DNA of 64,000 nt from positions 841 through 64,840 of the forward strand of contig CAYJIN010000002.1 of the NCBI GenBank assembly GCA_964370245.1, given 5' to 3'. This document shows, in pieces, positions 1 to 64,000 of the stretch. Numbering within the stretch: position 1 is the first letter of the stretch; every line of letters begins with the position of its first letter. The stretch comes from an uncultured Desulfovibrionaceae bacterium. Lineage in GTDB: Bacteria > Desulfobacterota > Desulfovibrionia > Desulfovibrionales > Desulfovibrionaceae. The position numbers and the translations under genes were made by a program. A model generated the notes under the pieces. The model made no database searches. It saw nothing but the letters and a program-made list of their open reading frames with translations, and had not been told where the DNA came from.

Positions 1-2530
1 TTTCAATTTTCGGTGGAAGATCTTTAACAACTTCTGCTTTTGTACGGCGTAAAATAAATGGTTTTACACGTGTGCGTAAATATTCAAGCGTTTCTTGATC
101 ACCCTCTTTAATAGGTTTGATAATACCACGCTGGAACGAGTGTTGCGAACCTAAGAAGCCAGGCATCAAGAATTCAAAGAGTGACCATAACTCGAATAAA
201 TTGTTCTCGATTGGCGTACCTGATAAGCAAAGACGAATCTTTGAATCAATTTGACGCACAGAACGAGCAGTTATTGTGTTAGGGTTTTTGATGTTTTGTG
301 CTTCATCAAGAATAATCGAGTTGAAAGAGAATTTTTCAAGCTCTTCCATATCACGACGCAATAAAGCATAAGTAGTGATAACAATGTCAGCATCGCCCAC
401 TTTTTTGAATATATTTTCACGCCTTGTTCCATAAACAATAACTCTTGTTAAATCAGGCACGAATTTTGATGCTTCCCTATCCCAGTTCGGCAAAACTGAA
501 GTTGGAACAACAATAAGGTTTGGTCCAGTTGCACCTGTATTTTTCATATGCTGAATAAATGCAAGTGTTTGAATTGTTTTACCAAGACCCATTTCATCGG
601 CAAGAATACCGCCAAAATTGTATTCACGCAAGAAGTTCATATAAGAAACACCTTGCAATTGGTAAGGACGTAAAGTTGCAGTAAGCCCCTCAGGCGTATC
701 AACAGCTTTTGCTTCAGTGAAGTTTTTAATATTTTCACGCAATGTATTCCAGAAAGGATCAACGTGCGTATTTGGTAAATCTTCAAGAATTGAATCAAGA
801 GTTGGCGCTTCAAATTGCTTGAATTGATGCTTAGGTGCTTTTGTAGGATCAAGACCTAACACTTTCAATTTATGTGCTAATTTTTCAAGCCATGATTCAG
901 GAAGTGAAGCATAAGAACCATCTTTTAATTGAACATAACGCTTGCCTTTAAGCCAAGCACGCCAAATTCTTTCAAGCGGCAAGCTTTGGCCATCATATTC
1001 AACTTCAATATCAAGTGAGAACCATTTCTCTTTCTCATTACTTTCAACAGTTGCAGAAATAATTGGAGTTGATTTATGAACTTTATTATAACGTGAAAGT
1101 GTTGCTTCACCAAACACGCGCCAACGTTCAATAAGTGTTTGATAGGAATCAAGTAAGAAAGCAATTGCTTCTTCTGGTTCCATAAACCAAAGCTTATTTG
1201 TTCTTGGCTGAAAGCGCATATCTGAAAGTTCTTGCAAGAGGGCTGCTTCTTCTTTTTGGTCACGTCTAATGAGGAAGGTTTTGCCTTCATAAACGTAAGA
1301 ACCTGTTTGGAAATCAGGGTTTGGCCCAATAAGATTAAACTCACCATGCACAGTTTCGTAAATATTTTGAATTTCAAGCGTAAGTAGTGAACCTTCTTCA
1401 TCAAGATAAAGTTTTGGGTTATAAGAAGCAGGTTGGAAAACAGGCTCCATGATACGCAAGAATTCATCTTGTTCATAAAGTTCTGAAGAAGGAAGACGCG
1501 TCCAAACCCTATCAAGAAATTCAGGAATGTCTTCTGAAGGAATAAGCGGAGGTGTATTCACAAGATTATGAATAATATTATGGCTTAAACATGTTTGCAC
1601 AGGATAAAGTGTATAATGCCAGCACACCCATAAAGGCATTTGCCCATGGAAGCTTACTTCTTCAAAAGGTTTTATTTCATCTTCGTCATATTCTTCAATG
1701 ATTGAAAAAGGATCTTTGCCTTCACGTTGCAAAAGAACATCAAATTTCAACCCTTCATCTTCCATAGATGGGCGAAGCTTGAGGCGCATTGTTGAATTTT
1801 CAATTCTAAATGGAATTTCAGTATCTTTCCAATAAAGGTAATATTCATTTCTCACAGTCCATAAAAACCATGATAAAAGGCCATTAGGAATTTCAACTTT
1901 ATGCCCACGATAATCAAGGTGATGCCCAATTAATGCAAGAATATGCGGTAAATCAGGTGATTGATCGCACCAATCAGGATTTTCTAAAATTTGATCAAGT
2001 GTAACTTCTTGTCTTACAGAAGATATACCTGTTTTATTTTGGCGAGCGCGGAAAAAAGCAACAGAAAGCCTTCCAATTTCAGGGAAAAATTGGAATAAAA
2101 GATAATGCTTTGAAGTTTCTGGTTCAAAATTGCCCGTGTAAAAAGACCTGAAGTCTTGGCGCCATTCGGTGCGAACTTTATCAGGAACAACTTCTGCAAT
2201 TTGCTTATGGCTTTCAAAAGTACTTACTAAGTGCAAAGCTAATGCAACTATGTGTTTGCAGCAATCGGTGAATGATTCCATGCAGTTACATGAATGTTCA
2301 ACACGGTTTTCAGCAAGATTCAGTGTCAAACTTGAAGAATAAGTTTGAAAATCTTCACCATTTAAATTTGCTTTTATCTTTAATAAATCGCCAACTGAAT
2401 CGATATCAACTTTACCAATAGAATGTTCACTCAATAAAAATCGTGCTGAGTCTCTGATATATTCTGGAACTGATTTGTCAAGAAAAGTCTGCAAAATATT
2501 CTTTGCTGCTGCTTCTTCTCTAGAGTTCAT
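1..2530 (-). CDS. SWIM zinc-finger + SNF2-family helicase (RapA/HepA-like); 3' end lies beyond the left edge
   Basis: Absent from the ORF track because the frame is open to position 1. My translation from ATG 2530..2528 gives MNSREEAAAKNILQTF..., a CxC..CxH SWIM motif (HSCNCMESFTDCCKH) and SNF2 motifs I and II (LADEMGLGKT, IILDEAQNIKN). Confidence 0.8.
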   Translation of the reverse strand, partial: MNSREEAAAKNILQTFLDKSVPEYIRDSARFLLSEHSIGKVDIDSVGDLLKIKANLNGEDFQTYSSSLTLNLAENRVEHSCNCMESFTDCCKHIVALALHLVSTFESHKQIAEVVPDKVRTEWRQDFRSFYTGNFEPETSKHYLLFQFFPEIGRLSVAFFRARQNKTGISSVRQEVTLDQILENPDWCDQSPDLPHILALIGHHLDYRGHKVEIPNGLLSWFLWTVRNEYYLYWKDTEIPFRIENSTMRLKLRPSMEDEGLKFDVLLQREGKDPFSIIEEYDEDEIKPFEEVSFHGQMPLWVCWHYTLYPVQTCLSHNIIHNLVNTPPLIPSEDIPEFLDRVWTRLPSSELYEQDEFLRIMEPVFQPASYNPKLYLDEEGSLLTLEIQNIYETVHGEFNLIGPNPDFQTGSYVYEGKTFLIRRDQKEEAALLQELSDMRFQPRTNKLWFMEPEEAIAFLLDSYQTLIERWRVFGEATLSRYNKVHKSTPIISATVESNEKEKWFSLDIEVEYDGQSLPLERIWRAWLKGKRYVQLKDGSYASLPESWLEKLAHKLKVLGLDPTKAPKHQFKQFEAPTLDSILEDLPNTHVDPFWNTLRENIKNFTEAKAVDTPEGLTATLRPYQLQGVSYMNFLREYNFGGILADEMGLGKTIQTLAFIQHMKNTGATGPNLIVVPTSVLPNWDREASKFVPDLTRVIVYGTRRENIFKKVGDADIVITTYALLRRDMEELEKFSFNSIILDEAQNIKNPNTITARSVRQIDSKIRLCLSGTPIENNLFELWSLFEFLMPGFLGSQHSFQRGIIKPIKEGDQETLEYLRTRVKPFILRRTKAEVVKDLPPKIE

Positions 2531-2687
2531 ATAAAACCTATAATTCCTATTAATGCTCTTTAATATTTATATTGATATTTTTAAAAAATATCCCTCTTAT
2601 TCATAATACATATAGCAAATTTTTATATTTGACAAGTCTTTTTTGTGAATTTTATGATTAAATTACAAACTTTATTATCTTTTCTTT

Positions 2688-3299
2688 CTAAGAACCTGAT
2701 TTATCATTGAGATTATATGCTCTACCAAGCGAAAAAGCTCTACCCTTGTTTTCACCAAGAGCTTTATACTCTTTCAAAATTGGTGAATATACTAAAGGCT
2801 TTATTCTGTCGGCTTTAAAATTCGAATATGCATCAAAAAACTCTTTGCGAACTTTGATGTCAATAACTTCGCCTAAAAAACAAATATGCGAACCAAGATC
2901 TTCAAAAGATCGTAAAGAAAGTTCAACAATAAAAGGACATTCACCTACATATGGTGCGTGCACATGCTCTGCTTCTAAAGCAGAATATTCGAGAAGATTG
3001 AATTTATCTTGCGTATTGCCAGACACAATGCCTGTAAAATCAAGTGCTTGTGCTTGTTCTTCCGAAGGAATAGAAAGAGTAAAAGATTTGTTTTGAACAA
3101 TGTTTTGATAGCTTTTACGTTCTTTTCTCACTGATACTGACATAATAGGTGGAAGTGAATTTACAATTCCAAACCATGCTACAGCCATTATATTGGGTTT
3201 AGAAGCATCATCATATGTGCCTAAAAATGCGATTGGTGTTGCTGGCAAAAGAGCCCCTGCACCTAATGTTATAAAGTCATTTTGATTTTTCAAAATCAT
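2688..3299 (-). CDS. flavin reductase-like / flavoredoxin family protein
   Basis: The ORF translation resembles FMN-binding split-barrel flavoredoxins (NIMAVAWFG, LSIPSEEQ). The start is moved to the internal ATG (MILKNQ), which follows an AAGGG RBS. Confidence 0.6.
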   Translation of the reverse strand: MILKNQNDFITLGAGALLPATPIAFLGTYDDASKPNIMAVAWFGIVNSLPPIMSVSVRKERKSYQNIVQNKSFTLSIPSEEQAQALDFTGIVSGNTQDKFNLLEYSALEAEHVHAPYVGECPFIVELSLRSFEDLGSHICFLGEVIDIKVRKEFFDAYSNFKADRIKPLVYSPILKEYKALGENKGRAFSLGRAYNLNDKSGS

Positions 3300-3405
3300 T
3301 CCCTTTATTTTAAAAAAGTATAATAACCCTTGAAACATTTCTATTTCAAGAATTATTATACAAATGTAGAATTTATCAAATTATATTTAATATAAATCTA
3401 TTATA

Positions 3406-4611
3406 TTATACTAAATCTTTTCTATAACCACGAATTCTTAATGATTGAAGGTGGATAAAACCTTCAGCATCGTGGTGGTTATAAGTTGCACATTCTTCAA
3501 AAGTTGCTAAGTCGTGGCAGTAAAGTGAATGTGGTGAAAAACGACCAACTGGGAATGCAGTACCTTTATAAAGCTTTAAGCGAACAGAGCCTGTTACTCT
3601 TTCTTGTGTTTTATCAATAAGAGCTTGCATAGCTTCTCTTTCTGGTGCAAACCAGAAGCCATTATAAATTGCAGTTGCATAACGTGGCATAATCATATCA
3701 CGAACAGCCATGCTTTCACGATCAAGGCAAATACCTTCTAAATCATGGTGCGCAACATGAAGAATTGTACCGCCAGGTGTTTCGTAAACACCACGTGCTT
3801 TCATGCCAACAAAGCGGTTTTCAACCATATCAAGACGACCAATGCCGTGTTTACCACCAACTTCATTCAAATGCTCAACGATTTGCGCTGGTGTCATACG
3901 AATTTCATTCACTGCAACAGCATCGCCTTTTTCAAAGTCAATTGTAATATATTCAGGAGTATCAGGAGCTTGCTCAACAGGAACAGCCATGATGTGTGAC
4001 TGTGCTTCTGGTTCTTCCCACGGATCTTCCAATTCGCCGCCCTCAAATGAGCAGTGAAGCATATTTCTATCCATACTATAATGTTTTGCACCAGATGTAA
4101 TTGGAATGCCGTGTTTTTCTGCAAATTCATTTAAAGCAGTTCTTGACATTAAATCCCATTCACGCCAAGGAGCGATACATTTAATTTCAGGCGCTAAAGC
4201 TGCAGCAGCAAGCTCAAAACGAACTTGATCATTACCTTTACCTGTTGCACCATGCGCAATAGCATCAGCATTTTCAGCTTTTGCAATTTCAATAAGTTTT
4301 TTTGAAATAAGCGGACGCGCAATTGATGTTCCTAAAAGGTAACGCCCTTCGTAAAGAGCATTTGAACGCATCATAGGAAAGATAAAGTCTTTTGCAAATT
4401 CTTCACGCAAATCTGAAACATAAGCTTTTGTTGCGCCAGTTTTCAATGCTTTTGGTTCAACACCGTCAAGATCATCACCTTGACCTAAATCAGCAGTGAA
4501 AGTAATTACTTCACAGCCATATTTTTCCATAAGCCATTTTAAAATTACTGAGGTATCTAACCCACCTGAATAAGCAAGAACAACTTTTTTAATACTTTTG
4601 TTAGCCATCAT
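3406..4611 (-). CDS. argG: argininosuccinate synthase
   Basis: 401-aa ORF with the N-terminal ATP pyrophosphatase motif [11 protein letters not shown] and full-length ArgG-like sequence. An AAGGA RBS precedes the tandem ATGs. Confidence 0.93.
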
Positions 4612-4628
4612 TATTCCTTATCAAATTT

Positions 4629-5525
4629 CTACTTTAAATTTTTAATATAATTCATAGTTGCAATACGTGTGAATATACTTACTTTCTGATAAAGGTCAAT
4701 ATCAATTTCACTTGAAGGAATTTCAGGAATAAGTGAAATGATTTGAGTATCTTTTGTAAATTTTTCATGTATAGCTGAAAAAGTAAATGGATGCGCTGGT
4801 GTAGCAAAATTTCCACTTTCTTTATATGACCATTTTGTAAGATAAAGAACATCAGCAGTTTCTTCAATAAAAATAGGGTCATGTGTTAAAAACACTTTAG
4901 AGCCAGCTTGCATTGAAAAATCTAATGATCTTTTTTCGGGTGAACATTCAATATTTTTTGCCTCATTTTGCGGAAATGCCAATGCAAGTTCATGTTGTAA
5001 GCAAATAGTTGAATTTAAATAGGAAGTTGCATAGTTGTTATATGCTGAACCAGCATCACCCATCCAAGACATTTTCAATTTATATAAATCTTTTCCTGTT
5101 CTTTTTGCAGTATAAACAAAATTGCTAAACATTGCTAAAGCATAAGGTGAAAGATAATCATCCTCTAATGATTGAGCAATAAGGATTTTACCTTGTAACT
5201 CTTGGTCGATTTTAGCAATTTGCTCTTCATCAGCTAAAAGCGCATCATCAATAATAACAACACGAGCATCAAGAATTTTATCAAGTTCATCTAATGATGT
5301 AAAATAGGAAAATTCACATTTTAAAGTATCAGCAACTTCTTTCCAAATTGCGAATTGATTTTGTGCTTTTTCAGGATTTGTTGTAAGGAAAACAATTTTA
5401 TAGCCACATTCTTGAATTGCATTTTCAACTTCATTGTTAGTGCTATTAATCATATTTAAGGCTGAGAGTATAATTTCTTTAGCGCCTTGACAACCCCAAT
5501 CACGAAAGTGTATAAGTTTATGCAT
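4629..5525 (-). CDS. transcarbamylase-fold protein lacking the catalytic motifs (degenerate OTCase paralog)
   Basis: Colinear by eye with the genuine ArgF at 26501..27499 (SWMGDAGSAYNNYATSYL vs [16 protein letters not shown]). STRTR is replaced by NPEKA, HPTQ by LSPY and HCLP by SLIP. The start is set at the ATG after a GAGGA RBS. Confidence 0.55.
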   Translation of the reverse strand: MHKLIHFRDWGCQGAKEIILSALNMINSTNNEVENAIQECGYKIVFLTTNPEKAQNQFAIWKEVADTLKCEFSYFTSLDELDKILDARVVIIDDALLADEEQIAKIDQELQGKILIAQSLEDDYLSPYALAMFSNFVYTAKRTGKDLYKLKMSWMGDAGSAYNNYATSYLNSTICLQHELALAFPQNEAKNIECSPEKRSLDFSMQAGSKVFLTHDPIFIEETADVLYLTKWSYKESGNFATPAHPFTFSAIHEKFTKDTQIISLIPEIPSSEIDIDLYQKVSIFTRIATMNYIKNLK

Positions 5526-5594
5526 ACTTTTCCTCACAAATAAAATAAATAATTATATTTATAAACATTAATCACAAATAAAGTCAATTTTAAT

Positions 5595-6386
5595 ATGCAA
5601 GAAAAAAGAGTCTATACCGAGACAAATCGTCTCTATCGTTCAAATACGAGTGTGCAAGAAAATGAACAGCAAATTCAACTTGTGATTGAGGAAAGTGATC
5701 TACTTATTACACTGACAAATGCAATTTCAAAAAAAGAGATACTCCCCTTTATTCAAAAAGAACTTTTATCTCTCAGGCATGAATTGAAAGCATATACGCA
5801 GTTTTATCCTGAATTTCAATCATCGCTCACAAGCTTAGATAAAAATACGCACACAATTTCAAATAAAGCGCAGATAATACAAGAAATGCTCAAAGCTTCA
5901 GCTATAACAGACATTGGACCTTTTGCATCTGTTGCGGGCTGTGTTTCTCATTTACTTGCAAAAAAAATTTCAGAATATTTAGAGCAAGAGGGTTATCCTT
6001 CGGATGTGCTTATTGAAAATGGCGGCGATCTTTATATAATATCAAGTAAAGTTCGTATCGTTGCAATTTTAGATAAACCTGAGCAAGAATTGAAAATTGG
6101 TTTGGAAATTCAACCAACTACGGGGCTTGCACTTTGTGCTTCTTCTTCTGTTATTGGGCATTCATTGAGCTTTGGTAATGCTGAATTATCGCTTATAATT
6201 GCTGAAAATGGTGCTTTAGCAGATTCAATGGCAACAAAAACATGCAACATGCTAAAATCAAAGAATGATTTCAATACTGTGTTAGAGTATTTCAAAGAAA
6301 TACAACCATTAGGATTAAATGCAATTTTTGCTTCTTGCGATAGTGAATTTTTAGCTTTTGGGGATCTGAAATTAGTTGCTTTATAA
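5595..6386 (+). CDS. UPF0280 / ApbE-like family protein
   Basis: 263-aa ORF with ENGGDLYI and GHSLSFGNAE blocks, as I remember them for the UPF0280 family. No obvious RBS. Confidence 0.5.
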   Translation: MQEKRVYTETNRLYRSNTSVQENEQQIQLVIEESDLLITLTNAISKKEILPFIQKELLSLRHELKAYTQFYPEFQSSLTSLDKNTHTISNKAQIIQEMLKASAITDIGPFASVAGCVSHLLAKKISEYLEQEGYPSDVLIENGGDLYIISSKVRIVAILDKPEQELKIGLEIQPTTGLALCASSSVIGHSLSFGNAELSLIIAENGALADSMATKTCNMLKSKNDFNTVLEYFKEIQPLGLNAIFASCDSEFLAFGDLKLVAL

Positions 6387-6430
6387 TTTGAACGCACACA
6401 AACAATTATAAATACATAATTTAAATGAAA

Positions 6431-6460
6431 AAGGACGACTATAAAAATCGTCCTTATTTT
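6431..6460. terminator. hairpin terminator between convergent genes
   Basis: AAGGACGA (6431-6438) pairs with TCGTCCTT (6448-6455), followed by ATTTT. Confidence 0.6.
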
Positions 6461-6479
6461 ATAACATTTGAAATTGAAA

Positions 6480-7211
6480 TTATACATATACATCAACTGA
6501 TTCTTGCCCAGAGCCAGATGAAGATGTTGAAGCAGACGAGGAAGTGCTTTGCACAGCTTGTGCAGTTTCGGTTGAAGAACTTGTTTCAACAGGTTTTGTA
6601 GTGTTAGCACTAGTAGTATTAACAGTCGTTTGCCCTTGGTTTGCTTGTGATGCTGCCGCTGCTTGTTGAGGTGCAGTGCTAGTATCTGTTGGAGCAGTTG
6701 CTGCTGCCATTCTTTCTTCTTGAAGTTGTGCGCTTTCTTCTTTACGTTCAGCTTGTGCATTTTCTTGAGCTTCAACAACTTTTTCTTCAATTTGATCTTG
6801 CAATGCATTGAGAACATCTTCATTTGATGACATTGCATTACTTGCAGCTGATACACTTGCTGCCGCAGCAGAACCAAAACTCGCTTCTGCTTGCTTGAAG
6901 TTAGAAGTTTGTGTTACGTCAGTTGTGAGCGCATTCTTATTATAAATTGGATCAATATTGGAAAGTGATGTTGTAAAAGTGTTGCTTTTTTCTTCTTCTG
7001 GCATCATTGAAGAAAGAACTACAACTGCAGCATCTTGAATTTCTTGGACTTCTTCTTTAGTTTTGCGTGAATAATCAATAGTGCCATTTGCATCTTGCGC
7101 ATTTGCAAGCGTCATTTCAGCTCTTTGCAAAGAATTTTCATTCATGCTTTCACTGGTAGTAATATTGAATGATGGAAGAGAACTTGAACCCATACTTACA
7201 GGAGAAATCAT
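6480..7211 (-). CDS. hypothetical low-complexity (S/T/A/Q-rich) protein, no signal peptide
   Basis: ORF with a GAGGAGG RBS 5 nt before ATG 7211. The open frame is long for an AT-rich genome. The composition looks disordered and I recognise no family. Confidence 0.6.
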   Translation of the reverse strand: MISPVSMGSSSLPSFNITTSESMNENSLQRAEMTLANAQDANGTIDYSRKTKEEVQEIQDAAVVVLSSMMPEEEKSNTFTTSLSNIDPIYNKNALTTDVTQTSNFKQAEASFGSAAAASVSAASNAMSSNEDVLNALQDQIEEKVVEAQENAQAERKEESAQLQEERMAAATAPTDTSTAPQQAAAASQANQGQTTVNTTSANTTKPVETSSSTETAQAVQSTSSSASTSSSGSGQESVDVYV

Positions 7212-7271
7212 AAACACCTCCTCAAAAATTGAAGAATTTAATAATTTTTACAAATTTTCATCTCAATCTAT

Positions 7272-7298
7272 GTATCGGCGAATAATTTAAAAGATATA
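7272..7298 (-). promoter_or_regulatory. sigma28 (FliA)-type promoter candidate
   Basis: The minus strand reads TATATCTT-N11-GCCGATAC, compared with the consensus TAAAGTTT-N11-GCCGATAA. It lies about 60 nt upstream of ATG 7211. Confidence 0.5.
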
Positions 7299-7326
7299 GG
7301 GTAATTCTAAGTTTTTCTATTTTAAA

Positions 7327-7369
7327 CAAAAAAAAGTAAAGCCTTACAACATACATTGTAAGGCTTTAC
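7327..7369 (-). terminator. rho-independent terminator after the tRNA
   Basis: 14-bp stem GTAAAGCCTTACAA / TTGTAAGGCTTTAC (7336-7349 and 7356-7369), followed on the minus strand by a T8 run. Confidence 0.85.
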
Positions 7370-7381
7370 ATTATTTTAATT

Positions 7382-7458
7382 TGGTAGCAAGAGTGAGATT
7401 TGAACTTACGACCCCACGGGTATGAACCGTGTGCTCTAACCAACTGAGCTATCTTGCC
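7382..7458 (-). tRNA. tRNA with CAU anticodon (elongator Met; lysidine-modified Ile2 not excluded)
   Basis: Hand-folded 77-nt cloverleaf. Acceptor stem GGCAAGA/TCTTGCT, D arm GCTC-AGTTGGTTA-GAGC, anticodon arm CACGG-TTCATAC-CCGTG, T loop TTCAAAT, encoded CCA. There is one A-C mismatch in the T stem. Confidence 0.85.
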
Positions 7459-7735
7459 ACATGGCTTTTGTTATCGCCAAAGAATATGTATAACAAGTGG
7501 AAATCTTTTGCAAGCTTTTTTTTGAGTTTTTTTAAACTTTTTTTTAAACTTACTGATAATGAGCAAAATCAACTATCATACTCTATCAAAAAGTGCTTTT
7601 TTTAGGCAAATTTTGAAGCTCTATTCAATTACCCCACTCAACTTGCATAAAAGAGGTAAAAGAAAATAAATAAATTACTTGAAATTTATTCTAGTTTTTT
7701 TAAAATTATGCTCAGTTAAAACTGAGTTTTGGAAA

Positions 7736-8104
7736 TTATTGAACAATACCTTTAGAATCTTGCCATAAGCTTTCTAAATCATACAATCTTCTTGATTCAT
7801 CTTGGAAAATATGCACAACAACATCATTCATATCAACTAAAATCCATTGTGCACTTTCATACCCTTCAGTATGTAAAAATTCAAGATTTTCCTTTTTAGC
7901 AGTTTCAGCTAATTTATCAGCCAAAGCTTTTGCATGACGTAAGCTACCAGCAGTAAGAACGATAACCATGTCAGTCATTTGAGAAAATTTTCTTATGTCT
8001 ATCACAGTCATATCTTGTGCTTTTTGTTCTTGTAAAAGCGATTGTAGAAGTGTTATTTTTTCTTCTGTAGAGATAGTTGAATAAACATGTTTTTTTGCTT
8101 GCAT
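7736..8104 (-). CDS. rsfS: ribosome silencing factor RsfS (iojap-like)
   Basis: 122-aa ORF with the typical RsfS core (DMVIVLTAGSLRHAKALAD, WILVDMNDVVVHIF) and an AAGGAA RBS. Confidence 0.85.
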   Translation of the reverse strand: MQAKKHVYSTISTEEKITLLQSLLQEQKAQDMTVIDIRKFSQMTDMVIVLTAGSLRHAKALADKLAETAKKENLEFLHTEGYESAQWILVDMNDVVVHIFQDESRRLYDLESLWQDSKGIVQ

Positions 8105-8233
8105 TTGTATTCCTTTTCGTCTTTTACATTTTTAGTTATTGCAAAAGTAACTGATTGACAATATACGCAGAATTTTTATAAAGTCAAATTTTTATAATTG
8201 TATGTTAATTTAGATAATTAGAAAGCAGATTTT

Positions 8234-9001
8234 TTATAATGTTGCACAATCAATTGTTGAACCATTTAATTTATCTAAAGTATGTGGTAAGGCAGGCATA
8301 ATAACTTCAAGATTTTCACGCACAGCTTTTGGGCTGCCCTGTAAAGCAACAATAAATGTTTTTTCAATTGTTCCAACAAATGCACGTGAAATAAGCGCAT
8401 TAGGAGTTTTTTGAAAACTTGCAGCCATCATCGCTTGCTCAAAACCATGGAAACGACGTGTGAGAAGTGGAATAATCGCTTCAGGAGTTAAATCAGTGGG
8501 CGCAATGCCAGTTCCGCCAGTTGTAATTATGATATCATATTGATTTTCAAGCGCAAGTTTGCTTACTAAAGCTTTTAATCTTGTTGGATTATCAGGAAGC
8601 ATATAATGATTAATAAATGAAAGTGGTAAAGCTTGTTGCATAATTTGATGAATAAGCTCGCCACTGGTGTCTTCTCTATTTCCTTGATAACCTTTATCAG
8701 AAAGTGTAACAATTGCAAGTGAATAGCCTTCTTTCACAGGTGAAAGAGAGAAAAGCTCATCTTTTTCAATTTCAACTAAATTCTTTAATAAAGGTAGTGA
8801 ATAAGTATGCTTACTTGCTGAAACATCTTTACAGTCAATCACTTGAAATATTTTAGTTTCACCTTTTGTAAGAAATGTTCCTACTGGAATTTGCATATTT
8901 CTTTCAGAAGTGTGCCCTTCTAGATTTAAATCAGCTAAGGAAAGAGGTAAAAGAGCGTTTTTAGTGCTTTGTTTAACTTTTATTTCAAGTGTATTATTCA
9001 T
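8234..9001 (-). CDS. MogA/MoaB-type molybdenum cofactor biosynthesis domain protein with about 90-aa N-terminal extension
   Basis: The C-terminal 160 aa carry the MoaB/Mog signature (LSDKGYQG..., IIITTGGTGIAPTD). The start is set at the ATG after an AAGGA RBS. Confidence 0.7.
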   Translation of the reverse strand: MNNTLEIKVKQSTKNALLPLSLADLNLEGHTSERNMQIPVGTFLTKGETKIFQVIDCKDVSASKHTYSLPLLKNLVEIEKDELFSLSPVKEGYSLAIVTLSDKGYQGNREDTSGELIHQIMQQALPLSFINHYMLPDNPTRLKALVSKLALENQYDIIITTGGTGIAPTDLTPEAIIPLLTRRFHGFEQAMMAASFQKTPNALISRAFVGTIEKTFIVALQGSPKAVRENLEVIMPALPHTLDKLNGSTIDCATL

Positions 9002-9034
9002 AAACAAATCCTTTCTATCTTAATGAATTTATTC

Positions 9035-9856
9035 TTATTTTGAAATTGTTTTATGGTGCGAAGTAACCACAGCAAATGCATTATGCGGGTGAATTGATTC
9101 AAAACTCTCTGCTTCAATATGATAAGAAGTTATATCAGAAAGATTATCTAACTTTTGAGCAAGCGAACGAACAACATCTTCAACAAAGTGTGGATTATCG
9201 TAAGCATTTTCAGTAAGTTCTTTTTCGTCTAGCCTTTTTACCAATGTATAAATTGGAGCTGAACCGCTTTGATTTGCTAATTCGATAAAATCTTCAATCC
9301 AATTAAATTTTACCATTTCAACTTTTAAGTTGATTACTGTTCTTTGCCCATGCGCGCCACCTTTTGAAATAGCTTTGGAACAAGGGCATACTGTTGTAAC
9401 AGGCACTTGAATTTCTAAAACAAAATGAGTTTCATTTTCTGCATTTCTTTCGCCAATAAAAGCGCATTGATATGCAACAGGTGCAACAGCTTTTGAAATT
9501 GGTGCTTCACGCATAGTAAAATATGGAAATGAAAATTTTATATATGATGAAAATGCTTGAAGTTTTACTCTAACTTCTTCAAGTAAAAGTTTAAGGCTTG
9601 CGTAATCTAAACCTTCTGGGTTTTTCTCACGCCAACTTTCAAGCGATTCAATAAACCTACTCATGTGCGTACCTTTAAATTCTGCAGGCAAGTCAACCGC
9701 CATATCAACTTCAGCTACGGTGTGTTGCTTGCCTTGAATTTTATCACGCACAACAAGAGGAATTTGAACTTTTTTTACCCCTACTCTTTCGATAGGAATA
9801 GCAATTTCAGATTTATTACTTTGAATATCTAACAATTCATTCTTATTGGCTTGCAT
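9035..9856 (-). CDS. folE2: GTP cyclohydrolase I type 2 (FolE2/MptA family)
   Basis: 273-aa ORF with HMSRF and CPCSKAISKGGAHGQRT motifs characteristic of FolE2. Confidence 0.85.
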   Translation of the reverse strand: MQANKNELLDIQSNKSEIAIPIERVGVKKVQIPLVVRDKIQGKQHTVAEVDMAVDLPAEFKGTHMSRFIESLESWREKNPEGLDYASLKLLLEEVRVKLQAFSSYIKFSFPYFTMREAPISKAVAPVAYQCAFIGERNAENETHFVLEIQVPVTTVCPCSKAISKGGAHGQRTVINLKVEMVKFNWIEDFIELANQSGSAPIYTLVKRLDEKELTENAYDNPHFVEDVVRSLAQKLDNLSDITSYHIEAESFESIHPHNAFAVVTSHHKTISK

Positions 9857-9886
9857 ATTTTCCTTTTACTTTTACTATAAATCTAA

Positions 9887-10480
9887 CTACTTAGACACTA
9901 CAACTTTTGCTGGGCGTAAAAGTCTATCTTTGAGCATATAGCCTTTTTGAAGAACTTTAACAATATAATTTGCTTCTAATTCTTCACTTTCTTCTTGGCT
10001 TACAGCTTCATGAATTTCAGGATTAAAAGGAACTTTCTCATCAGAAATTGTGTTTAAACCGTGGTTTTTCAAACTATCAAGAAGAAGTTTTCTTGTCATT
10101 TGAATGCCTATAAGAATATCTTTACATGCTTCATTGCTTGAATATTGCAAAGCTAAGTCGAGGTTATCGAGTGCCGGAATAATATCAAGTAAAACATTTT
10201 CAGCAGCAAACTTTGCTTGCTCTTCTTTTTCACGCATAAGGCGTTTTTTGAAATTATCCATTTCAGCAAGTGTGCGCAATTTTAGTTCTTCAATTTCTTT
10301 TTGTGCATCAGCTTGTGAAAATGCTTTTTCTTCTGCTTGCTCAGTCTGGTTTTCAGCTTGTTCAACTTCTTCATCTAAAACTTGTTCATAAAGATTTTGA
10401 GCTTCTTCAGAAATATTCACGTCATCAGCTGAGTTTTGAACTTTTTCAAATTCACCTTTTTTATTGTATGTATGTGGCAT
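9887..10480 (-). CDS. grpE: nucleotide exchange factor GrpE
   Basis: 197-aa ORF with an acidic N-terminus, LRTLAEMDNFKKRLMREKEE and a C-terminal beta domain (GYMLKDRLLRPAKVVV). Confidence 0.9.
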   Translation of the reverse strand: MPHTYNKKGEFEKVQNSADDVNISEEAQNLYEQVLDEEVEQAENQTEQAEEKAFSQADAQKEIEELKLRTLAEMDNFKKRLMREKEEQAKFAAENVLLDIIPALDNLDLALQYSSNEACKDILIGIQMTRKLLLDSLKNHGLNTISDEKVPFNPEIHEAVSQEESEELEANYIVKVLQKGYMLKDRLLRPAKVVVSK

Positions 10481-10584
10481 AACATCCTCAAATTAAATTA
10501 TTCTTTTTGAAATTTTAATCATATATAATTACTTGTCAAGCGCTAAGCGTTTATTCTTTAAATATTTTAGAATTTATCCACTTA

Positions 10585-11481
10585 TTATTTTGGATTTTTC
10601 ATTATTATTTTTGAATTATCAGCAACGTCATCAGTCACCCAAACATTACCACCAATAACGCAATTTTCACCAATAGTAATATTTCCAAGAATAGTAGCAC
10701 CCGCATACACAATAACGTTATTGAGTAATTTTGGATGACGTATATTACCTTTTACAAGCACACCGTCTTCGCCTTTAGGGAATGATAAAGCACCAAGTGT
10801 AACCCCTTGATATACCCTACAATGATTGCCAATTCTGCAAGTTTCACCAATAACAACACCAGTTCCGTGATCAATAAAGAAATATTCGCCAATTTGTGCG
10901 CCTGGGTGAATATCAATTCCTGTTCTCGAATGTGCCATTTCAGAAATAATTCTTGGAATTAATGGAACTTTTATTTTATAAAGTTCATGCGCAATTCTAT
11001 GGTGAGTCAATGCTAATAGCGAAGGATAACAAAAGATTGTTTCCCCCGGTGAAGTTGCTGCTGGGTCGCCTTCATAGGCAGCTTGTGCATCTTTTACTAA
11101 AAGATCACGAATTTTTGGCAATGTAGCAAGAAATTCAACAGTCATATCGTGTGAAGTACGCTCACAGCCATTGCAATCTTGCGCATATTCAGCACAGGCA
11201 AAACAACCGCCAGCAATAATTTGCTCTTTGAGTAAGCGATAGATTGAATCCATGCTTGCTGAAACGTGATAACGAATTGATTCAGGAAAAACTTGTGAAG
11301 TACCAAAAAATCCAGGAAAGATAATTGCCTTTAATCTTTCAACAATTTCATTGAGCGCTACTGTTGAAGGCATAGGCGAATTGCACACAGTTGCATGAAA
11401 AACACTTTCTAATTGTTCTGCAGTGCATAATTCTTCAGTTATTTGGTCAATTATTGGAATACGTTTTGGAGAAATAATCAT
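10585..11481 (-). CDS. cysE: serine O-acetyltransferase
   Basis: 298-aa ORF with a hexapeptide-repeat C-terminal half (DIHPGAQIGEYFFIDHGTGVVIGET). It lies directly upstream of cysK. Confidence 0.85.
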   Translation of the reverse strand: MIISPKRIPIIDQITEELCTAEQLESVFHATVCNSPMPSTVALNEIVERLKAIIFPGFFGTSQVFPESIRYHVSASMDSIYRLLKEQIIAGGCFACAEYAQDCNGCERTSHDMTVEFLATLPKIRDLLVKDAQAAYEGDPAATSPGETIFCYPSLLALTHHRIAHELYKIKVPLIPRIISEMAHSRTGIDIHPGAQIGEYFFIDHGTGVVIGETCRIGNHCRVYQGVTLGALSFPKGEDGVLVKGNIRHPKLLNNVIVYAGATILGNITIGENCVIGGNVWVTDDVADNSKIIMKNPK

Positions 11482-11505
11482 ATTAAACCTTTATTTATAG
11501 ATGTC

Positions 11506-12435
11506 TTATTCATTAAATAAAGCAGTTGAGAGATATTTGTCAACCGCATCAGGCGCAACAGTTACAATATTTTTATGCGGATTATTTATAGCATATCGAA
11601 TACAAGCAGCTAAGTTTGCACCTGTTGAAATTCCGCAAGAAATACCTTCAAGCTTCATGAGATTTTGCGCTTCTTCAATAGCTTTTTCAGTGGTGACTTT
11701 ATAGATATTATCCACTACATCACGATTGAAATTATCAGGAATAAAGCCAGCACCAATCCCTTGAATGCCGTGTTTACCAACTGGTTCGCCAGATAACACA
11801 GCAGAAGTTGCTGGTTCAACAGCAATTATATGTGTATCAGAAATATTTTCTTTCAAATATTTGCCAACGCCGCTCAAAGTTCCTGAACTGCCAACACCTG
11901 CAACAAAGGCATTGAGCTCAAGAGAATTTTCCACAAAAAAATCTAAAATTTCAGGGCCAGTATTTTGATAGTGCGCTTCAACACAAGCTGGATTTGAGAA
12001 CTGATCAGGCATATAAGCATTTTCTAATTCTTCAACTAATTCTTTTGCTTTTTTAACTGCTCCACTCATGCCTTGATCAGCAGGAGTAAGCACAAGTTCT
12101 GCGCCATAGGCTTGAAGAAGTTTTCTTCTTTCAATTGACATTGATTCTGGCATGACTAGCATTGTGGTAAGCCCAAATTCTTTTGCAACAATTGCTAAGC
12201 CTATACCAGTATTTCCGCTTGTAGGTTCAACAATAATGCCATTTTCGCTTACTTTCCCTTCTTGTATTGCTGTTTGCACCATTTGAAGTGCAATTCTATC
12301 TTTAATAGAACCACCAGGATTTCTGCTTTCAAGCTTTAGAAAGAAAGAGGCATTATAAAGCTCTGAAAATTTACGTAAATATATAATCGGTGTATTACCT
12401 ATAGTTGAATTAATTCTTTGTGCATCAAAATTCAT
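11506..12435 (-). CDS. cysK: cysteine synthase A (O-acetylserine sulfhydrylase)
   Basis: 309-aa ORF with PLP-enzyme motifs (NPGGSIKDR, TSGNTGIGLA, GVGSSGT) and a TAGGAGG RBS. Confidence 0.92.
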   Translation of the reverse strand: MNFDAQRINSTIGNTPIIYLRKFSELYNASFFLKLESRNPGGSIKDRIALQMVQTAIQEGKVSENGIIVEPTSGNTGIGLAIVAKEFGLTTMLVMPESMSIERRKLLQAYGAELVLTPADQGMSGAVKKAKELVEELENAYMPDQFSNPACVEAHYQNTGPEILDFFVENSLELNAFVAGVGSSGTLSGVGKYLKENISDTHIIAVEPATSAVLSGEPVGKHGIQGIGAGFIPDNFNRDVVDNIYKVTTEKAIEEAQNLMKLEGISCGISTGANLAACIRYAINNPHKNIVTVAPDAVDKYLSTALFNE

Positions 12436-12462
12436 AATAACCTCCTAAAAAATAATAAAAAT

Positions 12463-12846
12463 TTAACCAAACATTTTTGGCATTGGTTCAATACCATTTG
12501 TTTTAAGCATGCGAACTTGAACTTTTGGCTCGCACTCAAGTTTACCTTTACATTGCGCCAATGCATCATCAACCAATTTTGAAAGTGTACAACAAGGTAC
12601 TTCCATTCTTATTATATCAATCTGCTTTGCTTTTGCAATTATGAATATTTCTGCTAACCTATTAGTAAGTTCTTCTTTATCCTCCAAACGAGGGCAAGCA
12701 ATGAGTAAAGTTTTATCTTTTGTGTATCTTTGATGAAATGATTGACACGCAAAAGCTGTGCAATCAGCCGCAAGGCAGATTTTTTCACTTTCAAGATATT
12801 CTGCTTTCAAAGGAACTAAGCTTACTTTTAATGGCCATTTTTTCAT
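12463..12846 (-). CDS. Cys-rich hypothetical protein (resembles the C-terminal domain of larger 4Fe-4S ferredoxin-domain proteins)
   Basis: 127-aa ORF with the motifs WPLKVSLVP, AADCTAFA, IACPRLED and MEVPCC. The family assignment is from memory only. Confidence 0.45.
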   Translation of the reverse strand: MKKWPLKVSLVPLKAEYLESEKICLAADCTAFACQSFHQRYTKDKTLLIACPRLEDKEELTNRLAEIFIIAKAKQIDIIRMEVPCCTLSKLVDDALAQCKGKLECEPKVQVRMLKTNGIEPMPKMFG

Positions 12847-12917
12847 AATAAATCCAATATATTTTATTGGGGATAGTATTTATCAATTTATTAAGAAATA
12901 CTATCCCACAACAAAAG

Positions 12918-14156
12918 TTATACTTTTTCCATCAATTTTGGTTCATATTGACATAAAGGTTCTTCAGCAAGATGATTTTCATGCATTGAATAAGCTCTTG
13001 CCCTACACCCACCGCAAACTTTATGATATTCACACACACCACATTTGCCTTCATAGGTTGATTTATCTCTGAATTGATTGAAGATTTTTGAGTTTTTCCA
13101 AATTTCAGGGAATCTTTCTTTTTTAATATTTCCGCAATCAAGTTCAAGATAACCACAAGGTTGAACTTGCCCAACGTGTGATACAAAACAGAAACCAATT
13201 CCGCCTAAACAGCCACGTGTCATAGCGTCCATACCAAAGTTTTCACGAGTTACGGGAATATTATCTTCTTTAGCTCTTTGGCGCATAATACGGTAATAAT
13301 GCGGCGCACAAGTTGCTTTAAGATGCATTGAAGTTGTTTGCCTAAAATCATAAAACCAGTGAAGAACTTTTTCATATTCTGCAGCTGTAATAACTTCATC
13401 TTGAATGTCAGAAGCTCTGCCCATTGGCACAAGCAAGAAAATATGCCATGCAACAGCACCAAGTTTTTCACAAAGATTAAAGATTTCTTTAAAAGTGTGA
13501 AGATTTGACTTTGTTACAGTAGTATTGATTTGAAATTCAACACCTGCTGCTTTCAAATATTCAATGCCTTGCAATGATTTTTCAAAAGAACCAGGAACAC
13601 CACGGAAACTATCATGCGATTCAGCATCCTTACCATCAATAGAAATAGAGCATCTGCCAAAACCTGCTTCTTTAATTTGATGCGCATTTTCAGCTGTAAT
13701 TAAAGTTCCGTTTGGAGATAAAACTGGGTGTAAACCAATTGATTTAGCGTAAGCGCCAAGTTCATAAATATCAGGGCGCATCATAGGATCGCCACCTGTA
13801 AAGATAATGATTGGATTGCCAACTTCAGTAAATGTATCAAGCAAAGCTTTCGCTTCTTTTGTATCTAACTCACCTTCGTATGGCTCGATATGCGCTTCAG
13901 CACGGCAGTGTTTACACGCTAAGTTACAAGAACGTGTTACTTCCCATGCGATTAAACGGCAATTTGGTGCGTCCATTGGATGGCCTGTCTGATGGCCTGT
14001 ACCCATGGGATGACCATTTGCGCCATGCCCGTGTGGGTGCCCACCTTTATGAGCGTGCGGATGTCCGCTTTTATCAGAATTTGACAGTCCACTCTGTTCT
14101 TGTGCTCCGTGTCCATGCGGGGCACTTATATTTGATGCATTAGTTTTTTCACTCAC
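12918..14156 (-). CDS. ahbD: radical SAM/SPASM haem b synthase AhbD-like, with His-rich N-terminal extension
   Basis: CNLACKHC radical-SAM cluster motif and a C-terminal SPASM Cys cluster (CGVCEYHKVCGGCRARA). It is translationally coupled to hemB through a TAGTG overlap at 14156 (GTG start). Confidence 0.75.
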   Translation of the reverse strand: MSEKTNASNISAPHGHGAQEQSGLSNSDKSGHPHAHKGGHPHGHGANGHPMGTGHQTGHPMDAPNCRLIAWEVTRSCNLACKHCRAEAHIEPYEGELDTKEAKALLDTFTEVGNPIIIFTGGDPMMRPDIYELGAYAKSIGLHPVLSPNGTLITAENAHQIKEAGFGRCSISIDGKDAESHDSFRGVPGSFEKSLQGIEYLKAAGVEFQINTTVTKSNLHTFKEIFNLCEKLGAVAWHIFLLVPMGRASDIQDEVITAAEYEKVLHWFYDFRQTTSMHLKATCAPHYYRIMRQRAKEDNIPVTRENFGMDAMTRGCLGGIGFCFVSHVGQVQPCGYLELDCGNIKKERFPEIWKNSKIFNQFRDKSTYEGKCGVCEYHKVCGGCRARAYSMHENHLAEEPLCQYEPKLMEKV

Positions 14157-15160
14157 TAGATAAGTCCTCTATAAAGTAAATCTTCAGTAAAATAGGTAAT
14201 AATAATTTGTGCGCCTGCTCTTCTTAGTCCAATAAGCGATTCAAAAGCGACTGCTGTTTCGTCAATCCAGCCGTTTTGTCCAGCGGCTTTAATCATTGAA
14301 TATTCACCACTTACTTGATAAGCAGCAATTGGTGTATCAAAAGTAGTGTGCAAGGTATGAATAATATCTTGATACGCACCAGCTGGTTTAACAATAAGAA
14401 TATCAGCACCTTCTTGAATATCAGCTTGCGCTTCACGAGTTGCTTCTTTCACAATTGAAAAATCCATTTGATATGAACGTCTATCACCCATTTGTGGTGC
14501 TGATTCAGCCGCTTCTCTAAATGGGCCATAATAAGATGATGCATATTTCACAGAATAAGACATAATTGGAATATTCTCAAAGCCTTTATCCGCTTCATCT
14601 AAAGCAGCACGAATAACAGCAATTCTTCCATCCATCATGTCAGATGGTGCTAAAATATCAGCCCCAGCTTCTGCATGGGAAAGCGCAGTTCTTGCTAAAT
14701 ATTCTAAAGTTGCGTCATTATCAACTGTAACTATATCTTTAGTTCTGCCTTGTTTGAGAATACCGCAGTGGCCATGATCAGTATATTCACAAAGGCAAAC
14801 ATCAGTAATAACAACAAGATGTGGCCAACGTTTTTTTATCATGCGAACAGCTTGCTGCACAATACCATTTTCATGATAACCTTCAGAACCTGTAGCATTT
14901 TTCTTTTTAGGAATGCCAAAAAGAATAAGCGAATGTAAGCCACAATCAACAATTTCTTCTAGATGTTTTTCTAAAGCTTTAAGAGAAAATTGAAAAATGC
15001 CTGGCATTGAGGCAATTGGTCTTTTATAGTTTGGATCAGGTGTATCAACAACAAAATATGGCATTACCAAATTTTCACGTCTCAGCACAACTTCACGCAT
15101 AATTGAACGCATTTCAGGGCTTTGTCTTAACCTTCTTCCACGAAAAAATGAAACTTCCAT
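14156..15160 (-). CDS. hemB: porphobilinogen synthase (delta-aminolevulinate dehydratase)
   Basis: Full-length HemB-like ORF (CLCEYTDHGHCG Zn site, VKPAGAY). The start is set at the ATG (MEVSFFRGRRLRQ) after an AAGGAAA RBS. Confidence 0.92.
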   Translation of the reverse strand: MEVSFFRGRRLRQSPEMRSIMREVVLRRENLVMPYFVVDTPDPNYKRPIASMPGIFQFSLKALEKHLEEIVDCGLHSLILFGIPKKKNATGSEGYHENGIVQQAVRMIKKRWPHLVVITDVCLCEYTDHGHCGILKQGRTKDIVTVDNDATLEYLARTALSHAEAGADILAPSDMMDGRIAVIRAALDEADKGFENIPIMSYSVKYASSYYGPFREAAESAPQMGDRRSYQMDFSIVKEATREAQADIQEGADILIVKPAGAYQDIIHTLHTTFDTPIAAYQVSGEYSMIKAAGQNGWIDETAVAFESLIGLRRAGAQIIITYFTEDLLYRGLI

Positions 15161-15321
15161 TGTATTTCCTTTTATCAATAAATAAATGCACTATTTATCT
15201 ATTGTAGATTATTTATAGATAATATATCTTAATTTTCATCAAGATATATAACAAGCTATTGTGATTAGCAAGTATGATTTGAATCACACTTTTCAAATTT
15301 TATTATGATTATTTATCATAT

Positions 15322-16187
15322 CTAACCTTCAAAAAGTTTTCTTACTTCTTCAATATATTTATTTGGTGTTGAAGCACCAGCAGTTATAGCAATGTTTTTT
15401 GCATTGTGAAAATCAGCAATATCCAATTCACTCGCCTGCTCAATATAATAAGTTGGCAATTTATATGATGTAGCAATTTCTGCTAAACGTCTTGTATTTC
15501 CGCTTGTTTTGCCGCCAATTACAATAAAAGCATCTGGCTTATTTTCATTATCCAAGGCAAGCTCACGCACGGCATCTTGTCTATCACTTGTTGCATTACA
15601 AATGGTATCAAGTATTTTTAAATTTCCTTGAACTAAATCTTTAAGTTTTTAGAAAATTCATTATAGATTTCTTTGTCTTGTGTTGTTTGAGAAACTAAAA
15701 TTATATTCTTTGGAAGATCTTGAAGCTTTGATAAAACATCTTCAGGGTTTGAAAAAACAAGATATGGAATAGAAGAATAAGAAACCAAGCCCCTTACCTC
15801 GGGGTGTTCTTCTTCACCATAAAGCAGAAGAAGAGTATCAAATGAAGACTTTGAGGTTGAATTTGCAACAGCAATTTGTGCAGCTTTCACTTTAGGACAC
15901 GTTGCATCAATAAGTTTTACGTCTTTTAAATTAAGTTTTTCTTCATCTTCTTTAGGAATACCATGCGCGCGAATAATCACACACATATTATCTTCAACAT
16001 CTTCAACAGAATTTAAAACTTCAACCTTTTTCTCTTTATATTCAGCTAACACTTGAGGATTATGAATAATTGGTCCTAAAGTTGCTACTTTCAAGCAAGT
16101 GTTTTCCAATAAAGCAGAATCTAATTTTTTAAGAGCTAAATCAACCCCCATACAAAAACCTGCATGTTTAGCAATAGTTACTTTCAT
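15322..16187 (-). pseudogene. ispH: 4-hydroxy-3-methylbut-2-enyl diphosphate reductase, interrupted by a 1-nt frameshift
   Basis: The N-terminal part (15633..16187: AKHAGFCMGV, IHNPQV, DATCPKV, SQTTQ) and the C-terminal part (frame continues as KDLVQGNLKILDTICNATSDRQ...GGKTSGNT...) lie in different frames. They switch within or next to the T5 run at 15646-15650. Confidence 0.8.
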
Positions 16188-16207
16188 AGAACACCTTTTT
16201 ATCAAAA

Positions 16208-17809
16208 TTATATTTTTTTTCTTTGTATTTTTCTTAATAGTGGCGCTAAAAAAACATTCAAATCATCTCTTTGTAATTTATACATTAATATAAACCAAAT
16301 TAAAGAAAAGACAGTGCCTGATATTAATAATTCATAAAATTGTTTGAATAATGGTGAAACATTAAATGAGATATGCTCAAGTTTAACTTGCACATACCAA
16401 GCAAAAAAGATTGGTGGAAGAACAATTACTAATGAGCGTAAAAAGGCTTTTGCGCAATCAAGATATATTTGAGATGAATTTTTCTTTTGCCATACATAAA
16501 AAAGAATAAAAGTATAGAGAATAACAGATAAAGAAGTAATACTAGCAACCATTATAGAACCATACATTGGCACAAAATAAATATAAATCGGCACAACTAT
16601 ACATGTTGCAATTGTTCCTACAATAGCAGGAGTTATTGTATTTTGCTTCGCGTAAAAAGCACGAGCTATAATTTGCTGAATTGCCCAAAATGGAACTGAA
16701 ATAAGCATAATCTGTAATAGTGGGCTTGCTTTTTCTGTTTCAAGCGTTGTAAAAACACCGCCTTCAAAAATAAATCCTATAATATTCTTTGCTTCTAAAA
16801 TCATATAAGAAGTGATTGGAATAATAATAATAAGCGAAGATGTAATTGCCCTTGAAAGCGTTTGATTGAATTTATCAAATTGTTTTTCAGCAAGCAAAGA
16901 AGCAAGAAATGGAAAAGAGGCAACAGCCGCTGCTTGGGCAACAACACCAACGGGAACAAGCATTATCCTTCTTGAATAATTGAGTAAAGATACCGCACCT
17001 TCACCAGCCATAGAACCGAAAATTCTCACAAATTGCTCATCTAAAACAACAATTGACTGCCCTAACATTAAAGGAAGAGCAATAATAATAAATTTTTTGA
17101 AATCTTTATGTTTGAGAGATAAATTCCATTCTAAGCCATGTCTTTTTACTGCATAATAAGGCAAAAGGAATGCACCTAAAAATCCACCAAAGAGCACACC
17201 ATAACAAAATCCTTCCATGCCTTGTGCTAAACCTAAATAAGGAAATGCAACACCAAAAAGAAGAATAAATCCGTTATAAATCAAGGGCATAAGCGCGGGC
17301 ACTAAAAATTCTTTTCTAATGTAAAGAATTGCTGAAAAGCAAGCACCGAGTAAAAAGAAAACTTGAGCAAACAAGATAATTCGTAAAAAATAGGCTAAAC
17401 GTATTTTCTGTTCAGGACTGAAACCAGGCGCTATAATATTTGTTAGATTAGGCGCAAAAATAAAAGCTAAACAAGTAAGGGAAGTTATAGCAATTGCCGC
17501 CCAAGAAAAGACTGTTCCGAAAAAATGCCAACTATCTTTTTTGCAAGAAGCTACACTATTGTTTTCACACAGTTCTTTTTCAGCATTAAATTTTTCTGCC
17601 AAAAATGGAATAAGTGTTATAGAAAGATATCCACCTGCTAAAAGGTAATTTATGAAATCAGGAATAACAAAAGCTGTAAAATAAATATCAGCATCATTAC
17701 CTGCACCAAACTGCCAAGAGATAATTTTATCACGAAATAAACCCATAAATCGAGATAAAAGCATGCTCACAGCCATTACAAGTGCTGCTATTCCCATTGA
17801 TAATTTCAT
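16208..17809 (-). CDS. murJ: lipid II flippase MurJ
   Basis: 533-aa polytopic membrane ORF with a MurJ/MviN-type N-terminus (SRFMGLFRDKIISWQFGAG). Confidence 0.85.
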   Translation of the reverse strand: MKLSMGIAALVMAVSMLLSRFMGLFRDKIISWQFGAGNDADIYFTAFVIPDFINYLLAGGYLSITLIPFLAEKFNAEKELCENNSVASCKKDSWHFFGTVFSWAAIAITSLTCLAFIFAPNLTNIIAPGFSPEQKIRLAYFLRIILFAQVFFLLGACFSAILYIRKEFLVPALMPLIYNGFILLFGVAFPYLGLAQGMEGFCYGVLFGGFLGAFLLPYYAVKRHGLEWNLSLKHKDFKKFIIIALPLMLGQSIVVLDEQFVRIFGSMAGEGAVSLLNYSRRIMLVPVGVVAQAAAVASFPFLASLLAEKQFDKFNQTLSRAITSSLIIIIPITSYMILEAKNIIGFIFEGGVFTTLETEKASPLLQIMLISVPFWAIQQIIARAFYAKQNTITPAIVGTIATCIVVPIYIYFVPMYGSIMVASITSLSVILYTFILFYVWQKKNSSQIYLDCAKAFLRSLVIVLPPIFFAWYVQVKLEHISFNVSPLFKQFYELLISGTVFSLIWFILMYKLQRDDLNVFLAPLLRKIQRKKI

Positions 17810-17880
17810 TTCTTCGCCTTTTACAAAGAAGGGAACTTTAAAAGCTCCCTTTTTATTATTTCTAAGTTGACTTTACAAGA

Positions 17881-18834
17881 CTAAATTTTGAGAAGTGGAA
17901 AAGTTCCAAAAGTTTTTTCATATCTTTCAATGAAAGCTTGGTTAGTAAAGTTATGCTCTTGTGTGCCATTTTTTTCAACACAAAAAGATGCAGTAACTGA
18001 CGCAAGTTGTGCTGAAGTAATAATATCAAGTTCAGAGTGTAAACCTTTTAATAAGCCAGCTCTGTAAGAATCGCCACAACCAGTAGGGTCAACAACACAA
18101 TCAGGTTTTGCAACATCAATCATATACATTTTTTCAAACTCTCTACCGCTAATTGAAGAACCTTTTTCGCCATATGTAGTTATGATATAAGTAAGTTTAT
18201 TGTATAAGTCTTCAATTTTCACATCAAGAATCTGACAAATGCGTGAAATTTCATAATCGTTACCAATTAAAATATCGCAAGCTTCAATCATTTCAGCTAA
18301 ATGCTCATGAGGAAGAACAATAATTTGCTGGCCAGGATCTGCAATTAATCTTGTTTTTTCAGAAGCATAATGACGAGTAAGATTAATCATATCGTCTAAA
18401 TTTCCTGGTGAAACAATTGCCCAATCGTTTGCAACATCAGTTTTTGGGTAAAAAGCAGGAATAAGATTATTTGACATAGCCGCAGGTGAGAAAGCAGCTA
18501 TTTGATTAGCCATTAAATCAGTTGTGATGTAACAGGAAGCTGTGAAGTTATTATCATCAACAAAAACATTTTCTAATGGAATATCAAGTTCTTTGAATGC
18601 TTTTTCATAAGTGATAAAATCTTTACCGACTGATGAATACATCATTGGTTTTTCGCCTAAAAGCGCAAGGTTATACGCAATATTTCCAGCTGTTCCACCA
18701 CGCATTTCAACAACTTTATCAACCATAAATGAAACGTTTAAAACGTGTAATTTTTCTGGTAAGATATGTTCTTCAAATTTCCCAGGGAAAGTCATAATTC
18801 TATCATAAGCAATAGATCCTGAAATGTGTATCAT
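17881..18834 (-). CDS. PfkB-family carbohydrate/nucleoside kinase
   Basis: 317-aa ORF with a ribokinase-fold N-terminal motif (GGTAGNIAYNLALLG) and a C-terminal DPTGCGDSYRAG anion-hole motif. Confidence 0.75.
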   Translation of the reverse strand: MIHISGSIAYDRIMTFPGKFEEHILPEKLHVLNVSFMVDKVVEMRGGTAGNIAYNLALLGEKPMMYSSVGKDFITYEKAFKELDIPLENVFVDDNNFTASCYITTDLMANQIAAFSPAAMSNNLIPAFYPKTDVANDWAIVSPGNLDDMINLTRHYASEKTRLIADPGQQIIVLPHEHLAEMIEACDILIGNDYEISRICQILDVKIEDLYNKLTYIITTYGEKGSSISGREFEKMYMIDVAKPDCVVDPTGCGDSYRAGLLKGLHSELDIITSAQLASVTASFCVEKNGTQEHNFTNQAFIERYEKTFGTFPLLKI

Positions 18835-18992
18835 GCGAATAATCCTTTCTTTTTATATAAAATTAATTTATCATACTTTTACAAGATTTGATAAAAAAAG
18901 CATATACAAATATTATAAAAAAGCAATATTTTTATCATTGCACAAAGTTTTTTCTTCAAATTTTCTTACAAAAGCAAACAAAGGTTGTTTAT

Positions 18993-19646
18993 ATGAAAAA
19001 ATATACAAAAGCAATAAAAGAACGCGCGGCTACAGTAATTGACTTACTCAATGTGCGTTATATAAAGCCAGAAACTTTACTTAATTCAACTTCACCATGG
19101 GAATTACTTGTTGCCACTGTGTTAGCCGCACAATGCACTGACGCGCGCGTAAACATGGTTACCCCTGCCCTATTTGAACGCTTCAAGACGGTTTATGATT
19201 TTACTGATGCTGAACTTTCTGAAGTGGAAGAATATGTAAAATCTACTGGTTTTTATCACAACAAAGCAAAAAATATTATTGCAGCTTCAAAAATCATCGT
19301 CAACGAACATAATGGCGAAGTTCCGCAAACTATGGAAGAATTAGTTAAACTTCCTGGCCTTGGGCGTAAGACTGCTAATTGTGTTCTTTCAGGAGCATTT
19401 GGAATAAATCTTGGCATTGCCGTTGATACGCATGTAAAACGAATTGCCTATCGTCTTGGTTTAACAAAAGAAACTGATCCTGTAAAAGTTGAGGAAGATT
19501 TACTCGCAATCTTTATTCCAGAACAATGGGGTAATGTAAATCATAAAATGGTGTGGTTTGGCAGACATGTTTGCGATGCTAAAAAACCACAATGTTCTGA
19601 ATGTGAGATGCAAGAATTTTGCCCGAAAGTTGGTGTAAAAGTATAA
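18993..19646 (+). CDS. nth: endonuclease III
   Basis: HhH-GPD motif (LVKLPGLGRKTANCVL) and a C-terminal 4Fe-4S loop (CDAKKPQCSECEMQEFC). The start is set at the internal ATG (MKKYTK); the upstream part of the track ORF looks non-coding. Confidence 0.88.
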   Translation: MKKYTKAIKERAATVIDLLNVRYIKPETLLNSTSPWELLVATVLAAQCTDARVNMVTPALFERFKTVYDFTDAELSEVEEYVKSTGFYHNKAKNIIAASKIIVNEHNGEVPQTMEELVKLPGLGRKTANCVLSGAFGINLGIAVDTHVKRIAYRLGLTKETDPVKVEEDLLAIFIPEQWGNVNHKMVWFGRHVCDAKKPQCSECEMQEFCPKVGVKV

Positions 19647-19723
19647 TTTATTTAAGTGTTCTTAAATCAGCTTAGGAACACTTAAAAATATATATTTATA
19701 AATTTTAATAACATAAAAAAGAC

Positions 19724-19753
19724 TTGACAACATCATATTATATATAGTATAGA
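19724..19753 (+). promoter_or_regulatory. sigma70-like promoter candidate for the rimP-nusA-infB operon
   Basis: TTGACA (19724-19729), an 18-nt spacer, then TATAGA (19748-19753). Confidence 0.4.
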
Positions 19754-19803
19754 TTTTCTGCATGAAAGAAAAAGCTTGCTTATTTGTTTCATGTTTTAGT
19801 TGA

Positions 19804-19831
19804 GGTTGCCTGTTGTGGCTACCTTTTTTTT
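19804..19831 (+). terminator. leader terminator/attenuator 24 nt upstream of the rimP start
   Basis: GGTTGCC (19804-19810) pairs with GGCTACC (19817-19823) with one mismatch, followed by T8 (19824-19831). A second imperfect hairpin at 19761-19793, followed by TTTT, precedes it. Confidence 0.55.
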
Positions 19832-19854
19832 GTATTAAATACTTGTGAGATGAT

Positions 19855-20604
19855 ATGCAAGATGTTGTAAAAAAAATAGAATTTCATGTTCGCCCTATTA
19901 TTGAAAACTTAGAGCTTGAATTGTGGGGTCTTGAAATTCAAAGTGGCGCAAAGCACATTGTTCGCATTTATTTGCAAGATGCCACTGATATTAGTAATTC
20001 TGATTCTGAATCAAATGTGCAAGCAGCTGGCATTGACGAATGCGCTAAAGTTTCTCGTCTTGTTGGTCTTGTGCTCGATGTTGAAGAATTTTTTGCTGAA
20101 CCGTGGATTTTAGAAGTTTCAACTCCTGGTCTTGATAGAGTGTTCTTCTTTTTAGAACAAATGAAAGACTATTGCGGCAAAACAGTGTTAGTAAATTTAA
20201 ACGCACCTGTTGAAGCTGGCAAAGGGAATGAAAAAGTAAAGTCACGTAGAAAAATTCAAGGTAAATTAACAAGTGTTAGCGATGAAAGCTTTGAAGTTGT
20301 TTCCGACCATGATGGAATAAGCTTTGAAATTTCATGGAATAATGTAAAAAGAGCAAAGCTTGTGCCTGAATTTGAAGATAATTCTGCAAAAGCTCTCACT
20401 TCTTCTGAAGAAGAAAATAAAAAAGAAGTGAAAGAAGTAAAAAATTCAAAAAAATCTTCGAAAGATGATAAATCTGATAAAAACAAAGCTAAATACGGTA
20501 AAAACTCTAAAATGGCAAGATTAGACAGACTTGCAAAAGCCCAAGAAGTTGCTGAAAAGCAAACTTCTGAAGTGAACGAATTTTTAGAAAGTATTTTGAA
20601 ATAA
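19855..20604 (+). CDS. rimP: ribosome maturation factor RimP with Lys/Ser-rich C-terminal tail
   Basis: N-terminal RimP core (LELWGLEI..., ILEVSTPGLDR), positioned immediately upstream of nusA. About 75 extra charged residues at the C-terminus. Confidence 0.85.
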   Translation: MQDVVKKIEFHVRPIIENLELELWGLEIQSGAKHIVRIYLQDATDISNSDSESNVQAAGIDECAKVSRLVGLVLDVEEFFAEPWILEVSTPGLDRVFFFLEQMKDYCGKTVLVNLNAPVEAGKGNEKVKSRRKIQGKLTSVSDESFEVVSDHDGISFEISWNNVKRAKLVPEFEDNSAKALTSSEEENKKEVKEVKNSKKSSKDDKSDKNKAKYGKNSKMARLDRLAKAQEVAEKQTSEVNEFLESILK

Positions 20605-20685
20605 AGTTAATATATTGATACTAGAATTGTAAACAATTCAATTAATATATACAAATAAATAGTAAAAACAATTTAGGAATAAATT

Positions 20686-21987
20686 ATGAGTCAAGAACTT
20701 AAAAAAGCAATTGAACAAATAGCAAAAGATAAAGGTATCGAAAAAGAATTGCTTGTTGATACTTTAGAAGATGCTGTACGTACTTCTGTAGTAAAAAAAT
20801 ACGGCGATGACCTTGACGTAGAAGTTCGTTTTAATGAAGACAGTGGCGAAATTGAAGTATATCAATTCAAAATTGTTGTTGATGATGTTGCTAATGATAT
20901 CAACCAAATTGATATTGACGAAGCAAAATTGCTTGATCCATCAGTTATGCTTGACGATGAAATGGGCTTTCGCCTAAAAGTTGAAGATCTTGGCCGTATT
21001 GCAGCGCAATCAGCTAAACAAGTTATTATTCAACGTATGCGTGATGCTGAACAAGGTTTAGTATACGAAGAATATAAAGATAGAATTGGCGAAATTGTTT
21101 CAGGTGTTATTCAACGTCGTGATAAAGCTGGATTTATTGTAAACCTTGGAAAAATTGAAGCTTTGTTACCAAAAGAAGATCAAATTGCAAGAGAACATTA
21201 TAAAAGAAATGAACGCTGCCAAGCTTTATTAATTGATGTTCGCCGTGATGGTCGTGGTCCACAACTTATTATTTCACGTTCACACCGTGACTATCTTGCT
21301 GCTCTCTTCCGTCGTGAAGTTCCTGAAGTTGATGAAGGCACAATCCAAATCATGGCAGTTGCTCGTGACCCTGGTTTACGTGCTAAAGTTGCTGTTTTCT
21401 CAAAAGATAAGGATATTGATCCAGTGGGTGCATGCGTTGGTGTGCGTGGCTCACGTATTCAAAACGTTGTGCAAGAACTTCGTGGCGAACGTATTGATAT
21501 TGTTATCTGGTCTGCTGATATTGCAGAATATGCGAAAAATGCTTTAGCTCCTGCTGTAATTTCACGCATTATGGTAAATGAAGAAGAAAACCTTCTTGAA
21601 ATTACTGTTCCTGATGAACAACTTACTGCTACAATTGGTAAAAAAGGTCAAAACGTAAAATTAGCAGCGCAATTACTTGGCTGGAAAATTGATCTCTTTA
21701 CTGAATCACGTTATGCTGAATTACTCGGCAATGGCGACACTCAAAAACAAGGCAGAGGCTTAGAACAAGTTGCAAGCGTTGCAGAAATTCCTGTAAACAC
21801 CTTTATCGAAGCGGGTTTCAACACTTTAGAATTGTTGAATGAAGCAACAGATGAAGAATTAGAAGAAGCACTCAACATTTCTTCTTCACGCATTAGTGAA
21901 CTTCGCCAAGCAATCAAATTTATCTCCCCTGCTTTAGAAACTGAAACTGTTCGTTTAGTTGAAGTTCAAGAAGCTGATGCTGAATAG
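20686..21987 (+). CDS. nusA: transcription termination/antitermination factor NusA
   Basis: 433-aa ORF with S1 and two KH domains (GVRGSRIQNVVQELRGERIDIV, IGKKGQNVKLAAQLLGWKIDL). Confidence 0.95.
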   Translation: MSQELKKAIEQIAKDKGIEKELLVDTLEDAVRTSVVKKYGDDLDVEVRFNEDSGEIEVYQFKIVVDDVANDINQIDIDEAKLLDPSVMLDDEMGFRLKVEDLGRIAAQSAKQVIIQRMRDAEQGLVYEEYKDRIGEIVSGVIQRRDKAGFIVNLGKIEALLPKEDQIAREHYKRNERCQALLIDVRRDGRGPQLIISRSHRDYLAALFRREVPEVDEGTIQIMAVARDPGLRAKVAVFSKDKDIDPVGACVGVRGSRIQNVVQELRGERIDIVIWSADIAEYAKNALAPAVISRIMVNEEENLLEITVPDEQLTATIGKKGQNVKLAAQLLGWKIDLFTESRYAELLGNGDTQKQGRGLEQVASVAEIPVNTFIEAGFNTLELLNEATDEELEEALNISSSRISELRQAIKFISPALETETVRLVEVQEADAE

Positions 21988-22036
21988 TTTTGAAAACAAG
22001 ATAAATTTTACAAACTTGACACAGAAGACAATTACA

Positions 22037-22288
22037 ATGGATACTGAAATTTCAAAAGTATATGAACCCACTAGAATGTGCGTGATTTGCAGAGAGAGAT
22101 TTCCAAAAAAAGAATTGAATCGCTATATTTTACCTCAATCGAATGAAAAACTTGCTCCTCTTGGTAAAAATATGCTTTTAGATACAAAAAAAATTGAACA
22201 ACAAAGAGGCATTTATCTTTGTAATGAAGAAAAATGCCAGGAAAAATTCCAAATGCTCAAGCTAAAACAAAAGGGCAAAAAGGCTTAA
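22037..22288 (+). CDS. YlxR/RnpM-family (DUF448) RNA-binding protein
   Basis: [18 protein letters not shown] motif in the conserved position between nusA and infB. The start is set at an internal ATG. Confidence 0.75.
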
Positions 22289-22292
22289 ATCT

Positions 22293-25200
22293 ATGGAAAA
22301 AAAGATAACCATAAAAGAACTAGCACAAGAACTTAATGTTGATCATTCTACTATGTTGCGTGATATTAAACACGATTTAGACATACATTTGAGATCTTCA
22401 ACAAATTCCGTTGATGAGAATGATGTTGATAACATTCGCTCTTATTATAAAACTAAAAACACCGTTACTTCAAGTGTTTCAACTGAAAGCGGTGGGGTTA
22501 TCGTACGCCGTAGACGTAATGTAGATAATGAAGACGAACCAAAAGCAGAAAAACCTGCTAAAGCAAACAAAGCTTCAGAACCTACTGAGAAAAAGCCAGC
22601 TGCTAAAAAAGAAAAAGTAGCTGAGAAAAAAGCTGAACCAGTTGCGCAAGCAAAACCAGTCAAAACTGAGAAAGCTGAAAAAACTGAAAAAGCTCCTAAA
22701 GCTGAGAAAAAAGCTGAAGACAAAGCAAGCCCAAAAACAGAAAAGAAAGCTGATTCAGCAAAAGCAGTGAAAACTGAAAAAACTGAAAAAGCTCCTGCTT
22801 CTACTGGTGCACGTATTATTCAAGCACCTAAAAAAGAAGAACCAAGTGCTAAGGTTGTTTCTAAAGAAGAAGTAAAAACTGAAGCTAAAGCAAAAGTTGT
22901 TCAAGAGCCTAAAGCTGAAAAAAATGAAGATAAATCTTCTGCAAAACCTGTTGAAAATAAACAGAAAAAAGAAGAAAAAGTTGAAGCAAAAGCTCAAGTA
23001 ACTTCTGAAGATAAAACTGAAAGAAAATCTTCTGCTTCTATTTCAGCTAAGCCTGACGGCACTTCAACAAAATCAATTCTTCCTCCTGCTGGCGAAAGAT
23101 CTTTTGCCCCAAGAAATGAAGAATATAAACCACAATCTCAAGTACGCGTAATTTCAAAGCCAGATGCTGCTACTCAAGCTGCAAATGCTATGAATCGTGA
23201 AAAAGCTGCGTACAATAAAGAAAATAATCGTGATGGTCGTCCTTCTTATAATAGAGACAATAATCGTGATGGCGGTCGCCCTTCTTATAATAGAGATAAT
23301 AACCGTGAAGGCGGCTACCGTGGCGATAGAAACGACCGTGGCCCACGCCCACAAGGTGCTGGTGGCAACGATCGTGGCGAACGTAAACCATTTGATAGAA
23401 ACAATCCAAGACCAAACGATGGCCGTAATGACAATCGTGGCGGTTTTAGAGGGAATAATCAAAACCCTGGTGGCGATAAAGACGGCGATCAACGTAATAA
23501 TAACAACCGTCCTGCACGTCCACAAACACCACGTCCACGTCCTGTTGAAGGTTTACCTTTCCCAACTGAAGAGCAAAGCCGTAAAAAACGTAATAAAAAC
23601 AATACGAAAACAAACGAATTTGCTGATAAAACAGGTCAACAAGATTTTAAATTTACAAAATATTCCTTCAATGGTGATGATGATGATGCACCACGTCGTC
23701 GCAGAAAACCAAAGAAAAAAGATAATAAGCAAGCACATACAACAACTGTTCCTATGAAAGCTGCGAAAAGAAAATTACGTATTGAAGAAACCATTCGTGT
23801 TGCTGATATGGCACACCAAATGGGCTTGAAATCAAGCGAAATCATCAAAATTCTCTTTGGTTTAGGCGTAATGGCTACTATCAACTCATCACTTGACTTT
23901 GATACAGCACAAGTTGTTGCATCTGAATTTGAATATGAAGTTGAAAAAGTAGGTTTCTCAGCGGAAGAAGCTATCTTACCTAAAGAAGCAGATAGCCCTG
24001 AGCAACTTAAACCACGTCCACCTGTTGTTACAATTATGGGTCACGTTGATCACGGTAAAACTTCACTTCTTGATGCTATCCGTGAAACAAACGTAACTGC
24101 TGGCGAAGCTGGTGGTATTACTCAACATATCGGTGCGTATCACGTACGTACTAAACGTGGCGAAATTGTATTCTTAGATACTCCTGGTCACGAAGCTTTT
24201 ACAGCAATGCGTTTACGTGGTGCTCAAGTTACTGATATCGTTGTTTTAGTTGTTGCAGCTGACGATGGTGTTATGGAACAAACTCGTGAAGCTATCAACC
24301 ACGCAAAAGCAGCGGAAGTACCTATTATTGTTGCAGTAAACAAAATGGATAAAGAAGGCGCTAACCCTGACAGAGTTTTACGTGAACTTGCTGAACTAGG
24401 CTTACAAGCTGAAGATTGGGGTGGTGACACCGTTGTTACTATGCTTTCAGCAAAGAAACGTGAAGGTATTGACGAATTGTTAGAACTTCTTGTTTTACAA
24501 TCTGAACTTATGGAATTAAAAGCTAATCCTGATAAATCAGCTCGTGGTCATATTGTTGAAGCGAAACTTGATAAAGGCCGTGGCCCTGTTGCTACTGTTC
24601 TAATTCAAGAAGGAACACTTAGCCAAGGCGATGCATTCGTTTGTGGTGTATTTGCTGGCCGTGTTCGTGCCCTCTTCAATGATCAAGGTAAGAAAATTCA
24701 ATCTGCTGGTCCTTCAATTCCGGTTGAAGTTCAAGGTTTTGAAGGCGTGCCTGAAGCTGGTGAAGAATTTGTTTCTTTACAAGATGAAAAAATGGCTCGT
24801 CGTATTGCTGATACACGTACAATCAAGCAACGTGAAAAAGTTCTTGCAAAAGAATCAAAAGTTACACTTGAAACATTCCTTGCTCGTAAAGCTGATACAG
24901 CTGAAGCATTGGTACTCAACCTTATTCTTAAGGCTGACGTTCAAGGTTCACTTGAAGCAATCACTGAAGCTCTCAACAAGCTTTCAACAGAAAAAGTTCG
25001 CATTTCAGTAATTCACGGTGGTGCTGGTTCAATTTCTGAATCAGACATCATGCTTGCAGCTGCATCAGAAGCTATTGTAATCGGCTTCAACGTGCGTCCA
25101 ACTGCAAAAGTGAAAGACTTTGCTGACAATGAAAATGTTGATATTCGTTACTATGACATTATCTACAAACTTGTTGAAGAAATTCGCGCTGCTATGGAAG

Positions 25201-25520
25201 GCTTACTTGCTCCTGTTCAAAAAGAAGTTTATCTTGGTCAAGCAGAAGTTCGTGAAACATTCAGTCTTTCAAGAGTTGGAACAATCGCTGGTACTTATGT
25301 TACTGACGGTAAAATGGTTCGTAACTGTGGCATTCGCCTCTTACGTGAAGGTGTTGTTATTTACACAGGTAAAATTTCTTCACTCAAACGTTTCAAAGAT
25401 GATGCAAAAGAAGTTGCTAAAGGTTTTGAATGTGGTATGTCATTAGAAAATTACAACGACATCAAAATTGGTGATATCTTCGAAGCATTTGAAATGAAAG
25501 AAGAAGCTGCACACCTCTAA
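22293..25520 (+). CDS. infB: translation initiation factor IF-2 with long low-complexity N-terminal region
   Basis: 1075-aa ORF. GTPase motifs [17 protein letters not shown] and NKMD sit in the C-terminal 580 aa. The N-terminal 480 aa is K/E/A- and N/R/D/G-rich. Confidence 0.96.
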
Positions 25521-25544
25521 AATTAGATTTGCACTAAAAATACT

Positions 25545-25577
25545 AAGCCCTAAGAGTTTTCTTTTAGGGCTTTTTTT
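25545..25577 (+). terminator. rho-independent terminator after infB
   Basis: AAGCCCTAA (25545-25553) pairs with TTAGGGCTT (25564-25572), followed by a T run to 25577. Confidence 0.85.
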
Positions 25578-25689
25578 CTGTTATTTTCTCACAACTTCAT
25601 TATTTTCTTTACTTTCTTTATTATTCAAGGTAATTTTAATTTTGTTTTTAAAATTGTTTTAACATGCATTAGTTTAGTAAGGAGACAGA

Positions 25690-26466
25690 ATGTCAAAAAT
25701 ACTTATTAAGTACGGCGGGCATGCAATGGATAAAGATGAACTTTCTTTATCATTTGCTAAAAGTTTAAAAAAACTTGACGAGTTAGGTCATCAACTCATT
25801 CTAACACATGGTGGTGGCCCACATATAAATGCATTACTCGAGCGTTTAAAGATTGACTCACACTTTGTTAATGGTATGCGCTACACGGATGAAGCAACTA
25901 TGGAAGTTGTTGAAATGGTTTTACGTGGAAGTTTGAATGCAAAACTTGTTGGCTTATTCAAAGAAGCTGGTCTTAATGCTGTTGGAATGTCTGGTAAAGA
26001 TAATGCAACTCTATACGCTGAAAAGAATGAAGAACTTGGCTATGTTGGTGAAGTTACTCAAGTAAATATTGATTATGTAAAACTTTTATTAAAGAATTCT
26101 TACTTACCTGTTATTGCTCCTATCGCTTATGGTTTAGGCGGAATTAGCCTTAATGTGAATGCTGATATTGCAAGTGGCGCTATTGCGGGAGCTCTTGAAG
26201 CTGATGTTTTCGTTCTAGTGACTGACGTTCCTGGCGTCCTTGACAAGGAAGGAAATTTACAACAAATTCTTACATTTGCAGATATTGACCGATTAAAAAA
26301 TGATGAAACCATTACTGGTGGAATGATACCTAAAGTTGATAGTTGTTTAAATGCTCTTCATAAGGGCTGCAAACGTGCCTATATTTTAGATGGCAGAAAA
26401 GAAGGTAATTTAGAAAAATTACTTCTTGATGGCGAAGCTGTTGGCACATTAATTGTTGAAAAATAA
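25690..26466 (+). CDS. argB: acetylglutamate kinase
   Basis: 258-aa ORF with amino-acid kinase motifs (IKYGGHAM, LTHGGGPHIN) and an AAGGAG RBS. Confidence 0.9.
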   Translation: MSKILIKYGGHAMDKDELSLSFAKSLKKLDELGHQLILTHGGGPHINALLERLKIDSHFVNGMRYTDEATMEVVEMVLRGSLNAKLVGLFKEAGLNAVGMSGKDNATLYAEKNEELGYVGEVTQVNIDYVKLLLKNSYLPVIAPIAYGLGGISLNVNADIASGAIAGALEADVFVLVTDVPGVLDKEGNLQQILTFADIDRLKNDETITGGMIPKVDSCLNALHKGCKRAYILDGRKEGNLEKLLLDGEAVGTLIVEK

Positions 26467-26500
26467 TTTCTATAATTCATATATTTAATAAGGATAAAAA

Positions 26501-27499
26501 ATGCTTAAAAATCGTGATTTTTTAAAGATTTATGACCATAGCCCTGCAGAAATTGCTTATTTACTAAAGCTTGCTGCTGAATATAAACAACATAAAAAAC
26601 TTGGTACTGAACCACAAAACCTCAAAGGAAAAAACATTGTGCTTATTTTTGAAAAAGATAGCACAAGAACACGTTGCTCTTTTGAAGTTGCGGCTTATGA
26701 TCAAGGTGCGCAAGTAACTTATTTAGGGCCTTCAGGTTCACAAATTGGCAAAAAAGAATCTATCTCTGATACTGCTCAAGTTTTATCACGCTTTTATGAT
26801 GGCATACAATACCGTGGTTTTGGGCAAGAGCTTGTAGAAGAATTAGCAAAATATGCTTCAGTTCCAGTTTGGAATGGTTTGACTGACGAATCACACCCAA
26901 CTCAAATTTTAGCAGATTTTCTTACTATGCAAGAACATGCAAAAGATTTAGGAAAAGAATTACACGAGATTAGCTTTGCCTATATGGGCGATGCTAGAAA
27001 TAATATGGCTAATTCACTTCTTATTGGCGCTGCAAAAATGGGAATGGATTGCAGAATTATTTCACCAAAATCTTTACAACCTTCTAAAAAAATCCAAGAA
27101 ATGGCTTTTGAACTTGCAAAAGAAACAAAAGCAAAACTTCTTATTACTGACAATATTGAAGAAGGCGTAAAAAATTGCGACTTTATCCACACAGATGTAT
27201 GGGTAAGCATGGGCGAAAGTCAAGATGTTTGGAAAGAACGCATTGACTTGCTTCTTCCTTACCAAGTAAATAAAAAATGTATGGAATTAACTGAAAATCC
27301 TCATGTTAAATTTATGCACTGTTTACCTGCTTTCCACGATAGAAACACGAAAATTGGTGAAGATATTTATCAGCAATTTGGTATTGATGCGATGGAAGTT
27401 ACAGATGAAGTTTTCTCATCCCCTGCTTCAATTGTGTTTGACCAAGCGGAAAATAGAATGCACACAATTAAAGCTGTTATGATTGCAACTTTAGGATAA
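26501..27499 (+). CDS. argF: ornithine carbamoyltransferase
   Basis: 332-aa ORF with the STRTR, HPTQ, DVWVSMG and HCLPAFH motifs all intact. Confidence 0.93.
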
Positions 27500-27528
27500 C
27501 TAGAACTTAGAGTAACAAGGCCGATTTT

Positions 27529-27569
27529 TTAGTTTCAAACTATAAGATCGGCTTTATTTTAGCTTTATA
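27529..27569 (+). terminator. rho-independent terminator after argF
   Basis: Long imperfect hairpin from GCCGAT... to ...ATCGGC (27529-27561), followed by TTTATTTT. Confidence 0.75.
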
Positions 27570-27595
27570 ATTCAATTATTTTCATAGAGGGTACT

Positions 27596-28888
27596 ATGCT
27601 TTTTTCAATTATTATTCCAGTGTATGGGCAATGGCATTTAACAAAAAATTGCTTATTTTCTATAAAAGAAATCGTTGATGTTCCCTATGAAGTTATTCTT
27701 GTTGATAATGGTGCTAAAGCTTTGCCCGATGATGCAACTTCCATTGAAGCCCCTATTATTGGAAAACATCTTTTTGGCGAAAATTTTATTTATCTGCCTC
27801 AAGAAAAAAACCTTAATTTTGCAGGTGCTTGTAATCTTGGAGCAAAAAATTCTCACAGCGAATTACTCTTCTTTTTAAATAATGATACACTGCTCACAAA
27901 AGATTTTCTGCCGCCTCTTCTTGAAAAATTTTCAAATAATACTGATAAAATCATGGTTGGGCCACTTTTACTTTATCCTCCAACTGGCGCATCAGCAGAA
28001 TATACAATTCAGCATATAGGGGTATTTTTCTCACCTCAACTTTCAGTCGGACATGTTTATGAACATTTTCCAGCTAATCATAGGGTTGCAAGGCGTGAAA
28101 GAGAATTTCAATGCATTACAGGCGCTGCATTTTTTATAAGGAAAAATCATTTTTTTGAACTAGATGGATTTGATAAAAATTTCAGAAATGGCTTTGAAGA
28201 TGTTGATTTATGTGGACGTTTTAAAGCTATTGGGGGAAGAATGTTTGTCGTTCCTAAATCAAAAATTGTTCATCTTTGCTCACAAACGCCCGGCAGAAAA
28301 GATTCAGAAGAATATAATTCAAAATATTTGCATACAAAACAAACAATCAAGCATTTTGTAAGCGACTATAACAAAATTCTCAATGAAGATGGGTATGAAT
28401 TGCATGTAAATGAATGGCTTGGTTTGGAACCACGCCTGAACAAAAGACTTGAAGAAAGTTTTGAACCTCTACTTATTGAAAATGATTATAAAAAAATAAA
28501 AATCCAATACGCAAAAGAACCTTACTGGAATAAAGGTTTTGATGCTCTTATTAATCATCCAGAAACAACAAAGAGTGAAGTTACTCTTTTATACGCACAA
28601 CGTCTAAAGAAAAATTATTCTTTCAATGTTTACTACAATTACATTAAATACTTATTTCAAGAAAACATAGATAGAGAAATATTCAAAAAAATTAACATAC
28701 TTAATGTTTTTACTGAAGCAACAGAAGATCGTCTTGCATCATATAAAAAAATGTTAGCCTCAAAAGAACTTTCATCTATTCTGAAAAGTGAAACAGAAGA
28801 AATTATTAGAAATCATGAACACTTTATGCAAACAACGTATAAAGAGATACTCACTGAAATAAAAGAGATGATTATAAAATATTCTTAG
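27596..28888 (+). CDS. family 2 glycosyltransferase with extra C-terminal domain
   Basis: N-terminal GT-A fold signature (FSIIIPVYGQ, ILVDNGA, FLNNDT, FEDVDLC). The C-terminal 170 aa or so are unassigned. Confidence 0.75.
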   Translation: MLFSIIIPVYGQWHLTKNCLFSIKEIVDVPYEVILVDNGAKALPDDATSIEAPIIGKHLFGENFIYLPQEKNLNFAGACNLGAKNSHSELLFFLNNDTLLTKDFLPPLLEKFSNNTDKIMVGPLLLYPPTGASAEYTIQHIGVFFSPQLSVGHVYEHFPANHRVARREREFQCITGAAFFIRKNHFFELDGFDKNFRNGFEDVDLCGRFKAIGGRMFVVPKSKIVHLCSQTPGRKDSEEYNSKYLHTKQTIKHFVSDYNKILNEDGYELHVNEWLGLEPRLNKRLEESFEPLLIENDYKKIKIQYAKEPYWNKGFDALINHPETTKSEVTLLYAQRLKKNYSFNVYYNYIKYLFQENIDREIFKKINILNVFTEATEDRLASYKKMLASKELSSILKSETEEIIRNHEHFMQTTYKEILTEIKEMIIKYS

Positions 28889-28898
28889 TGAATTTATA

Positions 28899-28944
28899 AA
28901 TAAAAAAACCGTTCTACTCAAAAAGTAAAACGGTTTCATTTTTT
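28899..28944. terminator. bidirectional terminator between the GT2 gene and fabI
   Basis: AAACCGTT (28906-28913) pairs with AACGGTTT (28929-28936). An A run lies upstream and a T run downstream. Confidence 0.8.
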
Positions 28945-28961
28945 ATAAATCTATACTCTGA

Positions 28962-29726
28962 TTATATTCCGAGAATATTATATCCGCAATCAGTAAACAT
29001 AATTTCACCAGTAATGCCACTTGCTAAATCAGAAGCTAAGAAAGCCGCTGTTCCGCCAACATCTTCAATAGTTACGTTACGTTTTAAAGGAGCAGAAGTT
29101 TCAATTCTTTCTAAAATTGTTCTAAAGTCAGAAATACCAGAAGCTGCTAAAGTTTTGATTGGACCAGCTGAAATACCATTTACACGGTGACCATTTTGAC
29201 CCATTTCATACGCTAAATATCTCACTGATGATTCTAAAGCTGCTTTTGCAACACCCATCATATTATAGTTAGTGATATATTTTTGTGCACCGTAATAAGT
29301 AAGAGTCATAATAGAAGAATTTGGGTTCAACATTTCTTCGTATGCTTTACATAAAGCAACTAAAGAATAAGCTGAAATATCCATAGCAGTTCTAAAACCT
29401 TCTCTAGTTGTATCTAAATAACGGTTATGCAGATCATCTTTATGTGCAAAAGCAATAGAATGCACTAAAATATCAACATTATCCCAATTCTTTTTAACAT
29501 CTGCAACTGCTTGAGCAATTTGTTCATCAGAAGTTACATCACATTGGAATGTAAATTTTGCACCTAATTCTTCTGCAATTGGTTCAACGCGTTTTTTAAT
29601 TGCATCACCAGGATAAGACAATGCAATTTCAGCACCTTGATTAATAAACTCTTTTGCAATACCATAAGCAATACTTTTTTGGTTTGCTACACCGAAAATG
29701 AGAGCTTTTTTACCTTTTAATATCAT
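28962..29726 (-). CDS. fabI: enoyl-[acyl-carrier-protein] reductase FabI
   Basis: 254-aa SDR ORF with FabI-type motifs (KALIFGVANQKSIAYGIA, Y..M..AKAALE, ISAGPIKTLAA). Confidence 0.92.
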   Translation of the reverse strand: MILKGKKALIFGVANQKSIAYGIAKEFINQGAEIALSYPGDAIKKRVEPIAEELGAKFTFQCDVTSDEQIAQAVADVKKNWDNVDILVHSIAFAHKDDLHNRYLDTTREGFRTAMDISAYSLVALCKAYEEMLNPNSSIMTLTYYGAQKYITNYNMMGVAKAALESSVRYLAYEMGQNGHRVNGISAGPIKTLAASGISDFRTILERIETSAPLKRNVTIEDVGGTAAFLASDLASGITGEIMFTDCGYNILGI

Positions 29727-29734
29727 ATAATCTC

Positions 29735-30616
29735 CTATTTTCCTGTTAGTTTATTATAAACATCTTGATATTTTGCTGCAGCAGTATCAGCTACTTCTTT
29801 AGGAAGGCGTGGAGCTGGAGCAGTTTTATCCCAAGGTTGTTCTTCAAGCCAATCACGAAGATATTGTTTATCAAAGCTTGGTTGACCTTTGCCAACTTCG
29901 TATAAAGCTTTATCCCAAAAACGTGATGAATCAGGAGTAAGAGCTTCGTCGATAAGGATAAGTTCATCGCCAATCATACCAAATTCAAATTTAGTATCAG
30001 CAATGATAATTCCTTTTGTATCAGCAAAGTCACGGCCTTTTTCATACATTTCAATTGAAATTCTTGCAACTTTATCAGCTAATTCTTTGCCAAGAAGTTT
30101 TTCAGCTTGTTCAACTGTGATATTTTCGTCATGATCGCCTTGTTCAGCTTTTGTAGAAGGTGTGAACAAAGGTTGTGCAAATTTTTCACTTTCTTGCATG
30201 TTTTCAGGTAAGTTATACCCACAAACAGTGCCTGTTTTTTTATAGTCTTTCCAGCCAGAACCACTAATATAACCGCGAACAATACATTCAATCGGTAATG
30301 GTTTAGCTTTTTTAACTAATACAGATCTGCCTTCAAGGCTATCTTTATATTTTTGTAATTCATCAGGAAACTGAGAAAAATCAGAAACTTTTACATGGTT
30401 TGGAACTATATCTTTGAACATTTCAAACCAGAAGAAGCTAATTTGATTCAAAATTTTTCCTTTACCTTCGATAGGATCATCCAAAATAACGTCAAACGCA
30501 GACATTCTATCAGTTGTTACAATAAGTAAAGTGTCGTTATCGATTTCATAAATATCTCTTACTTTACCTTTTGAAAGAAGAGGAAATTCTTTAATATCAG
30601 TGGTTATTACAGCCAT
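29735..30616 (-). CDS. purC: phosphoribosylaminoimidazole-succinocarboxamide (SAICAR) synthase
   Basis: 293-aa ORF with PurC motifs ([37 protein letters not shown]). Confidence 0.92.
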
Positions 30617-31079
30617 GATTTAGTCCTTTTTTTTGTATAGTCAAATTAAGTCCATAAACTTTATACTTTTTTCAATTAATGAGCAAGTTTTAATTTCATT
30701 ATTTAATTTTTTTCTTTTTTATATTTTATAATTCTTTGATAAGAATAAAGATTTATCCCTCCTTTGCGCATAAATTCATTTATCTATTTGTAATTTTAGT
30801 AAAAAAAAATGACTTGATAAAAAAGAAAGTTAAAGCTAAAAAGAAATGGATTTAACGAAAAGTATGTCTACGATAGTTATTAAATGCTAAAGAAAGCAAA
30901 ACAAGTTTTTTTCTGTAAAACCTAACTACTGTAGATTAGCCTATTTTATTTAAAAAGCTTTTACTACTTTTCTAAAAAAAGAGAATCAAATTGAGTTTAT
31001 TCTCAATAATACCAAATGCTTTGTCGATGAAATTCCGCCTTATAACGCGCATTTGAAACTTTGGTACGGTGAAAAAAAT

Positions 31080-31979
31080 ATGAATACAAAGAAAAAAGCT
31101 CTTGTTCTTGGTGGAGCAACCGGCTTACTCGGTCAAACACTTGTAAACACGCTTAAAAATGCAAAAAATTGTAACAACAAAGCTATCGAGTGGGAAATAT
31201 CAACCCTAGGCAGAGAAGACGGTAATTTATTTGATAAGCAATTTATTGAAGAATCACTTGAAAAAATCAACCCTGATGTTGTTTTTAATACAGTAGCTTA
31301 CACACAAGTTGATAGAGCTGAAACTGAAAAAGATTTAGCATATAAAGTAAATAAAGATTTTCCACTTTTACTTGGTAAAATCATTAATGGTAGTGAAACT
31401 TCTTTAGTTCACTACAGTACAGATTTTGTTTTTGATGGTAAAAAAGAATGCCCTTACACTGAAGAGGATGAAACTAATCCACTTAATGTATATGGCGCAT
31501 CAAAACTTGCTGGTGAAAATGCTTTACTAGACTTAGGCTTAAATAAATGTCTAATCATTAGAACATCATGGCTTTTTGGACCATGCAGAACAAATTTCAT
31601 TTCAAAAATTTTAGATAAAGCAAAAAATGGTGAAGAGTTAAAAATTGTTTTTGATCAAATTGGTTCACCATCATATACTTTAGGCCTTGCTTCTAACAGC
31701 TTAGCTTTATTAAACGCAGAAGCGGAAGGCATTTATCATGTTTCAAATTCTGGCCGTGCATCATGGTATGAATTTGCACATGAAGCGCTTGATATTGCTG
31801 ATATTCGTGCAAACATATCCCCTATTTCATCAAATGATTTAAACCTTCCTGCTGAACGTCCATCCTATTCTGTTCTTTCCTGTGAAAAGCTAACAAGTTT
31901 AACTGGAATTAATCCACGCCCTTGGACTCATGCATTGAGAGATTTTATCTATCATGAGGGAGATTTCTTCAACTGCTAG
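31080..31979 (+). CDS. rfbD: dTDP-4-dehydrorhamnose reductase-like (RmlD-type) sugar nucleotide reductase
   Basis: Rossmann motif LVLGGATGLLG, an STDFVFDG block and a YGASKLAGE catalytic motif. The start is set at an ATG after a GGTGA RBS. Confidence 0.7.
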   Translation: MNTKKKALVLGGATGLLGQTLVNTLKNAKNCNNKAIEWEISTLGREDGNLFDKQFIEESLEKINPDVVFNTVAYTQVDRAETEKDLAYKVNKDFPLLLGKIINGSETSLVHYSTDFVFDGKKECPYTEEDETNPLNVYGASKLAGENALLDLGLNKCLIIRTSWLFGPCRTNFISKILDKAKNGEELKIVFDQIGSPSYTLGLASNSLALLNAEAEGIYHVSNSGRASWYEFAHEALDIADIRANISPISSNDLNLPAERPSYSVLSCEKLTSLTGINPRPWTHALRDFIYHEGDFFNC

Positions 31980-32030
31980 CAAATATAGTTTATAACTACT
32001 TCTATCACCTTTACTTTATTAGGAATTAAG

Positions 32031-32990
32031 ATGTTTTCTCAACTCGTTGCCTTAGTTAAAAATTCTTTTATTGACACAGTAAAGGTGTCTTTGCGTGTTT
32101 TTAAAGTTGTTATACCTATTACTATTCTTGTAAAATTGCTTGTTGAATTTGATTTGATAAAATTTGTTGCTGCGCCTTTAGAACCTATCATGAGCATGGT
32201 TGGTGTTCCTACCGAGTATGGCCTAGCATGGGCAGCAGCTATTATTGTCAATCTATATTCAGGGCTTATCGTAATTGCGGGGCTCATTCCTGAAATTGGT
32301 CTTCCTACGGTTGCACAAGCTTCAACGCTTTCACTTATGTGTCTTTTCGCGCATTCTATGTTTATTGAATGCAAAATTGCGCAAGAGTGCGGAGTTTCGT
32401 TCATTTCACAATTTATCATCAGAATTGCTGTTGCTATTTTTGCTGGTTTAGTGATGCATGCATTTTACATACTTACAGGTTTTCACTCACAAGAAGCAAC
32501 AATCATGCTTGATGTCCAGCAAAGTGCAACGCTTACAGATTGGGCAATAAACGAGCTTTTCAACCTTCTACGAATTTTTATTCTGATTTGGGTTGTGCTT
32601 GTTATGCATACAACTCTTACCTACCTTCGTATTACTGATTTTCTTGAAAAAATTCTTGATCCTTTTTTAAGAGTATTAGGAATGTCAAAAGAAACAGCAA
32701 GCACAATTGTTGTTGGTTTTTGCGCTGGTATTGTATACGGAAGCGGTTTGATTATCAAACATTCTCAAGAAAACAGAATGTCAAAAAAAGATTTATTCTG
32801 CGGCATTACCCTCATGGGTTTAGCGCATGCTTTAGTTGAAGATACTATTTTAATGATGCTTGTTGGTGGCTCTGTATGGGTAACACTTGGTGGAAGATTT
32901 CTTATTGTTTTACTGGTAGGTATTTTGATTTCTTATATATATGACTTAGTCATTACACGTAAACAAGTTAGCGAAATTCAAAAAAATTAA
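32031..32990 (+). CDS. nucleoside-recognition (Gate) domain membrane protein
   Basis: 319-aa polytopic ORF resembling FeoB-C/SpmA-type gate-domain proteins. AGGAA RBS. Confidence 0.5.
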   Translation: MFSQLVALVKNSFIDTVKVSLRVFKVVIPITILVKLLVEFDLIKFVAAPLEPIMSMVGVPTEYGLAWAAAIIVNLYSGLIVIAGLIPEIGLPTVAQASTLSLMCLFAHSMFIECKIAQECGVSFISQFIIRIAVAIFAGLVMHAFYILTGFHSQEATIMLDVQQSATLTDWAINELFNLLRIFILIWVVLVMHTTLTYLRITDFLEKILDPFLRVLGMSKETASTIVVGFCAGIVYGSGLIIKHSQENRMSKKDLFCGITLMGLAHALVEDTILMMLVGGSVWVTLGGRFLIVLLVGILISYIYDLVITRKQVSEIQKN

Positions 32991-32999
32991 GGTGTTAGC

Positions 33000-34118
33000 A
33001 TGAAATTATGGATTAACGCATGTGAAGTTTCAGGAGATTTGCAAGCTGGAATTTTACTTGAATCACTAAAAAAAAGCCATCCAAACATTCAAGCTATTGG
33101 TATGGGTGGAAATAAATTAGAAGAATCTGGGCAGATTAATTTCTTTCATATCAATGAACTTTCAGTAATGGGAATTACAGAAGTTTTTTCTGCTTTACCT
33201 AGAATTTTTAGACTGTTATCACAAATAAAGAAAACTATACTTAAAGAAAAACCAGATGCTATTTTATTAGTAGATAGTGCTGAATTTAACTTTAAAATAG
33301 CTAAATTTGCTTATAAGCATAATATTCCAGTCTATTATTTTATTCCACCAAAAGTGTGGGCTTGGCGACAATCACGCTTGAAATTTCTAAAAAAATACGT
33401 AAAGAAAATTTTCTGCATTTTACCTTTTGAAGTTGAATTTTATCAAAAACATGGAATTGAAGTATCCTATATTCAAAACCCATTGGTTGATTTTCTGCAA
33501 CCTTATATTGAAAAACAAGAAAGAAAGATTACTCCTTTCAGAATTGCTCTTATGCCAGGAAGTAGAAAAAAAGAAGTAAACTCACTCTTGCCGTTATTTG
33601 CCGAAACAACAGCAATATTAAAAGAAGAATTTCCTCAAATGAAGTTCTCTATCATTCAAGCACCACATTTTACTCAAGAATATTTAGAGAAAATTTGGAA
33701 TGAATCAGATATAGACTATGAAATTCCTAATGTGGATTTTGTGCAAAGCAAAGATAGATACACTTTCTTGAGAACCTGTGAATTTTGTATTGCCGCATCA
33801 GGCACAGCAACCCTTGAAACTGGTTTGCTTGGCTTACCAACGATAATCAGTTATAGAATTTCAAAACTTACCTATTTTTTAGTGCATCGCTTCGTAAAAG
33901 TAAAATTTGCTGGCTTAGTAAATTTAATTTTTGATAGAGAAGTTTTTCCTGAATTTATTCAAGATAATGCAAAAGCAGAACTTCTTGCTCGTCAAATAAA
34001 AGAATGGATTTATAAAACTGAAAAAATAGAAAAAGTATATAAAGATTTAGAAGAATTACAAATAAAAGTATCTTCTAACAATACAAATATAAGAATTTTT
34101 GAAGAAAACAAATCATAA
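33000..34118 (+). CDS. lpxB: lipid-A-disaccharide synthase
   Basis: 372-aa ORF with an LpxB-type N-terminus (INACEVSGDLQAG) and IAASGTATLE near the C-terminal half. Confidence 0.88.
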   Translation: MKLWINACEVSGDLQAGILLESLKKSHPNIQAIGMGGNKLEESGQINFFHINELSVMGITEVFSALPRIFRLLSQIKKTILKEKPDAILLVDSAEFNFKIAKFAYKHNIPVYYFIPPKVWAWRQSRLKFLKKYVKKIFCILPFEVEFYQKHGIEVSYIQNPLVDFLQPYIEKQERKITPFRIALMPGSRKKEVNSLLPLFAETTAILKEEFPQMKFSIIQAPHFTQEYLEKIWNESDIDYEIPNVDFVQSKDRYTFLRTCEFCIAASGTATLETGLLGLPTIISYRISKLTYFLVHRFVKVKFAGLVNLIFDREVFPEFIQDNAKAELLARQIKEWIYKTEKIEKVYKDLEELQIKVSSNNTNIRIFEENKS

Positions 34119-34131
34119 AATTTCAATAAAT

Positions 34132-34171
34132 AAAGCTCACAATATACCAATAATATACTGTGAGCTTTTTT
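34132..34171. terminator. terminator between convergent lpxB and yedF
   Basis: AAAGCTCACA (34132-34141) pairs with TGTGAGCTTT (34159-34168), followed by a T run. Confidence 0.8.
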
Positions 34172-34215
34172 ATTATATCAATTTATTAGAATTAAAATTA
34201 CTGCATTATAAATTA

Positions 34216-34866
34216 TTATACACGCACGACTTTATCAGCAACATCAATAGCAGTAATAATATCAAGCATATTAGTAAATTGCCCTACTTTCTTTTCGGCT
34301 GTGAGTTTATAGAACTCTAAACATGAAGAGCAAACCAAAACTTCAACTCCGCTATTTTCAATTTTCTTTAATGCTTCTAAAGCAATACCATCATTAGTGC
34401 TCAATTTTACACCGCCATTGAGAAGTATAACTTTCCAAAGTCCATCATTCAATTCTGGTAATGTATTAAGGAAATTTTCCATAAGTTTTGTGCCTAAAAA
34501 GTCGTCGCCAGCGCCAAAAACTTCTGTAGGAATTATTACAAGAATTTTTTGCTCATCAGAAGATTTTGCATGATTTTTAGTTTTTTCATCAGCAACATTA
34601 GTTGCACTATCACTTGAATTTTTGCCTGATAAACCTTTATCATTCAAAGAAGTTGCAGTGATTAGAAAACAATTTTTTCCATCTCTTTCTTCTTCTACAT
34701 ATTCAGAAGAATAATTATTCTTTCCTAAAAATCTTTGCACGTTTTCACAAGAGCCTTCATTATCAACAATAACAATAAAAGATTGTGGTTTTTCATTAGC
34801 AATATAATTTCTGCAGCGAATGACTGGTTCTGGACATGGTAAGCCAATATAATTTTCTTCTTTCAT
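34216..34866 (-). CDS. yedF: YedF-type selenium metabolism protein (TusA-like N-domain + DsrE-like C-domain)
   Basis: N-terminal GLPCPEPV (CPxP TusA motif). The C-terminal part resembles the DsrE/YedF fold (VIIPTEVFGAGDD, LLNGGVKL, VLVCSSC). Confidence 0.7.
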   Translation of the reverse strand: MKEENYIGLPCPEPVIRCRNYIANEKPQSFIVIVDNEGSCENVQRFLGKNNYSSEYVEEERDGKNCFLITATSLNDKGLSGKNSSDSATNVADEKTKNHAKSSDEQKILVIIPTEVFGAGDDFLGTKLMENFLNTLPELNDGLWKVILLNGGVKLSTNDGIALEALKKIENSGVEVLVCSSCLEFYKLTAEKKVGQFTNMLDIITAIDVADKVVRV

Positions 34867-34942
34867 AAGAACCTCTTTATACTTTGTATGTATATATTTA
34901 AATAGTTAATAATTGAATTCAAATAATTTACTACAGTTTAGA

Positions 34943-34982
34943 CAAAAAAAGAAAACTCCGCAAATGATATTTTACGGAGTTT
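34943..34982 (-). terminator. rho-independent terminator after the RACo gene
   Basis: AAACTCCG (34953-34960) pairs with CGGAGTTT (34975-34982). On the minus strand it is followed by TCTTTTTTTG. Confidence 0.8.
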
Positions 34983-35004
34983 ATAATTTTTATATAAAGA
35001 TAAT

Positions 35005-36786
35005 TTAGAAAACCATGTGTTCCATATAGTAATTTGAGAAAGCAGGATATGCTGATAATTCAAGGTAAGTAGTTCTATCAATAATAGTTTTTACGTGTGC
35101 ATCAACATTTTTTTCTGTTGCATAGCGAATTACGCCAAGGCTTGCTGCATTACCAATAGCCTTTGTGCAATGCACAAGTTCCGCTGGAATAAGACCAATT
35201 CTGCCAGCATTTTTTGCATTCATCGCAGAACCAAAGCCACCTGCAATGTAAAGACTATCAATATCATCAAAACTAATGCCTGCTTCATCAAGCAAAATAT
35301 GAATTCCTGCACGCACAGCTGATTTCGCTAATTGCACTGATCGAATATCTTTTTGCGTGAAAGAAATGCTCTCTGTAAACTTCACATAAGCTTGCCCATT
35401 ATCGTCTTCAAAAAGACAATTTTCAAGCGAACCACTATCAGCATCAAACATACCAGTTTCATCAACAGCTTCGGCATCTAAAAGCATTGCAAGTGTATCA
35501 ACAACGCCAGAACCACAAATACCACATGCTGGTTTATCATTGATGGTAACATATTCAAATGATTTCTTATCTTCACTAAGAATAACATCACTTATAGCAC
35601 CGCTCTGCCCAGCTAAACCACAAGATATGTTTGCGCCTTCAAAGCATGGACCAGCCGCTGCTGAACATGCAAAAATTTTATCTTTATAACCAAGAACGAT
35701 TTCAGCATTTGTACCTAAATCGAGCAATAAATAAGGTTTTTCAGCACTATGCGCATTCACTGCAAGCAAAGCTGCAACAATATCTGCGCCAATATAGGAA
35801 GAAATAGAAGGCATAAGGAAAACATGCGCTTTTGATTTTATTCCAATTTTATTCGCTTTTACTCTTCTTGCTTCCATTGTTACAGGAATAAAAGGAGCTC
35901 TACCGATATTTTTCGCAGGAAGCCCACAAAGAAGATGCATCATTGTTGTATTACCAGTTATAGTAATATATTGAACATCAGTAACTTCAGGATAAAGATT
36001 TGCATTTTGTAAAAGCTTATTGCAAAGTTTTTCAATTTGACCCGCAACGGCAGATTGCAAAGCTTTAATGTTTTTTTCATAATCAGGTGTTGTTTCAGGA
36101 ATTGTTTGATTTATTCGGCTAAGAACATCCGCACCCCATGAGGCCTGTGCATTTGCTTCACCCATAACTGCTAAAACAGCGCCAGTTTGAAGATCAATAA
36201 GGGTTGTTGCAATAGTTGTTGTACCGATATCAACACTCATAGCTAAGTGATGATCTTTATTGGCTAAACCAATTACTGAATTTTTATATTTCAAAATAGA
36301 TAAAGCATTTTCTTCATGCATTTTATGAGACATAACACCAAGCTCATTAAAACCTAATTTATGGTCTTTGCAGTTTGAAGCTTCTAAAAGACGTGTTACA
36401 TCATCACGTTGATCGTGAATACTTGCCCCTTCAGTTACGATATCAATTCTTTCTACAAGAGGTTGAAATTCATAATTTTGTTCTGAGAAAGTTGTAAGAA
36501 CGGTAAGTGCTGTTTTTTCAAGAAGTTGAATTTCAAGCCCTTCTCTTGCAGTTGTGTAGCAGGCTAGACGGATGTTTTGAGCAAGTAATGATGGATTAAG
36601 CATTGCAACTTCTTCTAGAGTAGGATCAGTATTTGCAATAATGCGGCATTTACCACATTTACCCATTGAACCGCAAGTTTGATGAAGTAAGCCCTTTTCT
36701 TTAAGAAAATTTGTTACAGGAGTTCCCTCTTTTAAAGGAAACATATGTTTTTGCCCGTCATAGGAAACAGCAACGTTAACAGTCAT
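35005..36786 (-). CDS. corrinoid reductive activase (RACo / ASKHA-domain protein with N-terminal 2Fe-2S ferredoxin domain)
   Basis: 593-aa ORF. N-terminal plant-type ferredoxin Cys pattern (CGSMGKCGKCRI...LAC). The remainder resembles the ATP-dependent activators of corrinoid enzymes (DIGTTT, LDLGTNAE, GGFGS). Confidence 0.8.
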   Translation of the reverse strand: MTVNVAVSYDGQKHMFPLKEGTPVTNFLKEKGLLHQTCGSMGKCGKCRIIANTDPTLEEVAMLNPSLLAQNIRLACYTTAREGLEIQLLEKTALTVLTTFSEQNYEFQPLVERIDIVTEGASIHDQRDDVTRLLEASNCKDHKLGFNELGVMSHKMHEENALSILKYKNSVIGLANKDHHLAMSVDIGTTTIATTLIDLQTGAVLAVMGEANAQASWGADVLSRINQTIPETTPDYEKNIKALQSAVAGQIEKLCNKLLQNANLYPEVTDVQYITITGNTTMMHLLCGLPAKNIGRAPFIPVTMEARRVKANKIGIKSKAHVFLMPSISSYIGADIVAALLAVNAHSAEKPYLLLDLGTNAEIVLGYKDKIFACSAAAGPCFEGANISCGLAGQSGAISDVILSEDKKSFEYVTINDKPACGICGSGVVDTLAMLLDAEAVDETGMFDADSGSLENCLFEDDNGQAYVKFTESISFTQKDIRSVQLAKSAVRAGIHILLDEAGISFDDIDSLYIAGGFGSAMNAKNAGRIGLIPAELVHCTKAIGNAASLGVIRYATEKNVDAHVKTIIDRTTYLELSAYPAFSNYYMEHMVF

Positions 36787-36866
36787 AATGCACCCCGCAT
36801 TTTTTGGATATGATTAAAGCAGCAAATAATTTCTAAAAAAAGAAATCAGTAAAAAGAAATACTTAG

Positions 36867-36890
36867 AAATAAATAAATAAATAAATAAAT
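36867..36890. repeat. (AAAT)6 tetranucleotide microsatellite
   Basis: Six perfect AAAT units in the intergenic region upstream of the RACo gene. Confidence 0.9.
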
Positions 36891-37119
36891 AACGATAGAT
36901 AAAAAAAAAGAATAATTACAATAATTATTCAAGATATTTAATGCCCCCAGACTATATTTAATATAATCTTTGAAAAAACAAAAACTACACTAAATACAAT
37001 CCGGAGCAAAAGCCAATAAACTTCGGCAAACATCAAACAATCATCTTTTTACTTGAGGGTATAAGATGAAATCTCAAATGAGGTATGACAAAGAGCAAAA
37101 TAAAATAAATTATTTCACA

Positions 37120-37156
37120 GCGTTCCAAGTAAAAAAATCATTCTTACTTGGAACGC
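37120..37156 (-). terminator. 13-bp hairpin after the corrinoid protein gene
   Basis: GCGTTCCAAGTAA (37120-37132) pairs with TTACTTGGAACGC (37144-37156). The trailing sequence on the minus strand is only moderately U-rich. Confidence 0.6.
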
Positions 37157-37190
37157 ATATATCTAAAAGCTTATACTTTTTAATTATAGA

Positions 37191-37835
37191 CTATAATTTA
37201 GAAGCAGCTAATTTAAGAGCAGCTTCAGCAGCTGTTGATGCATCAGGTGTGTAGCAATCAGCGCCAATAGTATCACAGAAACCTTGGTTTACTGGTGCGC
37301 CACCAAGCATAACAACAGTTTTGTCAGCACGTTCGCTACCTTTTACTAAGTTAACAAGGTCTTTCATGAATGCCATTGTTGTTGTAAGAAGTGTTGAACA
37401 AGCGATGATTTGAGCATCGTTTTTGATAGCTTCTTCTAAGAATTTTTCAGGTGCAACGTTTACGCCAAGGTCAATAACTGTAAGACCTTTGCTTTCCATC
37501 ATCATACGAACAAGGTTTTTACCGATATCGTGAAGATCGTCTTTGATAGTACCGATAACAACAACACCTTTGTTTTGTGCTGATTCACCAACAAGAAGTG
37601 GACGAAGAACGTCTGTACCAGCAGCCATAGCACGTGCAGCGATAAGAACTTCAGGAATAAAGATGTCGTTATTTTTGAAACGTTCACCGATGATGTCCAT
37701 ACCAGGCATAAGACCTTTATCTAAAACATCTAATGGTGCAATACCTTCGTCAAGAGCTTGTTGTGTTAAAGCTGCTACGTCTTTAGTTTTACCTTTTTGT
37801 AATGCTGCAGAAAGTTGTTCAAATAATGCGCTCAT
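37191..37835 (-). CDS. cobalamin-binding corrinoid protein (MtbC/MttC/MtgC-like)
   Basis: N-terminal four-helix cap plus a Rossmann B12-binding domain with the DxHxxG motif (KDDLHDIGKN), a TLLTTT block and GGAPV. The start is taken at MSALFEQL after GAGG; the track ORF starts 5 codons earlier. Confidence 0.88.
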   Translation of the reverse strand: MSALFEQLSAALQKGKTKDVAALTQQALDEGIAPLDVLDKGLMPGMDIIGERFKNNDIFIPEVLIAARAMAAGTDVLRPLLVGESAQNKGVVVIGTIKDDLHDIGKNLVRMMMESKGLTVIDLGVNVAPEKFLEEAIKNDAQIIACSTLLTTTMAFMKDLVNLVKGSERADKTVVMLGGAPVNQGFCDTIGADCYTPDASTAAEAALKLAASKL

Positions 37836-37876
37836 AGTAGAATACCTCATATATTCATTAAAGTGTTAGTAGAAAA

Positions 37877-38761
37877 TTACAAAAGCTCCTCAATTTGCTT
37901 TTGCAAAGCCTCTCCTGTATTTTGCATACAAATAACTGTCAAAGGAACTTTTGGCATATCGTTTTTCTTCGATATAATTCCTTCTGGGCTATCAGTAATA
38001 AACCATACATCACTTCCAACTTCCACACAGCCTTTCACTCGTAAAAGTGAATCGTAAGATGATAAAACATCAATTAAAGCTTGTAAGTCTTTCACAGGTT
38101 TGGTTAAAGTGAAAGTATCAAGCCTTGTTTCTGGTGTGTTGAAAGAAAGTAATGGCATATTTTGTGGTAAAACCATATTCTTTGGTAATGATTGCAAATC
38201 TAAGTTTCCGTGATAGCTGTCAACAACAGGCACAGAAGGATTTACAGAAAGAATATAGTCGCGCGATGCTTGACGTTCCTCTTCAGTTGTTACATCAGAT
38301 TTGGTTAAGATGACAACATGTGCAGCTTTCACTTGACGTGGTATTACTTCTAATACATTAGCAAGTTTCAAGCTACGTTTAGGGTCAAACAAGCATATTA
38401 TGAGTGGTTCTTCATAATATTGATCAAGTTTAGCAAGATTGAGCATTTTAGTAACACCAGTAGGATCAGACATACCAGATGCTTCAACTAATACTCTTTC
38501 AGAATTATTTAATGAAAGTTGGAAAAGAGCTTTTACAAAGGCTTCTTTCAAGCAAGAACAAAAAACTGAGCCACCACCGATTTCAACTAATGGTGAATCG
38601 CCTTTTTCACTATCAATTAAAGCGCCATCAACAGGTGTGTCGCCAAAATCATTTAGTAAAACAGCAAGTCTTTTATCTTTACTTGATTTTATAAGATTTT
38701 GTAATATTGTTGTTTTTCCCGTGCCTAAAAAGCCCGAAAGAATAATAAGCTCTTTCTTCAT
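37877..38761 (-). CDS. CobW/COG0523-type G3E P-loop GTPase
   Basis: Walker A GFLGTGKTT, LNDFGD, and GGSVFCSC in place of the canonical GCICC, then EASGMSDP and TKSD. The start is set at the ATG (MKKELI). Confidence 0.75.
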   Translation of the reverse strand: MKKELIILSGFLGTGKTTILQNLIKSSKDKRLAVLLNDFGDTPVDGALIDSEKGDSPLVEIGGGSVFCSCLKEAFVKALFQLSLNNSERVLVEASGMSDPTGVTKMLNLAKLDQYYEEPLIICLFDPKRSLKLANVLEVIPRQVKAAHVVILTKSDVTTEEERQASRDYILSVNPSVPVVDSYHGNLDLQSLPKNMVLPQNMPLLSFNTPETRLDTFTLTKPVKDLQALIDVLSSYDSLLRVKGCVEVGSDVWFITDSPEGIISKKNDMPKVPLTVICMQNTGEALQKQIEELL

Positions 38762-38817
38762 TAAATAAACCAATCTTACGTGTTTTGATTAATAATATTT
38801 ATAGCATAATTTCAAAT

Positions 38818-38865
38818 ATATGTAAATAGAAAATTGCATTTTTTTCACATTTTTTATTTACATAT
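38818..38865. repeat. 17-bp inverted repeat (hairpin) between the URO-D gene and the cobW-like gene
   Basis: ATATGTAAATAGAAAAT (38818-38834) pairs with ATTTTTTATTTACATAT (38849-38865). One position does not match the exact reverse complement and is a G-U or A-C pair depending on the strand. Confidence 0.8.
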
Positions 38866-38876
38866 AATTGAATAAA

Positions 38877-39917
38877 TTAATACTTATAAGCTTTTGCCAT
38901 TTCAACCATTTTTTGTGGGAAAGTGAAGTCTAGACAAGCTGGGAATTCACAACCAGTTGAAAGTACAAAACGTTGGGAAGGAGCAAAAATTTCAAATTCT
39001 TCATTAATTTTTGCTTCTAAAGTTTCTAAGTTCGCAGTCATGAACCAGCCTGGATCAATTGTGCCCATAAGAATAAATTTATCAGCATATTTTTCTACTG
39101 CTTCTTCCATTGTTGAACAGCCAGCAGGAATGTGGTTGAAAGAAACAAGTGATGGTTTCATTGTTTCGTATTGTTCATCAAAGTAAGCGCCTTGGCCACA
39201 GTTATGAAGCATAACTAGTTTGCCGTTTGCACGCACTCTATCAGCTAAACGAACCATGAAGTCGCCTTCAAATTCTTGCCACATACCAACGCTCATGATT
39301 GATTTTGAAGCATATAATGTATCAAACATAATAGCATCAACGCCAGTAGCACAAAGTTGGTCAATCCATTCTTCTAAAACTTGTGTAACAACTTCAACAG
39401 CTTCTAAAATTCCTTCAGGTGCTGTGTAAAGTTCCATAAACATATCTTCTTGGCCACGTAACATACTAACAATACCAAGTGGGCCGAAAACAAAAGCTAC
39501 AACAGGAATATCTTCGCCTAATTCTTTTACTAAAATTTCGCAAAGTTCAACGTGTTCTTGCATACGTGTAGCTGTTTTAAGATCAATCTTTTTAACATTG
39601 CCATAATCATCTTCTGTTGGAACAACGCGTTGATGGTGATCAGGGCATGCTGCTTTATCATTGAAATATAAAAGTGGTTGACCAAAGTCAGCAGCTTCAA
39701 CTGATAAATCAACTAAAGTACAAGCGCAATCTAAATCAAGTTCACGAGTTGTTTTGATGATAGCTTCAGCACATTTGTGAACATCTTTTGTCCATTCTTC
39801 ATAGTCGATACCGATTGCATTTCTTGAAACACTGTTGATAAGTGGGTAAACAGGAACACGATCAATAGGTTGTTTATTAAGCATTGCTGTTATGCGTTGT
39901 CTAGGTGTCATTGACAT
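38877..39917 (-). CDS. URO-D-family methylcobamide methyltransferase (MtaA/MtbA-like)
   Basis: 346-aa ORF with a typical N-terminus (RQRITAMLNKQPIDRVPV), an HxCG zinc motif (LHNCGQG) and a downstream Cys (STGCEFP). Confidence 0.75.
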   Translation of the reverse strand: MSMTPRQRITAMLNKQPIDRVPVYPLINSVSRNAIGIDYEEWTKDVHKCAEAIIKTTRELDLDCACTLVDLSVEAADFGQPLLYFNDKAACPDHHQRVVPTEDDYGNVKKIDLKTATRMQEHVELCEILVKELGEDIPVVAFVFGPLGIVSMLRGQEDMFMELYTAPEGILEAVEVVTQVLEEWIDQLCATGVDAIMFDTLYASKSIMSVGMWQEFEGDFMVRLADRVRANGKLVMLHNCGQGAYFDEQYETMKPSLVSFNHIPAGCSTMEEAVEKYADKFILMGTIDPGWFMTANLETLEAKINEEFEIFAPSQRFVLSTGCEFPACLDFTFPQKMVEMAKAYKY

Positions 39918-39955
39918 AATATATAGTCCTTAAAATTTGTAATAAGTAAATAATT

Positions 39956-39987
39956 ATAAAAAATGCAGCAAGGTTTCCCCTGCTGCA
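39956..39987 (-). terminator. rho-independent terminator between the two URO-D-family genes
   Basis: On the minus strand TGCAGCAGG pairs with CCTTGCTGCA (one bulged base), followed by TTTTTT (plus-strand A run 39958-39963). Confidence 0.7.
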
Positions 39988-39994
39988 AAATAAA

Positions 39995-41350
39995 TTAAGC
40001 TTTTATGTCTAAAGCTTCTTGAAGCTCAGCAGCTAATTTTTGAACAGGTGGAATAAGTGAAATGTGGCGAACTTCACCATCAATCATAATTGAAGGAAGG
40101 TTTGCTAAGCCAACTTTAGTGATGTAAGCAAGAGTTTCTTTATACATAATTGAACGCTCAACAACTTTAACTTTATCACCAAAGCCTTTAGCTGCATCAT
40201 TTGCTGCTGCAACCATGTAACCACAAGCAGCACATGTTTGTGAATCAATTGTGATAACTTCTAAAGTTACATAATCATTCGCTTTGAAATCAGGAATTTC
40301 AACATCAGGAAGATCTGAAACTGCAACATAGCTTTCTAAAGCTTTACGCACTGCTTCAGTATTGTGAACTGCTTGACCAACACCAGCAACGTTTGCAGCA
40401 GGTGCATCAAATGGAACGTCACAACCAGGTGCAAGAATGAAGTTCTTTTTACCCATTTTATCCATCAATTCGATAGCTTCTTTTTGGTTATCTTGTTGTG
40501 TGCCAAGAAGCATTGTAATTGTAAGCTGTAAGTTACCTGACATTACGATATTGTAAGCATCAGTAATTTTTTTAGCTTCAACGATGTTTACGTTTTCATC
40601 GATAGCAATACATGATGGTTTTGTTTTACACATAGGTTCGATATTTTTAGTTGCATCACCACATACGAAGAATGATGAAGGAATGCCTAAATCTTCAATT
40701 GTTTTGAAGAGTCTTGAATATGAATCGTGTAAGAAAGTTTCAAACATATCAGGTGAAATTTGTGATACGAGTGGATCAACCGCTGCAATAATATCACAAC
40801 CAGCTTCAATGTAGTATTTTGCTAAATCAATAACAACATCTGTGCAGTATTCAACTAAAGCTTTAACTTCATCTTCGCTATCATACATATCCATGAAGAT
40901 ACCTGTTCCGCGTAAGTGAGAAGCTAATGTGAAAGGCCCACAAACTAAACCATACATTGCAATTTCAGGTTTAGCAGCTTTGAAGCGTTTCATAACGTCC
41001 ATAATTAATGGAATACGGCCGTCTGTTTTTTGTAATTTTTGTGTAGGAATTGTAAATTCGTTTGAAAGAGGGTGTGTGCAAACTGTTGGAGGTGTGTTTT
41101 TATACCATGTTAAGTCACAACCTAAGATTTCAGCTTCAACCTGTAAATCAAAGATTGCTGGCATACCATCAGCTTGATAGTCATCAGCTGCTTGTAAAAG
41201 ACACTCTAAGTATTTGTCTGCATTTTGGAACATTTCATCAGCTGCATAACCTTTTAAGTTAGCAATTTGTGAACCTGTATATGGAACCCAAGGTGTACGT
41301 GCAACATCTTTACCTTGTAAAACGTCCATAATAATCTGTTTACCTGTCAT
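39995..41350 (-). CDS. URO-D-family methyltransferase fused to a C-terminal thioredoxin-like (CxxC) domain
   Basis: The N-terminal 340 aa or so are URO-D/MtaA-like (DVARTPWVPYTG, FDLQVEAEILG, APGCDVP). The C-terminal 95 aa or so resemble small redox-active disulfide proteins (TCAACGYM...LPSIMIDGEV). Confidence 0.7.
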   Translation of the reverse strand: MTGKQIIMDVLQGKDVARTPWVPYTGSQIANLKGYAADEMFQNADKYLECLLQAADDYQADGMPAIFDLQVEAEILGCDLTWYKNTPPTVCTHPLSNEFTIPTQKLQKTDGRIPLIMDVMKRFKAAKPEIAMYGLVCGPFTLASHLRGTGIFMDMYDSEDEVKALVEYCTDVVIDLAKYYIEAGCDIIAAVDPLVSQISPDMFETFLHDSYSRLFKTIEDLGIPSSFFVCGDATKNIEPMCKTKPSCIAIDENVNIVEAKKITDAYNIVMSGNLQLTITMLLGTQQDNQKEAIELMDKMGKKNFILAPGCDVPFDAPAANVAGVGQAVHNTEAVRKALESYVAVSDLPDVEIPDFKANDYVTLEVITIDSQTCAACGYMVAAANDAAKGFGDKVKVVERSIMYKETLAYITKVGLANLPSIMIDGEVRHISLIPPVQKLAAELQEALDIKA

Positions 41351-41768
41351 AATTAACTCCTAATATTATAATTTACTGCTGCTATCGATTGAAAATAACA
41401 ACTAGCCAGGTTTCATCATAAATATTGAGATTATAAAATTTCTTTTCTTCATTTGGAAAGAAAAGAAAATAATCAAAACAATTATGAAAATTTGTACTTA
41501 CATCTTGTAAGATTTTCTTTTTGACTAATTGTGCTTCTTTATAAAATTTGAATTTTATCTTTTAGTGACTTTAAAATTTTTCATCAAACAGTAATTAGAT
41601 TGAAAAAATATACAATAAAATATATTACATTAGGGATACATGAATTGCTGCTATTTGTCAATAAATCTTAGTGAACTTTTCAAAATAAATTTACATAAAT
41701 CTTTGTGCATTCAGGCACTTAGAGAAGAACAAATCTAAATCCTTCATGCACAAAGATAATAATTCAAA

Positions 41769-42758
41769 CTATTTTAAAGCTTCAACAACTTTATCAACAA
41801 CTTCTTTACCGCCTACGAATTCGTAGTTTTTCGGCCAGATTTCGTCAATAGCAATTTGTTTCCATACTTGTTCATCTTCTAATTCAAAAACTTCAACGCC
41901 GCCAGCTTCCATAACAGCTCTAGCTTTTGCAGCATTTTCATTTTCCCAATCAAGAACATGCATTTGTGCAGCTAATGATGCATCTAACACGATTTGTTGA
42001 AGATCAGCTGGATAGCTTTGGAAGTTTTTCTCACCAATAAAACATGGTAAAAGTGAATATTGGTAGTGAACTTCAGTGAGGTAATCTTGAACTTCTTGGA
42101 ATTTCATAGTTGCGTTTACAACATATGGATTATCTTGCCCATCAACAACGCCTTGTTGCAAAGCAGTAAATGTTTCTGCCCATGCCATAGGAATTGGGTT
42201 TGCGCCCCAAGCTGAATATGTATCAACAAATACAGGGTTGTTAGGAACGCGGATTTTCAATCCTTTAATATCATTGATATTTTTTACAGGACGTTTTGAG
42301 TTTGTAAGATATCTATAGTTAGCATATGCATAACCTAAAATTCTTATGCCACCCTTTTCAATTGACATATTATTAAAGAAGTCAAACATTTCACCTGTTG
42401 TAGCTTTTACAACAGCTTCATCATTTTCCATCAAATAAGGCAATGTGAGTGTAGCTAAACCAGAAACGAAAGGAACAGCATTACCAATACCGATAACGCA
42501 CATATCAAGTGAACCACGGCGAACGTTTTGAAGCATTTCTGTTTCGTCACCTAAAGAAGAGTTTGGAAACAACTCAACAGTAACTTTACCGTTAGTTTCA
42601 GCTTCAACAATTTCTTTAAATTTTTTGCCGTATTCGCCAGAGCCTGAATCAATAGGATCACCGAGACCCATTTTGATTACGTCTTTTGCTAATGCATCAC
42701 CAGCACCAAGTGTAAGGCATACACCAAGAAGTGCACATGTAAAAAACTTTTTGAACAT
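41769..42758 (-). CDS. TRAP transporter solute-binding protein (DctP family), no DctQ/DctM partner nearby
   Basis: 329-aa ORF with a signal peptide (MFKKFFTCALLGVCLTLGAGDALA) and DctP-like sequence. AAGAGG RBS. Confidence 0.8.
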   Translation of the reverse strand: MFKKFFTCALLGVCLTLGAGDALAKDVIKMGLGDPIDSGSGEYGKKFKEIVEAETNGKVTVELFPNSSLGDETEMLQNVRRGSLDMCVIGIGNAVPFVSGLATLTLPYLMENDEAVVKATTGEMFDFFNNMSIEKGGIRILGYAYANYRYLTNSKRPVKNINDIKGLKIRVPNNPVFVDTYSAWGANPIPMAWAETFTALQQGVVDGQDNPYVVNATMKFQEVQDYLTEVHYQYSLLPCFIGEKNFQSYPADLQQIVLDASLAAQMHVLDWENENAAKARAVMEAGGVEVFELEDEQVWKQIAIDEIWPKNYEFVGGKEVVDKVVEALK

Positions 42759-42997
42759 AGATAACCTCTTTATAAAAAATATAAAAGAAGTAAATGTCGT
42801 TTGTCTACAATAGTCTTTTTTTTTGCTTTTGTTATAGACTAGACAAAATAATGTTTATTGTCAATAGTTTTATGCTAAATAAATTCATTTATTTCATTTA
42901 GAAATTTTAAGTAAGTTATAAAGCGGAAAAAACCCTAGATTGAGTATTCAACCAATTTTTCAACAATTGTGAAATAAGTAACTTGACTTTTTAATTT

Positions 42998-43038
42998 AAT
43001 TATTACTTTTTGGTAGCTTATACAAAAAAGTAATAATT
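42998..43038. repeat. perfect 14-bp inverted repeat with 13-nt spacer
   Basis: AATTATTACTTTTT (42998-43011) pairs with AAAAAGTAATAATT (43025-43038), in the divergent dctP / BCCT-1 intergenic region. Confidence 0.9.
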
Positions 43039-43383
43039 ATTTCTTTATAACTTATTGACATTAAAATAAAATAATGCGATAGTCACTTTAAAAGAAATAA
43101 GTATCTACTGTCTACAATACTTTTGCTTTACTTTATTACAATAATAATATTTCATTTTTTATGATTACCTTTATTAATGTCAATAAAGACGTGCCTTACT
43201 CCCCTACATATAAATGTTTTTTTCATTTATATCGTAATAATCTGCTTGTTGATTATTATTGCTAAAATGTTCACTGCAACCTAAATTACTAAATGTATCC
43301 CTTTGATATATCCCAAATATATATCTATATATTTACTAATTTAGTTTCTCGGAAATTCTAACAATTGAGGCTGGAGTTTTACT

Positions 43384-44919
43384 ATGGAACAGAAAATTGA
43401 AAATCCCCAAGAAGGGAAATTAGATTACTTTTTATTTATTACAACATTTTTACTTATCGCTTCAGGCATTGTTTGGGGCGTTATTGACAACAGTGCGTTC
43501 GTTAAATATCTCACTGTAGCAAGAGATTTTATTACAACAAAATTTGCTTGGTTTATGATTATAGCAATCAACACCTTTTTAGGTGTTCTCTTTTATCTAG
43601 CATTTAGTCGCCATGGCGATAAAAAACTTGGTAAAAAAGATGATAAACCTGAATTCAGCACTTTTAGCTGGATTGCTTTATTGTTTGGTTGCGGTATTGG
43701 CGCTGGTTATTGCTTCTGGCCAATTGGCGAACCTTTATGGCATTATTTCTCGTCACCATACATCACAGAATCACAAACACCAGAAGCTCTTACTTCTGCA
43801 CGTGGTATAGCATTATTCCACTGGGGTTTCCACCTCTGGACATTATGGTGTATCGCTGGTTTAGCAATTGCCTACCCTGCTTTTAGATTAAATAAGCCTA
43901 TGACAATTTCAGTCGCGCTTTACGGCATGTTAGGCGACAGAGTTTACACTTCTTTCTGGGGAAGAATTGCAGAACTTTGTGGTGCTTTTGCTGCGCTTAC
44001 AGGTGTTTCTGCTGCTCTTGGTCTTGGTTTATTACTATTCACTGCTGGGCTAAGAACTATTTTTGGTTTAGAAGTTGGCGTAATGGGTCAAATTATCATC
44101 ATGGCTGTTATTATTGTTATTTATACAACAGCAGCTTGGACAGGCTTAGATAAAGGTATTAAATTCCTTGGCGATTCTAATGCTTGGATTTGTATTACTT
44201 GGTTCGTTGCTATCCTCTTATTAGGCCCAACTTCACACTTACTTGATGGTATGGTTGAAACATGGTCATTCTATTTGAGCAATATGCTTGAAATGTCAAC
44301 ATTCACTGATTCAGCTGGTGAAACAAACAACTGGTCAGGTAGCTGGACATTATTCTATTATCTCTGGAACACAGCATGGGCACCTTTTGTTGGTGGCTTT
44401 ATTGCACGTATTTCACGTGGTAGAACAATTCGTGAATATATCTTAGGCGTTCTCTTCATTCCTGTTATTATTACTTTCATCTGGTTTGGTGTATTAGGAA
44501 CAGCTGCTCAATACGTTGAATTAAACCAAATTACAAATCTCTGGGAACAAGTTCAAGCTGAACCAGCAATGGGTATTTATGCTGTTATCGATGCACTTGG
44601 TGGCGGAACAATCTTAAAAATTATTGTTTTCCTTAGCGTTGGTGGTTTCTTAGTAACTTCTGCTGATTCTGCTGCATTCTTTGTTGCAATGCAAATGAAT
44701 AGAGGTACTTTAGATCCTAGCAAATTACAAATGCTTTTCTGGTCAATTCTTATTGGTGCTTTGGCAATTGTTTTACAATCTGTCGGCGGTATTACAGGAA
44801 TTCAACTAGCAGGCGTTATTGCAGGTGCACCGTTTATTGTGATTATGTGCTTCATGGTTTACTCTTTCTTCAAGCTTCTCGCAAAAGAAGAACGTGAACA
44901 AGCCGATAACAACAACTAA
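43384..44919 (+). CDS. BCCT-family (betaine/carnitine/choline-type) transporter, copy 1
   Basis: 511-aa polytopic ORF with the BCCT signature WTLFYYLWNTAWAPFVGGFIARISRGRTIREY. GAGG/GGAG RBS. Confidence 0.9.
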   Translation: MEQKIENPQEGKLDYFLFITTFLLIASGIVWGVIDNSAFVKYLTVARDFITTKFAWFMIIAINTFLGVLFYLAFSRHGDKKLGKKDDKPEFSTFSWIALLFGCGIGAGYCFWPIGEPLWHYFSSPYITESQTPEALTSARGIALFHWGFHLWTLWCIAGLAIAYPAFRLNKPMTISVALYGMLGDRVYTSFWGRIAELCGAFAALTGVSAALGLGLLLFTAGLRTIFGLEVGVMGQIIIMAVIIVIYTTAAWTGLDKGIKFLGDSNAWICITWFVAILLLGPTSHLLDGMVETWSFYLSNMLEMSTFTDSAGETNNWSGSWTLFYYLWNTAWAPFVGGFIARISRGRTIREYILGVLFIPVIITFIWFGVLGTAAQYVELNQITNLWEQVQAEPAMGIYAVIDALGGGTILKIIVFLSVGGFLVTSADSAAFFVAMQMNRGTLDPSKLQMLFWSILIGALAIVLQSVGGITGIQLAGVIAGAPFIVIMCFMVYSFFKLLAKEEREQADNNN

Positions 44920-44957
44920 TTATTGAAATTTACTTTAGCGAAAAAAATCACAAGCTT

Positions 44958-44996
44958 AGAGAGGGTGTAAAACAAAATTTACATCCTCTCTTTTTT
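44958..44996 (+). terminator. rho-independent terminator after BCCT-1
   Basis: AGAGAGGGTGTAAA pairs with TTTACATCCTCTCT (14 bp including one G-U), followed by T5. Confidence 0.88.
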
Positions 44997-45435
44997 ATGC
45001 ATAAATTTCCTTCTAAAATGTAGAATATTTGTTTGCCTCTGAACAGTCTAGCATTAAACTATGTTATTACTTATTATTTAATAATTCATTGACCAATCAA
45101 CCAATTATTTTGTTTAAATATTTGAAAAGTCAATAAAATGTCTTGACTAATTTATATTATTATGGCATTACTATACATAAATATTTGGTTGGAAAAAGTG
45201 TTTTAACCTTTTCAACCAAAAAAATAAAAGGAGTAACTGTCGACAATCAACAATAATTTTTTTGCTGCTTTTTATTTTCCTTCACAAAATTAATAAAGAA
45301 AAAAATATGATGACCAAACATCATAATAATCTTTATAATGAATAGTTAAACTGTTGATTTTTTTTCTAATAGCTTAACTACTTAGTATGAGGCGCTTTTT
45401 GTGAAAAAATTCTAAAGTTTATGGAGTATTTATTT

Positions 45436-46866
45436 ATGTTTCCAATGAGTAAAATCAAATTAATTGACAAAGAAACCATTGAAAAAATTCACGAAGGAAC
45501 TTGCGAAGTTCTTGAAAAAGCTGGCGTTAACTTTCACCACGAAAGCGCACAGAAAATTTTTAAAGATGCTGGCTGTACAGTAGACGGCTGTAACGTAAAA
45601 ATTCCTAGAAATGTTTTTGAAAAAGCTCTTAGTCAAACTCCTTCTTCATTCACAATGCATGGTATAGATCCAAAATATACTTTTGTAGTTGGTGAAGGCC
45701 AAGAAAGAATTCACACAGATCCTAACTTTGGTACTATTATTATTCATGAGCACGGCAAAGGCTATCGTGAACCAACCATGGAAGATTTAGCAATTAACAA
45801 TAAACTTCTTCAAGCAAGTGAAATTGTTGATATTGCTGGCGGTATTCCAGTTGAATGTACTGACGTTCCTACAGTTGGCCGTCACTTGCACTACTTCCGT
45901 GAGATTTTACGTCACACAACTAAACCTTTCCGTTCATATGTTGAAAGCTATGAAAATTTACAAGAAATGTTCACCATGTTTGAAATGGTTCAAGGCACAA
46001 AAGGCTATCTTGATAACCACACATGTATGTTCGTTTCAATCAACCCATTAAGCCCATTAGCTTATGACAGCCACCCAGCACAAACACTTATTGCTATGGC
46101 TGAAAAACACCAAGCAGTTTGTACTTTAACTGCTGCTATTTCAGGCTTCACATCACCAATGAGTATCCTCGGTACTGCTGTTATGCAAAATGCTGAAATG
46201 CTTGCTGGTAATACACTTATGCAATTAGTAAACCCAGGTGCTCCTTACATGTTAGGACCAGCATCAGCTCGTCCAGATATGCGCACAGGTTTATATGCTA
46301 ACGGTTCACCAGAAGCTAACCTTATTAATATTTCAAGCATGCAAGTTGCTAAAGAACTTTACAACATCCCAACCCGTACAATGGCTGGTTTGACAGATGC
46401 TAAAGTTACTGATGCTCAAGCTGGTATGGAAACAATGCAAACTCTTATGACTGCAATGCTTGGTGGCGCTGACGTTATCCACGGTTGTATGGCATCAATG
46501 GATAGCTTAAACCTTACTTCATTTGAAAAATTTGTAATTTCTGAAGAAGCATTCTCACGTGTAATGCGTACCCAAAAAGGTATTTATAACTACGATACTG
46601 ATTTATCAGTTCAAGAAATTATTGATACTAAACCAGCTGGTACATACATGATGAACGATGCTACCCTCCTTAACTGCTCTGATACATGGCGCCCAATTGT
46701 TTCTTCACAAGAACCTTTCGCAATCTGGAAAGATGGTGGTGAAAAAACTATCGTTGATCGTGCACTTGCAAAATGGAAACAAATGCTTGCTGATGCTCCT
46801 GAAATGCAAATTTCAAAAGCTCTTGATGATGAGCTTGGCGCTTACATCAAAAAATGCGGTTACTAA
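45436..46866 (+). CDS. MttB-superfamily methyltransferase without in-frame amber codon (non-Pyl; quaternary-amine:corrinoid methyltransferase-like)
   Basis: About 476-aa ORF with an MttB-type N-terminus (LIDKETIEKIHEGTCEVLEKAGVNFHH...AGCTVDG) and an uninterrupted frame. The start is taken at the ATG 9 nt after GGAG; the track ORF starts at 45421. Confidence 0.85.
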   Translation: MFPMSKIKLIDKETIEKIHEGTCEVLEKAGVNFHHESAQKIFKDAGCTVDGCNVKIPRNVFEKALSQTPSSFTMHGIDPKYTFVVGEGQERIHTDPNFGTIIIHEHGKGYREPTMEDLAINNKLLQASEIVDIAGGIPVECTDVPTVGRHLHYFREILRHTTKPFRSYVESYENLQEMFTMFEMVQGTKGYLDNHTCMFVSINPLSPLAYDSHPAQTLIAMAEKHQAVCTLTAAISGFTSPMSILGTAVMQNAEMLAGNTLMQLVNPGAPYMLGPASARPDMRTGLYANGSPEANLINISSMQVAKELYNIPTRTMAGLTDAKVTDAQAGMETMQTLMTAMLGGADVIHGCMASMDSLNLTSFEKFVISEEAFSRVMRTQKGIYNYDTDLSVQEIIDTKPAGTYMMNDATLLNCSDTWRPIVSSQEPFAIWKDGGEKTIVDRALAKWKQMLADAPEMQISKALDDELGAYIKKCGY

Positions 46867-47177
46867 AACCAGTTTTTCTAACTAGTTTTATTCAGTAAAA
46901 TTCCTTTTTCGAATTTTGGATATAGTATTTATCCAAAAACTCTATACTTATATTCAAAATTCGATAAGGGTTTGAAATAATCACACAAAAATAATTATCA
47001 AAGTAGTAATCTAAAGGGGGGATTTATCTCTATCTTATACTATGTGATAAATCCTGATTATTAATGTATTGTAATTTAATTATTTTCGAATAACTTCCTT
47101 ATTTAATTCTCTTATTTGAATATAAAAAAATTATAATATCCTTTGATAGTATTTTATATAACTTTCGGAGGGGCTTT

Positions 47178-48719
47178 ATGAATAGTTCAGATGAAAACAT
47201 GCAAGAAGGGAAAATAGATTATTTTCTATTTATCACAACCTTCTTACTCATCGGTGCTGGTATTGTTTGGGGATTAGTTGATAACGCGAGCTTTGTTGCA
47301 CGCCTTAGCGTTGTGAGAGATTTTTTAACTGGTAACTTTGGTTGGTTTATGATTATCATGATCAACCTCTTCATAGGTATCTTGTTTTACTGTGCATTTA
47401 GTAAACATGGTTTAAAGAAATTAGGTAAAAAAGACGATAAACCTGAATTCTCTACTTTCAGCTGGATTGCTTTATTATTCGGTTGTGGTATTGGTGCTGG
47501 TTACATTTTCTGGCCTATAGGCGAACCATTATGGCACTATTACAGCACACCTTACCTTGCTGCTTCAGAAACACCAGAAGCTTTATTAGTGGCACGTGCA
47601 ATTTCACTTTTCCACTGGGGCTTCCACCAATGGGCTATTTTCTGTATAGCTGGTTTATTTATTGCTTACCCTGCTTTCAAACTTGGTAAACCAATGACTG
47701 TTTCAGTTGCTTTATACGGAATTATGGGTGATAGAGTTTATACATCTTTCTGGGGCCGTTTAGCTGAATTATGTGGTGCATTCGCTGCGCTAACAGGTGT
47801 TGCTGCTGCTCTTGGTTTAGGTTTATTACTTTTCACCGCTGGTCTAAAAGCTATTTTCGGTATTGAAGTTGAGCTTATGGGTCAAGTTATTATCATGCTT
47901 GTTGTTATTGCAGTTTACACAGCTGCAGCATGGACAGGCCTTGATAAAGGTATCAAATTCCTTGGCGATTCAAACGCTTGGATTTGTATTGTTTGGTTCG
48001 TAGCTATCTTAGTTTTAGGTCCTACAGCTCATCTTTTAGATGGTATGGTTGACACATGGGGCGCTTACTTCCAAGCACTTCCAACTATGACTTTCTTTGC
48101 TGATGCTGATAAATCATCTAACAACTGGCCTGCAAGCTGGACAGTATTCTACTATCTCTGGAACACTGCATGGGCACCTTTCGTTGGTGGCTTCATTGCA
48201 CGTATTTCACGTGGTAGAACAATTCGTGAATACATCTTTGGTGTTCTCTTCATTCCTGTAGCAGTTGCTTTTGTTTGGTTCGGTATCCTTGGAACAGCAG
48301 CTCAATATGTTGATCAAAACCAAATCGTAAACATTTGGGAACAAGTTCAAGCGCAACCTGCTTTAGGTATCTATGCTGTTGTTGATGCAATTGGTGGTGG
48401 TACAATCATTAAATTGATCGTATTCTTATCAGTTGGTGGCTTCCTTGTAACATCTGCTGATGCGGCTGCATTCTTCGTTGCTATGCAAATGAACCGTGGT
48501 ACATTACACCCTAGCAAAATGCAAATGTTATTCTGGTCATTCATGCTTGGTGGTCTTGCAATCGTGCTTCAATCTGTTGGTGGTATTGGCGGTATTCAAC
48601 TTGCTGGTGTTATCTCAGGCGCACCATTCATGATTATTATGTGCTTTATGATTTACTCTTTCTTCAAACTTCTCTTCCAAGCTGATGCTGAAGAAGAAGC
48701 TGAAAAAGCAGGGAAATAA
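47178..48719 (+). CDS. BCCT-family transporter, copy 2 (close paralog of copy 1)
   Basis: 513-aa ORF, colinear and mostly identical at protein level to 43384..44919 but diverged at many synonymous sites. GGAGG RBS. Confidence 0.9.
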   Translation: MNSSDENMQEGKIDYFLFITTFLLIGAGIVWGLVDNASFVARLSVVRDFLTGNFGWFMIIMINLFIGILFYCAFSKHGLKKLGKKDDKPEFSTFSWIALLFGCGIGAGYIFWPIGEPLWHYYSTPYLAASETPEALLVARAISLFHWGFHQWAIFCIAGLFIAYPAFKLGKPMTVSVALYGIMGDRVYTSFWGRLAELCGAFAALTGVAAALGLGLLLFTAGLKAIFGIEVELMGQVIIMLVVIAVYTAAAWTGLDKGIKFLGDSNAWICIVWFVAILVLGPTAHLLDGMVDTWGAYFQALPTMTFFADADKSSNNWPASWTVFYYLWNTAWAPFVGGFIARISRGRTIREYIFGVLFIPVAVAFVWFGILGTAAQYVDQNQIVNIWEQVQAQPALGIYAVVDAIGGGTIIKLIVFLSVGGFLVTSADAAAFFVAMQMNRGTLHPSKMQMLFWSFMLGGLAIVLQSVGGIGGIQLAGVISGAPFMIIMCFMIYSFFKLLFQADAEEEAEKAGK

Positions 48720-48735
48720 CAATTAAATAATGAAT

Positions 48736-48780
48736 AAATAGTGAATAGAATTATTATACTTCTATTTACTATTTATTTAG
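48736..48780 (+). terminator. terminator hairpin after BCCT-2
   Basis: AAATAGTGAATAGAA (48736-48750) pairs with TTCTATTTACTATTT (48760-48774), 15 bp including one G-U, followed by ATTTA. Confidence 0.7.
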
Positions 48781-48846
48781 AAATAACCACTTGATTTACT
48801 TATGTTATATTGAATAAAACTTTTAGTGAAATAAGCCATTTTTTGG

Positions 48847-48875
48847 TTGACTTGAAATAAAATTTTGCATACAAT
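48847..48875 (+). promoter_or_regulatory. near-consensus sigma70 promoter for the MtmB-like gene
   Basis: TTGACT (48847-48852), a 17-nt spacer, then TACAAT (48870-48875). A GAGGAG RBS precedes ATG 48927. Confidence 0.6.
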
Positions 48876-48926
48876 TATAACAATTTCCACACCAACAATT
48901 TAACCATTCTCGAGGAGAATATTTTT

Positions 48927-50303
48927 ATGAGACTTATTGATATTTACAGACGTACTACTTCAGGAGAAAAAGTAGACGAAAGTTCATACGATCTTGATTA
49001 CGTATACTTTGGTCTTGAAGATGTTAAAGAAAAATATGACATCAAATATAGCCCAGAAAACCCAGTTTCTGCTGATGATGATTTAGCTGACCGTGTTTTC
49101 AATGCAGCTGTAGAATTCTTTGAAAAAACAGGTATGTACTGTTCAGATACAGGGCGTATTGTTAAATTTACACGTGAAGAAATTGAATTTGCTATTTCAG
49201 AAGAAGGCCATCGCCGTTGTATCGGTGGTGAAGGCGAAAGCCGTCGTGAATGGCGTTGCCGTCGTCCTGACGAACACAGCCGCCCATGGTGCCACATTGG
49301 TTCAGGTATCTACACAAGCTCAGACGAACTTTTCTTAAAACAAGTTGAAGCTTATGCTAGAATTGCTCGTGCTGACTCAATGGCAATTCCAACTCTTATG
49401 AACGATCCTGAAGGTAATGATAACAACGAAGATTTCGCTTCACATCCATCAGAAGTTATGGCTACAATGCACAACATGCGTTTAGCTCGTGAAGCATGTA
49501 AAAATGCTGGCCGTCCTGGCTTCCCAGTATTCAACGTTGTTCCTTCATCATCATGCGCAATGTCAACAATCGCTGCTTCACACCCTAACTGTGGAACACG
49601 CACATCAGACGGTTGGTTATGTGCATTCTATCCTGAATTCAAATTGAAATTAGAAACACTTAACAAAATCACTTTCATCAATGAAATTGGTGGTAACCCA
49701 GCTGCTGAAGCTTCAACACTTCTTGGCGGTTTCTGTGGTGGTCCTGAAAACACATCTATCGGTGTTGTTGCTCACGCTATCATGGGTTGCTTACTCAACT
49801 GTACTTACTACTTAAACTTCCCAGTTACAGTAAAAGGCGCTCACTCAACAAGCCGTCCTCTTCTTTGGAGCTTAGGTCTTGCTTCACAAGCGATTTCTCG
49901 TAACATATTCTTACCTACATACAACTCAGGTTACTCAGCACACGGTGCAGGTACTAAAGAATACTTCTATCAATCAGCTGCTTACATCTTAACAGGTGTT
50001 ACATCTGGTGTTACAACAGGTACTCCTTTCCCTGCTGTTGGTGTTAAAACTGATGGTATGACTCCAATGGAGCCATTATTCCACACATTAATGGCTGATG
50101 CTGCATCAAAATTAACACGTGCACAAGCTAACCCAATCGTTCTAAAACTTCTTGAAAAATATGAAGATAAATTAGACAATCCAGATCTTGGTTACACATT
50201 CCCAGAACTCTACGACCTTGATACAGTAACTCCAAAACCACATTACCAAAAAATGTTTGATGAAGTTATTGAAGAATTAAAAGCTTTAGGCGTGCCTTTA
50301 TAA
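48927..50303 (+). CDS. MtmB-family (monomethylamine methyltransferase-like) protein lacking pyrrolysine
   Basis: 458-aa uninterrupted ORF. It is colinear by eye with archaeal MtmB as I recall it (GMYCSDTGRIVKFTREEI; ACKNAGRPG; C-terminal TFPELYDLDTVTPKPHY...LKALGVPL). The position matching Pyl202 is TTC (Phe) at 49530-49532. Confidence 0.75.
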   Translation: MRLIDIYRRTTSGEKVDESSYDLDYVYFGLEDVKEKYDIKYSPENPVSADDDLADRVFNAAVEFFEKTGMYCSDTGRIVKFTREEIEFAISEEGHRRCIGGEGESRREWRCRRPDEHSRPWCHIGSGIYTSSDELFLKQVEAYARIARADSMAIPTLMNDPEGNDNNEDFASHPSEVMATMHNMRLAREACKNAGRPGFPVFNVVPSSSCAMSTIAASHPNCGTRTSDGWLCAFYPEFKLKLETLNKITFINEIGGNPAAEASTLLGGFCGGPENTSIGVVAHAIMGCLLNCTYYLNFPVTVKGAHSTSRPLLWSLGLASQAISRNIFLPTYNSGYSAHGAGTKEYFYQSAAYILTGVTSGVTTGTPFPAVGVKTDGMTPMEPLFHTLMADAASKLTRAQANPIVLKLLEKYEDKLDNPDLGYTFPELYDLDTVTPKPHYQKMFDEVIEELKALGVPL

Positions 50304-50338
50304 GCCACTTGCTTATAATACGACCTAGTTACTAGATT

Positions 50339-50372
50339 AAGGGAAAGTAAAGAAATTTGCTTTCCCTTTTTT
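50339..50372 (+). terminator. rho-independent terminator after the MtmB-like gene
   Basis: AAGGGAAAG (50339-50347) pairs with CTTTCCCTT (50360-50368), followed by TTTT. Confidence 0.85.
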
Positions 50373-50500
50373 AAAATCAATATTTTCCATATTTTTCTAT
50401 GGAACTATACTACTTTTTTATTTCAGCTTTATATCTTATACTATATTTTCTTATTTAGATTATTCCATTGAATGAAATAAAGAAAGAAGATGGAGTTTTT

Positions 50501-52036
50501 ATGAATAATGAAAAAATACCACATATTTACAAAAATTTAAATGTTTCACTTTTTTGTGTAACTATTACTTCTTTGATAGCTATTCTTAGCTACGCTTTTT
50601 TTGATTTTACTGCATTTAGTGAAACAATTAATTTTCTCAGAAGTGCTATAATTTCTAATATTTCTTGGTTTATTGTTATTAGTTTGAATGTTTTTCTATG
50701 TTTTTTACTTTATTTAGCTTTTTCAAAATATGGTGAAAAAAAACTAGGTAAAGACGATGAAAAACCTGAACTTTCAACTTTTTCTTGGGTTGCTTTACTT
50801 TTTGGTGCTGGCGTTGGTTCTGGCTTTTGTTTTTGGCCAATTGTTGAACCTTTATGGCATTACTATACAACACCATATCTCTATGAATCACAAACTAAAG
50901 AAGCACTTAGTCTAGCAAAAGCAATCACCTTTTATAATTGGGGTTTTCATATGTGGACACCCTGGGCTTTGGTTGCCTTAGCAATTGCTGTTCCAGCTTT
51001 TCGCCAATCAAAACCCATGACAATATCTGGTTCATTATTAGGTATCTTAAAAGAGAAAACTGATACCTCAATTTATGGAAAAATAGCCTCTATTATTGGG
51101 ATGATAGGAACTATTTTTGCCATTTCTATGGCATTAGCGACTGGAATTTTACTAATTTCAGCTGGCATATATGATGTTTTTGGCATAGAAGTAACTCCAC
51201 TGCATCAAATATATATAATGATTATCTTTACAATTATTTATGTAACTGCTGCATGTTCAGGCCTTGAAAAAGGTATGACTTTCTTAGGCGATTCTAACAT
51301 TTACATACTTGCAATTTGGTTTAGTTTTCTTCTTATTTCAGGGCCGACAGCTACTATGCTCAACGGTATAATAGACACACTTGGCGCTTACACAAGTTCA
51401 TTTTTTAAAATGGCATTATTCACCGATTCTACAAAACAAACCGATAATTGGCCTGGCACTTGGAGTATCTTTTATTATCTATGGAATATTGCATGGGCAC
51501 CTTATGTTGGCGGTTTTATTGCAAGAATTTCTCGTGGACGCACTATTCGACAGTTCATACTTGGAGTTTTGATTCTACCCGTAACAGTAACACTTGTTTG
51601 GGTTGGAATTATGGGCACAGGCGCTCAATATGTTGATCAAAATCAACTGCTTGATATTATGGCAAGAGTAAATAAAGACCCTGCTTTAGTTGTTTATGCT
51701 CTTATTGAAGCTTTTGGTGGTGGTATATTCATGAAAAGTCTAATATTACTAAACATAATAACTTTTGTTCTTACTGCTGCAAATTGCGCTTCATATTTTA
51801 TTGCAATGCAAATGACAAATGGTTCACTTAATCCACCGAAATTTCACCTTATTATTTGGGGAATTATTATTGGACTTTTAGCTATTATCGTTATAAATTT
51901 AGGTGGCGTAAGTGGAATTCAAGCAATAGCAGTTATTGCTGGCGCGCCATTTCTGTTTATTGTATGGATTATGGCTTTTTCACTTTTCTTATATTTAAAA
52001 AATGAAGAACAATTCTTCAATATACATAGCAAATAA
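50501..52036 (+). CDS. BCCT-family transporter, copy 3 (divergent)
   Basis: BCCT signature WSIFYYLWNIAWAPYVGGFIARISRGRTIRQF. The start is set at the ATG 5 nt after GGAG; the track ORF begins at a TTG at 50468. Confidence 0.88.
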   Translation: MNNEKIPHIYKNLNVSLFCVTITSLIAILSYAFFDFTAFSETINFLRSAIISNISWFIVISLNVFLCFLLYLAFSKYGEKKLGKDDEKPELSTFSWVALLFGAGVGSGFCFWPIVEPLWHYYTTPYLYESQTKEALSLAKAITFYNWGFHMWTPWALVALAIAVPAFRQSKPMTISGSLLGILKEKTDTSIYGKIASIIGMIGTIFAISMALATGILLISAGIYDVFGIEVTPLHQIYIMIIFTIIYVTAACSGLEKGMTFLGDSNIYILAIWFSFLLISGPTATMLNGIIDTLGAYTSSFFKMALFTDSTKQTDNWPGTWSIFYYLWNIAWAPYVGGFIARISRGRTIRQFILGVLILPVTVTLVWVGIMGTGAQYVDQNQLLDIMARVNKDPALVVYALIEAFGGGIFMKSLILLNIITFVLTAANCASYFIAMQMTNGSLNPPKFHLIIWGIIIGLLAIIVINLGGVSGIQAIAVIAGAPFLFIVWIMAFSLFLYLKNEEQFFNIHSK

Positions 52037-52048
52037 ATAGGTTATAAA

Positions 52049-52822
52049 ATGTCACAACTTTCCAATGAATTAAATTCTTTATTTTCAGCAGCAAAAGATG
52101 AAAAAACTTTTATTATTGCCTGCGATGTTTTTCGCAATGAATTAGAATATTTATGCAAAAAAAATTCTTATGCACCAACTATAATTTATCTTGAACAAGG
52201 CTTGCATGAATTACCAGCAACTATTGTAGAAGGCGTGCAAAAAGAAATTGATAAACTTGAAGAAGAACATGCTCCTGAAAGAATTTTCCTTGCTTATGGT
52301 TTATGTGGTAGAGGCCTCAGTGGCGTTCACTCTAAAAAGGCTCTACTGATTGTACCAAAAGTGCATGACTGCGTTCCACTCTTGCTTGGTACTGGCCCTG
52401 ATAATGATATTCGCCCACGCGAAAATGCTGAAACTTATTGGCTTTCCGCTGGTTGGTCAAGCTATTCTTGTAATTTCCACATAAAAGAAAGAGAAGAACG
52501 CTATAAAAAATATGTTGAAGATTATGGCCAAGATTCTGCTGATTATCTTATGGAAGTTGAGTATGCATGGAAAACTCAATATAAAGCTGTGTGTTTTATT
52601 CGATGGGAAGCAATTATCAATGATGAGATTATCAAAAACTCAAAAGCAGTTGTTGCGGATATGGGCTTACCTTATACTGAAACACAAGGTTCCTCTGACT
52701 ATTTAGAAGAGTTTTTGCGTGGTGGTGGCAATAAAAATAATTTTTTCCATATCGAACCCTACTTCACTCTTGATTTAGATACAGAAGGTAAACTTACGCT
52801 TTTACCAGTAAAAACAGATTAG
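52049..52822 (+). CDS. DUF1638-like protein (copy 1)
   Basis: 257-aa ORF with the motifs IIACDVFRNELE, YLEQGLHELP, YGLCGRGL and VHDCVPLLLG. It lies 12 nt downstream of BCCT-3. The family name is from memory. Confidence 0.6.
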   Translation: MSQLSNELNSLFSAAKDEKTFIIACDVFRNELEYLCKKNSYAPTIIYLEQGLHELPATIVEGVQKEIDKLEEEHAPERIFLAYGLCGRGLSGVHSKKALLIVPKVHDCVPLLLGTGPDNDIRPRENAETYWLSAGWSSYSCNFHIKEREERYKKYVEDYGQDSADYLMEVEYAWKTQYKAVCFIRWEAIINDEIIKNSKAVVADMGLPYTETQGSSDYLEEFLRGGGNKNNFFHIEPYFTLDLDTEGKLTLLPVKTD

Positions 52823-52843
52823 CTTAAGTTATGCTATATAAAT

Positions 52844-52877
52844 AGACTAGCCATTTATAAAATGCTAGTCTTTTTTT
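52844..52877 (+). terminator. rho-independent terminator after DUF1638 copy 1
   Basis: AGACTAGC (52844-52851) pairs with GCTAGTCT (52864-52871), followed by a T run to 52877. Confidence 0.85.
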
Positions 52878-52927
52878 ATGTAATACTTTAACTTTAAAAT
52901 ATATTTATTATTATATTTCAGATAGTT

Positions 52928-53653
52928 TTATATTTGTTTTACAGATAAAATTCCTTCATTATTTAAGTGTAAATAATCGCCTGCTTTTACGTGGAAAAAT
53001 TTATTAGTATCTACTCCACCCTCAACAAATTCTTTCAAATACCAGCTTTCACCTGTAATAATTTCAAGTGGAAGTTCACAAATATTAGCAATATCTTGTG
53101 CGCCTTTATTGCCTGTGATTAATTCTTCTTTAAAAATTTCATCCCATTTCACAAAAGTTACGTTTTTATACATTTTAGTGAAATCAAATTCAACACCAAT
53201 TAAATAATCTGCCGTATCTTCATCATACTTTTCTAGATATTCTTGATATCTTTCTTCTTTATCTCTGATATATCTGCATGTTGCATAATCAATCCAACCT
53301 GCTGAAAGCCAAACTGTTTCAGCAAAGCGCGAATCACGCCTTTCACCATCTGGCCCTGTTCCAAGAATAAGAGGAATACAATCATGCGTTTTAGGGAAAA
53401 TAAGTAATGCTTTTTCTGCAGTTACTGTTTCAAGCCCTGTTCCACAAAAACCAAAACCCATCAAAATTTCATCAGGTGCAAATTCTTCTTCCATTTTATT
53501 CACAGCTTCTTGTGTTTCAGCTCGTAATTTATCAGGATAATAATGCAAACCTTGCTCAAGGTAAACAATACAATATTCATTACTTTTTTGAGAAATAAGA
53601 AATTCAATTTCTGGCCTAAAGACTTCGCATGAAATTATATACTTTTTTTTCAT
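52928..53653 (-). CDS. DUF1638-like protein (copy 2)
   Basis: 241-aa ORF, paralog of 52049..52822 with the same motif set (IISCEVFRPEIE, YLEQGLHYYP, FGFCGTGL, THDCIPLILG). GGAG RBS. Confidence 0.6.
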   Translation of the reverse strand: MKKKYIISCEVFRPEIEFLISQKSNEYCIVYLEQGLHYYPDKLRAETQEAVNKMEEEFAPDEILMGFGFCGTGLETVTAEKALLIFPKTHDCIPLILGTGPDGERRDSRFAETVWLSAGWIDYATCRYIRDKEERYQEYLEKYDEDTADYLIGVEFDFTKMYKNVTFVKWDEIFKEELITGNKGAQDIANICELPLEIITGESWYLKEFVEGGVDTNKFFHVKAGDYLHLNNEGILSVKQI

Positions 53654-53724
53654 AAATTACTCCAGTGAACAAAAGTTGAACTAAATATAACAGCGCTAAA
53701 GTATAAAATCAAGATATCTTATAA

Positions 53725-53750
53725 CAAAAAAAGCCCGATAAAATCGAGCC
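53725..53750 (-). terminator. rho-independent terminator after yhhQ
   Basis: On the minus strand GCTCGAT pairs with ATCGGGC (one G-U), followed by T7-8. Confidence 0.75.
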
Positions 53751-53775
53751 TTAGTTTAATATTGCTGTATTTTAT

Positions 53776-54474
53776 CTATGATTTTTCATTTTTTTTGATA
53801 ATACGTGAAAGATAAACAACAGGAGTATCACAAATAGCCGTTACAGCAAAAATAGTATATGAAGAAATAATAATGCTAATAATGATTTCTATTTCAAAAA
53901 CATTATAGAATGCTAAAATTGTAAATAAAACAGTATTAAAAATTTGTGAAATTAGTGTAGAACAGTTATTTCTAAACCATAATCCTCTTTTAGTATTACC
54001 AAAATAATTTTTCGATTTTTCCCAAAGTATGTGATATAGCTGAACATCTAACCATTGTGAAAATGCATAAACTGCTAAACCAGCAAACATAACACGTGGT
54101 GTTGATGTGAAAATCTCTTTAATTGAACTAAATGCCCAATCGTTTACACTTGGTGTATATAACAGCCAAATTTGACTTATAAAAATAAAAGAAACGCTTG
54201 AAAGTATACCAATCTTTACAGCTCTATTCGCATCTTCCTTAGATTCATTTTCAGACAAAATATCAGAAACTAAAAAGTTTGAAGCAAATAAAACATTACC
54301 TAAAGTTTGCTCAATTCCAAATGCATCAACAAGTATAAGAACTTCAATATTTGCAGCTATTGAGAGAATGGCTGTCCAAGAATAAAGCCCAACTTTACCA
54401 AAAAATTTATAAAAAACCAAAACCATTGAATATGCAAAAAACATTGAAAAAATTAAAAGAATTTCGTTTGTCAT
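53776..54474 (-). CDS. yhhQ: queuosine-precursor transporter (YhhQ/VUT family)
   Basis: 232-aa polytopic ORF with YhhQ-like blocks (FASNFLVSDILSE, RVMFAGLAVYAFSQWLDVQLYH, LWFRNNCSTLISQ). GAGGAAAAA RBS. Confidence 0.8.
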   Translation of the reverse strand: MTNEILLIFSMFFAYSMVLVFYKFFGKVGLYSWTAILSIAANIEVLILVDAFGIEQTLGNVLFASNFLVSDILSENESKEDANRAVKIGILSSVSFIFISQIWLLYTPSVNDWAFSSIKEIFTSTPRVMFAGLAVYAFSQWLDVQLYHILWEKSKNYFGNTKRGLWFRNNCSTLISQIFNTVLFTILAFYNVFEIEIIISIIISSYTIFAVTAICDTPVVYLSRIIKKNEKS

Positions 54475-54660
54475 TTTTTCCTCAAAAACATGCTGAAAAG
54501 CAATTATGTTAGATTAATACAATATAAAATATAAAAAATCATAAAAATAACTTCATAAAAAGTGAAGTAAACCAAAAAATGAAAGGTATATCTATAATAT
54601 AAGTATTCTTCTCATTATTTTCTCCTAAAATAAGAGAAACCATCTTCAAAAGTGAAGTAG

Positions 54661-54702
54661 TTCCTAGTTTTGTTTATAGACAGGATGGTCAACGAACTGT
54701 CT
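54661..54702 (-). promoter_or_regulatory. preQ1-I riboswitch aptamer candidate
   Basis: The minus strand reads AGACAG-UUCGUUGACCAUC-CUGUCU-AUAAACAAAACUAGGA. That is a 5-6 bp P1 stem, UUC after the 5' arm of P1 and an A-rich ...AAAACUAGG tail, as in Bacillus and Thermoanaerobacter preQ1-I. It lies upstream of yhhQ. Confidence 0.6.
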
Positions 54703-54894
54703 TGCAATAAAAAATTTTGCTACAAAGTAAAAGTTTACTATACATTATTTTTATACAATAAAAACTCACTTTGACTGCGCATTAGAATATATTTTAGTCA
54801 TTTTAGCAAGAAGAATAATATTCTGATATATCAACAAATTAGACAAGTTGAAGGCAAAATTATTTGACGAACTTTAATAAAAGTCTTATTATAC

Positions 54895-54921
54895 TATAGT
54901 AATTAGAAATTAAGTCGATAA
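54895..54921 (+). promoter_or_regulatory. sigma28 (FliA)-type promoter candidate for the chemoreceptor gene
   Basis: TATAGTAA-N11-GTCGATAA, compared with the consensus TAAAGTTT-N11-GCCGATAA. It lies about 95 nt upstream of ATG 55019. Confidence 0.45.
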
Positions 54922-55018
54922 GATTTATGTGAAATTTAATCTATAAATTAGCTTAGATTTTATTACTTTTAGAAAACATTTCATAAATAACTGTTTTTAT
55001 CTCTACTTTGGAGGCTGT

Positions 55019-57439
55019 ATGACAAGCAAACTTCGCATCATATTAGGTTTTACTTTTCTAACCTGTATGACAATCTTTTTAGCATTTATAAGCTATCAAT
55101 CTGCAAGTGAATCAAGTAAAAATTTAGAAGAATTTTTAAATTTCGATTCTGCTGATTCAATCACTTATAGAACAGAAATTGATATTTATAAAATTGCTTA
55201 CCACCTTGATCAATTTAGTTTACATCAAAATCAATCAGATATTGATAGTGTAAAAGCTTCTGTTAAGCGTGCTCTTGATGATAATAAACAGCTTATTAAT
55301 ATAGTACCTGATAAATCGAAAAGTAAAATTCAAGATATTGTTACATATTTAGAACAATTAAATAAATCCTTAGACAATTATTTTACACATAGTAGAGAGC
55401 TAAGAAAAGCTATAACTACGGATTTAGTTTTTGCTGAAAAAGAACTTATGAAAGCTTTATCAGATATTCTACATCTTATGTTTAACGCAAATGATTTGGA
55501 AGCTATAGAGAAAGTAAATGAAGCTGAGAGAGAAATTATAAATTACCAAGGACATTTAGAAGCTTATCTACTTTCACAAAATCAAAAATCCTTTGAAAAG
55601 GCTATAGAAGCTGAAGAAATCCTCTTAGAAGATATTAATAGTATTTTAGAAATGAAAGATAAACACTTCTTTGCGGATATAACTCCTTTTGATAGTCTTG
55701 AATCAAAAAGAATCAATTTTGAAGAAATAGCACATAAACTTGAAGCGGAAAGTAGTAAATTAGCAGAAGAAATATCTGAATTAGATACTATTCGCTCAAA
55801 TATCATGAAGATTATTTTACCATTAAGCATTACTGCTGCTGATGGTGCAAAAAACGAGTTAAAAGCGGTAACTAATCTTTCACAAAATGCATCAAAACAA
55901 GTGCTTATAATTTCTGCAATAGCTGTTATTGTAAGTGCTTTAGTAACTATTATTATTGTTACTAAGCTTTCTTCTACTCTTACAAAAATGGCTAATTATG
56001 CACAAAGTATAGCACAAGGGCGTTTTGATGCACATTCTGGCATTACAGAAAAAGGCGATATTGGTCTTGTATTAAATGGTATAAAAGAAATCACTAATAC
56101 ACTTACTACACTAAAAGAAGATTTTTATACAAATGCCAATAGTGTTTCTAGTGGTTACTTGGCTAGTGAAATTGAAAAAGACAAATATAACAATAGTTTC
56201 GCAGACCTAGCAAATAATTTCAATATTATGGCTAGTTGTTATCGTAAACTAATTGATACTATGTCAGTTGCTGTATTTACTGCAACTTCTGATAATACAA
56301 TACTTTATATAAATGAAATAGGTAAAAAATTCATAAAAAATGATAATCCTCTTGGCACAAATTGTGGCAACCATTTTAGGTCACCTGCATGTGGTAATGA
56401 AAACTGTCTTGGATTAACAGCATTCAATAAAGGTGATCAAATAAATGCTATTGCACCATGTTTGCCAAATAATGAAGAATATTTCTTTGATGTACAAGCA
56501 AGCCCACTCTATGATTTAAACAATCAACCTATTGGTTATGTTGAATTTTTAGCTGATATTACTAAAGTTCAAAAACAAGGTCAGGCAATCAAGCAAATGA
56601 CTGATCAAGCAATTGAAGTTGCTGCAAGGGTTGCTTCAGCAGCTGATGAACTTTCATCACAAACTGAATATATTGTTGAAGGATCAAATTTCCAACGTGA
56701 ACGAATTGAAAGCACTAGCACTGCAATGACTGAAATGAATGCCTCTGTGCAAGAGGTTGCTTCAAACGCTTCAAATACTGCAGATCAAAGTAATATCGTT
56801 CTTGAAAAAGCAAGAGAAGGAATTACAACAATTCTTAAAATGTCAGAAGCTATGAGTTCATTAACAAATTCTGCTGAAAATCTTAAATCAAATATGGAAA
56901 AACTTGATAGCCTTTCTGAAGGTATTGGAAGCATTATCAATGTGATCAACGATATTGCAGATCAAACTAACCTACTTGCATTAAACGCCGCTATTGAAGC
57001 AGCAAGAGCTGGCGAAGCTGGACGTGGATTTGCTGTTGTTGCTGATGAAGTAAGAAAACTTGCTGAAAAAACAATGGATGCAACTCGTGAAGTTGGTGAA
57101 AGTGTTCGCTCAATTCAAGATTCAAGTAATGCAAATCAAGATGAAGTGAAACGTGTTGTTCTTCAAATTACACAAACAGCTGAATTTGCAGAACTTTCAG
57201 AAAGCTCATTGCAAGAAATTGCAAGCGTAACAGGTCAAAACACAGATATGATTCATCAAATTGCAAATGCTGCTGGTGAACAAACAACAGTTTCAGAAGA
57301 AATTTCACAATCAATGAGCGATATTAATGAAGTTGTGAATAAAAATGCTGAAGCTATATTGCAGTCCGCTGATGCAATTCGTGAATTAGCAAAGCAAGCG
57401 CAAGAACTGCAAGATTCAATGAGCAAAGTTAGTTTCTAA
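55019..57439 (+). CDS. methyl-accepting chemotaxis protein (helical periplasmic sensor, HAMP, Cys-rich PAS-like domain, MA domain)
   Basis: 806-aa ORF with an N-terminal TM segment and a second TM near residue 300. The conserved signalling hairpin is present ([38 protein letters not shown]). GGAGG RBS. Confidence 0.92.
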
Positions 57440-57460
57440 ATTCGTGTTATAAAGAAAATA

Positions 57461-57490
57461 AAAGGGAATTGAAACTCAATTCCCTTTTTT
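57461..57490 (+). terminator. rho-independent terminator after the chemoreceptor gene
   Basis: AAAGGGAATTGA (57461-57472) pairs with TCAATTCCCTTT (57476-57487), followed by TTT. Confidence 0.88.
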
Positions 57491-57493
57491 GTT

Positions 57494-57518
57494 TACTATT
57501 AGATACTATTAGATACTA
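57494..57518. repeat. 10-bp tandem repeat, 2.5 copies
   Basis: TACTATTAGA TACTATTAGA TACTA, directly after the terminator. Confidence 0.85.
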
Positions 57519-57570
57519 AAAAAATTCCAACATAAACAATACTATCATCACATCCTAATACGAGAAAATT

Positions 57571-58779
57571 TTACTCTTCAATTTCTTTTTGTTCAAGAGT
57601 AGATATAATTTTTAAAAGTTTGTTTACTTCAGTTTTGAATGAAAATCTTGTACTTGAATATTTTCTAGCTTGCACTCTAACAAGGTTTTGTTTTTCATTA
57701 TCAGAAAGTATTTCAAGCATTAATTTAGAAAGTTCTACATCACTTTTGTAATTCGATAAATAGCCATTTGTACCATGAATTATAAACTCTTCTAAAGCAG
57801 GATGATCTTGTGCAATTACGAGACTACTACATGCTAAAGCCTCATAGAAAGAAGAATTAACAAAAAGTTGATCAAAGAAAAACAAATGTATCTTTGAATA
57901 AATTAACGCTGCCCTATACTCTTCAATAGTTGCATTTGTATGCAAAATAATTCTATCTTTATAGTGGGATAGTATTTTTTCAAATTCAGAAAAAATCTCA
58001 TTAAAATCTTCTTGACTCGTTTTATCTTTTGTAAGCATAAGAACACGTGCAGATGGGTTTTCATTGAAAACAGTTTTTAATGCTTTTAAAGCATTGAGCT
58101 GTTCGGGAGTTTTTTTAAAAACTCGTGGTGCAAAAAGAATTAAATCATTCTCTTCATAACCTTTTAAATAGTCAGGAATAATGTCTTTTTTTGCAGGTGA
58201 AAAAAAGTCTGTATTAATACCTTCATTAATTATAGTCATTTTTTTTTGCAAAAATTCCGGATAAGATTTTTTTTGATATTGAGAAAAAGTAATAAGCTTA
58301 GTTGCATGGCGAATAGTTTCCATTTGAAACATATTATTCACACCATGCGAAAGAAGAAAAGGATCTTCCTCTTCCCTAGTTATAGAAAGTTCTTCATTGA
58401 GTTCATCTTCAGGAATAAACCAATCACAAAAACAAATAGTTGGCACATTAGGAAACACCCTGTGCAATGAAAAAGAAGTAGCGTGATTTGAGTCAAGAAA
58501 AATAAAATCAGGAGTAAAGCCTGTGTTTTTTAAACGCAAAAGAGCATTAGAAAAAATTAACCCTCTTCGTAATAAACGAATAGAATTTTGTTCTGCTTTG
58601 TTTCCTTTATAATATACTTTTGGAAATCTTATATTAGTATATATAATGTTTTTATGAGATAACTTTTTATGCCTATATTCAGAAAAAAAATGTACTTGGT
58701 CAGTATTTTTCAGAGAAAAATATAGCAAAATATTTTGAAACCTTGCTGGATAATATTTTGAAATAAAAAGAATTTTCAT
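57571..58779 (-). CDS. GT-B fold glycosyltransferase (group 1 / GT4-like)
   Basis: 402-aa ORF. The C-terminal half has a GT4-type region (FYEALACSSLVIAQDHPALEEFIIHGTNGYL). Confidence 0.7.
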   Translation of the reverse strand: MKILFISKYYPARFQNILLYFSLKNTDQVHFFSEYRHKKLSHKNIIYTNIRFPKVYYKGNKAEQNSIRLLRRGLIFSNALLRLKNTGFTPDFIFLDSNHATSFSLHRVFPNVPTICFCDWFIPEDELNEELSITREEEDPFLLSHGVNNMFQMETIRHATKLITFSQYQKKSYPEFLQKKMTIINEGINTDFFSPAKKDIIPDYLKGYEENDLILFAPRVFKKTPEQLNALKALKTVFNENPSARVLMLTKDKTSQEDFNEIFSEFEKILSHYKDRIILHTNATIEEYRAALIYSKIHLFFFDQLFVNSSFYEALACSSLVIAQDHPALEEFIIHGTNGYLSNYKSDVELSKLMLEILSDNEKQNLVRVQARKYSSTRFSFKTEVNKLLKIISTLEQKEIEE

Positions 58780-58920
58780 GCTTTTCCCAAGTAAGTTTAA
58801 AATTATAAGTTTCTAACTAGAATTATAATAAAACATTTTTTTGGAAAAATCAATTTTTTTTTATTATAAACATAAGTTTCTTTTATGTTTCAATTCAAAT
58901 AGTTTTATACTTTTATTTAT

Positions 58921-58961
58921 AAATATAAAAGCCCTTCTTTACACGAGGTAAAAAAGGGCTT
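58921..58961 (-). terminator. rho-independent terminator after the HD-GYP gene
   Basis: AAGCCCTT (58929-58936) pairs with AAGGGCTT (58954-58961). On the minus strand it is followed by TTTTATATTT. Confidence 0.8.
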
Positions 58962-58983
58962 AGAGATATTTTAAAGTAGATTA

Positions 58984-61065
58984 TTAGGATTTTTCAACAA
59001 TTAAAGCTTTAGCACCTTCTGGTGTGTTGATAACTTCAGTAAGAATTTTTACTAATTCTTGGTCGAATTTATTTTGATCTTCACTAAGTCTTCCTAAAGC
59101 ATCTGAAATTGGTAAACCTTTTCTAAAAGCACGTTCACTAATCATAGCGCAAAAAGCATTAGTAATAGCAAGAATACGTGCTTGTATAATAATTTCGCTA
59201 CCTTTTAGACCTTTAGGGTAACCATTACCATCCATTTGTTCATACATTTCAAGAACCGAAGAAGCAATTGGAGCACTAAACCCGATGCCAGAAAGAACTT
59301 CATGCGCTTTAATTGGAAGTTTTTTAATTTCAGCAAGCTCTGATTCGTCAAGTTTACCTGTTTTTGTAAGAATATCGCGGCTAATAAAGAGTTTACCAAT
59401 TTGTGAGAAAATGGAAGCATTATCAACAGTTTGAACTTCTTCAGGGCTCATACCCATATGCTTAGCCATCAAAACACCAACATTTGACATCATTTGTGAA
59501 TGCCCTGTTAAGTATGGGTCAACACCTTCAATTGCGCGAACAAAAGCATGTACAATATTTTCTTGTTGCTTTCTGTTTTTCTCACTATTACGTCTAAAGG
59601 CAGTAATATCTTGAAGAGTTGCAACAGCACCTGAAATATCAGTATTATCAATGTTATCATTCGGGTTATCATGGAAAGGATAAAGAGTTACACGGAATAA
59701 TAAAGTATCATGCGGTTTCTCAACTTCAATTTCAAAGTTTAGCGGATTACCCTCTTTCACAACATGATTTACTTTTTCCATAAAACTAGCAGCTAATTGA
59801 GGAGCAAAAACTGACATTAAATTAGCATCTTTCATTTTTTCGTCATCAGCATCAACAATTTCATTAAAAGTTTTGTTTGAAATTTTAATAAAACCTGAAG
59901 AGTCAACTAAAATCAAACCAACTTCTAAGGAAAGATTAATACTGTCGAGTAAACCTTTTTGTTGTGCGATAACATCATAAAGATTTCTGAAACGTGTTGC
60001 TACAGCTTTTTGTTCTGTACCAATAACTACCCACCATAATAAAGCAAAAAGTAAAGTTACACCTAAACTTGCAAGCGCACCTAAACCATAGGTAGTCCAT
60101 GCTAATGACTTGAATATTTGATTAATATTTACACTTGGGTTTTCTAAAACTACATATAAGTCAAGGCCAGGAACTTTTTCACCATAAGAATACACTTCTT
60201 GGTTTGATGCAACAGATAATCTTACACCAAAAGGCAGAATACCATTTTCAAAACTTACAGTATTTTTAACTTCTTGCGGTTGTGGAGATTGAATTTGAAT
60301 GCTTTGGAACACATCACCATTTTTTTGAATGATTTGTGGAACTAAGCCTGATTCTGAATGTAGTTCACGTGATAAAAATTGCGCTATTTGATTTGTAACT
60401 GGTAAAGTTAAAAGTAATGCCGCAATAGGTTTTTCACTATTTTCTACAAAAAGAGGTGGAATTGGAAGAGCATAATCTATAACCATAGTTGCTGCAGATG
60501 ATCGTATTGGAGCGAATGTAATTGTATTTGTTTCAATAGCTTTTAGCGCAGCATTTTTTTGATCTTCAGTAAGAGGTGTAGGTATTTGTAAACCTGAAAG
60601 AATTGTAGTGCCGTTTGCGCCAATAAGTCTTGCATCTGTCATACCATTATATGACATAAAATCATAAAGAACATCACGCATGAGCGGAACTTGTTCAATA
60701 AAAGTATCATAATCAGGATTAAGATTGCGTGTTTGTGTATCAAGTGTATTAATTTCACTTGCAACAGCATCACCAGCCATACGAACTTCTTCTAGAAACA
60801 TACGATAAAGTTCAGATGTGCTCACTCTTTGCCCTTGCTCATCAACACTTTCTGTCCAGATGTTCATCGCTTGCACTGTGCCTTGCACCCATGTTGTAAG
60901 CACAATATTTTCTTCATCAAGTATTGCTTTTTTCTTGCTCTCTAAACTTACAGTGCATACATAATATGCAGCTGTAAAAATAAACATAAGCAAACCAGCA
61001 ATAATCAAAATTGCATACTTTTTCTGCATTAAGGCATAAAGTGGATTTTGTTCATTAGTTTTCAT
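58984..61065 (-). CDS. transmembrane sensor protein with large periplasmic domain, PAS-like linker and degenerate HD-GYP domain
   Basis: 693-aa ORF with TM1 near residues 17-40 and TM2 near residues 325-350. The C-terminal domain aligns by eye to HD-GYP and keeps GYP (DGNGYPKG). The HD dyad reads SQ (IFSQIGK), HHE reads MYE, and the DxxD block reads NAFCA. Confidence 0.8.
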   Translation of the reverse strand: MKTNEQNPLYALMQKKYAILIIAGLLMFIFTAAYYVCTVSLESKKKAILDEENIVLTTWVQGTVQAMNIWTESVDEQGQRVSTSELYRMFLEEVRMAGDAVASEINTLDTQTRNLNPDYDTFIEQVPLMRDVLYDFMSYNGMTDARLIGANGTTILSGLQIPTPLTEDQKNAALKAIETNTITFAPIRSSAATMVIDYALPIPPLFVENSEKPIAALLLTLPVTNQIAQFLSRELHSESGLVPQIIQKNGDVFQSIQIQSPQPQEVKNTVSFENGILPFGVRLSVASNQEVYSYGEKVPGLDLYVVLENPSVNINQIFKSLAWTTYGLGALASLGVTLLFALLWWVVIGTEQKAVATRFRNLYDVIAQQKGLLDSINLSLEVGLILVDSSGFIKISNKTFNEIVDADDEKMKDANLMSVFAPQLAASFMEKVNHVVKEGNPLNFEIEVEKPHDTLLFRVTLYPFHDNPNDNIDNTDISGAVATLQDITAFRRNSEKNRKQQENIVHAFVRAIEGVDPYLTGHSQMMSNVGVLMAKHMGMSPEEVQTVDNASIFSQIGKLFISRDILTKTGKLDESELAEIKKLPIKAHEVLSGIGFSAPIASSVLEMYEQMDGNGYPKGLKGSEIIIQARILAITNAFCAMISERAFRKGLPISDALGRLSEDQNKFDQELVKILTEVINTPEGAKALIVEKS

Positions 61066-61110
61066 TACTTACTCCAATAATCTTTATATCTAACAATTAT
61101 AAAACTTAAA

Positions 61111-61788
61111 CTATTTTTTCTTACTTCTTACATGACCCCATCTGTATTTTTCATTAACAGAATATTGAGGTTCATAGTTACCGAGTTTGGTATGTGATAA
61201 AACTGCATTTGACAAGTTATCAAGAATATACACATCGCCATCCATGTAAACACCTAAAATAGCGTGTGCAATATTTCTAATTTTTTCTATTACTATAATA
61301 AGTCGCATATCATCAGGATTAAAGCCTAATTCTTTCAGCGTAAAATACTTTGCAATTGCATAATCTTCACAATCGCCTGATGTTTTTTGAAATTGTTTTG
61401 GAATTGCCCAATAATCGGGTTTTTTATAAACGGTTTGATCTAGTCTATAAGGCCATTGATTCCAAAACTTATTCACTTCACGTAATTGTTCCATTTTTGA
61501 AAGATTTTGCAAACGTTCCTTCAAACTATTCCACGATGTATTCTTATTCAACATAAATCCATCAACTAAAATAGGTGAGGCAGCATTTCTTTCTAAAACA
61601 CTTACCCATTGCGGAAGTGTAGAAATTCTACTTCTAAACTCTTTTGTACCAAAAAGATTAATTTTTTCAGCTGCATAAACATTATTTGAATAGAAAGAAG
61701 TGCAAGTAAAGGTAAGAAGAAGTGTTAAAAGAAAAATAGCACGAAAAACTTTACTAGAAGGTAAATCCCTCCTAATAAAGTTTTTCAT
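61111..61788 (-). CDS. bacterial transglutaminase-like cysteine proteinase (BTLCP, LapG-like), periplasmic
   Basis: Signal peptide (FRAIFLLTLLLTFTCTSFYSNNVYA) and a Cys-His-Asp triad context (SGDCEDYAIAKY, NIAHAILGVY, YILDN). The start is set at the internal ATG (MKNFIRR); the track ORF starts at 61836, inside the HlyD gene. Confidence 0.8.
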   Translation of the reverse strand: MKNFIRRDLPSSKVFRAIFLLTLLLTFTCTSFYSNNVYAAEKINLFGTKEFRSRISTLPQWVSVLERNAASPILVDGFMLNKNTSWNSLKERLQNLSKMEQLREVNKFWNQWPYRLDQTVYKKPDYWAIPKQFQKTSGDCEDYAIAKYFTLKELGFNPDDMRLIIVIEKIRNIAHAILGVYMDGDVYILDNLSNAVLSHTKLGNYEPQYSVNEKYRWGHVRSKKK

Positions 61789-61816
61789 AATTATTTTATA
61801 ATTTGCTAGTGATCTC

Positions 61817-63529
61817 TTAGCGTTCTCTAAGCGCATTATCCTTAGCCTTTAGTATCGGTTTTAATAGATACTGCATAATTGTCTTTTTACCAGTAACAAT
61901 ATCAACACTTGCGATCATTCCAGGAATAATTGGAAGAGTTTCACCACGATATTCAAGTCTATTTTCTTTTGTGCGTAATTTTACAAGGTAAAAGTATTCT
62001 TGGTTTGGACCTTCAGTAGTATCAGCACTGATTTGTTCAACATATGCTTCTAAGCCACCGAAAATTGAAAAGTCATAAGCTGTAAGTTTAACCATTGCGT
62101 ATTGATTAGGATAAATAAAACCGATATCAGCAGGACGAATTTTTGCTTCAATAAGAAGAGTATCATCTAAAGGAACAACTTCCATAATTGGCTCACCAGG
62201 ACGAACCGCAGAACCACGTGTGTTTAGAACAATACGGTTAACAACACCACGCATAGGTGAACGGATTTCTGTTCTTACTACTCTATCTTGACCAGTTGTA
62301 AGTGTTTCTTTGAGAGAATTTACTTCTGATGTTAATTCGTTAATTTCAGCAATAAGTTTTGTATCATATTCTGACTTGAAAACTCTTTGTTTAAGCTCAG
62401 TTTCTTCAATAGCAGTAGTAGCTTTAGAAATATTACTTTGTAGTGTGCTCATTTCACCTTCAAGGCTTACTATCTCTTGTTGTAGATTAAGAAAATCTAC
62501 TTCAGCATACAAGCCACGATCAACCATAGGACGAGCTAAGTTCAATCTTTGTGAAGTTAGTTGATGAGTTTGTTCAACAGTGAGCAGACGTTTTTCTAAA
62601 TCGTCAAGTTCAAATTGTGCTTGCTGGCTTTGAGCTGCTAAAACACTTAACTCAGATTCGAATTGTAAACGTCTTGTATTATACACTTGTGTTTGTAATG
62701 CAACAACATCAGGTGCTGCATCAATAAGTTCTTGGGAGTAAACCAAAGCTTCATTTCTTAATTCAGCGCGTAAACGAATAATTGAAGCATCGAGATTGTA
62801 AATTTTTTGCTGCGTATCACGAATAACAGATTCGGCTGCAACGTTTTCAACACGTGCTAAAACTTGCCCTTCTTCAACAATAACACCCTCTGTTACGAGA
62901 ATATCCATAAGAATACCACCCTCCAAGTGAGTGATAACTTGAGTTCTTGAAGATGCAATAACTTGACCTTGTCCACGTGTTAGTTCATCAACTGTTGCCC
63001 ATGAAGCCCACGCAATAAATGAAAGTAATAAACCTAAGATGAGAAGTGTTACAACTCTTTGTTTTTTTGAACCTGTATCATTCCAAACTGCATCAATATC
63101 ACCTAAAAATGCTTTATCTTCATCGGAGATTTGATCTCTTTTCCCTGAAAATAAATGTGCAGCTTCATCTTTTTTTGCTTGATTTTCTTTTGTAATTTGC
63201 TGAGCAGGTTGACTCTGAGCTTGCTGTGGTGAAGTTTTATTAGCTTGATCTGCGAAAGATTTTTGAGCTTGACTAGCATCAAGACCAACTGATGAAAGTC
63301 CAGATTTATCGGCAACAGGTTGAACAGCTTTTGCTTCATTTGTAGTAGGTAAAATATCTTCTTGCTTCATTTCAACAATTGAATTTTGCTGCGCTAAAGC
63401 GTTATTTTTACTCTCTTCAATTTTACTAGCTGCCTCATCACTTCCTGCTTTTGCTTGATAAGCTGGAACTTTTTTAGGCTTTATTTTACCAATTGGTGTT
63501 ACACCAGAATTATTATTTGTATTGCTCAT
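61817..63529 (-). CDS. HlyD-family type I secretion membrane fusion protein with about 150-aa low-complexity N-terminal extension
   Basis: 570-aa ORF with one TM (VVTLLILGLLLSFIAWASWA), coiled-coil and barrel-sandwich regions, and a C-terminal GMIASVDIVTGKKTIMQYLLKPI typical of HlyD/LapC. Confidence 0.88.
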   Translation of the reverse strand: MSNTNNNSGVTPIGKIKPKKVPAYQAKAGSDEAASKIEESKNNALAQQNSIVEMKQEDILPTTNEAKAVQPVADKSGLSSVGLDASQAQKSFADQANKTSPQQAQSQPAQQITKENQAKKDEAAHLFSGKRDQISDEDKAFLGDIDAVWNDTGSKKQRVVTLLILGLLLSFIAWASWATVDELTRGQGQVIASSRTQVITHLEGGILMDILVTEGVIVEEGQVLARVENVAAESVIRDTQQKIYNLDASIIRLRAELRNEALVYSQELIDAAPDVVALQTQVYNTRRLQFESELSVLAAQSQQAQFELDDLEKRLLTVEQTHQLTSQRLNLARPMVDRGLYAEVDFLNLQQEIVSLEGEMSTLQSNISKATTAIEETELKQRVFKSEYDTKLIAEINELTSEVNSLKETLTTGQDRVVRTEIRSPMRGVVNRIVLNTRGSAVRPGEPIMEVVPLDDTLLIEAKIRPADIGFIYPNQYAMVKLTAYDFSIFGGLEAYVEQISADTTEGPNQEYFYLVKLRTKENRLEYRGETLPIIPGMIASVDIVTGKKTIMQYLLKPILKAKDNALRER

Positions 63530-63607
63530 TCTATTCTCACTTAATTTTAGAACTTCAAATTAACGATTAGAACATAATATCTATCACACATAGGCTAGTA
63601 TAAAAGC

Positions 63608-64000
63608 TTATGCATCCTGACCATGTTTATCAGTTACTTTTACAAAATCATCAGGATATGCTTGTTCAGCACTATTATTTTTTTCGTTTTCTTCTTGAAG
63701 TTTTAAAGAAGCATTTGGTGCTTGTTCACTAGATTTCACTCTTTTAGGATCAGTATTTCCTGGTTGATTATTTACTAATGAATTAGCAACTGTTGGCTTT
63801 TGTGCATGATTTGGGCCTTGTTCCGCTTTTTGATCTTGATTTTGATTATCAACTGTTGGAGCTTGTTGTTTGCTGTTTAACCATGCATATACTTCTTTTG
63901 TAGGACCATCAGCAACAATTTTACCGTCTTGAACAACAATAAGTCTTGTTGTGAGCTCTAACAAGCTCATACGGTGCATATTAATAATTAAAGTTTTGTT
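63608..64000 (-). CDS. type I secretion ABC transporter ATPase/permease, C-terminal end only (5' part beyond window), with Q/N-rich tail
   Basis: The frame is open to position 64000 and reads ...KTLIINMHRMSLLELTTRLIVVQDGKIVADGP (end of the ABC domain), followed by about 90 low-complexity residues. Confidence 0.7.
   Translation of the reverse strand, partial: NKTLIINMHRMSLLELTTRLIVVQDGKIVADGPTKEVYAWLNSKQQAPTVDNQNQDQKAEQGPNHAQKPTVANSLVNNQPGNTDPKRVKSSEQAPNASLKLQEENEKNNSAEQAYPDDFVKVTDKHGQDA

What the first reader, a model, noticed from the sequence alone, without database searches (positions are those of the whole stretch)
35005..53653. Nineteen-kb corrinoid methyl-transfer island with three BCCT carriers, no regulator and no pterin-type methyltransferase
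Between yedF and yhhQ lie, in order: a RACo-type activase, a corrinoid protein, a CobW-type GTPase, two URO-D-family methyltransferases, an orphan TRAP binding protein, BCCT-1, an MttB-like gene, BCCT-2, an MtmB-like gene, BCCT-3 and two DUF1638 genes. Three things are unusual. First, two different substrate:corrinoid methyltransferase superfamilies share a single visible corrinoid protein. Second, the only candidate methyl-corrinoid acceptor enzymes are URO-D/MtaA-type. In methanogens these methylate a thiol (coenzyme M). The MeTr/MtgA-type pterin methyltransferase used by acetogens is absent. Third, no transcription factor is encoded. Nearly every gene has its own terminator and a long AT-rich leader of 200-600 nt. 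If the host is a Desulfovibrionales-like organism, the fate of the methyl group (thiol acceptor, THF, or something else) is unclear.
Basis: partly seen in the sequence, partly recalled or inferred. Interest (0 to 1): 0.75.

Follow-up and report, generated by a model that had tools for sequence, protein, structure and literature searches.

The report
Quaternary-amine demethylation cluster, unusual second methyltransferase
This is a real gene cluster in a Desulfovibrio-family bacterium that strips methyl groups from imported betaine- or choline-like compounds using vitamin B12. The enzyme that should pass the methyl group on is an uncharacterised zinc-type methyltransferase fused to a thioredoxin-like domain, also found in the gut bacterium Bilophila, so where the methyl group goes is still unknown.

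Summary
The gene order reported at 35005-53653 is correct in every family assignment. Two methyl-donor enzymes share one B12 (corrinoid) carrier protein: a non-pyrrolysine MttB homologue (Leu324 at the pyrrolysine position) and a non-pyrrolysine MtmB homologue (Phe there). No pterin-type methyltransferase and no DNA-binding regulator was found among ORFs of 100 aa or more in the 64 kb window. Strong hairpins follow 10 of the 13 genes.

- The 451-aa URO-D protein is a fusion of an MtaA-like barrel with a thioredoxin-like CxxC domain. The zinc-binding His is replaced by an invariant Phe.
- This fusion, almost always with a CobW GTPase and usually with the corrinoid protein, DUF1638 and a RACo activase, is a constant core in Bilophila, Mailhella, Desulfobaculum, Desulfoluna and Desulforhopalus. 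Spirochaete-like loci keep only the fusion-CobW pair. The donor enzymes vary around this core (Pyl-MttB, non-Pyl MttB, non-Pyl MtmB, other URO-D proteins).
- The island is therefore modular, not a chance juxtaposition.

Best reading: the fusion is the shared second methyltransferase and unloads the corrinoid protein onto a non-pterin, probably thiol-type acceptor. This is inferred, not shown. Two distant loci carry a pterin-binding gene nearby, so a folate route encoded elsewhere is not excluded.

The parts
35005..36786 (-). RACo/RamA-type ATP-dependent corrinoid reductive activase with an N-terminal 2Fe-2S-like Cys set (C38, C44, C47, C76)
   Evidence: Pfam RACo_C_ter 233 bits and Raco_middle 160 bits. 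NCBIfam AcsV and RamA models match below their cut-offs. Cys positions. Orthologues are 43-62% identical in the related clusters.
37191..37850 (-). The single corrinoid (B12) carrier protein, with the DxHxxG motif at D105 (DLHDIG)
   Evidence: Pfam B12-binding_2 + B12-binding. Best NCBIfam matches are pyl_corrinoid and MtgC, both below cut-off. Motif. 71-77% identical to the Bilophila and Mailhella-like orthologues.
37877..38773 (-). CobW/COG0523 GTPase, putative metal chaperone for the URO-D methyltransferases (P-loop GFLGTGKT, C72-S-C74)
   Evidence: Pfam cobW 111 bits. Weak matches to ZigA and CobW NCBIfam models. A CobW gene lies directly downstream of the URO-D-Trx gene in most related loci that extend far enough, and elsewhere in the cluster in Desulfoluna and L053.
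38877..39917 (-). 346-aa MtaA-like URO-D methyltransferase with the canonical His-Cys-Cys zinc triad (H238, C240, C323); an accessory member of the core
   Evidence: Pfam URO-D 164 bits. The triad is invariant in 116 homologues. 69-80% identical orthologues sit in the Bilophila and Mailhella-like clusters. Absent from the Desulfoluna, Desulfobaculum and Desulforhopalus clusters.
39995..41350 (-). 451-aa fusion of an MtaA-like URO-D barrel (residues 1-330) with a thioredoxin-like CxxC domain (residues 361-450); candidate shared second methyltransferase
   Evidence: Best PDB match is MtaA 4ay7, E 3.7e-22; the C-terminus matches thioredoxin 1nho, E 5.7e-5. AlphaFold2 pLDDT 91.4, pTM 0.88. Foldseek gives MtaA with TM 0.88. 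Thioredoxin_3 scores 22.5 bits against a gathering cut-off of 24.8. C230 and C373-x-x-C376 are invariant and C310 nearly so; F228 replaces the MtaA zinc-ligand His. The protein is 55-89% identical across Desulfovibrionaceae, Desulfoluna, Desulforhopalus and Spirochaetales.
41769..42758 (-). Orphan DctP-family TRAP solute-binding protein with a signal peptide
   Evidence: Pfam DctP 233 bits. Passes NCBIfam TRAP_S1 and dctP. 42-53% identical orthologues lie inside the Desulfoluna and Mailhella-like clusters. No DctQ/M found among the annotated ORFs of the window.
42759..43383 (.). 625-nt AT-rich divergent control region holding two copies (42782-42812 and 43089-43119) of a 31-nt motif
   Evidence: the pattern TAAAAGNARTAANTRTC-N5-TCWACAATA has 3 matches in 64 kb, all in island leaders, and 0 in 100 shuffles. 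The pattern was derived from these copies. It is not found in the Mailhella locus.
43384..44919 (+). BCCT carrier 1 (78% identical to BCCT 2; tandem duplicate with 3794-nt spacing)
   Evidence: Pfam BCCT 489 bits. Identity. Repeat spacing.
45225..45255 (+). Third copy of the 31-nt leader motif, 166 nt upstream of the MttB-like gene
45421..46866 (+). Non-pyrrolysine MttB-superfamily substrate:corrinoid methyltransferase (donor enzyme; substrate unassigned)
   Evidence: Pfam MTTB 337 bits. Leu324 sits at the column where relatives have an in-frame TAG at codon 327. Best PDB match is the D. hafniense glycine betaine methyltransferase MtgB, E 1e-73. The MtgB glycine betaine ligands are only partly kept: Y97 becomes F, R312 stays R, H348 becomes G, F356 becomes L (read by hand from the alignment; ligand list from PMC13080624).
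47178..48719 (+). BCCT carrier 2
   Evidence: Pfam BCCT 476 bits.
48927..50303 (+). Non-pyrrolysine MtmB-family methyltransferase (donor enzyme; MtqB-like by family)
   Evidence: Pfam MtmB 239 bits, full length, no internal stop. The M. barkeri MtmB Pyl202 aligns to Phe in ...PGFPVFNVV.... 72-81% identical orthologues lie next to MttB-like genes in Mailhella and Desulfoluna.
50468..52036 (+). BCCT carrier 3 (47-49% identical to carriers 1 and 2)
   Evidence: Pfam BCCT 456 bits. Identity.
52049..52822 (+). DUF1638 protein a, probable accessory of corrinoid reactivation
   Evidence: Pfam DUF1638 106.5 bits. A DUF1638 gene is present in almost every related core cluster. Genetic link to RamA-like reactivation in PMC5764234; induced on glycine betaine in PMC12478193.
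52928..53653 (-). DUF1638 protein b (45% identical to a), convergent with a and sharing a hairpin at about 52843-52871
   Evidence: Pfam DUF1638 104 bits. Identity. Hairpin. The Mailhella locus L025 also has two DUF1638 genes in tandem.

Best explanation
The island is a modular, corrinoid-dependent methyl-transfer system for quaternary amines imported by the BCCT carriers.

**Donor modules.** There are two. One is BCCT plus a non-Pyl MttB homologue. The other is BCCT plus a non-Pyl MtmB homologue, which belongs to the same family as the choline/tetramethylammonium enzyme MtqB. Each donor enzyme methylates the Co(I) form of the single corrinoid protein.

**Constant core.** The core is the URO-D-thioredoxin fusion, the CobW GTPase, the corrinoid protein, DUF1638 and RACo, plus here a second URO-D enzyme with a His-Cys-Cys triad. 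It does the rest:
- RACo, with DUF1638, re-reduces oxidised Co(II) at the cost of ATP.
- CobW loads the metal site of the URO-D enzymes.
- The URO-D-thioredoxin fusion is the shared second methyltransferase. It takes the methyl group off the corrinoid protein and puts it on an acceptor.

**Acceptor.** The fusion keeps the two zinc-ligand cysteines of the coenzyme M methylase MtaA and travels with a metal chaperone. The acceptor is therefore most likely a soft nucleophile (a thiol, sulfide or similar) rather than tetrahydrofolate.

**Shown versus inferred.**
- Shown: the families, the shared architecture and the conservation.
- Inferred: the role of the fusion as second methyltransferase (about 0.6), a thiol-type acceptor (about 0.4), and the substrates of the two donor enzymes.
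For: **Families.**

**Both donor enzymes lack pyrrolysine.**

**The core recurs with different donor enzymes.**
- Desulfobaculum bizertense has a compact MttB-BCCT-URO-D-Trx-CobW-CP-DUF1638-RACo gene array. There the fusion is the only candidate second methyltransferase.
- Desulforhopalus has the same core beside a divergent MttB gene and a sigma-54 activator.
- Bilophila and Mailhella-like loci have the core next to a Pyl-MttB with TAG at codon 327. The Mailhella-like loci also carry pylSBCD beside it.
- Desulfoluna has the core with MttB and MtmB.
- L053 has the core with a different 384-aa URO-D protein.

A constant partner against variable donors is the pattern expected of a shared second methyltransferase.

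**CobW linkage.** In most of the metagenome loci longer than 6 kb that extend past the fusion gene, a CobW gene follows it directly.

**Fold and active site of the fusion.**
- MtaA is the best match by sequence and by fold.
- C230 is invariant and C310 nearly invariant.
- The 346-aa URO-D protein has an invariant His-Cys-Cys triad. PMC10418091 describes this triad as the signature of S- or Se-methyltransferases in this superfamily.

**No pterin-type enzyme.** None is in the window, and none was seen in the Desulfobacterota loci examined.

**Literature.**
- The known pterin-methylating second methyltransferases are of the MtrH or pterin-binding type (PMC8630106, PMC8318568).
- PMC10418091 refers to a URO-D-type H4folate methyltransferase only as a possible 'undiscovered' enzyme.
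Against: - No biochemical or expression data exist for any member of the fusion family.
- The fusion lacks the MtaA zinc-ligand His (an invariant Phe228 sits there), so its metal site, if it has one, is not the canonical thiol-methylase site.
- URO-D-family enzymes can also work as donor-side enzymes (MtsA, CmuA, O-demethylases), so the direction of transfer is not fixed by the family.
- Two distant loci, L066 and L069 (56% identity), have a 289-aa Pterin_bind gene about 3 kb from the fusion. L069 also has a homocysteine S-methyltransferase, MTHFR and EtfAB. There the fusion coexists with folate-linked modules.
- Only 64 kb of this genome is visible, so a pterin methyltransferase encoded elsewhere cannot be excluded.
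Confidence: 0.55

Rival explanations
1. The methyl group goes to tetrahydrofolate through a conventional pterin-binding or MtrH-type methyltransferase encoded elsewhere in the genome. The two URO-D proteins are extra donor-side enzymes (for methylated thiols, as with MtsA) or serve a side function on the same corrinoid protein.
For: - L066 and L069 place a Pterin_bind gene near the fusion.
- In the Mailhella MAG the modules of one system lie on different contigs, so parts encoded in trans are normal for this family.
- Marine Deltaproteobacteria with Pyl-MttB have a MetH-family gene nearby (PMC8318568).
- The URO-D family includes donor-side enzymes (phylogeny legend in PMC8630106).
Against: [quoted passage not shown]
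- Here the Desulfobacterota cluster layouts examined lack it, and all contain the fusion.
- The fusion stays constant while the donor enzymes vary, which is the opposite of what is expected of a substrate-specific enzyme.
Confidence: 0.22
2. The URO-D-thioredoxin fusion is itself a new kind of methylcorrinoid:tetrahydrofolate methyltransferase, and the methyl group is oxidised as an electron donor for sulfate or sulfite respiration.
For: - Physiologically this is the simplest use of methyl groups in sulfate or sulfite reducers.
- The His ligand typical of thiol methylases is lost.
- MetE, a structural relative in the same fold class, binds methyl-folate.
- PMC10418091 raises the possibility of an undiscovered URO-D-type folate methylase.
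Against: - No URO-D-family enzyme is reported to methylate a pterin in the papers read here.
- The cysteines at both MtaA zinc-ligand positions are conserved and a metal chaperone is tightly linked. Both point to metal-activated soft-nucleophile chemistry, which folate N5 methylation does not need.
Confidence: 0.1
3. Two unrelated systems lie side by side. One is an mlp-type cluster (URO-D proteins, corrinoid protein, activase, next to YedF) for methyl-sulfur or methyl-selenium salvage. The other is a set of BCCT-linked donor enzymes that use a different corrinoid protein encoded elsewhere.
For: - The core formally resembles the mlp gene clusters of PMC10418091: several SCMT-like URO-D proteins, a corrinoid protein and a RACE activase, with no folate methylase.
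- A selenium-associated YedF homologue is the next gene.
- In Mailhella the two modules are unlinked.
Against: - In Desulfoluna, Desulfobaculum, Desulforhopalus and Bilophila the MttB or MtmB genes sit inside or directly next to the core, with only one corrinoid protein.
- The YedF adjacency is not found in any related locus.
- The fusion lacks the His-Cys-Cys triad described as nearly invariant in Mlps.
- The mlp paper's supplementary files do not name Bilophila, Mailhella or Desulfoluna, although many tree labels there are only numbered.
Confidence: 0.08

Closest known systems
Bacterial quaternary amine:tetrahydrofolate systems (D. hafniense MtgB/MtgC/MtgA; E. limosum MtpB, MtcB or MtyB with MtqC/MtqA/RamQ)
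   Same: A non-Pyl MttB-superfamily donor enzyme, a cognate corrinoid protein with DxHxxG, and a RamA/RACo-type activase. The window's MttB-like protein has MtgB as its best PDB match (E 1e-73).
   Different: Those systems use a pterin-binding or MtrH-type second methyltransferase encoded in the cluster. Here that enzyme is absent and URO-D-type enzymes take its place. This cluster also adds CobW, DUF1638, a TRAP binding protein and an MtmB-family donor. The glycine betaine ligands of MtgB are only partly conserved.
Methanogen MtqB/MtqC/MtqA(MtbA) tetramethylammonium/choline:coenzyme M pathway (Methanococcoides methylutens Q3c, PMC13044021)
   Same: A non-Pyl MtmB homologue as donor enzyme and a URO-D (MtbA/MtaA-type) second methyltransferase.
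   Different: The host is a bacterium with no sign of methanogenesis. The URO-D proteins fall far below the MtaA and MtbA equivalog cut-offs. One is fused to a thioredoxin-like domain and lacks the zinc-ligand His. Membership of the window's protein in the MtqB clade could not be tested because no MtqB sequence was available.
Bilophila pyrrolysine-dependent TMA methyltransferase locus (PMC7593587)
   Same: The same core genes at 48-72% identity (URO-D-Trx, CobW, corrinoid protein, DUF1638, RACo, 348-aa URO-D) surround the Bilophila Pyl-MttB. That paper also notes a non-Pyl MtmB-like gene in Bilophila.
   Different: The window has no Pyl-MttB and no pyl genes. Its donors are non-Pyl MttB and MtmB homologues with three BCCT carriers. 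In the passages searched, the paper lists the activase and the corrinoid protein as accessory genes but names no second methyltransferase.
Type 1 mlp gene clusters (Kountz and Balskus, PMC10418091)
   Same: Several SCMT-like URO-D proteins, a corrinoid protein and a RACE-type activase, with no folate methylase. The 346-aa protein has the His-Cys-Cys triad.
   Different: The type 1 clusters described in that paper have no MttB- or MtmB-family donors and no thioredoxin fusion, and their Mlps almost always keep His-Cys-Cys. Clade membership (Mlp2 or Mlp3) could not be tested.
Split methionine synthase with RamA-like protein and DUF1638 (Phaeobacter and Ruegeria; PMC5764234, PMC12478193)
   Same: A stand-alone corrinoid protein shared between modules, served by a RamA-like activase and a DUF1638 protein. 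In Ruegeria the same corrinoid protein links glycine betaine demethylation and methionine synthesis.
   Different: Those systems use pterin-binding and homocysteine-binding modules of the MetH type. None is present here. Only the distant locus L069 combines such modules with the URO-D-Trx fusion.

Membership tests
MttB superfamily, non-pyrrolysine branch | Full-length PF06253 domain | tested here: met
   337 bits against a cut-off of 25; profile positions 28-494 of 500.
MttB superfamily, non-pyrrolysine branch | A sense codon at the pyrrolysine position | tested here: met
   Leu324 aligns with the in-frame TAG (codon 327) of the Pyl-MttB genes in L011, L025 and L013.
MtgB (glycine betaine-specific MttB member) | Glycine betaine ligands Y97, R312, H348 and F356 (PMC13080624) | tested here: not met
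   Reading the alignment to 9yce/2qne by hand gives F, R, G (with a His one residue earlier) and L. Only two of the four are functionally conserved, so the substrate is left open.
MtmB family, non-pyrrolysine branch (MtqB-like) | Full-length PF05369 domain without an in-frame stop | tested here: met
   239 bits; profile positions 3-449 of 450; a single 458-aa ORF. Pyl202 of M. barkeri MtmB aligns to Phe.
MtmB family, non-pyrrolysine branch (MtqB-like) | Placement in the MtqB clade and the conserved Met-Cys pair near the ligand | not testable with these tools
   No MtqB sequence was available. PMC13044021 gives only positions in a sequence logo.
Methylcobamide:CoM methyltransferases MtaA/MtbA | Score above the NCBIfam equivalog cut-offs | tested here: not met
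   URO-D-Trx: MtaA 131 against 400, MtbA 124 against 600. The 346-aa protein: MtbA 82 against 600, MtaA 65 against 400.
Methylcobamide:CoM methyltransferases MtaA/MtbA | His-x-Cys ... Cys zinc triad | tested here: inconclusive
   The 346-aa protein has H238, C240 and C323, invariant in 116 homologues. The fusion has F228, C230 and C310, with F228 invariant in the 59-sequence alignment.
Methylcobamide:CoM methyltransferases MtaA/MtbA | MtaA-like TIM-barrel fold | tested here: met
   Foldseek to 4ay7: TM 0.88 normalised by target length, rmsd 2.4 A, from a model with pLDDT 91.4.
Type 1 mlp gene cluster | At least two SCMT-like URO-D genes, a corrinoid protein and a RACE activase, with no folate methylase | tested here: met
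Type 1 mlp gene cluster | The URO-D proteins fall in the Mlp2 and Mlp3 clades | not testable with these tools
   Only tree files are held in the paper's supplement, with no sequences. They do not name Bilophila, Mailhella or Desulfoluna.
Pterin-type second methyltransferase (MeTr/MtgA/MtqA, MtrH) | A PF00809 or PF02007 domain encoded in the cluster | tested here: not met
   None among the window ORFs of at least 100 aa. tblastn with the MetH pterin domain gives no hit in the window or in the 22 related loci held at that point.
RACo/RamA corrinoid reductive activase | RACo middle and ASKHA C-terminal domains plus an N-terminal Fe-S Cys motif | tested here: met
   Cys 38, 44, 47 and 76.
Thioredoxin-fold CxxC domain (PF13192-like) | Thioredoxin fold with a conserved CxxC | tested here: met
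   1nho match at E 5.7e-5. Thioredoxin_3 scores 22.5 bits against a gathering cut-off of 24.8 in the window protein, and several orthologues carry a precomputed PF13192 match. The model shows a strand-helix-strand, helix, two-strand, helix order at residues 361-450. C373 and C376 are invariant.

The most novel reading that the evidence does not exclude
The URO-D-thioredoxin fusion, with its CobW partner, is a new class of second methyltransferase. In Bilophila and other sulfide-producing or sediment anaerobes it sends methyl groups from TMA, choline and betaines to a non-pterin sulfur acceptor (sulfide, giving methanethiol, or a small thiol cofactor). This would be a third fate for corrinoid-bound methyl groups, besides coenzyme M in methanogens and folate in acetogens. 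The CxxC domain would act on the acceptor or on the enzyme's own metal-site cysteines.
Probability: 0.3. Interest if true: 0.85.

Novelty: new variant of a known kind. Interest (0 to 1): 0.62.

Why it matters
Corrinoid-dependent demethylation of TMA, choline and betaines by gut bacteria such as Bilophila removes precursors of TMAO, a metabolite linked to cardiovascular disease. [quoted passage not shown] This analysis names one specific, highly conserved candidate: the URO-D-thioredoxin fusion with its CobW partner. It also shows that the candidate is the constant element across clusters with different donor enzymes. The open question of where the methyl group goes can now be tested directly with a few recombinant proteins. 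If the acceptor proves to be a thiol or sulfide, it would link quaternary-amine breakdown to methanethiol and sulfur chemistry in the gut and in marine sediments.

Tried and rejected
- **Source contig.** Exact-sequence look-ups of the window's MtmB-like protein and of the identical hit P0001 found no encoding contig. A cluster look-up for six proteins, four from the window and two close homologues, returned no names. The host is therefore inferred only from relatives.
- **Genome scan.** The first attempt, with a 29-sequence alignment, failed for lack of a conserved stretch. A closer 12-sequence alignment worked.
- **Riboswitches and conserved leader RNA.**
  - Rfam at gathering threshold finds only a tRNA.
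  - The permissive search gives only a sub-threshold PYLIS_3 match inside the MttB-like coding sequence and a weak PreQ1 match outside the island.
  - blastn-short of all leaders against relatives found no conserved non-coding element.
  - Small ORFs in the two largest leaders look like noise.
- **31-nt leader motif.** It is not present in the Mailhella locus, so it is treated only as a lead.
- **YedF and the chemoreceptor as part of the system.** Both rejected. YedF has no counterpart in any related locus. The chemoreceptor similarity is limited to the generic signalling domain.
- **Firmicutes homologues of the 346-aa URO-D protein (50-58% identical).** They are stand-alone genes in the two loci examined (L015 and L016/L017) and say nothing about function.
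- **mlp-cluster membership.** It could not be tested because the paper's supplement holds trees only.
- **Ligand of the TRAP binding protein.** PDB matches are unspecific.
- **DUF1638.** It has no solved relative.
- **Geometry of the fusion.** The AlphaFold tool returns no coordinates, so the distance between the CxxC pair and C230/C310 could not be measured.

Full report
**1. The observation**

- On the minus strand: RACo, a corrinoid protein, CobW, two URO-D proteins (346 and 451 aa) and an orphan DctP-type TRAP binding protein.
- On the plus strand: BCCT, MttB-like, BCCT, MtmB-like, BCCT and DUF1638.
- A second DUF1638 gene lies on the minus strand, convergent with the first.
- The flanks are a YedF homologue, which passes TIGR03527, and a Vut_1/YhhQ homologue.
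- The rest of the window holds housekeeping genes: lpxB, nusA, infB, arg genes and hemB.
- GC is about 0.33 throughout, so nothing marks the region as recently acquired.

Component details:
- The corrinoid protein has DxHxxG at D105.
- RACo has four N-terminal cysteines.
- BCCT1 and BCCT2 are 78% identical.
- The two DUF1638 proteins are 45% identical.
- The two URO-D proteins are only 23% identical.

**2. The three 'unusual things'**

*Two donor superfamilies, one corrinoid protein.*
- The MttB-like gene is an uninterrupted ORF. Leu324 sits at the column where relatives carry an in-frame TAG at codon 327.
- A sub-threshold PYLIS_3 match (36.4 bits against a gathering score of 38) starts exactly at that codon. 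I read it as coding-sequence homology.
- The MtmB-like protein is full length. Phe aligns with Pyl202 of M. barkeri MtmB.
- Only one B12-binding protein is encoded.

*No pterin-type methyltransferase.*
- None of the ORFs of at least 100 aa in the window has a Pterin_bind or MtrH domain.
- A six-frame tblastn with the E. coli MetH pterin domain finds nothing in the window or in the 22 related loci held at that point.

*No regulator, many terminators, long leaders.*
- No helix-turn-helix protein was found among ORFs of at least 100 aa in the window.
- Folding the sequence just after each stop codon gives a strong hairpin after 10 genes, with z from -3.1 to -7.9.
- About half of these are followed by a U-tract. 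The others could be stabilising or processing hairpins.
- Intergenic spacers are longer than elsewhere in the window: median 151 nt against 71 nt.
- No known riboswitch is present.
- A 31-nt motif occurs three times, only in the island's leaders. It is not conserved in Mailhella.

**3.

- Residues 1-330 are MtaA-like. The best PDB match is 4ay7 at E 3.7e-22, and Foldseek gives TM 0.88.
- Residues 361-450 form a thioredoxin fold:
  - a 1nho match at E 5.7e-5;
  - Thioredoxin_3 at 22.5 bits against a gathering cut-off of 24.8;
  - a precomputed PF13192 match in several orthologues;
  - a secondary-structure order typical of the thioredoxin fold in an AlphaFold2 model with pLDDT 91.4 and pTM 0.88.
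- Across 116 full-length homologues that are 55-89% identical:
  - C230 is invariant, and C310 is conserved in 99% of them. These are the positions of the two MtaA zinc-ligand cysteines.
  - The CxxC pair C373/C376 is invariant.
  - The MtaA zinc-ligand His is replaced by Phe228, which is invariant in the 59-sequence alignment.
  - C137 and H145 are nearly invariant and are specific to this family.
- By contrast, the 346-aa URO-D protein keeps an invariant His238-Cys240-Cys323 triad. PMC10418091 describes this triad as the signature of S- or Se-methyltransferases in the URO-D superfamily.
- Neither protein reaches the NCBIfam cut-offs for MtaA or MtbA.

**4. Comparative genomics: a constant core with variable donors**

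| Source | Arrangement |
|---|---|
| Desulfoluna spp. | BCCT, URO-D-Trx, RACo, DctP, MttB, MtmB, CP, CobW, DUF1638, all in one direction; unrelated genes follow |
| Desulfobaculum bizertense | compact array MttB, BCCT, URO-D-Trx, CobW, CP, DUF1638, RACo |
| Desulforhopalus | the core beside a divergent MttB and a sigma-54 activator |
| Bilophila | BCCT, non-Pyl MttB, URO-D-Trx, CobW, CP, DUF1638, RACo, Pyl-MttB, then a 348-aa URO-D protein 69% identical to the window's 346-aa protein |
| Mailhella-like loci (80-87% identical) | pylSBCD, URO-D-Trx, 346-aa URO-D, CobW, CP, DUF1638 (two copies in L025), RACo, Pyl-MttB |
| Same Mailhella MAG, another contig | MttB, BCCT, MtmB, BCCT |

A metagenome scan returned 79 loci.
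- In most loci that extend past the fusion gene, a CobW gene follows it directly.
- The partner methyltransferase varies: Pyl-MttB, non-Pyl MttB, MtmB, or other URO-D types such as the 384-aa protein in L053.
- In Spirochaete-like loci only the URO-D-Trx-CobW pair persists.

The window therefore joins a conserved core to two BCCT-linked donor modules. The juxtaposition is functional, not accidental.

**5. Mechanism**

- Steps supported by family membership:
  - BCCT carriers import a quaternary amine.
  - The MttB-like and MtmB-like enzymes methylate Co(I)-corrinoid protein.
  - RACo re-reduces Co(II).
- DUF1638 is genetically tied to RamA-like reactivation (PMC5764234) and is induced on glycine betaine in Ruegeria (PMC12478193).
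- Inferred step: the fusion is the second methyltransferase. It is the one methyltransferase that stays constant while the donors change. In the compact Desulfobaculum array it is the only candidate.
- Conserved cysteines at both MtaA zinc-ligand positions and the tight CobW linkage point to metal-activated methylation of a soft nucleophile.
- The known pterin-methylating second methyltransferases are of the MtrH or pterin-binding type (PMC8630106, PMC8318568).
- PMC10418091 mentions a URO-D-type H4folate methyltransferase only as a possible 'undiscovered' enzyme.
- The role of the CxxC domain is open. It could keep the metal-site cysteines or the acceptor reduced, or it could supply ligands.
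- The substrates of the donor enzymes are also open:
  - The MttB-like protein keeps only two of the four glycine betaine ligands of MtgB (PMC13080624).
  - The only characterised non-Pyl MtmB is MtqB, which acts on choline and tetramethylammonium (PMC13044021).

**6. Caveats and rivals**

- Two distant loci, L066 and L069, have a 289-aa Pterin_bind gene about 3 kb from the fusion.
- L069 also has a homocysteine S-methyltransferase gene directly after CobW, plus MTHFR and EtfAB. This neighbourhood resembles a split methionine synthase.
- The fusion can therefore coexist with folate modules, and its direction of transfer is not settled.
- With only 64 kb visible, a pterin methyltransferase encoded elsewhere cannot be excluded.
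- The core formally resembles the mlp clusters of PMC10418091, but those lack MttB or MtmB donors and the fusion. Clade membership could not be tested.
- The YedF adjacency is not conserved.

**7. What is known, and novelty**

- The Bilophila Pyl-MttB locus, with its activase and corrinoid protein, has been described (PMC7593587). No second methyltransferase is named in the passages searched there.
- PMC8318568 states that this enzyme is uncharacterised in bacteria.
- Five of the seven full-text searches returned nothing that described a URO-D-thioredoxin fusion. These covered DUF1638 with corrinoid, Desulfoluna with betaine, Bilophila with pyrrolysine, Bilophila with MttB, and sulfate reducers with MtbA.
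- I classify the finding as a new variant of a known kind. It is a three-component corrinoid methyltransferase system whose second methyltransferase, together with its CobW and DUF1638 accessories, differs from both the acetogen type and the methanogen type.
- The value of the finding lies less in this particular window than in the conserved candidate it exposes.

Noticed in passing
window 54658-54705 (-): A weak PreQ1 riboswitch match (22.8 bits against a gathering score of 39, E about 1) lies upstream of the Vut_1/YhhQ gene at 53776-54474. From my own knowledge, YhhQ-family queuosine-precursor transporters are often controlled by preQ1 riboswitches, so the context fits even though the score does not.
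   Followed up: no
window 46390-46489 (+): A PYLIS_3 (mttB pyrrolysine insertion sequence) match at 36.4 bits, just under the gathering score of 38, lies inside the non-Pyl MttB-like gene. It starts exactly at codon 324 (Leu), the column where relatives have the UAG codon. Most likely it is residual coding homology.
   Followed up: partly
window 42782-42812, 43089-43119, 45225-45255 (+): A 31-nt motif (TAAAAGNARTAANTRTC-N5-TCWACAATA) occurs three times, only in the leaders of BCCT1/DctP and the MttB-like gene. It is a candidate shared promoter or operator for a regulator encoded elsewhere. It is not conserved in the Mailhella locus.
   Followed up: partly
L069 5215-12690 and L066 7981-15054: In two distant metagenome loci the URO-D-Trx-CobW pair sits close to a 289-aa pterin-binding protein. 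L069 also has a homocysteine S-methyltransferase, MTHFR and EtfAB, alongside RACo and DUF1638. L066 has another URO-D gene and an AraC regulator instead. The L069 gene set looks like a split methionine synthase.
   Followed up: partly
L011 3809-8133 and L025 5389-9991: Close relatives (80-87% identical core genes) carry a pylS/pylB/pylC/pylD-like gene set directly upstream of the URO-D-Trx gene, and a Pyl-MttB with TAG at codon 327 downstream. The window has neither, so this lineage may have lost or relocated the pyrrolysine part.
   Followed up: partly
window 34216-34866 (-): A YedF-type selenium-metabolism protein (TusA + DsrE-like; passes TIGR03527) is the gene immediately after RACo. A terminator hairpin separates them, and the adjacency is absent from all related loci.
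   Followed up: yes
window 15179-16205: The LytB/IspH ORF (15633-16205, 190 aa, TTG start) covers only profile positions 1-168 of 267, and a 454-nt gap with no ORF of at least 100 aa lies downstream of it. This may be a frameshift, a pseudogene or an assembly error.
   Followed up: no
window 43384-48719: BCCT1 and BCCT2 are a recent duplication: 78% identical at the protein level, with 73-82% DNA identity and the same 3794-nt register. Each donor enzyme gene is therefore preceded by its own copy of nearly the same carrier.
   Followed up: partly
L016/L017 7100-9041: A Firmicutes homologue of the 346-aa URO-D protein sits next to a small 199-aa CobW-domain protein. So the URO-D/CobW pairing also occurs outside the corrinoid clusters.
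   Followed up: no

What the first reader, a model, noticed from the sequence alone, without database searches (positions are those of the whole stretch)
39995..41350. URO-D-type methyltransferase fused to a thioredoxin-like CxxC domain
The first 340 residues or so look like an MtaA/MtbA/URO-D-family methyltransferase. The usual HxCG zinc motif reads FVCG, whereas the neighbouring paralog at 38877..39917 keeps LHNCG. The last 95 residues or so resemble the small stand-alone redox-active disulfide proteins (TCAACGYM...LPSIMIDGEV...). Fusing a thiol-disulfide domain to a methyl-corrinoid methyltransferase suggests either a protein or small-molecule thiol as methyl acceptor, or redox control of the transferase. 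A rho-independent terminator (39956-39987) separates this gene from the second URO-D gene, so the two may be expressed at different levels.
Basis: partly seen in the sequence, partly recalled or inferred. Interest (0 to 1): 0.6.

Follow-up and report, generated by a model that had tools for sequence, protein, structure and literature searches.

The report
Thioredoxin-fused B12-system methyltransferase
This gene really does encode a vitamin-B12-system methyltransferase joined to a small thioredoxin-like domain, and this widespread but unstudied enzyme type is the best candidate for the missing second methyl-transfer step in bacterial breakdown of trimethylamine-like compounds, methanol and methoxy compounds.

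Summary
ORF 39995..41350 (minus strand, 451 aa) has an MtaA-like URO-D barrel (Pfam E 1e-58; nearest structure M. mazei MtaA). A linker joins it to a thioredoxin-fold domain with the motif C373-A-A-C376.

The fusion is not an artefact. At least 554 stretches in the one-genome-per-species collection encode it. In 197 full-length copies, Phe228 (where MtaA has its zinc-binding His), Cys230, Cys373, Cys376 and the cis-Pro419 never vary; Cys310 varies once. Two lineages encode barrel and thioredoxin module as adjacent separate genes, so they are functional partners. A CobW-type GTPase with a reduced CxC motif follows the fusion in about 60 of 80 loci.

The fusion belongs to a well-supported "F-x-C" clade nested among His-Cys-Cys MtaA-like enzymes. 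Across genomes it sits beside a corrinoid protein, a RACo activase and varied first methyltransferases (MttB, MtaB, O-demethylase-type URO-D). No pterin-type methyltransferase appeared among the commoner operon partners. The window's genome has no dedicated one.

Best reading: it is the second ("MT-II") methyltransferase of this island. The thioredoxin module and GTPase probably maintain or load its cysteine metal site. The methyl acceptor and the CxxC chemistry are unresolved. I found no published characterisation.

The parts
39995..41350 (-). Gene for the 451-aa URO-D/MtaA-like barrel fused to a thioredoxin-fold domain (called FUS here), stop codon included
   Evidence: ORF list; Pfam and NCBIfam; full-length homologues of 447-454 aa at 55-89% identity
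40331..41350 (-). MtaA-like TIM-barrel domain, residues 1 to about 340
   Evidence: URO-D E 1.1e-58; 4ay7 profile hit E 5.5e-31; fold search TM 0.86-0.87
40661..40669 (-). F228-V229-C230, the site of the H-x-C zinc motif of MtaA; His is replaced by Phe and Cys is kept
   Evidence: Alignment to 4ay7; F228 and C230 present in 197/197 homologues; read directly from the sequence
40421..40423 (-). Cys310, in L-A-P-G-C-D; equivalent to the second zinc-binding Cys of MtaA
   Evidence: Alignment to 4ay7; present in 196/197 homologues
40271..40330 (-). Conserved linker, residues 341-360 (Y341, P353, D354, Y355)
   Evidence: Invariant columns; pLDDT 79-88 in the full model
39998..40270 (-). Thioredoxin-fold domain, residues 361-451
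   Evidence: Thioredoxin_3 hit in 24/24 orthologous domains; 1nho, 1fo5 and 1ilo profile hits; thioredoxins are the top fold matches
40223..40234 (-). C373-A-A-C376 motif at the N-terminus of the first helix of the thioredoxin-fold domain
   Evidence: Minus strand reads TGT GCT GCT TGT; both Cys present in 197/197; CAAC in 79 and CSAC in 1 of 80 loci
39954..39987 (-). Intrinsic-terminator-like hairpin and T-tract between FUS and the second URO-D gene
   Evidence: Consensus scan; RNA fold -19 kcal/mol, z -4.8
38877..39917 (-). Second URO-D paralogue (346 aa) with an intact His-Cys-Cys pattern (L-H-N-C-G ... S-T-G-C-E)
   Evidence: Pfam URO-D E 8e-48; motif table; separate clade with L001, L011 and L049
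37877..38773 (-). CobW-type G3E GTPase with F-C-S-C in place of the canonical G-C-x-C-C motif
   Evidence: Pfam cobW E 5e-32; conserved motifs across 61 FUS-linked orthologues
37191..37850 (-). Stand-alone corrinoid (B12-binding) protein
   Evidence: B12-binding_2 plus B12-binding domains; TIGR02370 E 1.2e-55
35005..36786 (-). RACo-type reductive activase of corrinoid proteins
   Evidence: RACo_C_ter E 3.6e-69 and Raco_middle E 6e-47
45421..46866 (+). Non-pyrrolysine MttB-family methyltransferase; candidate first methyltransferase (MT-I) feeding the corrinoid protein
   Evidence: Pfam MTTB E 1.2e-100
48927..50303 (+). MtmB-like ORF; a second candidate MT-I according to an earlier scan note
41769..42758 (-). 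TRAP-type DctP solute-binding protein, upstream on the same strand
   Evidence: Pfam DctP E 4.5e-69; TRAP genes also lie near FUS-type genes in L007-L009, L011, L019 and L094

Best explanation
FUS is the second methyltransferase (the "MT-II" slot) of a three-component corrinoid methyl-transfer system. In this island an MttB-like and an MtmB-like enzyme would move a methyl group from a quaternary or methylated amine onto the Co(I) corrinoid protein. RACo keeps that protein active. FUS would then take the methyl group off methyl-Co(III) and pass it to a cellular acceptor.

FUS belongs to a distinct F-x-C clade derived from His-Cys-Cys MtaA-like enzymes. It has lost the zinc-binding His but keeps both Cys and the Glu. 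The thioredoxin-fold CxxC module is a dedicated partner of this altered site, fused here and encoded as a separate gene elsewhere. Together with the usually adjacent CobW-type GTPase, it most likely keeps the two ligand cysteines reduced and/or hands over the metal. Two analogies, both from my own knowledge: Sco-type thioredoxin-fold proteins work alongside copper chaperones at the CuA site, and the thioredoxin-fold chaperone ArsD serves the ATPase ArsA.

Shown: the architecture, its conservation, the split forms, the gene-neighbourhood position and the phylogenetic placement. Inferred: the MT-II role (my estimate about 0.7) and the site-maintenance or loading role of the CxxC (about 0.35). 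Open: the acceptor. A thiol or selenol and tetrahydrofolate both remain possible, and CoM is unlikely.
For: 1. Architecture and conservation.

2. Position in operons. Excluding CobW, the corrinoid protein and RACo, the same-strand partners of FUS in 80 loci are other URO-D proteins (10), radical SAM proteins (8), DUF2284 (5), AraC/PocR regulators (4-5), MtaB (3) and Hcy S-methyltransferase (2). Pterin_bind is not among the 25 commonest families.

3. Compact three-component operons.
- DctQM, corrinoid protein, MttB, FUS-type (L094).
- URO-D, corrinoid protein, FUS-type, RACo (L095).
- AraC, FUS, CobW, corrinoid protein, MtaB (L042).
- pylSBCD, FUS, URO-D, CobW, corrinoid protein, DUF1638 x2, RACo, MttB (L001).

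4. URO-D neighbours of FUS are mostly of the O-demethylase ligand type, H-x-D/C with a later H or Y. That makes them the MT-I and FUS the MT-II.

5. The window's genome (93.5% complete) has Pterin_bind only in a 287-aa and an 819-aa ORF, which I read as FolP-like and MetH-like from their lengths. It has no MtrH and only the two URO-D genes.

6. In 101 Desulfovibrionaceae genomes, FUS occurs in 5. All 5 carry a stand-alone corrinoid protein next to it. About 5-6 of the other 96 genomes have a stand-alone corrinoid protein.

7. Link between the thioredoxin module and the barrel.
- Every fused member has F-x-C, and no H-x-C member has the tail.
- Split forms exist: barrel, then a 100-aa Thioredoxin_3 protein, then CobW (L089); and barrel, then a 130-aa CxxC thioredoxin-like protein (L091).

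8. CobW lies downstream of FUS in 61 loci, starting within -31 to +181 nt of the FUS stop in 55 of them. It has conserved E..GS.FCxC and NKxD motifs.

9. A Cys-less relative, P0150, has no CobW, corrinoid protein or RACo nearby.
Against: - No biochemical data exist for any member.
- I could not read model coordinates, so I do not know whether the CxxC lies near Cys230 and Cys310.
- CobW is absent next to FUS-type genes of two other subclades (L094, L095) and next to some unfused F-x-C barrels, so it is not obligatory.
- Co-loss of the barrel cysteines and the CxxC is not consistent. P0150 lost all of them, P0209 lost the CxxC but keeps Cys310, and P0263 keeps the CxxC but lost Cys310.
- Related subclades carry CAPC or CPPC. 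These look like redox-active thioredoxin motifs and would also fit a substrate-directed thiol-disulfide step.
- A second His-Cys-Cys URO-D lies in the same operon and could itself be the MT-II.
- Three loci place an F-x-C barrel beside an Hcy S-methyltransferase. There the barrel might act on the methyl-donor side.
Confidence: 0.45

Rival explanations
1. The CxxC is part of the catalytic metal site. One or both thioredoxin-domain cysteines replace the lost His, so the barrel's Cys230 and Cys310 plus Cys373 and/or Cys376 form a Cys3 or Cys4 zinc site. This would resemble the all-Cys zinc sites of MetH and BHMT that activate a thiol acceptor.
For: The thioredoxin module occurs only with barrels that lack the His ligand. 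All four cysteines are effectively invariant in 197 sequences. The two-domain model has a high pTM of 0.87 and the linker is confidently modelled. P0150 lost all four cysteines together.
Against: Unfused F-x-C barrels with no thioredoxin gene nearby exist (P0128, P0135, P0136). The discordant losses in P0209 and P0263 argue against a single shared site. The retained cis-Pro and the CAPC/CPPC variants are typical of thiol-disulfide thioredoxins rather than structural zinc sites. No geometry is available.
Confidence: 0.2
2. The thioredoxin domain acts on the substrate, not on the enzyme. It would reduce a disulfide, persulfide or selenium adduct to expose the sulfur or selenium nucleophile that is methylated. 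Alternatively it would capture the sulfide or selenide released on demethylation. [quoted passage not shown]
For: MtaA-like homologues in mlp clusters are proposed S/Se methyltransferases, and ClMlp2 demethylates methylcobalamin with selenide (PMC10418091). The best NCBIfam hit of the domain is a thioredoxin-like (seleno)protein family, and the CobW partner hits the 'CobW-related selenoprotein' family at E 2.7e-12. The selenium-metabolism gene yedF lies just downstream of RACo in this window. CxPC variants look redox-active.
Against: yedF was found in none of the 80 related loci. mlp proteins are described as His-Cys-Cys, which FUS is not. The FUS context is dominated by catabolic MT-I genes (MttB, MtaB, O-demethylases), not by sulfur or selenium genes.
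Confidence: 0.15
3. The domain is a redox switch. Oxidation of the CxxC to a disulfide would turn the methyltransferase off during oxidative stress, and reduction would turn it on. This was one of the first reader's two suggestions.
For: The fold is a true thioredoxin fold with CxxC and cis-Pro. All hosts named in the records appear to be anaerobes. Oxidised corrinoid systems need costly ATP-dependent reactivation by RACo (established knowledge).
Against: A switch does not explain why the module is restricted to His-less barrels, why it is paired with a G3E GTPase, or why the 13-residue block around the CxxC is so strictly conserved.
Confidence: 0.1
4. FUS is a first methyltransferase (MT-I). 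It would demethylate a small methylated compound, such as a methylthio compound or methyl-tetrahydrofolate, onto the corrinoid protein. The His-Cys-Cys paralogue or another enzyme would perform the second step.
For: F-x-C barrels sit beside Hcy S-methyltransferase genes in L022, L031, L079 and L086, where a methyl-donor-side enzyme of a split methionine synthase would be expected. MtsA-type relatives catalyse both half-reactions (cited in PMC10418091). The window operon has a second, canonical URO-D that could be the MT-II.
Against: Compact operons contain one clear MT-I (MttB, MtaB or an O-type URO-D), a corrinoid protein and FUS as the only other methyltransferase. Conservation of 48-60% identity across phyla fits a common acceptor better than varied substrates.
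Confidence: 0.08

Closest known systems
MtaA / MtbA / MtsA, the soluble methylcobamide:coenzyme M methyltransferases of Methanosarcina (URO-D superfamily; PDB 4ay7/4ay8)
   Same: Same TIM-barrel fold, and the best sequence and fold match. Both zinc-binding Cys and the Glu are kept. It is encoded with a corrinoid protein, an MT-I and an activase, in the MT-II slot.
   Different: The zinc-binding His is Phe, invariantly. It carries an extra thioredoxin-fold CxxC domain. It is paired with a CobW-type GTPase. It scores far below the NCBIfam cut-offs for MtaA and MtbA (131 against 400 bits and 124 against 600 bits). The hosts named in the records are bacteria rather than methanogens, which (my knowledge) are not known to make coenzyme M. 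Extra polar residues at the barrel mouth (D68, Q70, E72, D232, N253, D311) differ from MtaA.
Mlp1-3 of type 1 mlp gene clusters (Kountz and Balskus 2023, PMC10418091), including the Methanococcus voltae sdm genes
   Same: Bacterial MtaA-like proteins clustered with a corrinoid protein and a RACo/Ram activase and lacking a pterin-type MT-II. Several URO-D paralogues occur per cluster.
   Different: Mlps are described as invariably His-Cys-Cys, except some Mlp1. That paper mentions no thioredoxin fusion and no CobW. FUS clusters carry MttB, MtaB or O-demethylase MT-I genes.
Small archaeal thioredoxin/glutaredoxin-like proteins MJ0307, MtH807 and MtH895 (Pfam Thioredoxin_3; PDB 1fo5, 1nho, 1ilo)
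   Same: Minimal beta-alpha-beta-alpha-beta-beta-alpha thioredoxin fold of about 80-90 residues, with CxxC at the first helix and a cis-Pro before strand 3.
   Different: The module is fused to, or encoded next to, a methyltransferase barrel. The CAAC dipeptide is invariant. A search for free-standing proteins found only fragments of the fusion.
Thioredoxin-fold metal-site helpers: Sco proteins with copper chaperones at the CuA site, and ArsD with the ATPase ArsA (from my own knowledge)
   Same: A thioredoxin-fold Cys motif serves a client's cysteine-ligated metal(loid) site together with a separate chaperone or NTPase. Two orthologous domains give weak ArsD hits, E 0.0026.
   Different: This is an analogy only. 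No sequence relationship is shown beyond the common fold. The metal here is unknown and the partner is a G3E GTPase.
COG0523 / CobW-family G3E GTPases (ZigA, YeiR, ZNG1, CobW)
   Same: The partner gene has a Walker A motif, an NKxD motif and the G3E nucleotide-binding domain.
   Different: Its metal motif is reduced from CxCC to F-C-x-C, and Pfam matched only the nucleotide-binding part (residues 10-184 of 298). It is tied to a specific client gene, which is rare for bacterial COG0523 proteins.

Membership tests
URO-D superfamily (Pfam PF01208) | Sequence match above the curated cut-off, and the (beta/alpha)8 URO-D fold | tested here: met
   199.4 bits against a cut-off of 23.9; Foldseek hits to 4ay7 and HemE structures with TM 0.74-0.87 on the target
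MtaA/MtbA methylcobamide:CoM methyltransferases | His-Cys-Cys zinc ligand set (H-x-C ... C) | tested here: not met
   His is replaced by Phe228 in 197/197 homologues; Cys230 and Cys310 are kept
MtaA/MtbA methylcobamide:CoM methyltransferases | Score above the NCBIfam cut-offs (MtaA_Meth 400 bits, MtbA 600 bits, mtaA_cmuA subfamily 235 bits) | tested here: not met
   131.2, 123.6 and 153.5 bits respectively
MtaA/MtbA methylcobamide:CoM methyltransferases | Encoded with a cognate corrinoid protein and a substrate-specific MT-I | tested here: met
   Window operon; L042, L094, L095, L001; corrinoid protein lies beside FUS in all 5 FUS-bearing Desulfovibrionaceae genomes
MtaA/MtbA methylcobamide:CoM methyltransferases | Catalyses methyl transfer from methyl-Co(III) to coenzyme M | not testable with these tools
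   Needs an enzyme assay
Thioredoxin fold, Thioredoxin_3 type (PF13192) | HMM match | tested here: inconclusive
   The window's own domain scores 19.3-22.6 bits, below the cut-off of 24.8. All 24 orthologous domains match at E <= 0.01, best 1.7e-9. The family profile hits 1nho at E 1.3e-7
Thioredoxin fold, Thioredoxin_3 type (PF13192) | beta-alpha-beta-alpha-beta-beta-alpha topology, CxxC at the N-terminus of helix 1, and cis-Pro before strand 3 | tested here: met
   DSSP on both models; thioredoxins are the top structural neighbours; C373, C376 and P419 present in 197/197. That Pro419 is in the cis conformation is inferred, not shown
Thioredoxin fold, Thioredoxin_3 type (PF13192) | Reversible dithiol/disulfide redox activity | not testable with these tools
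   Needs redox titration or an insulin/DTNB-type assay
Type 1 mlp gene cluster (Kountz and Balskus 2023) | [quoted passage not shown] | tested here: inconclusive
   The corrinoid protein and RACo are present, and the paralogue at 38877..39917 is His-Cys-Cys. FUS is not His-Cys-Cys. Orthology to Mlp2/Mlp3 was not tested because no reference sequences were on hand
COG0523 / CobW G3E GTPase (partner gene 37877..38773) | Walker A, NKxD and the CxCC metal-binding motif | tested here: inconclusive
   GFLGxGKT and NKxD are conserved, but the motif is F-C-x-C and so lacks one Cys. Pfam cobW domain E 5e-32

The most novel reading that the evidence does not exclude
The F-x-C barrel, its thioredoxin-fold CxxC module and the CxC-type G3E GTPase together form a previously unrecognised kind of bacterial second methyltransferase. 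It would be the missing enzyme that takes methyl groups off the corrinoid proteins of the trimethylamine/quaternary-amine (MttB), methanol (MtaB) and O-demethylase systems in non-acetogenic anaerobes, including gut Bilophila. It would do so either as the first URO-D-fold enzyme to methylate tetrahydrofolate or by using a non-CoM sulfur or selenium acceptor. Its metal site would be assembled or repaired by a built-in thioredoxin module and a dedicated GTPase.
Probability: 0.35. Interest if true: 0.8.

Novelty: new variant of a known kind. Interest (0 to 1): 0.6.

Why it matters
Gut and sediment anaerobes remove methyl groups from trimethylamine, betaines, choline-derived amines, methanol and methoxylated aromatics. 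This affects trimethylamine and TMAO levels and carbon cycling.

For bacteria that lack the acetogen-type pterin methyltransferase, the enzyme that unloads the methyl-corrinoid protein is unknown. [quoted passage not shown] This fusion is a concrete, widespread candidate. It sits directly downstream of the pyrrolysine genes in TMA clusters of close relatives, so the question becomes directly testable.

It also offers a rare, genetically defined client for a bacterial COG0523 GTPase. In addition it is a new use of a thioredoxin fold beside a Cys-ligated catalytic metal site.

Tried and rejected
- CxxC geometry. I wanted to measure whether the CxxC faces the barrel's cysteines, but model coordinates are not exposed to any tool or to the Python box. 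Only pLDDT, pTM and secondary structure were available.
- Co-loss test. I looked for joint loss of the barrel cysteines and the CxxC as a proxy for a shared site. There is one concordant case (P0150) and two discordant ones (P0209, P0263) among 24 cluster representatives, so the result is equivocal.
- Covariation analysis. I dropped this because the key residues never vary and the roughly 200 sequences are too similar to one another.
- Free-standing relatives. A search with the 97-aa domain alone returned only two fragments of the fusion.
- Expression data.
- Regulatory RNA. Rfam found no riboswitch or other RNA family near the operon.
- Literature. Six full-text searches and six papers read found no description of the fusion or its GTPase partner.
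- Rejected ideas. An assembly or frameshift artefact is ruled out by the many genomes carrying the fusion. A heavy-metal-associated (HMA) domain, suggested by the resemblance of T-C-A-A-C to the GMxCxxC loop, is ruled out because the topology is thioredoxin-like rather than beta-alpha-beta-beta-alpha-beta. A selenium link through the neighbouring yedF as a general feature is ruled out because yedF appears in 0 of 80 loci.
Full report
**What is there.** The ORF at 39995..41350 on the minus strand encodes 451 aa. I call it FUS. A good Shine-Dalgarno sequence (AGGAG) precedes its ATG. Pfam places a URO-D domain at residues 4-330 (E 1.1e-58) and a weak Thioredoxin_3 match at residues 367-439 (19.3 bits against a cut-off of 24.8). 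NCBIfam ranks the MtaA/CmuA, MtaA and MtbA models highest for the barrel, all far below their cut-offs. For the tail it lists three small thioredoxin-like families.

A profile built from 20 full-length orthologues hits M. mazei MtaA (PDB 4ay7, E 5.5e-31, residues 5-327). Separately it hits the small archaeal thioredoxins 1nho (E 1.3e-7, residues 361-446), 1fo5 and 1ilo. The AlphaFold model of the whole protein is confident (pLDDT 88.5, pTM 0.87), and its best PDB neighbours are 4ay8 and 4ay7.

Modelled alone, the last 97 residues fold as beta-alpha-beta-alpha-beta-beta-alpha (pLDDT 87.6). Their top structural neighbours are thioredoxins, with 147 matches at E <= 1e-3. All 24 orthologous tails tested hit Thioredoxin_3, best E 1.7e-9. 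That includes the terminator-like hairpin after the stop codon: minus strand 39987..39964, a 10-bp stem, then TTTTTTAT, -19 kcal/mol, z -4.8.

**The metal motif.** In the alignment to MtaA, L-H-I-C-G-N pairs with F-F-V-C-G-D, and L-A-P-G-C-G pairs with L-A-P-G-C-D. The zinc-binding His is therefore Phe228, while Cys230, Cys310 and Glu252 (MtaA also has Glu at this position) remain. In 197 full-length homologues the counts are:
- F228, 197 of 197
- C230, 197 of 197
- E252, 196 of 197
- C310, 196 of 197
- C373, 197 of 197
- C376, 197 of 197
- P419, 197 of 197

The motif reads CAAC in 79 of 80 related genomic loci and CSAC in the other. The block T-I-D-S-x-T-C-A-A-C-G-Y-M is the most conserved part of the tail.

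**Not an artefact, and widespread.** The protein-database search returned full-length proteins of 447-454 aa at 55-89% identity. They come from Desulfovibrionaceae (Mailhella, Bilophila), Desulfoluna, many spirochaetes, Anaerolineae, Lachnospiraceae, Oscillospiraceae, Melioribacteraceae, a Vibrio MAG, Ilyobacter and one archaeal MAG. Sources name them only "uroporphyrinogen decarboxylase family protein".

Within Desulfovibrionaceae the gene is patchy, present in 5 of 101 sampled genomes and absent from the one same-genus genome sampled. The island's GC content (34.8%) matches the rest of the window (33.5%), so it is not a recent import here.

**Gene neighbourhood.**
- *CobW-type GTPase.* It is the commonest neighbour, found in 62 of 80 loci. 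In 55 of the 61 loci where it lies downstream of FUS, it starts within -31 to +181 nt of the FUS stop. It has conserved GFLGxGKT, E..GS.FCxC and NKxD motifs, so its metal motif is CxC rather than the canonical CxCC.
- *Other frequent neighbours.* A corrinoid protein occurs in 33-38 loci, RACo in 32-33, AraC/PocR regulators in 17, a radical-SAM/BATS protein in 12, and DUF1638 and DUF2284 less often.
- *This window.* The window is one of the few cases where a second URO-D gene lies between FUS and the GTPase.
- *Partner methyltransferases.* They vary between loci: MttB family, MtaB (L032, L039, L042) and other URO-D proteins.
- *Ligand pattern of the URO-D neighbours.* They mostly show the pattern that the literature associates with O-demethylases, H-x-D/C with a later H or Y (rule taken from PMC10418091).
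- *No pterin-type enzyme.* A Pfam census of 147 same-strand operon partners did not place a pterin-binding methyltransferase among the 25 commonest families.
- *Compact operons* make the point most clearly:
  - DctQ, DctM, corrinoid protein, MttB, FUS-type (L094).
  - URO-D, corrinoid protein, FUS-type, RACo (L095).
  - AraC, FUS, CobW, corrinoid protein, MtaB (L042).
  - In the closest relatives, pylS-B-C-D, FUS, URO-D, CobW, corrinoid protein, DUF1638, DUF1638, RACo, MttB (L001).

FUS therefore sits where the second methyltransferase (MT-II) of a three-component system sits.

**The window's own genome.** It is 93.5% complete. It has Pterin_bind domains only in a 287-aa and an 819-aa ORF, which I read as FolP-like and MetH-like from their lengths. 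It has no MtrH, and its only URO-D genes are the two in this operon. It nonetheless encodes MttB-like and MtmB-like first methyltransferases, a stand-alone corrinoid protein and RACo.

In the 101 Desulfovibrionaceae genomes, a stand-alone corrinoid protein (ORF of about 214-300 aa) occurs in roughly 10-11. These include all five FUS carriers, where it lies next to FUS.

**Where the family sits.** A search of 1.8 billion cluster representatives gave 256 hits at E <= 1e-30. In a motif table of full-length representatives, every member with a thioredoxin tail and an intact CxxC has F-x-C, E and C in the barrel. None of the roughly 55 H-x-C members has the tail. Unfused F-x-C barrels also exist.

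A maximum-likelihood tree puts all of these into one clade of 46 rows (SH-aLRT 99), nested within the His-Cys-Cys MtaA-like radiation. The CAAC-type fusions form a subclade of 22 rows. The thioredoxin tail needs at least three gains or losses on this tree. The window's second URO-D belongs to a distant His-Cys-Cys clade together with L001, L011 and L049.

**Split forms.** Two unfused F-x-C barrels are followed by a separate thioredoxin-like gene. In L089 the order is barrel, a 100-aa Thioredoxin_3 protein (..LDSAGCAPCTYM..), a CobW protein, then RACo. In L091 the order is URO-D, corrinoid protein, barrel, then a 130-aa protein (..LDSVQCAACGYM..). A third barrel (L090) is followed directly by a CobW gene whose start overlaps the barrel's stop. 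This is classic fusion/fission evidence that barrel, thioredoxin module and GTPase work together.

Other unfused members have neither partner nearby. They lie in PTS-type sugar clusters or beside an Hcy S-methyltransferase.

A degenerate relative, P0150, keeps the tail but has lost C230, E252, C310 and both CxxC cysteines. It has no CobW, corrinoid protein or RACo nearby. However, P0209 and P0263 each lost only one of the two sites, so co-loss is not a rule.

**How it most likely works.**
- *Shown:* a conserved MtaA-derived barrel with a modified cysteine site, a dedicated thioredoxin-fold CxxC partner, a frequent G3E GTPase partner, and the MT-II position in corrinoid systems with several kinds of MT-I.
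- *Inferred:* FUS demethylates the methyl-Co(III) corrinoid protein. The thioredoxin module, with the GTPase, services the Cys230/Cys310 site by keeping the ligands reduced and/or passing the metal.
- *Basis for the inference:* I draw on established knowledge. Zinc-thiolate sites of MetE/MtaA-type enzymes are sensitive to oxidation. G3E GTPases load metal sites. Thioredoxin-fold proteins such as Sco and ArsD act as helpers at Cys-ligated metal(loid) sites.
- *Rival readings:* the CxxC supplies ligands directly, it acts on a sulfur or selenium substrate, it is a redox switch, or FUS is an MT-I.

**The acceptor is open.**
- Retention of two soft ligands argues for a thiol or selenol.
- The universal distribution, the position beside Hcy S-methyltransferase modules (where MetH carries its methyl-tetrahydrofolate module) and the extra polar residues at the barrel mouth relative to MtaA would fit tetrahydrofolate.
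- Coenzyme M is unlikely given the hosts.

**Literature.** Kivenson et al. [quoted passage not shown] The Bilophila TMA paper does not mention a URO-D gene (PMC7593587). Kountz and Balskus describe MtaA-like "Mlp" clusters with His-Cys-Cys sites and a proposed sulfur/selenium role, but no thioredoxin fusion or CobW (PMC10418091). A 2026 paper on chloromethane dehalogenation lists the known URO-D-type MT-I enzymes and the pterin-type MT-II enzymes (PMC13222342). I found no paper on this fusion.

Earlier notes of this scan report the same architecture in more than a dozen other genomes, likewise as unstudied. I treated these as leads only.

**Verdict.** This is a real, strongly conserved and uncharacterised variant of the MtaA-type corrinoid methyltransferases. 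Its mechanistic guesses remain open, and context adds a better-supported frame: the MT-II slot, with upkeep of the metal site involving a GTPase.

Noticed in passing
L001:5843-9988, L002:1025-4176, L011:5553-9596: In the closest relatives (Mailhella-like and Desulfovibrionaceae MAGs), the pyrrolysine genes pylS, pylB, pylC and pylD lie directly upstream of the FUS orthologue on the same strand. The window has a TRAP DctP gene at that position, and its MttB-like gene has no amber codon.
   Followed up: partly
window 34216-34866 (-): A YedF-type selenium-metabolism protein (TusA plus DsrE-like, TIGR03527 E 1e-53) lies 138 nt downstream of RACo on the same strand. It was found in none of the 80 related loci, so the linkage looks local.
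   Followed up: partly
L089:4001-6365: A split version of the module: unfused F-V-C barrel, then a 100-aa Thioredoxin_3 protein (CAPC), then a 197-aa CobW with a G-G-C-I-C-G motif, then a 131-aa Cys-rich protein of unknown family, then RACo.
   Followed up: partly
L092:4001-5368 (protein P0150): A 455-aa relative keeps the barrel and the thioredoxin-like tail but has lost Cys230, Glu252, Cys310 and both CxxC cysteines. It sits beside a ferredoxin-like protein and an Rrf2 regulator rather than corrinoid genes, so it may be a pseudo-enzyme or have a new function.
   Followed up: partly
L085:1564-6011 and L088:811-5029: Pairs of unfused URO-D genes (one of F-V-C type) are embedded in galactitol-type PTS operons (EIIC-GAT, IIB, IIA) together with corrinoid proteins and PocR/AraC regulators. 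This hints at demethylation of methylated sugars or polyols.
   Followed up: no
L022:6700-7590, L031:12078-12815, L086:2613-3458: Stand-alone homocysteine S-methyltransferase (PF02574) genes lie directly downstream of F-x-C barrels, with or without CobW and a corrinoid protein. This looks like a modular methionine synthase in which the barrel stands where the pterin module would be.
   Followed up: partly
L032:18171-18845 and relatives in L031, L039, L064, L076: A conserved protein of about 225 aa with no Pfam or NCBIfam match recurs at the end of FUS operons that also contain MtaB or a corrinoid protein.
   Followed up: no
L038, L040, L043, L044, L047, L055, L056, L058, L076 (for example L043:4849-5847): A radical-SAM protein with a BATS domain, distantly like BioB and PylB, sits next to FUS and CobW in many Clostridia loci. 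Its function is unknown.
   Followed up: no
window, whole (GC 33.9%): The GC content is unusually low for a member of Desulfovibrionaceae. The closest FUS locus, L001 (uncultured Mailhella sp.), is 34% GC, whereas Bilophila (L004) is 62%.
   Followed up: no

Follow-up and report, generated by a model that had tools for sequence, protein, structure and literature searches.

The last 5 kb of the window, the 64,000-nucleotide stretch of DNA that was analysed, very probably carries the 3' part of an adhesin-release operon of the Dvh type, the non-canonical Lap system of Desulfovibrio vulgaris (gene order TolC, ABC, HlyD, DvhG, DvhD). By sequence comparison, the receptor encoded by its last gene is homologous to D. 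vulgaris DVU1020 (DvhD) over its whole length. The sequence-only reading of this locus had proposed a differently built inside-out switch, in which a degenerate HD-GYP protein sits where LapD would be. The homology to DvhD supports this mechanism. Its novelty does not hold, as an HD-GYP receptor in LapD's place has already been published for DvhD.

DvhD and its partner protease DvhG are the products of DVU1020 and DVU1019 in Desulfovibrio (Nitratidesulfovibrio) vulgaris Hildenborough (Karbelkar et al., 2024, PNAS, PMC10990149), which belongs to the same family, Desulfovibrionaceae, as the window organism. In a reconstituted system, DvhD was shown to restrain DvhG in a c-di-GMP-dependent manner (Karbelkar et al., 2024). 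The Kd of DvhD for c-di-GMP was reported as 322 nM (Karbelkar et al., 2024) and as about 99 nM (Font et al., 2026, Nat Commun, PMC13090378). DvhD did not hydrolyse c-di-GMP with any of the metals tried, and its crystal contained no metal (Karbelkar et al., 2024; Font et al., 2026). Its structures (9RBZ, 9RC0 and 9RC2) cover the dCache domain, the PAS/HD-GYP module and HD-GYP in complex with c-di-GMP, with 9RC2 being the periplasmic domain (Font et al., 2026). From this work on D. vulgaris we infer c-di-GMP binding, the direction of regulation, the contact between receptor and protease, and the adhesin substrate for the locus described here. Its features are as follows, in the direction of transcription.

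63608..64000, minus strand: 3' end of a type I secretion ABC permease/ATPase gene (dvhB/lapB-like; LssB-type), partial, running off the window.
61817..63529, minus strand: HlyD-family periplasmic adaptor of type I secretion (dvhC/lapC-like), 570 aa (TIGR01843, 5.3e-112; PF13437, 7.9e-15).
61111..61836, minus strand: DvhG/LapG-like BTLCP cysteine protease, 241 aa (PF06035, 1.9e-18).
58984..61065, minus strand: DvhD-type inner-membrane c-di-GMP receptor (by homology), 693 aa, with TM1, periplasmic dCache, TM2, PAS and degenerate HD-GYP.
60094..60942, minus strand: periplasmic dCache-like domain of the receptor, residues ~42-324 (match to 9RC2, 4.3e-26, TM-score 0.87).
59590..59928, minus strand: cytoplasmic PAS domain of the receptor, residues 380-492 (PF08448, PAS_4, 2.3e-6; aligned to the PAS part of 9RC0).
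59053..59544, minus strand: degenerate HD-GYP domain of the receptor, residues 508-671 (PF13487, HD_5, 8.4e-33).
58961-58929, minus strand: intrinsic-terminator-like hairpin, a 14-bp stem followed by a T-rich tail, 22 nt past the receptor stop codon.
57571..58779, minus strand: GT4-family glycosyltransferase, 402 aa (PF12000, 1.1e-18; PF00534, 8.8e-8).

The four genes from the partial ABC exporter to the receptor lie on the minus strand in the order ABC-HlyD-protease-receptor, as in D. vulgaris. They are separated by 78 nt, a 20-nt overlap and 45 nt, respectively, in agreement with the short gaps described earlier. The terminator that had been placed after the last gene is also found, with a folding energy of -18.3 kcal/mol (z = -5.7) that none of 200 shuffled sequences equalled. 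The GT4 gene, a fifth gene on the same strand, was absent from the earlier four-gene account; it lies 3' of the terminator, behind its own promoter-like site. The genome is low in GC (34%) and comes from an uncultured, gut-type lineage of Desulfovibrionaceae.

The first 44 residues of the ABC fragment match the end of the type I secretion permease/ATPase model TIGR03375 (1.9e-11). They form the end of the nucleotide-binding domain and are followed by a low-complexity tail of ~85 aa. In tblastn comparisons, the fragment shares 59-83% identity with the ABC genes of other operons of this kind. One of these relatives (L001) has a complete 840-aa ABC_membrane+ABC_tran gene with a TolC-like OEP gene just before it, and a TolC gene lies upstream of ABC in all of L001-L007. 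Here, the TolC gene and most of the ABC gene would lie beyond the window. The HlyD adaptor carries a Q/A/K-rich cytoplasmic N-terminal extension of ~155 aa ahead of a single predicted TM (157-181). The linkage to type I secretion by which the Dvh system is recognized is thus found inside the window, as ABC (partial) and HlyD.

The protease aligns with LapG structures (PDB 4FGO, 1.8e-20; 4U65, 4.2e-19), including their motifs. Its catalytic residues C156, H191 and D206 are intact (GDC156ED, AH191AIL, ILD206NL), as the sequence-only reading had stated, and the calcium-site residues D155 and E157 are present. The C-H-D triad and the D-C-E calcium motif are common to DvhG, where both are required for activity (Karbelkar et al., 2024; Font et al., 2026). 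The N-terminus of the window protease is short and signal-peptide-like, with one hydrophobic segment (30-48) followed by VYA-AE, whereas DvhG has a TM helix and a ~180-aa disordered linker. The short form has been described as the commoner state among orthologues (Karbelkar et al., 2024; Font et al., 2026). An assignment as a LapG equivalog was rejected because the match to NF045674 (8.9e-27, 93.7 bits) falls far under the cutoff of 320; LapG and the window protease are members of one BTLCP/C93 family. LapG contacts LapD through a Trp-binding pocket, which has been reported to be occluded in DvhG (Font et al., 2026).

The receptor has hydrophobic segments at about 15-41 and 325-351 with about 283 periplasmic residues between them, close to the ~290 that had been estimated. 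The cytoplasmic HD-GYP domain had been correctly recognized; the PAS domain at 380-492 and the dCache nature of the periplasmic domain had been overlooked. The three best matches in the PDB (phmmer) are the DvhD structures 9RC0 (9.4e-49), 9RBZ (5.3e-40) and 9RC2 (4.3e-26). The published criterion for DVU1020 orthologues is at least 85% coverage with E of at most 1e-50; homology was scored here on separate PDB fragments instead, which jointly cover receptor residues 61-310 (4e-26) and 365-688 (9e-49). In its cytoplasmic part, the receptor shares only 34-38% identity with DvhD. A Foldseek search with an AF2 model of the receptor (pLDDT 82.6) again returned the DvhD entries as the top three, with target TM-scores of 0.73 (9RC0), 0.87 (9RC2) and 0.91 (9RBZ). 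The model shows separate short helices (H8-82, H85-97, H99-107) after the first periplasmic helix, which recalls the description of a broken alpha1/alpha1' helix in DvhD. The architecture of TM, dCache, TM, PAS and HD-GYP is common to both proteins. A canonical LapD was rejected, as a Pfam scan of the receptor returned only PAS and HD_5 domains and no LapD_MoxY_N, HAMP, GGDEF or EAL.

The HD-GYP motifs of the receptor read IFS554Q555IGK, M607Y608E609, D612GNGYPKG and N636AFCA, exactly as previously quoted. S554-Q555 take the place of the HD pair, M607-Y608 that of HH and N636 that of the D in DxxDA, and GYP is kept (G615, Y616, P617). When aligned to PmGH, the metal ligands E185, H189, H221, D222, H250, H276, H277 and D305 correspond to Y518, H522, S554, Q555, L583, M607, Y608 and N636, so that one ligand in eight (H522) survives. 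DvhD has the same HD to SQ change, the same M for the first H of HH and the same NAFCA. It retains two ligands, as its H588 is kept whereas the window receptor has L583. Among 27 family members, S554, Q555, E609, D612, G613, G615, P617, N636, R645 and R648 are invariant. The invariance of SQ, E609, DGxG.P and N636 indicates that the degeneracy is ancestral and under selection rather than a sign of decay.

The nucleotide pocket is largely retained. The canonical c-di-GMP contacts Y523, L577, Y621, M646, R650 and R653 of DvhD are identical in the receptor (Y518, L572, Y616, M641, R645, R648), and Y652 and E668 are replaced conservatively by F647 and D663. Only the phosphate contact K582 is lost (L577), which leaves 8/9 canonical-site residues identical or conservative. 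Position 616 is Y in 22/27 family members. The bridging site is different: K520, P567 and R569 of DvhD correspond to V515, S562 and D564, and none of the three is kept. Most family members (20/27) have P at position 562, next to the invariant R563. The bridging c-di-GMP site has been suggested to be specific to DvhD, and its P567T mutation impaired the c-di-GMP response (Font et al., 2026). Given that mutant and the divergent bridging residues, c-di-GMP stoichiometry or cooperativity may differ from that of DvhD. The comparison with DvhD supports the earlier proposal that a dead HD-GYP would replace LapD as a binding-only c-di-GMP receptor. DvhD is a much closer comparator than the inactive YN-GYP protein of Pseudomonas that had been named earlier. 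No diguanylate cyclase or phosphodiesterase motif was found elsewhere in the window, and c-di-GMP signalling in the organism is therefore assumed.

By analogy with D. vulgaris, the type I secretion system would export a large LapA-like adhesin whose N-terminal retention module plugs the outer-membrane channel. The calcium-dependent, DvhG-like periplasmic protease would be able to release the adhesin by cleavage at a [T/A/P]AAG site. The DvhD-like 693-aa membrane protein would act as a dimeric receptor rather than an enzyme, its HD-GYP domain having lost the metal centre and kept the pocket that clamps c-di-GMP. Binding would be relayed across the membrane to the periplasmic dCache domain, a candidate docking surface for the protease, which would then be restrained. 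High c-di-GMP would keep the adhesin on the surface and favour biofilm; low c-di-GMP would free the protease and release the adhesin.

The same logic is known from the canonical Lap system (LapD/LapG/LapA/LapEBC) of Pseudomonas fluorescens and other Gammaproteobacteria. There, too, an adhesin is anchored by a T1SS and a BTLCP protease acts in the periplasm, and the c-di-GMP receptor of the inner membrane carries a catalytically dead domain of the phosphodiesterase type and signals inside-out. LapG is homologous to the window protease, whereas LapD is unrelated to the window receptor. The catalytic HD-GYP proteins PmGH (4MCW), PA4781 (4R8Z) and V-cGAP3 (5Z7C), together with Bd1817 (3TM8), have the HD-GYP fold, the GYP loop and the nucleotide pocket in common with the receptor, and none of them is paired with a BTLCP protease. 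The catalytic proteins carry a bi- or tri-nuclear metal site that is missing from the window receptor; Bd1817 is soluble and degenerate in the GYP motif instead.

The adhesin gene had been placed outside the window, and the search agrees: no candidate was found among its ORFs, the largest of which encodes IF-2 (1075 aa), and the GGxGxD motif is absent from all frames of the window. Nor was an adhesin found in the closest relatives up to 10 kb from the operon. Candidates occur next to distant members of the operon family. The neighbour in L079 has an N-terminal beta-rich module, a helix and PETAAG at about residue 110; L063 has a LapA-like neighbour with EPAAG; and C-termini with RTX repeats are encoded just upstream of the T1SS genes in L027, L036 and L067. 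A search with the C-termini of the distant adhesins gave matches only in Desulfovibrio and Mailhella fragments. Judging from locus-tag numbers, DVU1545, annotated as the second substrate in D. vulgaris, lies far from the dvh genes (DVU1012-DVU1020) (Karbelkar et al., 2024; Font et al., 2026).

Of 73 related loci, nearly all of them from Desulfovibrionaceae, 70 have a BTLCP gene immediately upstream of the DvhD-type gene, so the pairing noted earlier is conserved; an HlyD gene lies upstream in 33/52. The gene order in the closest clade is TolC-ABC-HlyD-DvhG-DvhD-GT4. The window locus differs from the Dvh locus of D. vulgaris in the GT4 gene after the receptor, in having no linked adhesin gene and in its low GC. 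GT4 directly follows the DvhD-type gene in 21 related loci and lies inside the operon in six of them. It is a conserved neighbour of DvhD-type genes and a candidate for a role in the system. The operon of sister lineages has two divergent paralogues of DvhD with GT4 between them (HlyD-DvhD1-GT4-DvhG-DvhD2), which would point to a second c-di-GMP-controlled output, in which the adhesin or a surface polymer might be glycosylated. It is rather unlikely that the low-GC clade has a variant system, with one c-di-GMP per protomer and no dimer-locking third nucleotide, GT4 coupling as a second output and a two-receptor switch; the last of these, if true, would be so far undescribed.

Could the receptor be of the DvhD type and respond to another nucleotide such as 3'3'-cGAMP, or to c-di-GMP at a different stoichiometry that dispenses with the bridging site? 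The affinity of DvhD for 3'3'-cGAMP is only about 5-fold lower than for c-di-GMP (Font et al., 2026). Hypr GGDEF enzymes occur among Deltaproteobacteria, the window receptor has D663 in place of the specificity residue E668, and all three bridging residues are changed. The canonical aromatic/arginine clamp is nevertheless conserved (Y518, L572, Y616, M641, R645, F647, R648), D for E is conservative and the family majority (17/27), and no cGAMP synthase was seen within the window. A different ligand or stoichiometry is thus unlikely.

Signalling in the opposite direction is very unlikely to be the main function. In such a scheme, the dCache domain would sense a small molecule, PAS/HD-GYP would be an output or integrator, and control of the protease would be secondary or absent. 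Such domains are typical ligand sensors, and the dCache ligand-binding domains of the chemoreceptors Mlp24, Mlp37, TlpA and McpH, and that of KinD, rank below DvhD in the Foldseek list. No ligand density was present in the dCache domain of DvhD, although its authors could not exclude a ligand (Font et al., 2026). A degenerate HD-GYP has no known enzymatic output, and the near-obligate BTLCP pairing argues for the protease as partner. Outside-in sensing is compatible with the Dvh-type switch because LapD-type receptors can integrate both directions. An active phosphodiesterase lowering c-di-GMP locally near the T1SS is extremely unlikely: the domain scores well as HD_5, aligns with active V-cGAP3 (2e-27) and PmGH (1.1e-19) and keeps GYP and H522, but 7/8 PmGH ligands are now S, Q, L, M, Y, N and Y, which makes equivalent metal coordination impossible, and DvhD, with one more histidine, neither hydrolysed c-di-GMP with any ion nor showed metal density.

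For D. vulgaris, genetic, biochemical and structural work has already established the Dvh-type switch, and this locus alone raises no new question about it. The locus adds the occurrence of the system in an uncultured, low-GC Desulfovibrionaceae lineage, and it draws attention to a GT4 gene as a recurrent neighbour and to sister lineages in which the receptor is duplicated. A further addition is natural variation at the bridging site, which could inform which features of DvhD are essential. A LapD-independent HD-GYP inside-out switch matters for biofilm control in sulfate reducers and in gut Desulfovibrionaceae.

The receptor gene of the window is the last of four collinear minus-strand genes that span 58984-64000. 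The sequence-only reading had described this operon and a single terminator after its last gene. The gene positions, the profile matches and a hairpin downstream bear out both, while the PAS domain of the receptor and a fifth gene on the same strand were all that it overlooked. The features are as follows.

63608-64000, minus strand: partial ABC exporter gene (the fragment's first 44 residues align with the C-terminal end of the type I secretion permease/ATPase model TIGR03375, 1.9e-11)
61817-63529, minus strand: HlyD adaptor gene (TIGR01843, 5.3e-112)
61111-61836, minus strand: BTLCP/Peptidase_C93 protease gene (PF06035, 1.9e-18)
58984-61065, minus strand: 693-aa receptor gene (HD_5, i.e., HD-GYP, 8.4e-33, plus a PAS domain)
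58961-58929, minus strand: terminator-like hairpin (14-bp GC-containing stem and T-rich tail, 22 nt past the last stop codon)
57571-58779, minus strand: GT4 glycosyltransferase gene, the fifth same-strand gene (PF12000 and Glycos_transf_1)

From gene to gene along the operon, a gap of 78 nt comes first, then a 20-nt overlap and lastly a gap of 45 nt. The hairpin has an energy of -18.3 kcal/mol (z = -5.7 against shuffles). In the receptor, hydrophobic segments lie at residues 15-41 and 325-351, the PAS domain at 380-492 and the HD-GYP domain at 508-671; the motifs IFSQIGK, MYE, DGNGYPKG and NAFCA were all found as quoted previously. An Rfam scan of the window returned no riboswitch or other RNA by the operon, its sole match being a tRNA at 7385-7458. 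The ABC protein carries a low-complexity tail of ~85 aa after its nucleotide-binding domain (63608-63870, minus strand), and the HlyD adaptor (61817-63529, minus strand) is extended N-terminally, ahead of its TM helix, by ~155 cytoplasmic residues rich in Q/A/K. Extensions of a similar kind but different sequence are also found in the closest relatives.

The identity of the receptor is given by its structural matches. Its three best sequence matches in the PDB are all annotated "HD domain/sensory box protein".

9RC0, PAS/HD-GYP, 9.4e-49
9RBZ, HD-GYP, 5.3e-40
9RC2, periplasmic domain, 4.3e-26

These entries are crystal structures of DVU1020 of Desulfovibrio vulgaris Hildenborough, named DvhD (Font et al. 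2026, PMC13090378). An AlphaFold2 model of the receptor, built from a 27-sequence family alignment, has a mean pLDDT of 82.6. When the model was compared with the PDB by Foldseek, the same three entries were best (target-normalised TM-scores of 0.73, 0.87 and 0.91), with active HD-GYP enzymes and other dCache ligand-binding domains ranking lower. On the basis of the sequence and Foldseek matches, the receptor is a full-length homologue of DvhD, with the order TM, dCache, TM, PAS, HD-GYP. Its dCache domain (residues 42-324) carries at residues 80-90 the conserved motif RVSxSELYR(L/M)F, in the region of helix alpha1', where the DvhD-DvhG interface has been published.

Two other identities were considered for the receptor. 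That of an active phosphodiesterase was rejected because seven of eight metal ligands have been lost. The ligands of the tri-iron enzyme PmGH, which we take from Bellini et al. 2014 to be E185, H189, H221, D222, H250, H276, H277 and D305, were mapped onto the window protein; this numbering agrees with the alignment to 4MCW. They correspond to Y518, H522, S554, Q555, L583, M607, Y608 and N636, respectively, so that only H522 (1/8) is kept, whereas DvhD keeps two (H527 and H588). The proposed loss of most metal ligands thus holds on alignment to HD-GYP structures, and the receptor is predicted not to be a catalytic HD-GYP enzyme. Membership of the LapD family was rejected because a Pfam scan gave no LapD_MoxY_N, HAMP, GGDEF or EAL domain; the working principle is the same as in the Lap system, but the receptor falls outside the LapD family. 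A regular-expression scan of the rest of the window found no GGDEF, EAL, HD-GYP or PilZ motifs.

The residues that bind c-di-GMP in DvhD have been listed (PMC13090378), and window residues are numbered as the DvhD residue minus 5. Within the canonical site, Y518, L572, Y616, M641, R645 and R648 are identical to DvhD. Two changes are conservative (F647 for DvhD Y652 and D663 for E668), and one residue is lost (DvhD K582, L577 in the window receptor). S554, Q555, E609, D612, G613, G615, P617, N636, R645 and R648 are invariant in 27/27 family members; the "dead" active site is therefore a conserved, selected state. The residues of the second, "bridging" c-di-GMP site of DvhD are all changed: K520 to V515, P567 to S562 and R569 to D564. 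These differences are the main molecular departure from the DvhD prototype. The window locus shares every testable defining feature of Dvh except the bridging-site residues, and these may not define the family.

The protease aligns with the LapG structures 4FGO (1.8e-20) and 4U65 (4.2e-19). Its catalytic triad is intact (Cys in GDC156ED, His in AH191AIL, Asp in ILD206NL), as are D155 and E157 beside the catalytic Cys. The latter are equivalent to D316/E318 of DvhG (DVU1019), a calcium site needed for DvhG activity (PMC10990149, PMC13090378). Against the LapG equivalog model the protease scores 93.7 bits, with a cutoff of 320; a score so far below the cutoff is more in keeping with the DvhG type than with LapG of Gammaproteobacteria. 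With one hydrophobic segment (residues 30-48) followed by VYA-AE, the N-terminus resembles a signal peptide, or else a short signal anchor. DvhG of D. vulgaris differs in beginning with a TM segment and a 180-aa linker, although signal peptides have been reported in most DvhG orthologues (PMC10990149, PMC13090378).

The pairing of the two genes is conserved. A scan of GTDB species representatives gave 80 related loci, nearly all from Desulfovibrionaceae (uncultured MAGs, Mailhella, Bilophila, Desulfovibrio and Halodesulfovibrio). Of the 73 loci with sufficient upstream sequence, 70 have a DvhG-like gene immediately upstream of their DvhD-like gene, which answers the question of conservation raised previously; in two of the three exceptions, the DvhG match abuts a truncated DvhD match. 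An HlyD gene lies upstream in 33/52 loci. The closest loci (L002-L010; 54-73% identity) belong to MAGs of study ERP123703 whose GC content is low (33-39%), and that of the window is 34%. In this clade the operon order is TolC-ABC-HlyD-DvhG-DvhD-GT4, and the flanks are unrelated (e.g., NrdD on the opposite strand). A single entry in the public protein set is identical to the receptor, on an NCBI contig of 66,054 nt. A published survey of DvhDG already names Mailhella, Bilophila and Halodesulfovibrio as holders (PMC10990149, PMC13090378), and the window lineage is thus inside the known taxonomic range. One complete ABC-HlyD-DvhG-DvhD locus (L014, contig JBOFSQ010000054.1) is in a MAG labelled Thermoguttaceae (Planctomycetota). 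Its receptor is 42% identical to that of the window, and a 943-aa flagellin-like ORF lies at the locus edge. Either this locus is an artefact of binning or contamination, or it left Desulfovibrionaceae by horizontal transfer.

The GT4 gene of the window lies past the terminator, with its own promoter-like site ahead. In 21 related loci, a GT4 gene comes immediately after a DvhD-type gene (those named for this adjacency are L001-L011, L016, L018-L021, L023, L026, L032, L037, L054 and L064). Glycosyltransferases are included in the published Dvh neighbourhood table, and the text of the paper does not discuss them (PMC10990149, PMC13090378). In six Desulfovibrionaceae MAG loci (L016, L018, L020, L021, L023 and L032), two divergent DvhD paralogues have GT4 between them, as in L016 (5929-12049), with the order TolC-ABC-HlyD-DvhD1-GT4-DvhG-DvhD2. 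The paralogues are ~30% identical to each other, and SQ replaces HD in both. DvhD1 retains more D. vulgaris-like residues (the equivalents of H588, P567 and E668), and the window receptor is nearer DvhD2 (41.5%) than DvhD1 (28%). Convergent with the window GT4 gene is a methyl-accepting chemotaxis protein gene with an internal PAS domain (55019-57439, plus strand); the two share a bidirectional terminator-like hairpin at 57460-57488.

Elsewhere in the window, a corrinoid-dependent methylamine or quaternary-amine methyltransferase cluster occupies 35005-52036.

35005-36786, minus strand: RACo activase
39995-41350, minus strand: URO-D/MtaA-like gene
43384-44919, 47178-48719 and 50468-52036: three BCCT transporters
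45421-46866: MttB-family gene
48927-50303: MtmB-family gene (PF05369, 1.3e-70)

The MtmB-family ORF is 458 aa and uninterrupted, with zero in-frame stops. The mtmB genes of methanogens carry an in-frame UAG (pyrrolysine) codon.

As first supposed, no adhesin gene was found in the window: IF-2 (1075 aa) is its largest ORF, and GGxGxD is absent from every frame. At most ~2 kb of contig lies beyond the window, and the ABC genes of relatives are longer (~2.4-2.5 kb). Within 10 kb of the 80 related loci, adhesin fragments were found only at five distant ones (L027, L036, L063, L067 and L079). Large ORFs near many loci were rejected as adhesins, being unrelated (a PEP-utilising enzyme, a GGDEF-EAL sensor, a giant flagellin and IleRS). 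At L079 (1-1668, minus strand), the N-terminus of a giant ORF is divergent from the Dvh-type operon; in it, a beta-rich module and then a helix precede PETAAG (at about residue 110). At L063 (1-798, minus strand), a similarly divergent adhesin-like N-terminus has EPAAG at about residue 65. In their own MAGs, both proteins are candidates for cleavage by DvhG. At L027, L036 and L067, RTX-repeat C-termini end a short way upstream of the T1SS genes. When these three C-termini were searched as a profile against a 5.8-billion-protein set, all matches were short fragments at contig ends, from Desulfovibrio, Mailhella and Avidesulfovibrio, and nothing informative emerged for the clade of the window. 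It is plausible that the substrate is encoded away from the operon. In D. vulgaris, the DvhG substrate DVU1545 (PMC10990149, PMC13090378) is, judged by locus-tag number, far from the dvh genes DVU1012-DVU1020.

The anatomy, homology, residue states and gene linkage are shown for the window; the mechanism is borrowed from experiments on the D. vulgaris homologue. The cytoplasmic fragment of DvhD has a Kd for c-di-GMP of ~0.1-0.3 µM (PMC10990149, PMC13090378), and neither c-di-GMP hydrolysis nor metal is present (PMC13090378). When the system was reconstituted in P. fluorescens ΔlapGΔlapD, restraint of DvhG by DvhD tracked the level of c-di-GMP (PMC10990149). DvhG cuts a [T/A/P]AAG site in DvhA and DVU1545 in a calcium-dependent manner (PMC10990149, PMC13090378). 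By analogy, we infer that the window receptor binds the ligand, contacts the protease and regulates it in the same direction. That an HD-GYP protein takes the place of LapD over a LapG-like protease beside a T1SS is supported by homology with DvhD, with c-di-GMP binding presumed from it. The idea is not new, having been published for D. vulgaris in 2024 and 2026. At high c-di-GMP, the receptor would most likely keep the protease in check, and with the protease restrained, a T1SS-anchored adhesin would stay on the cell surface.
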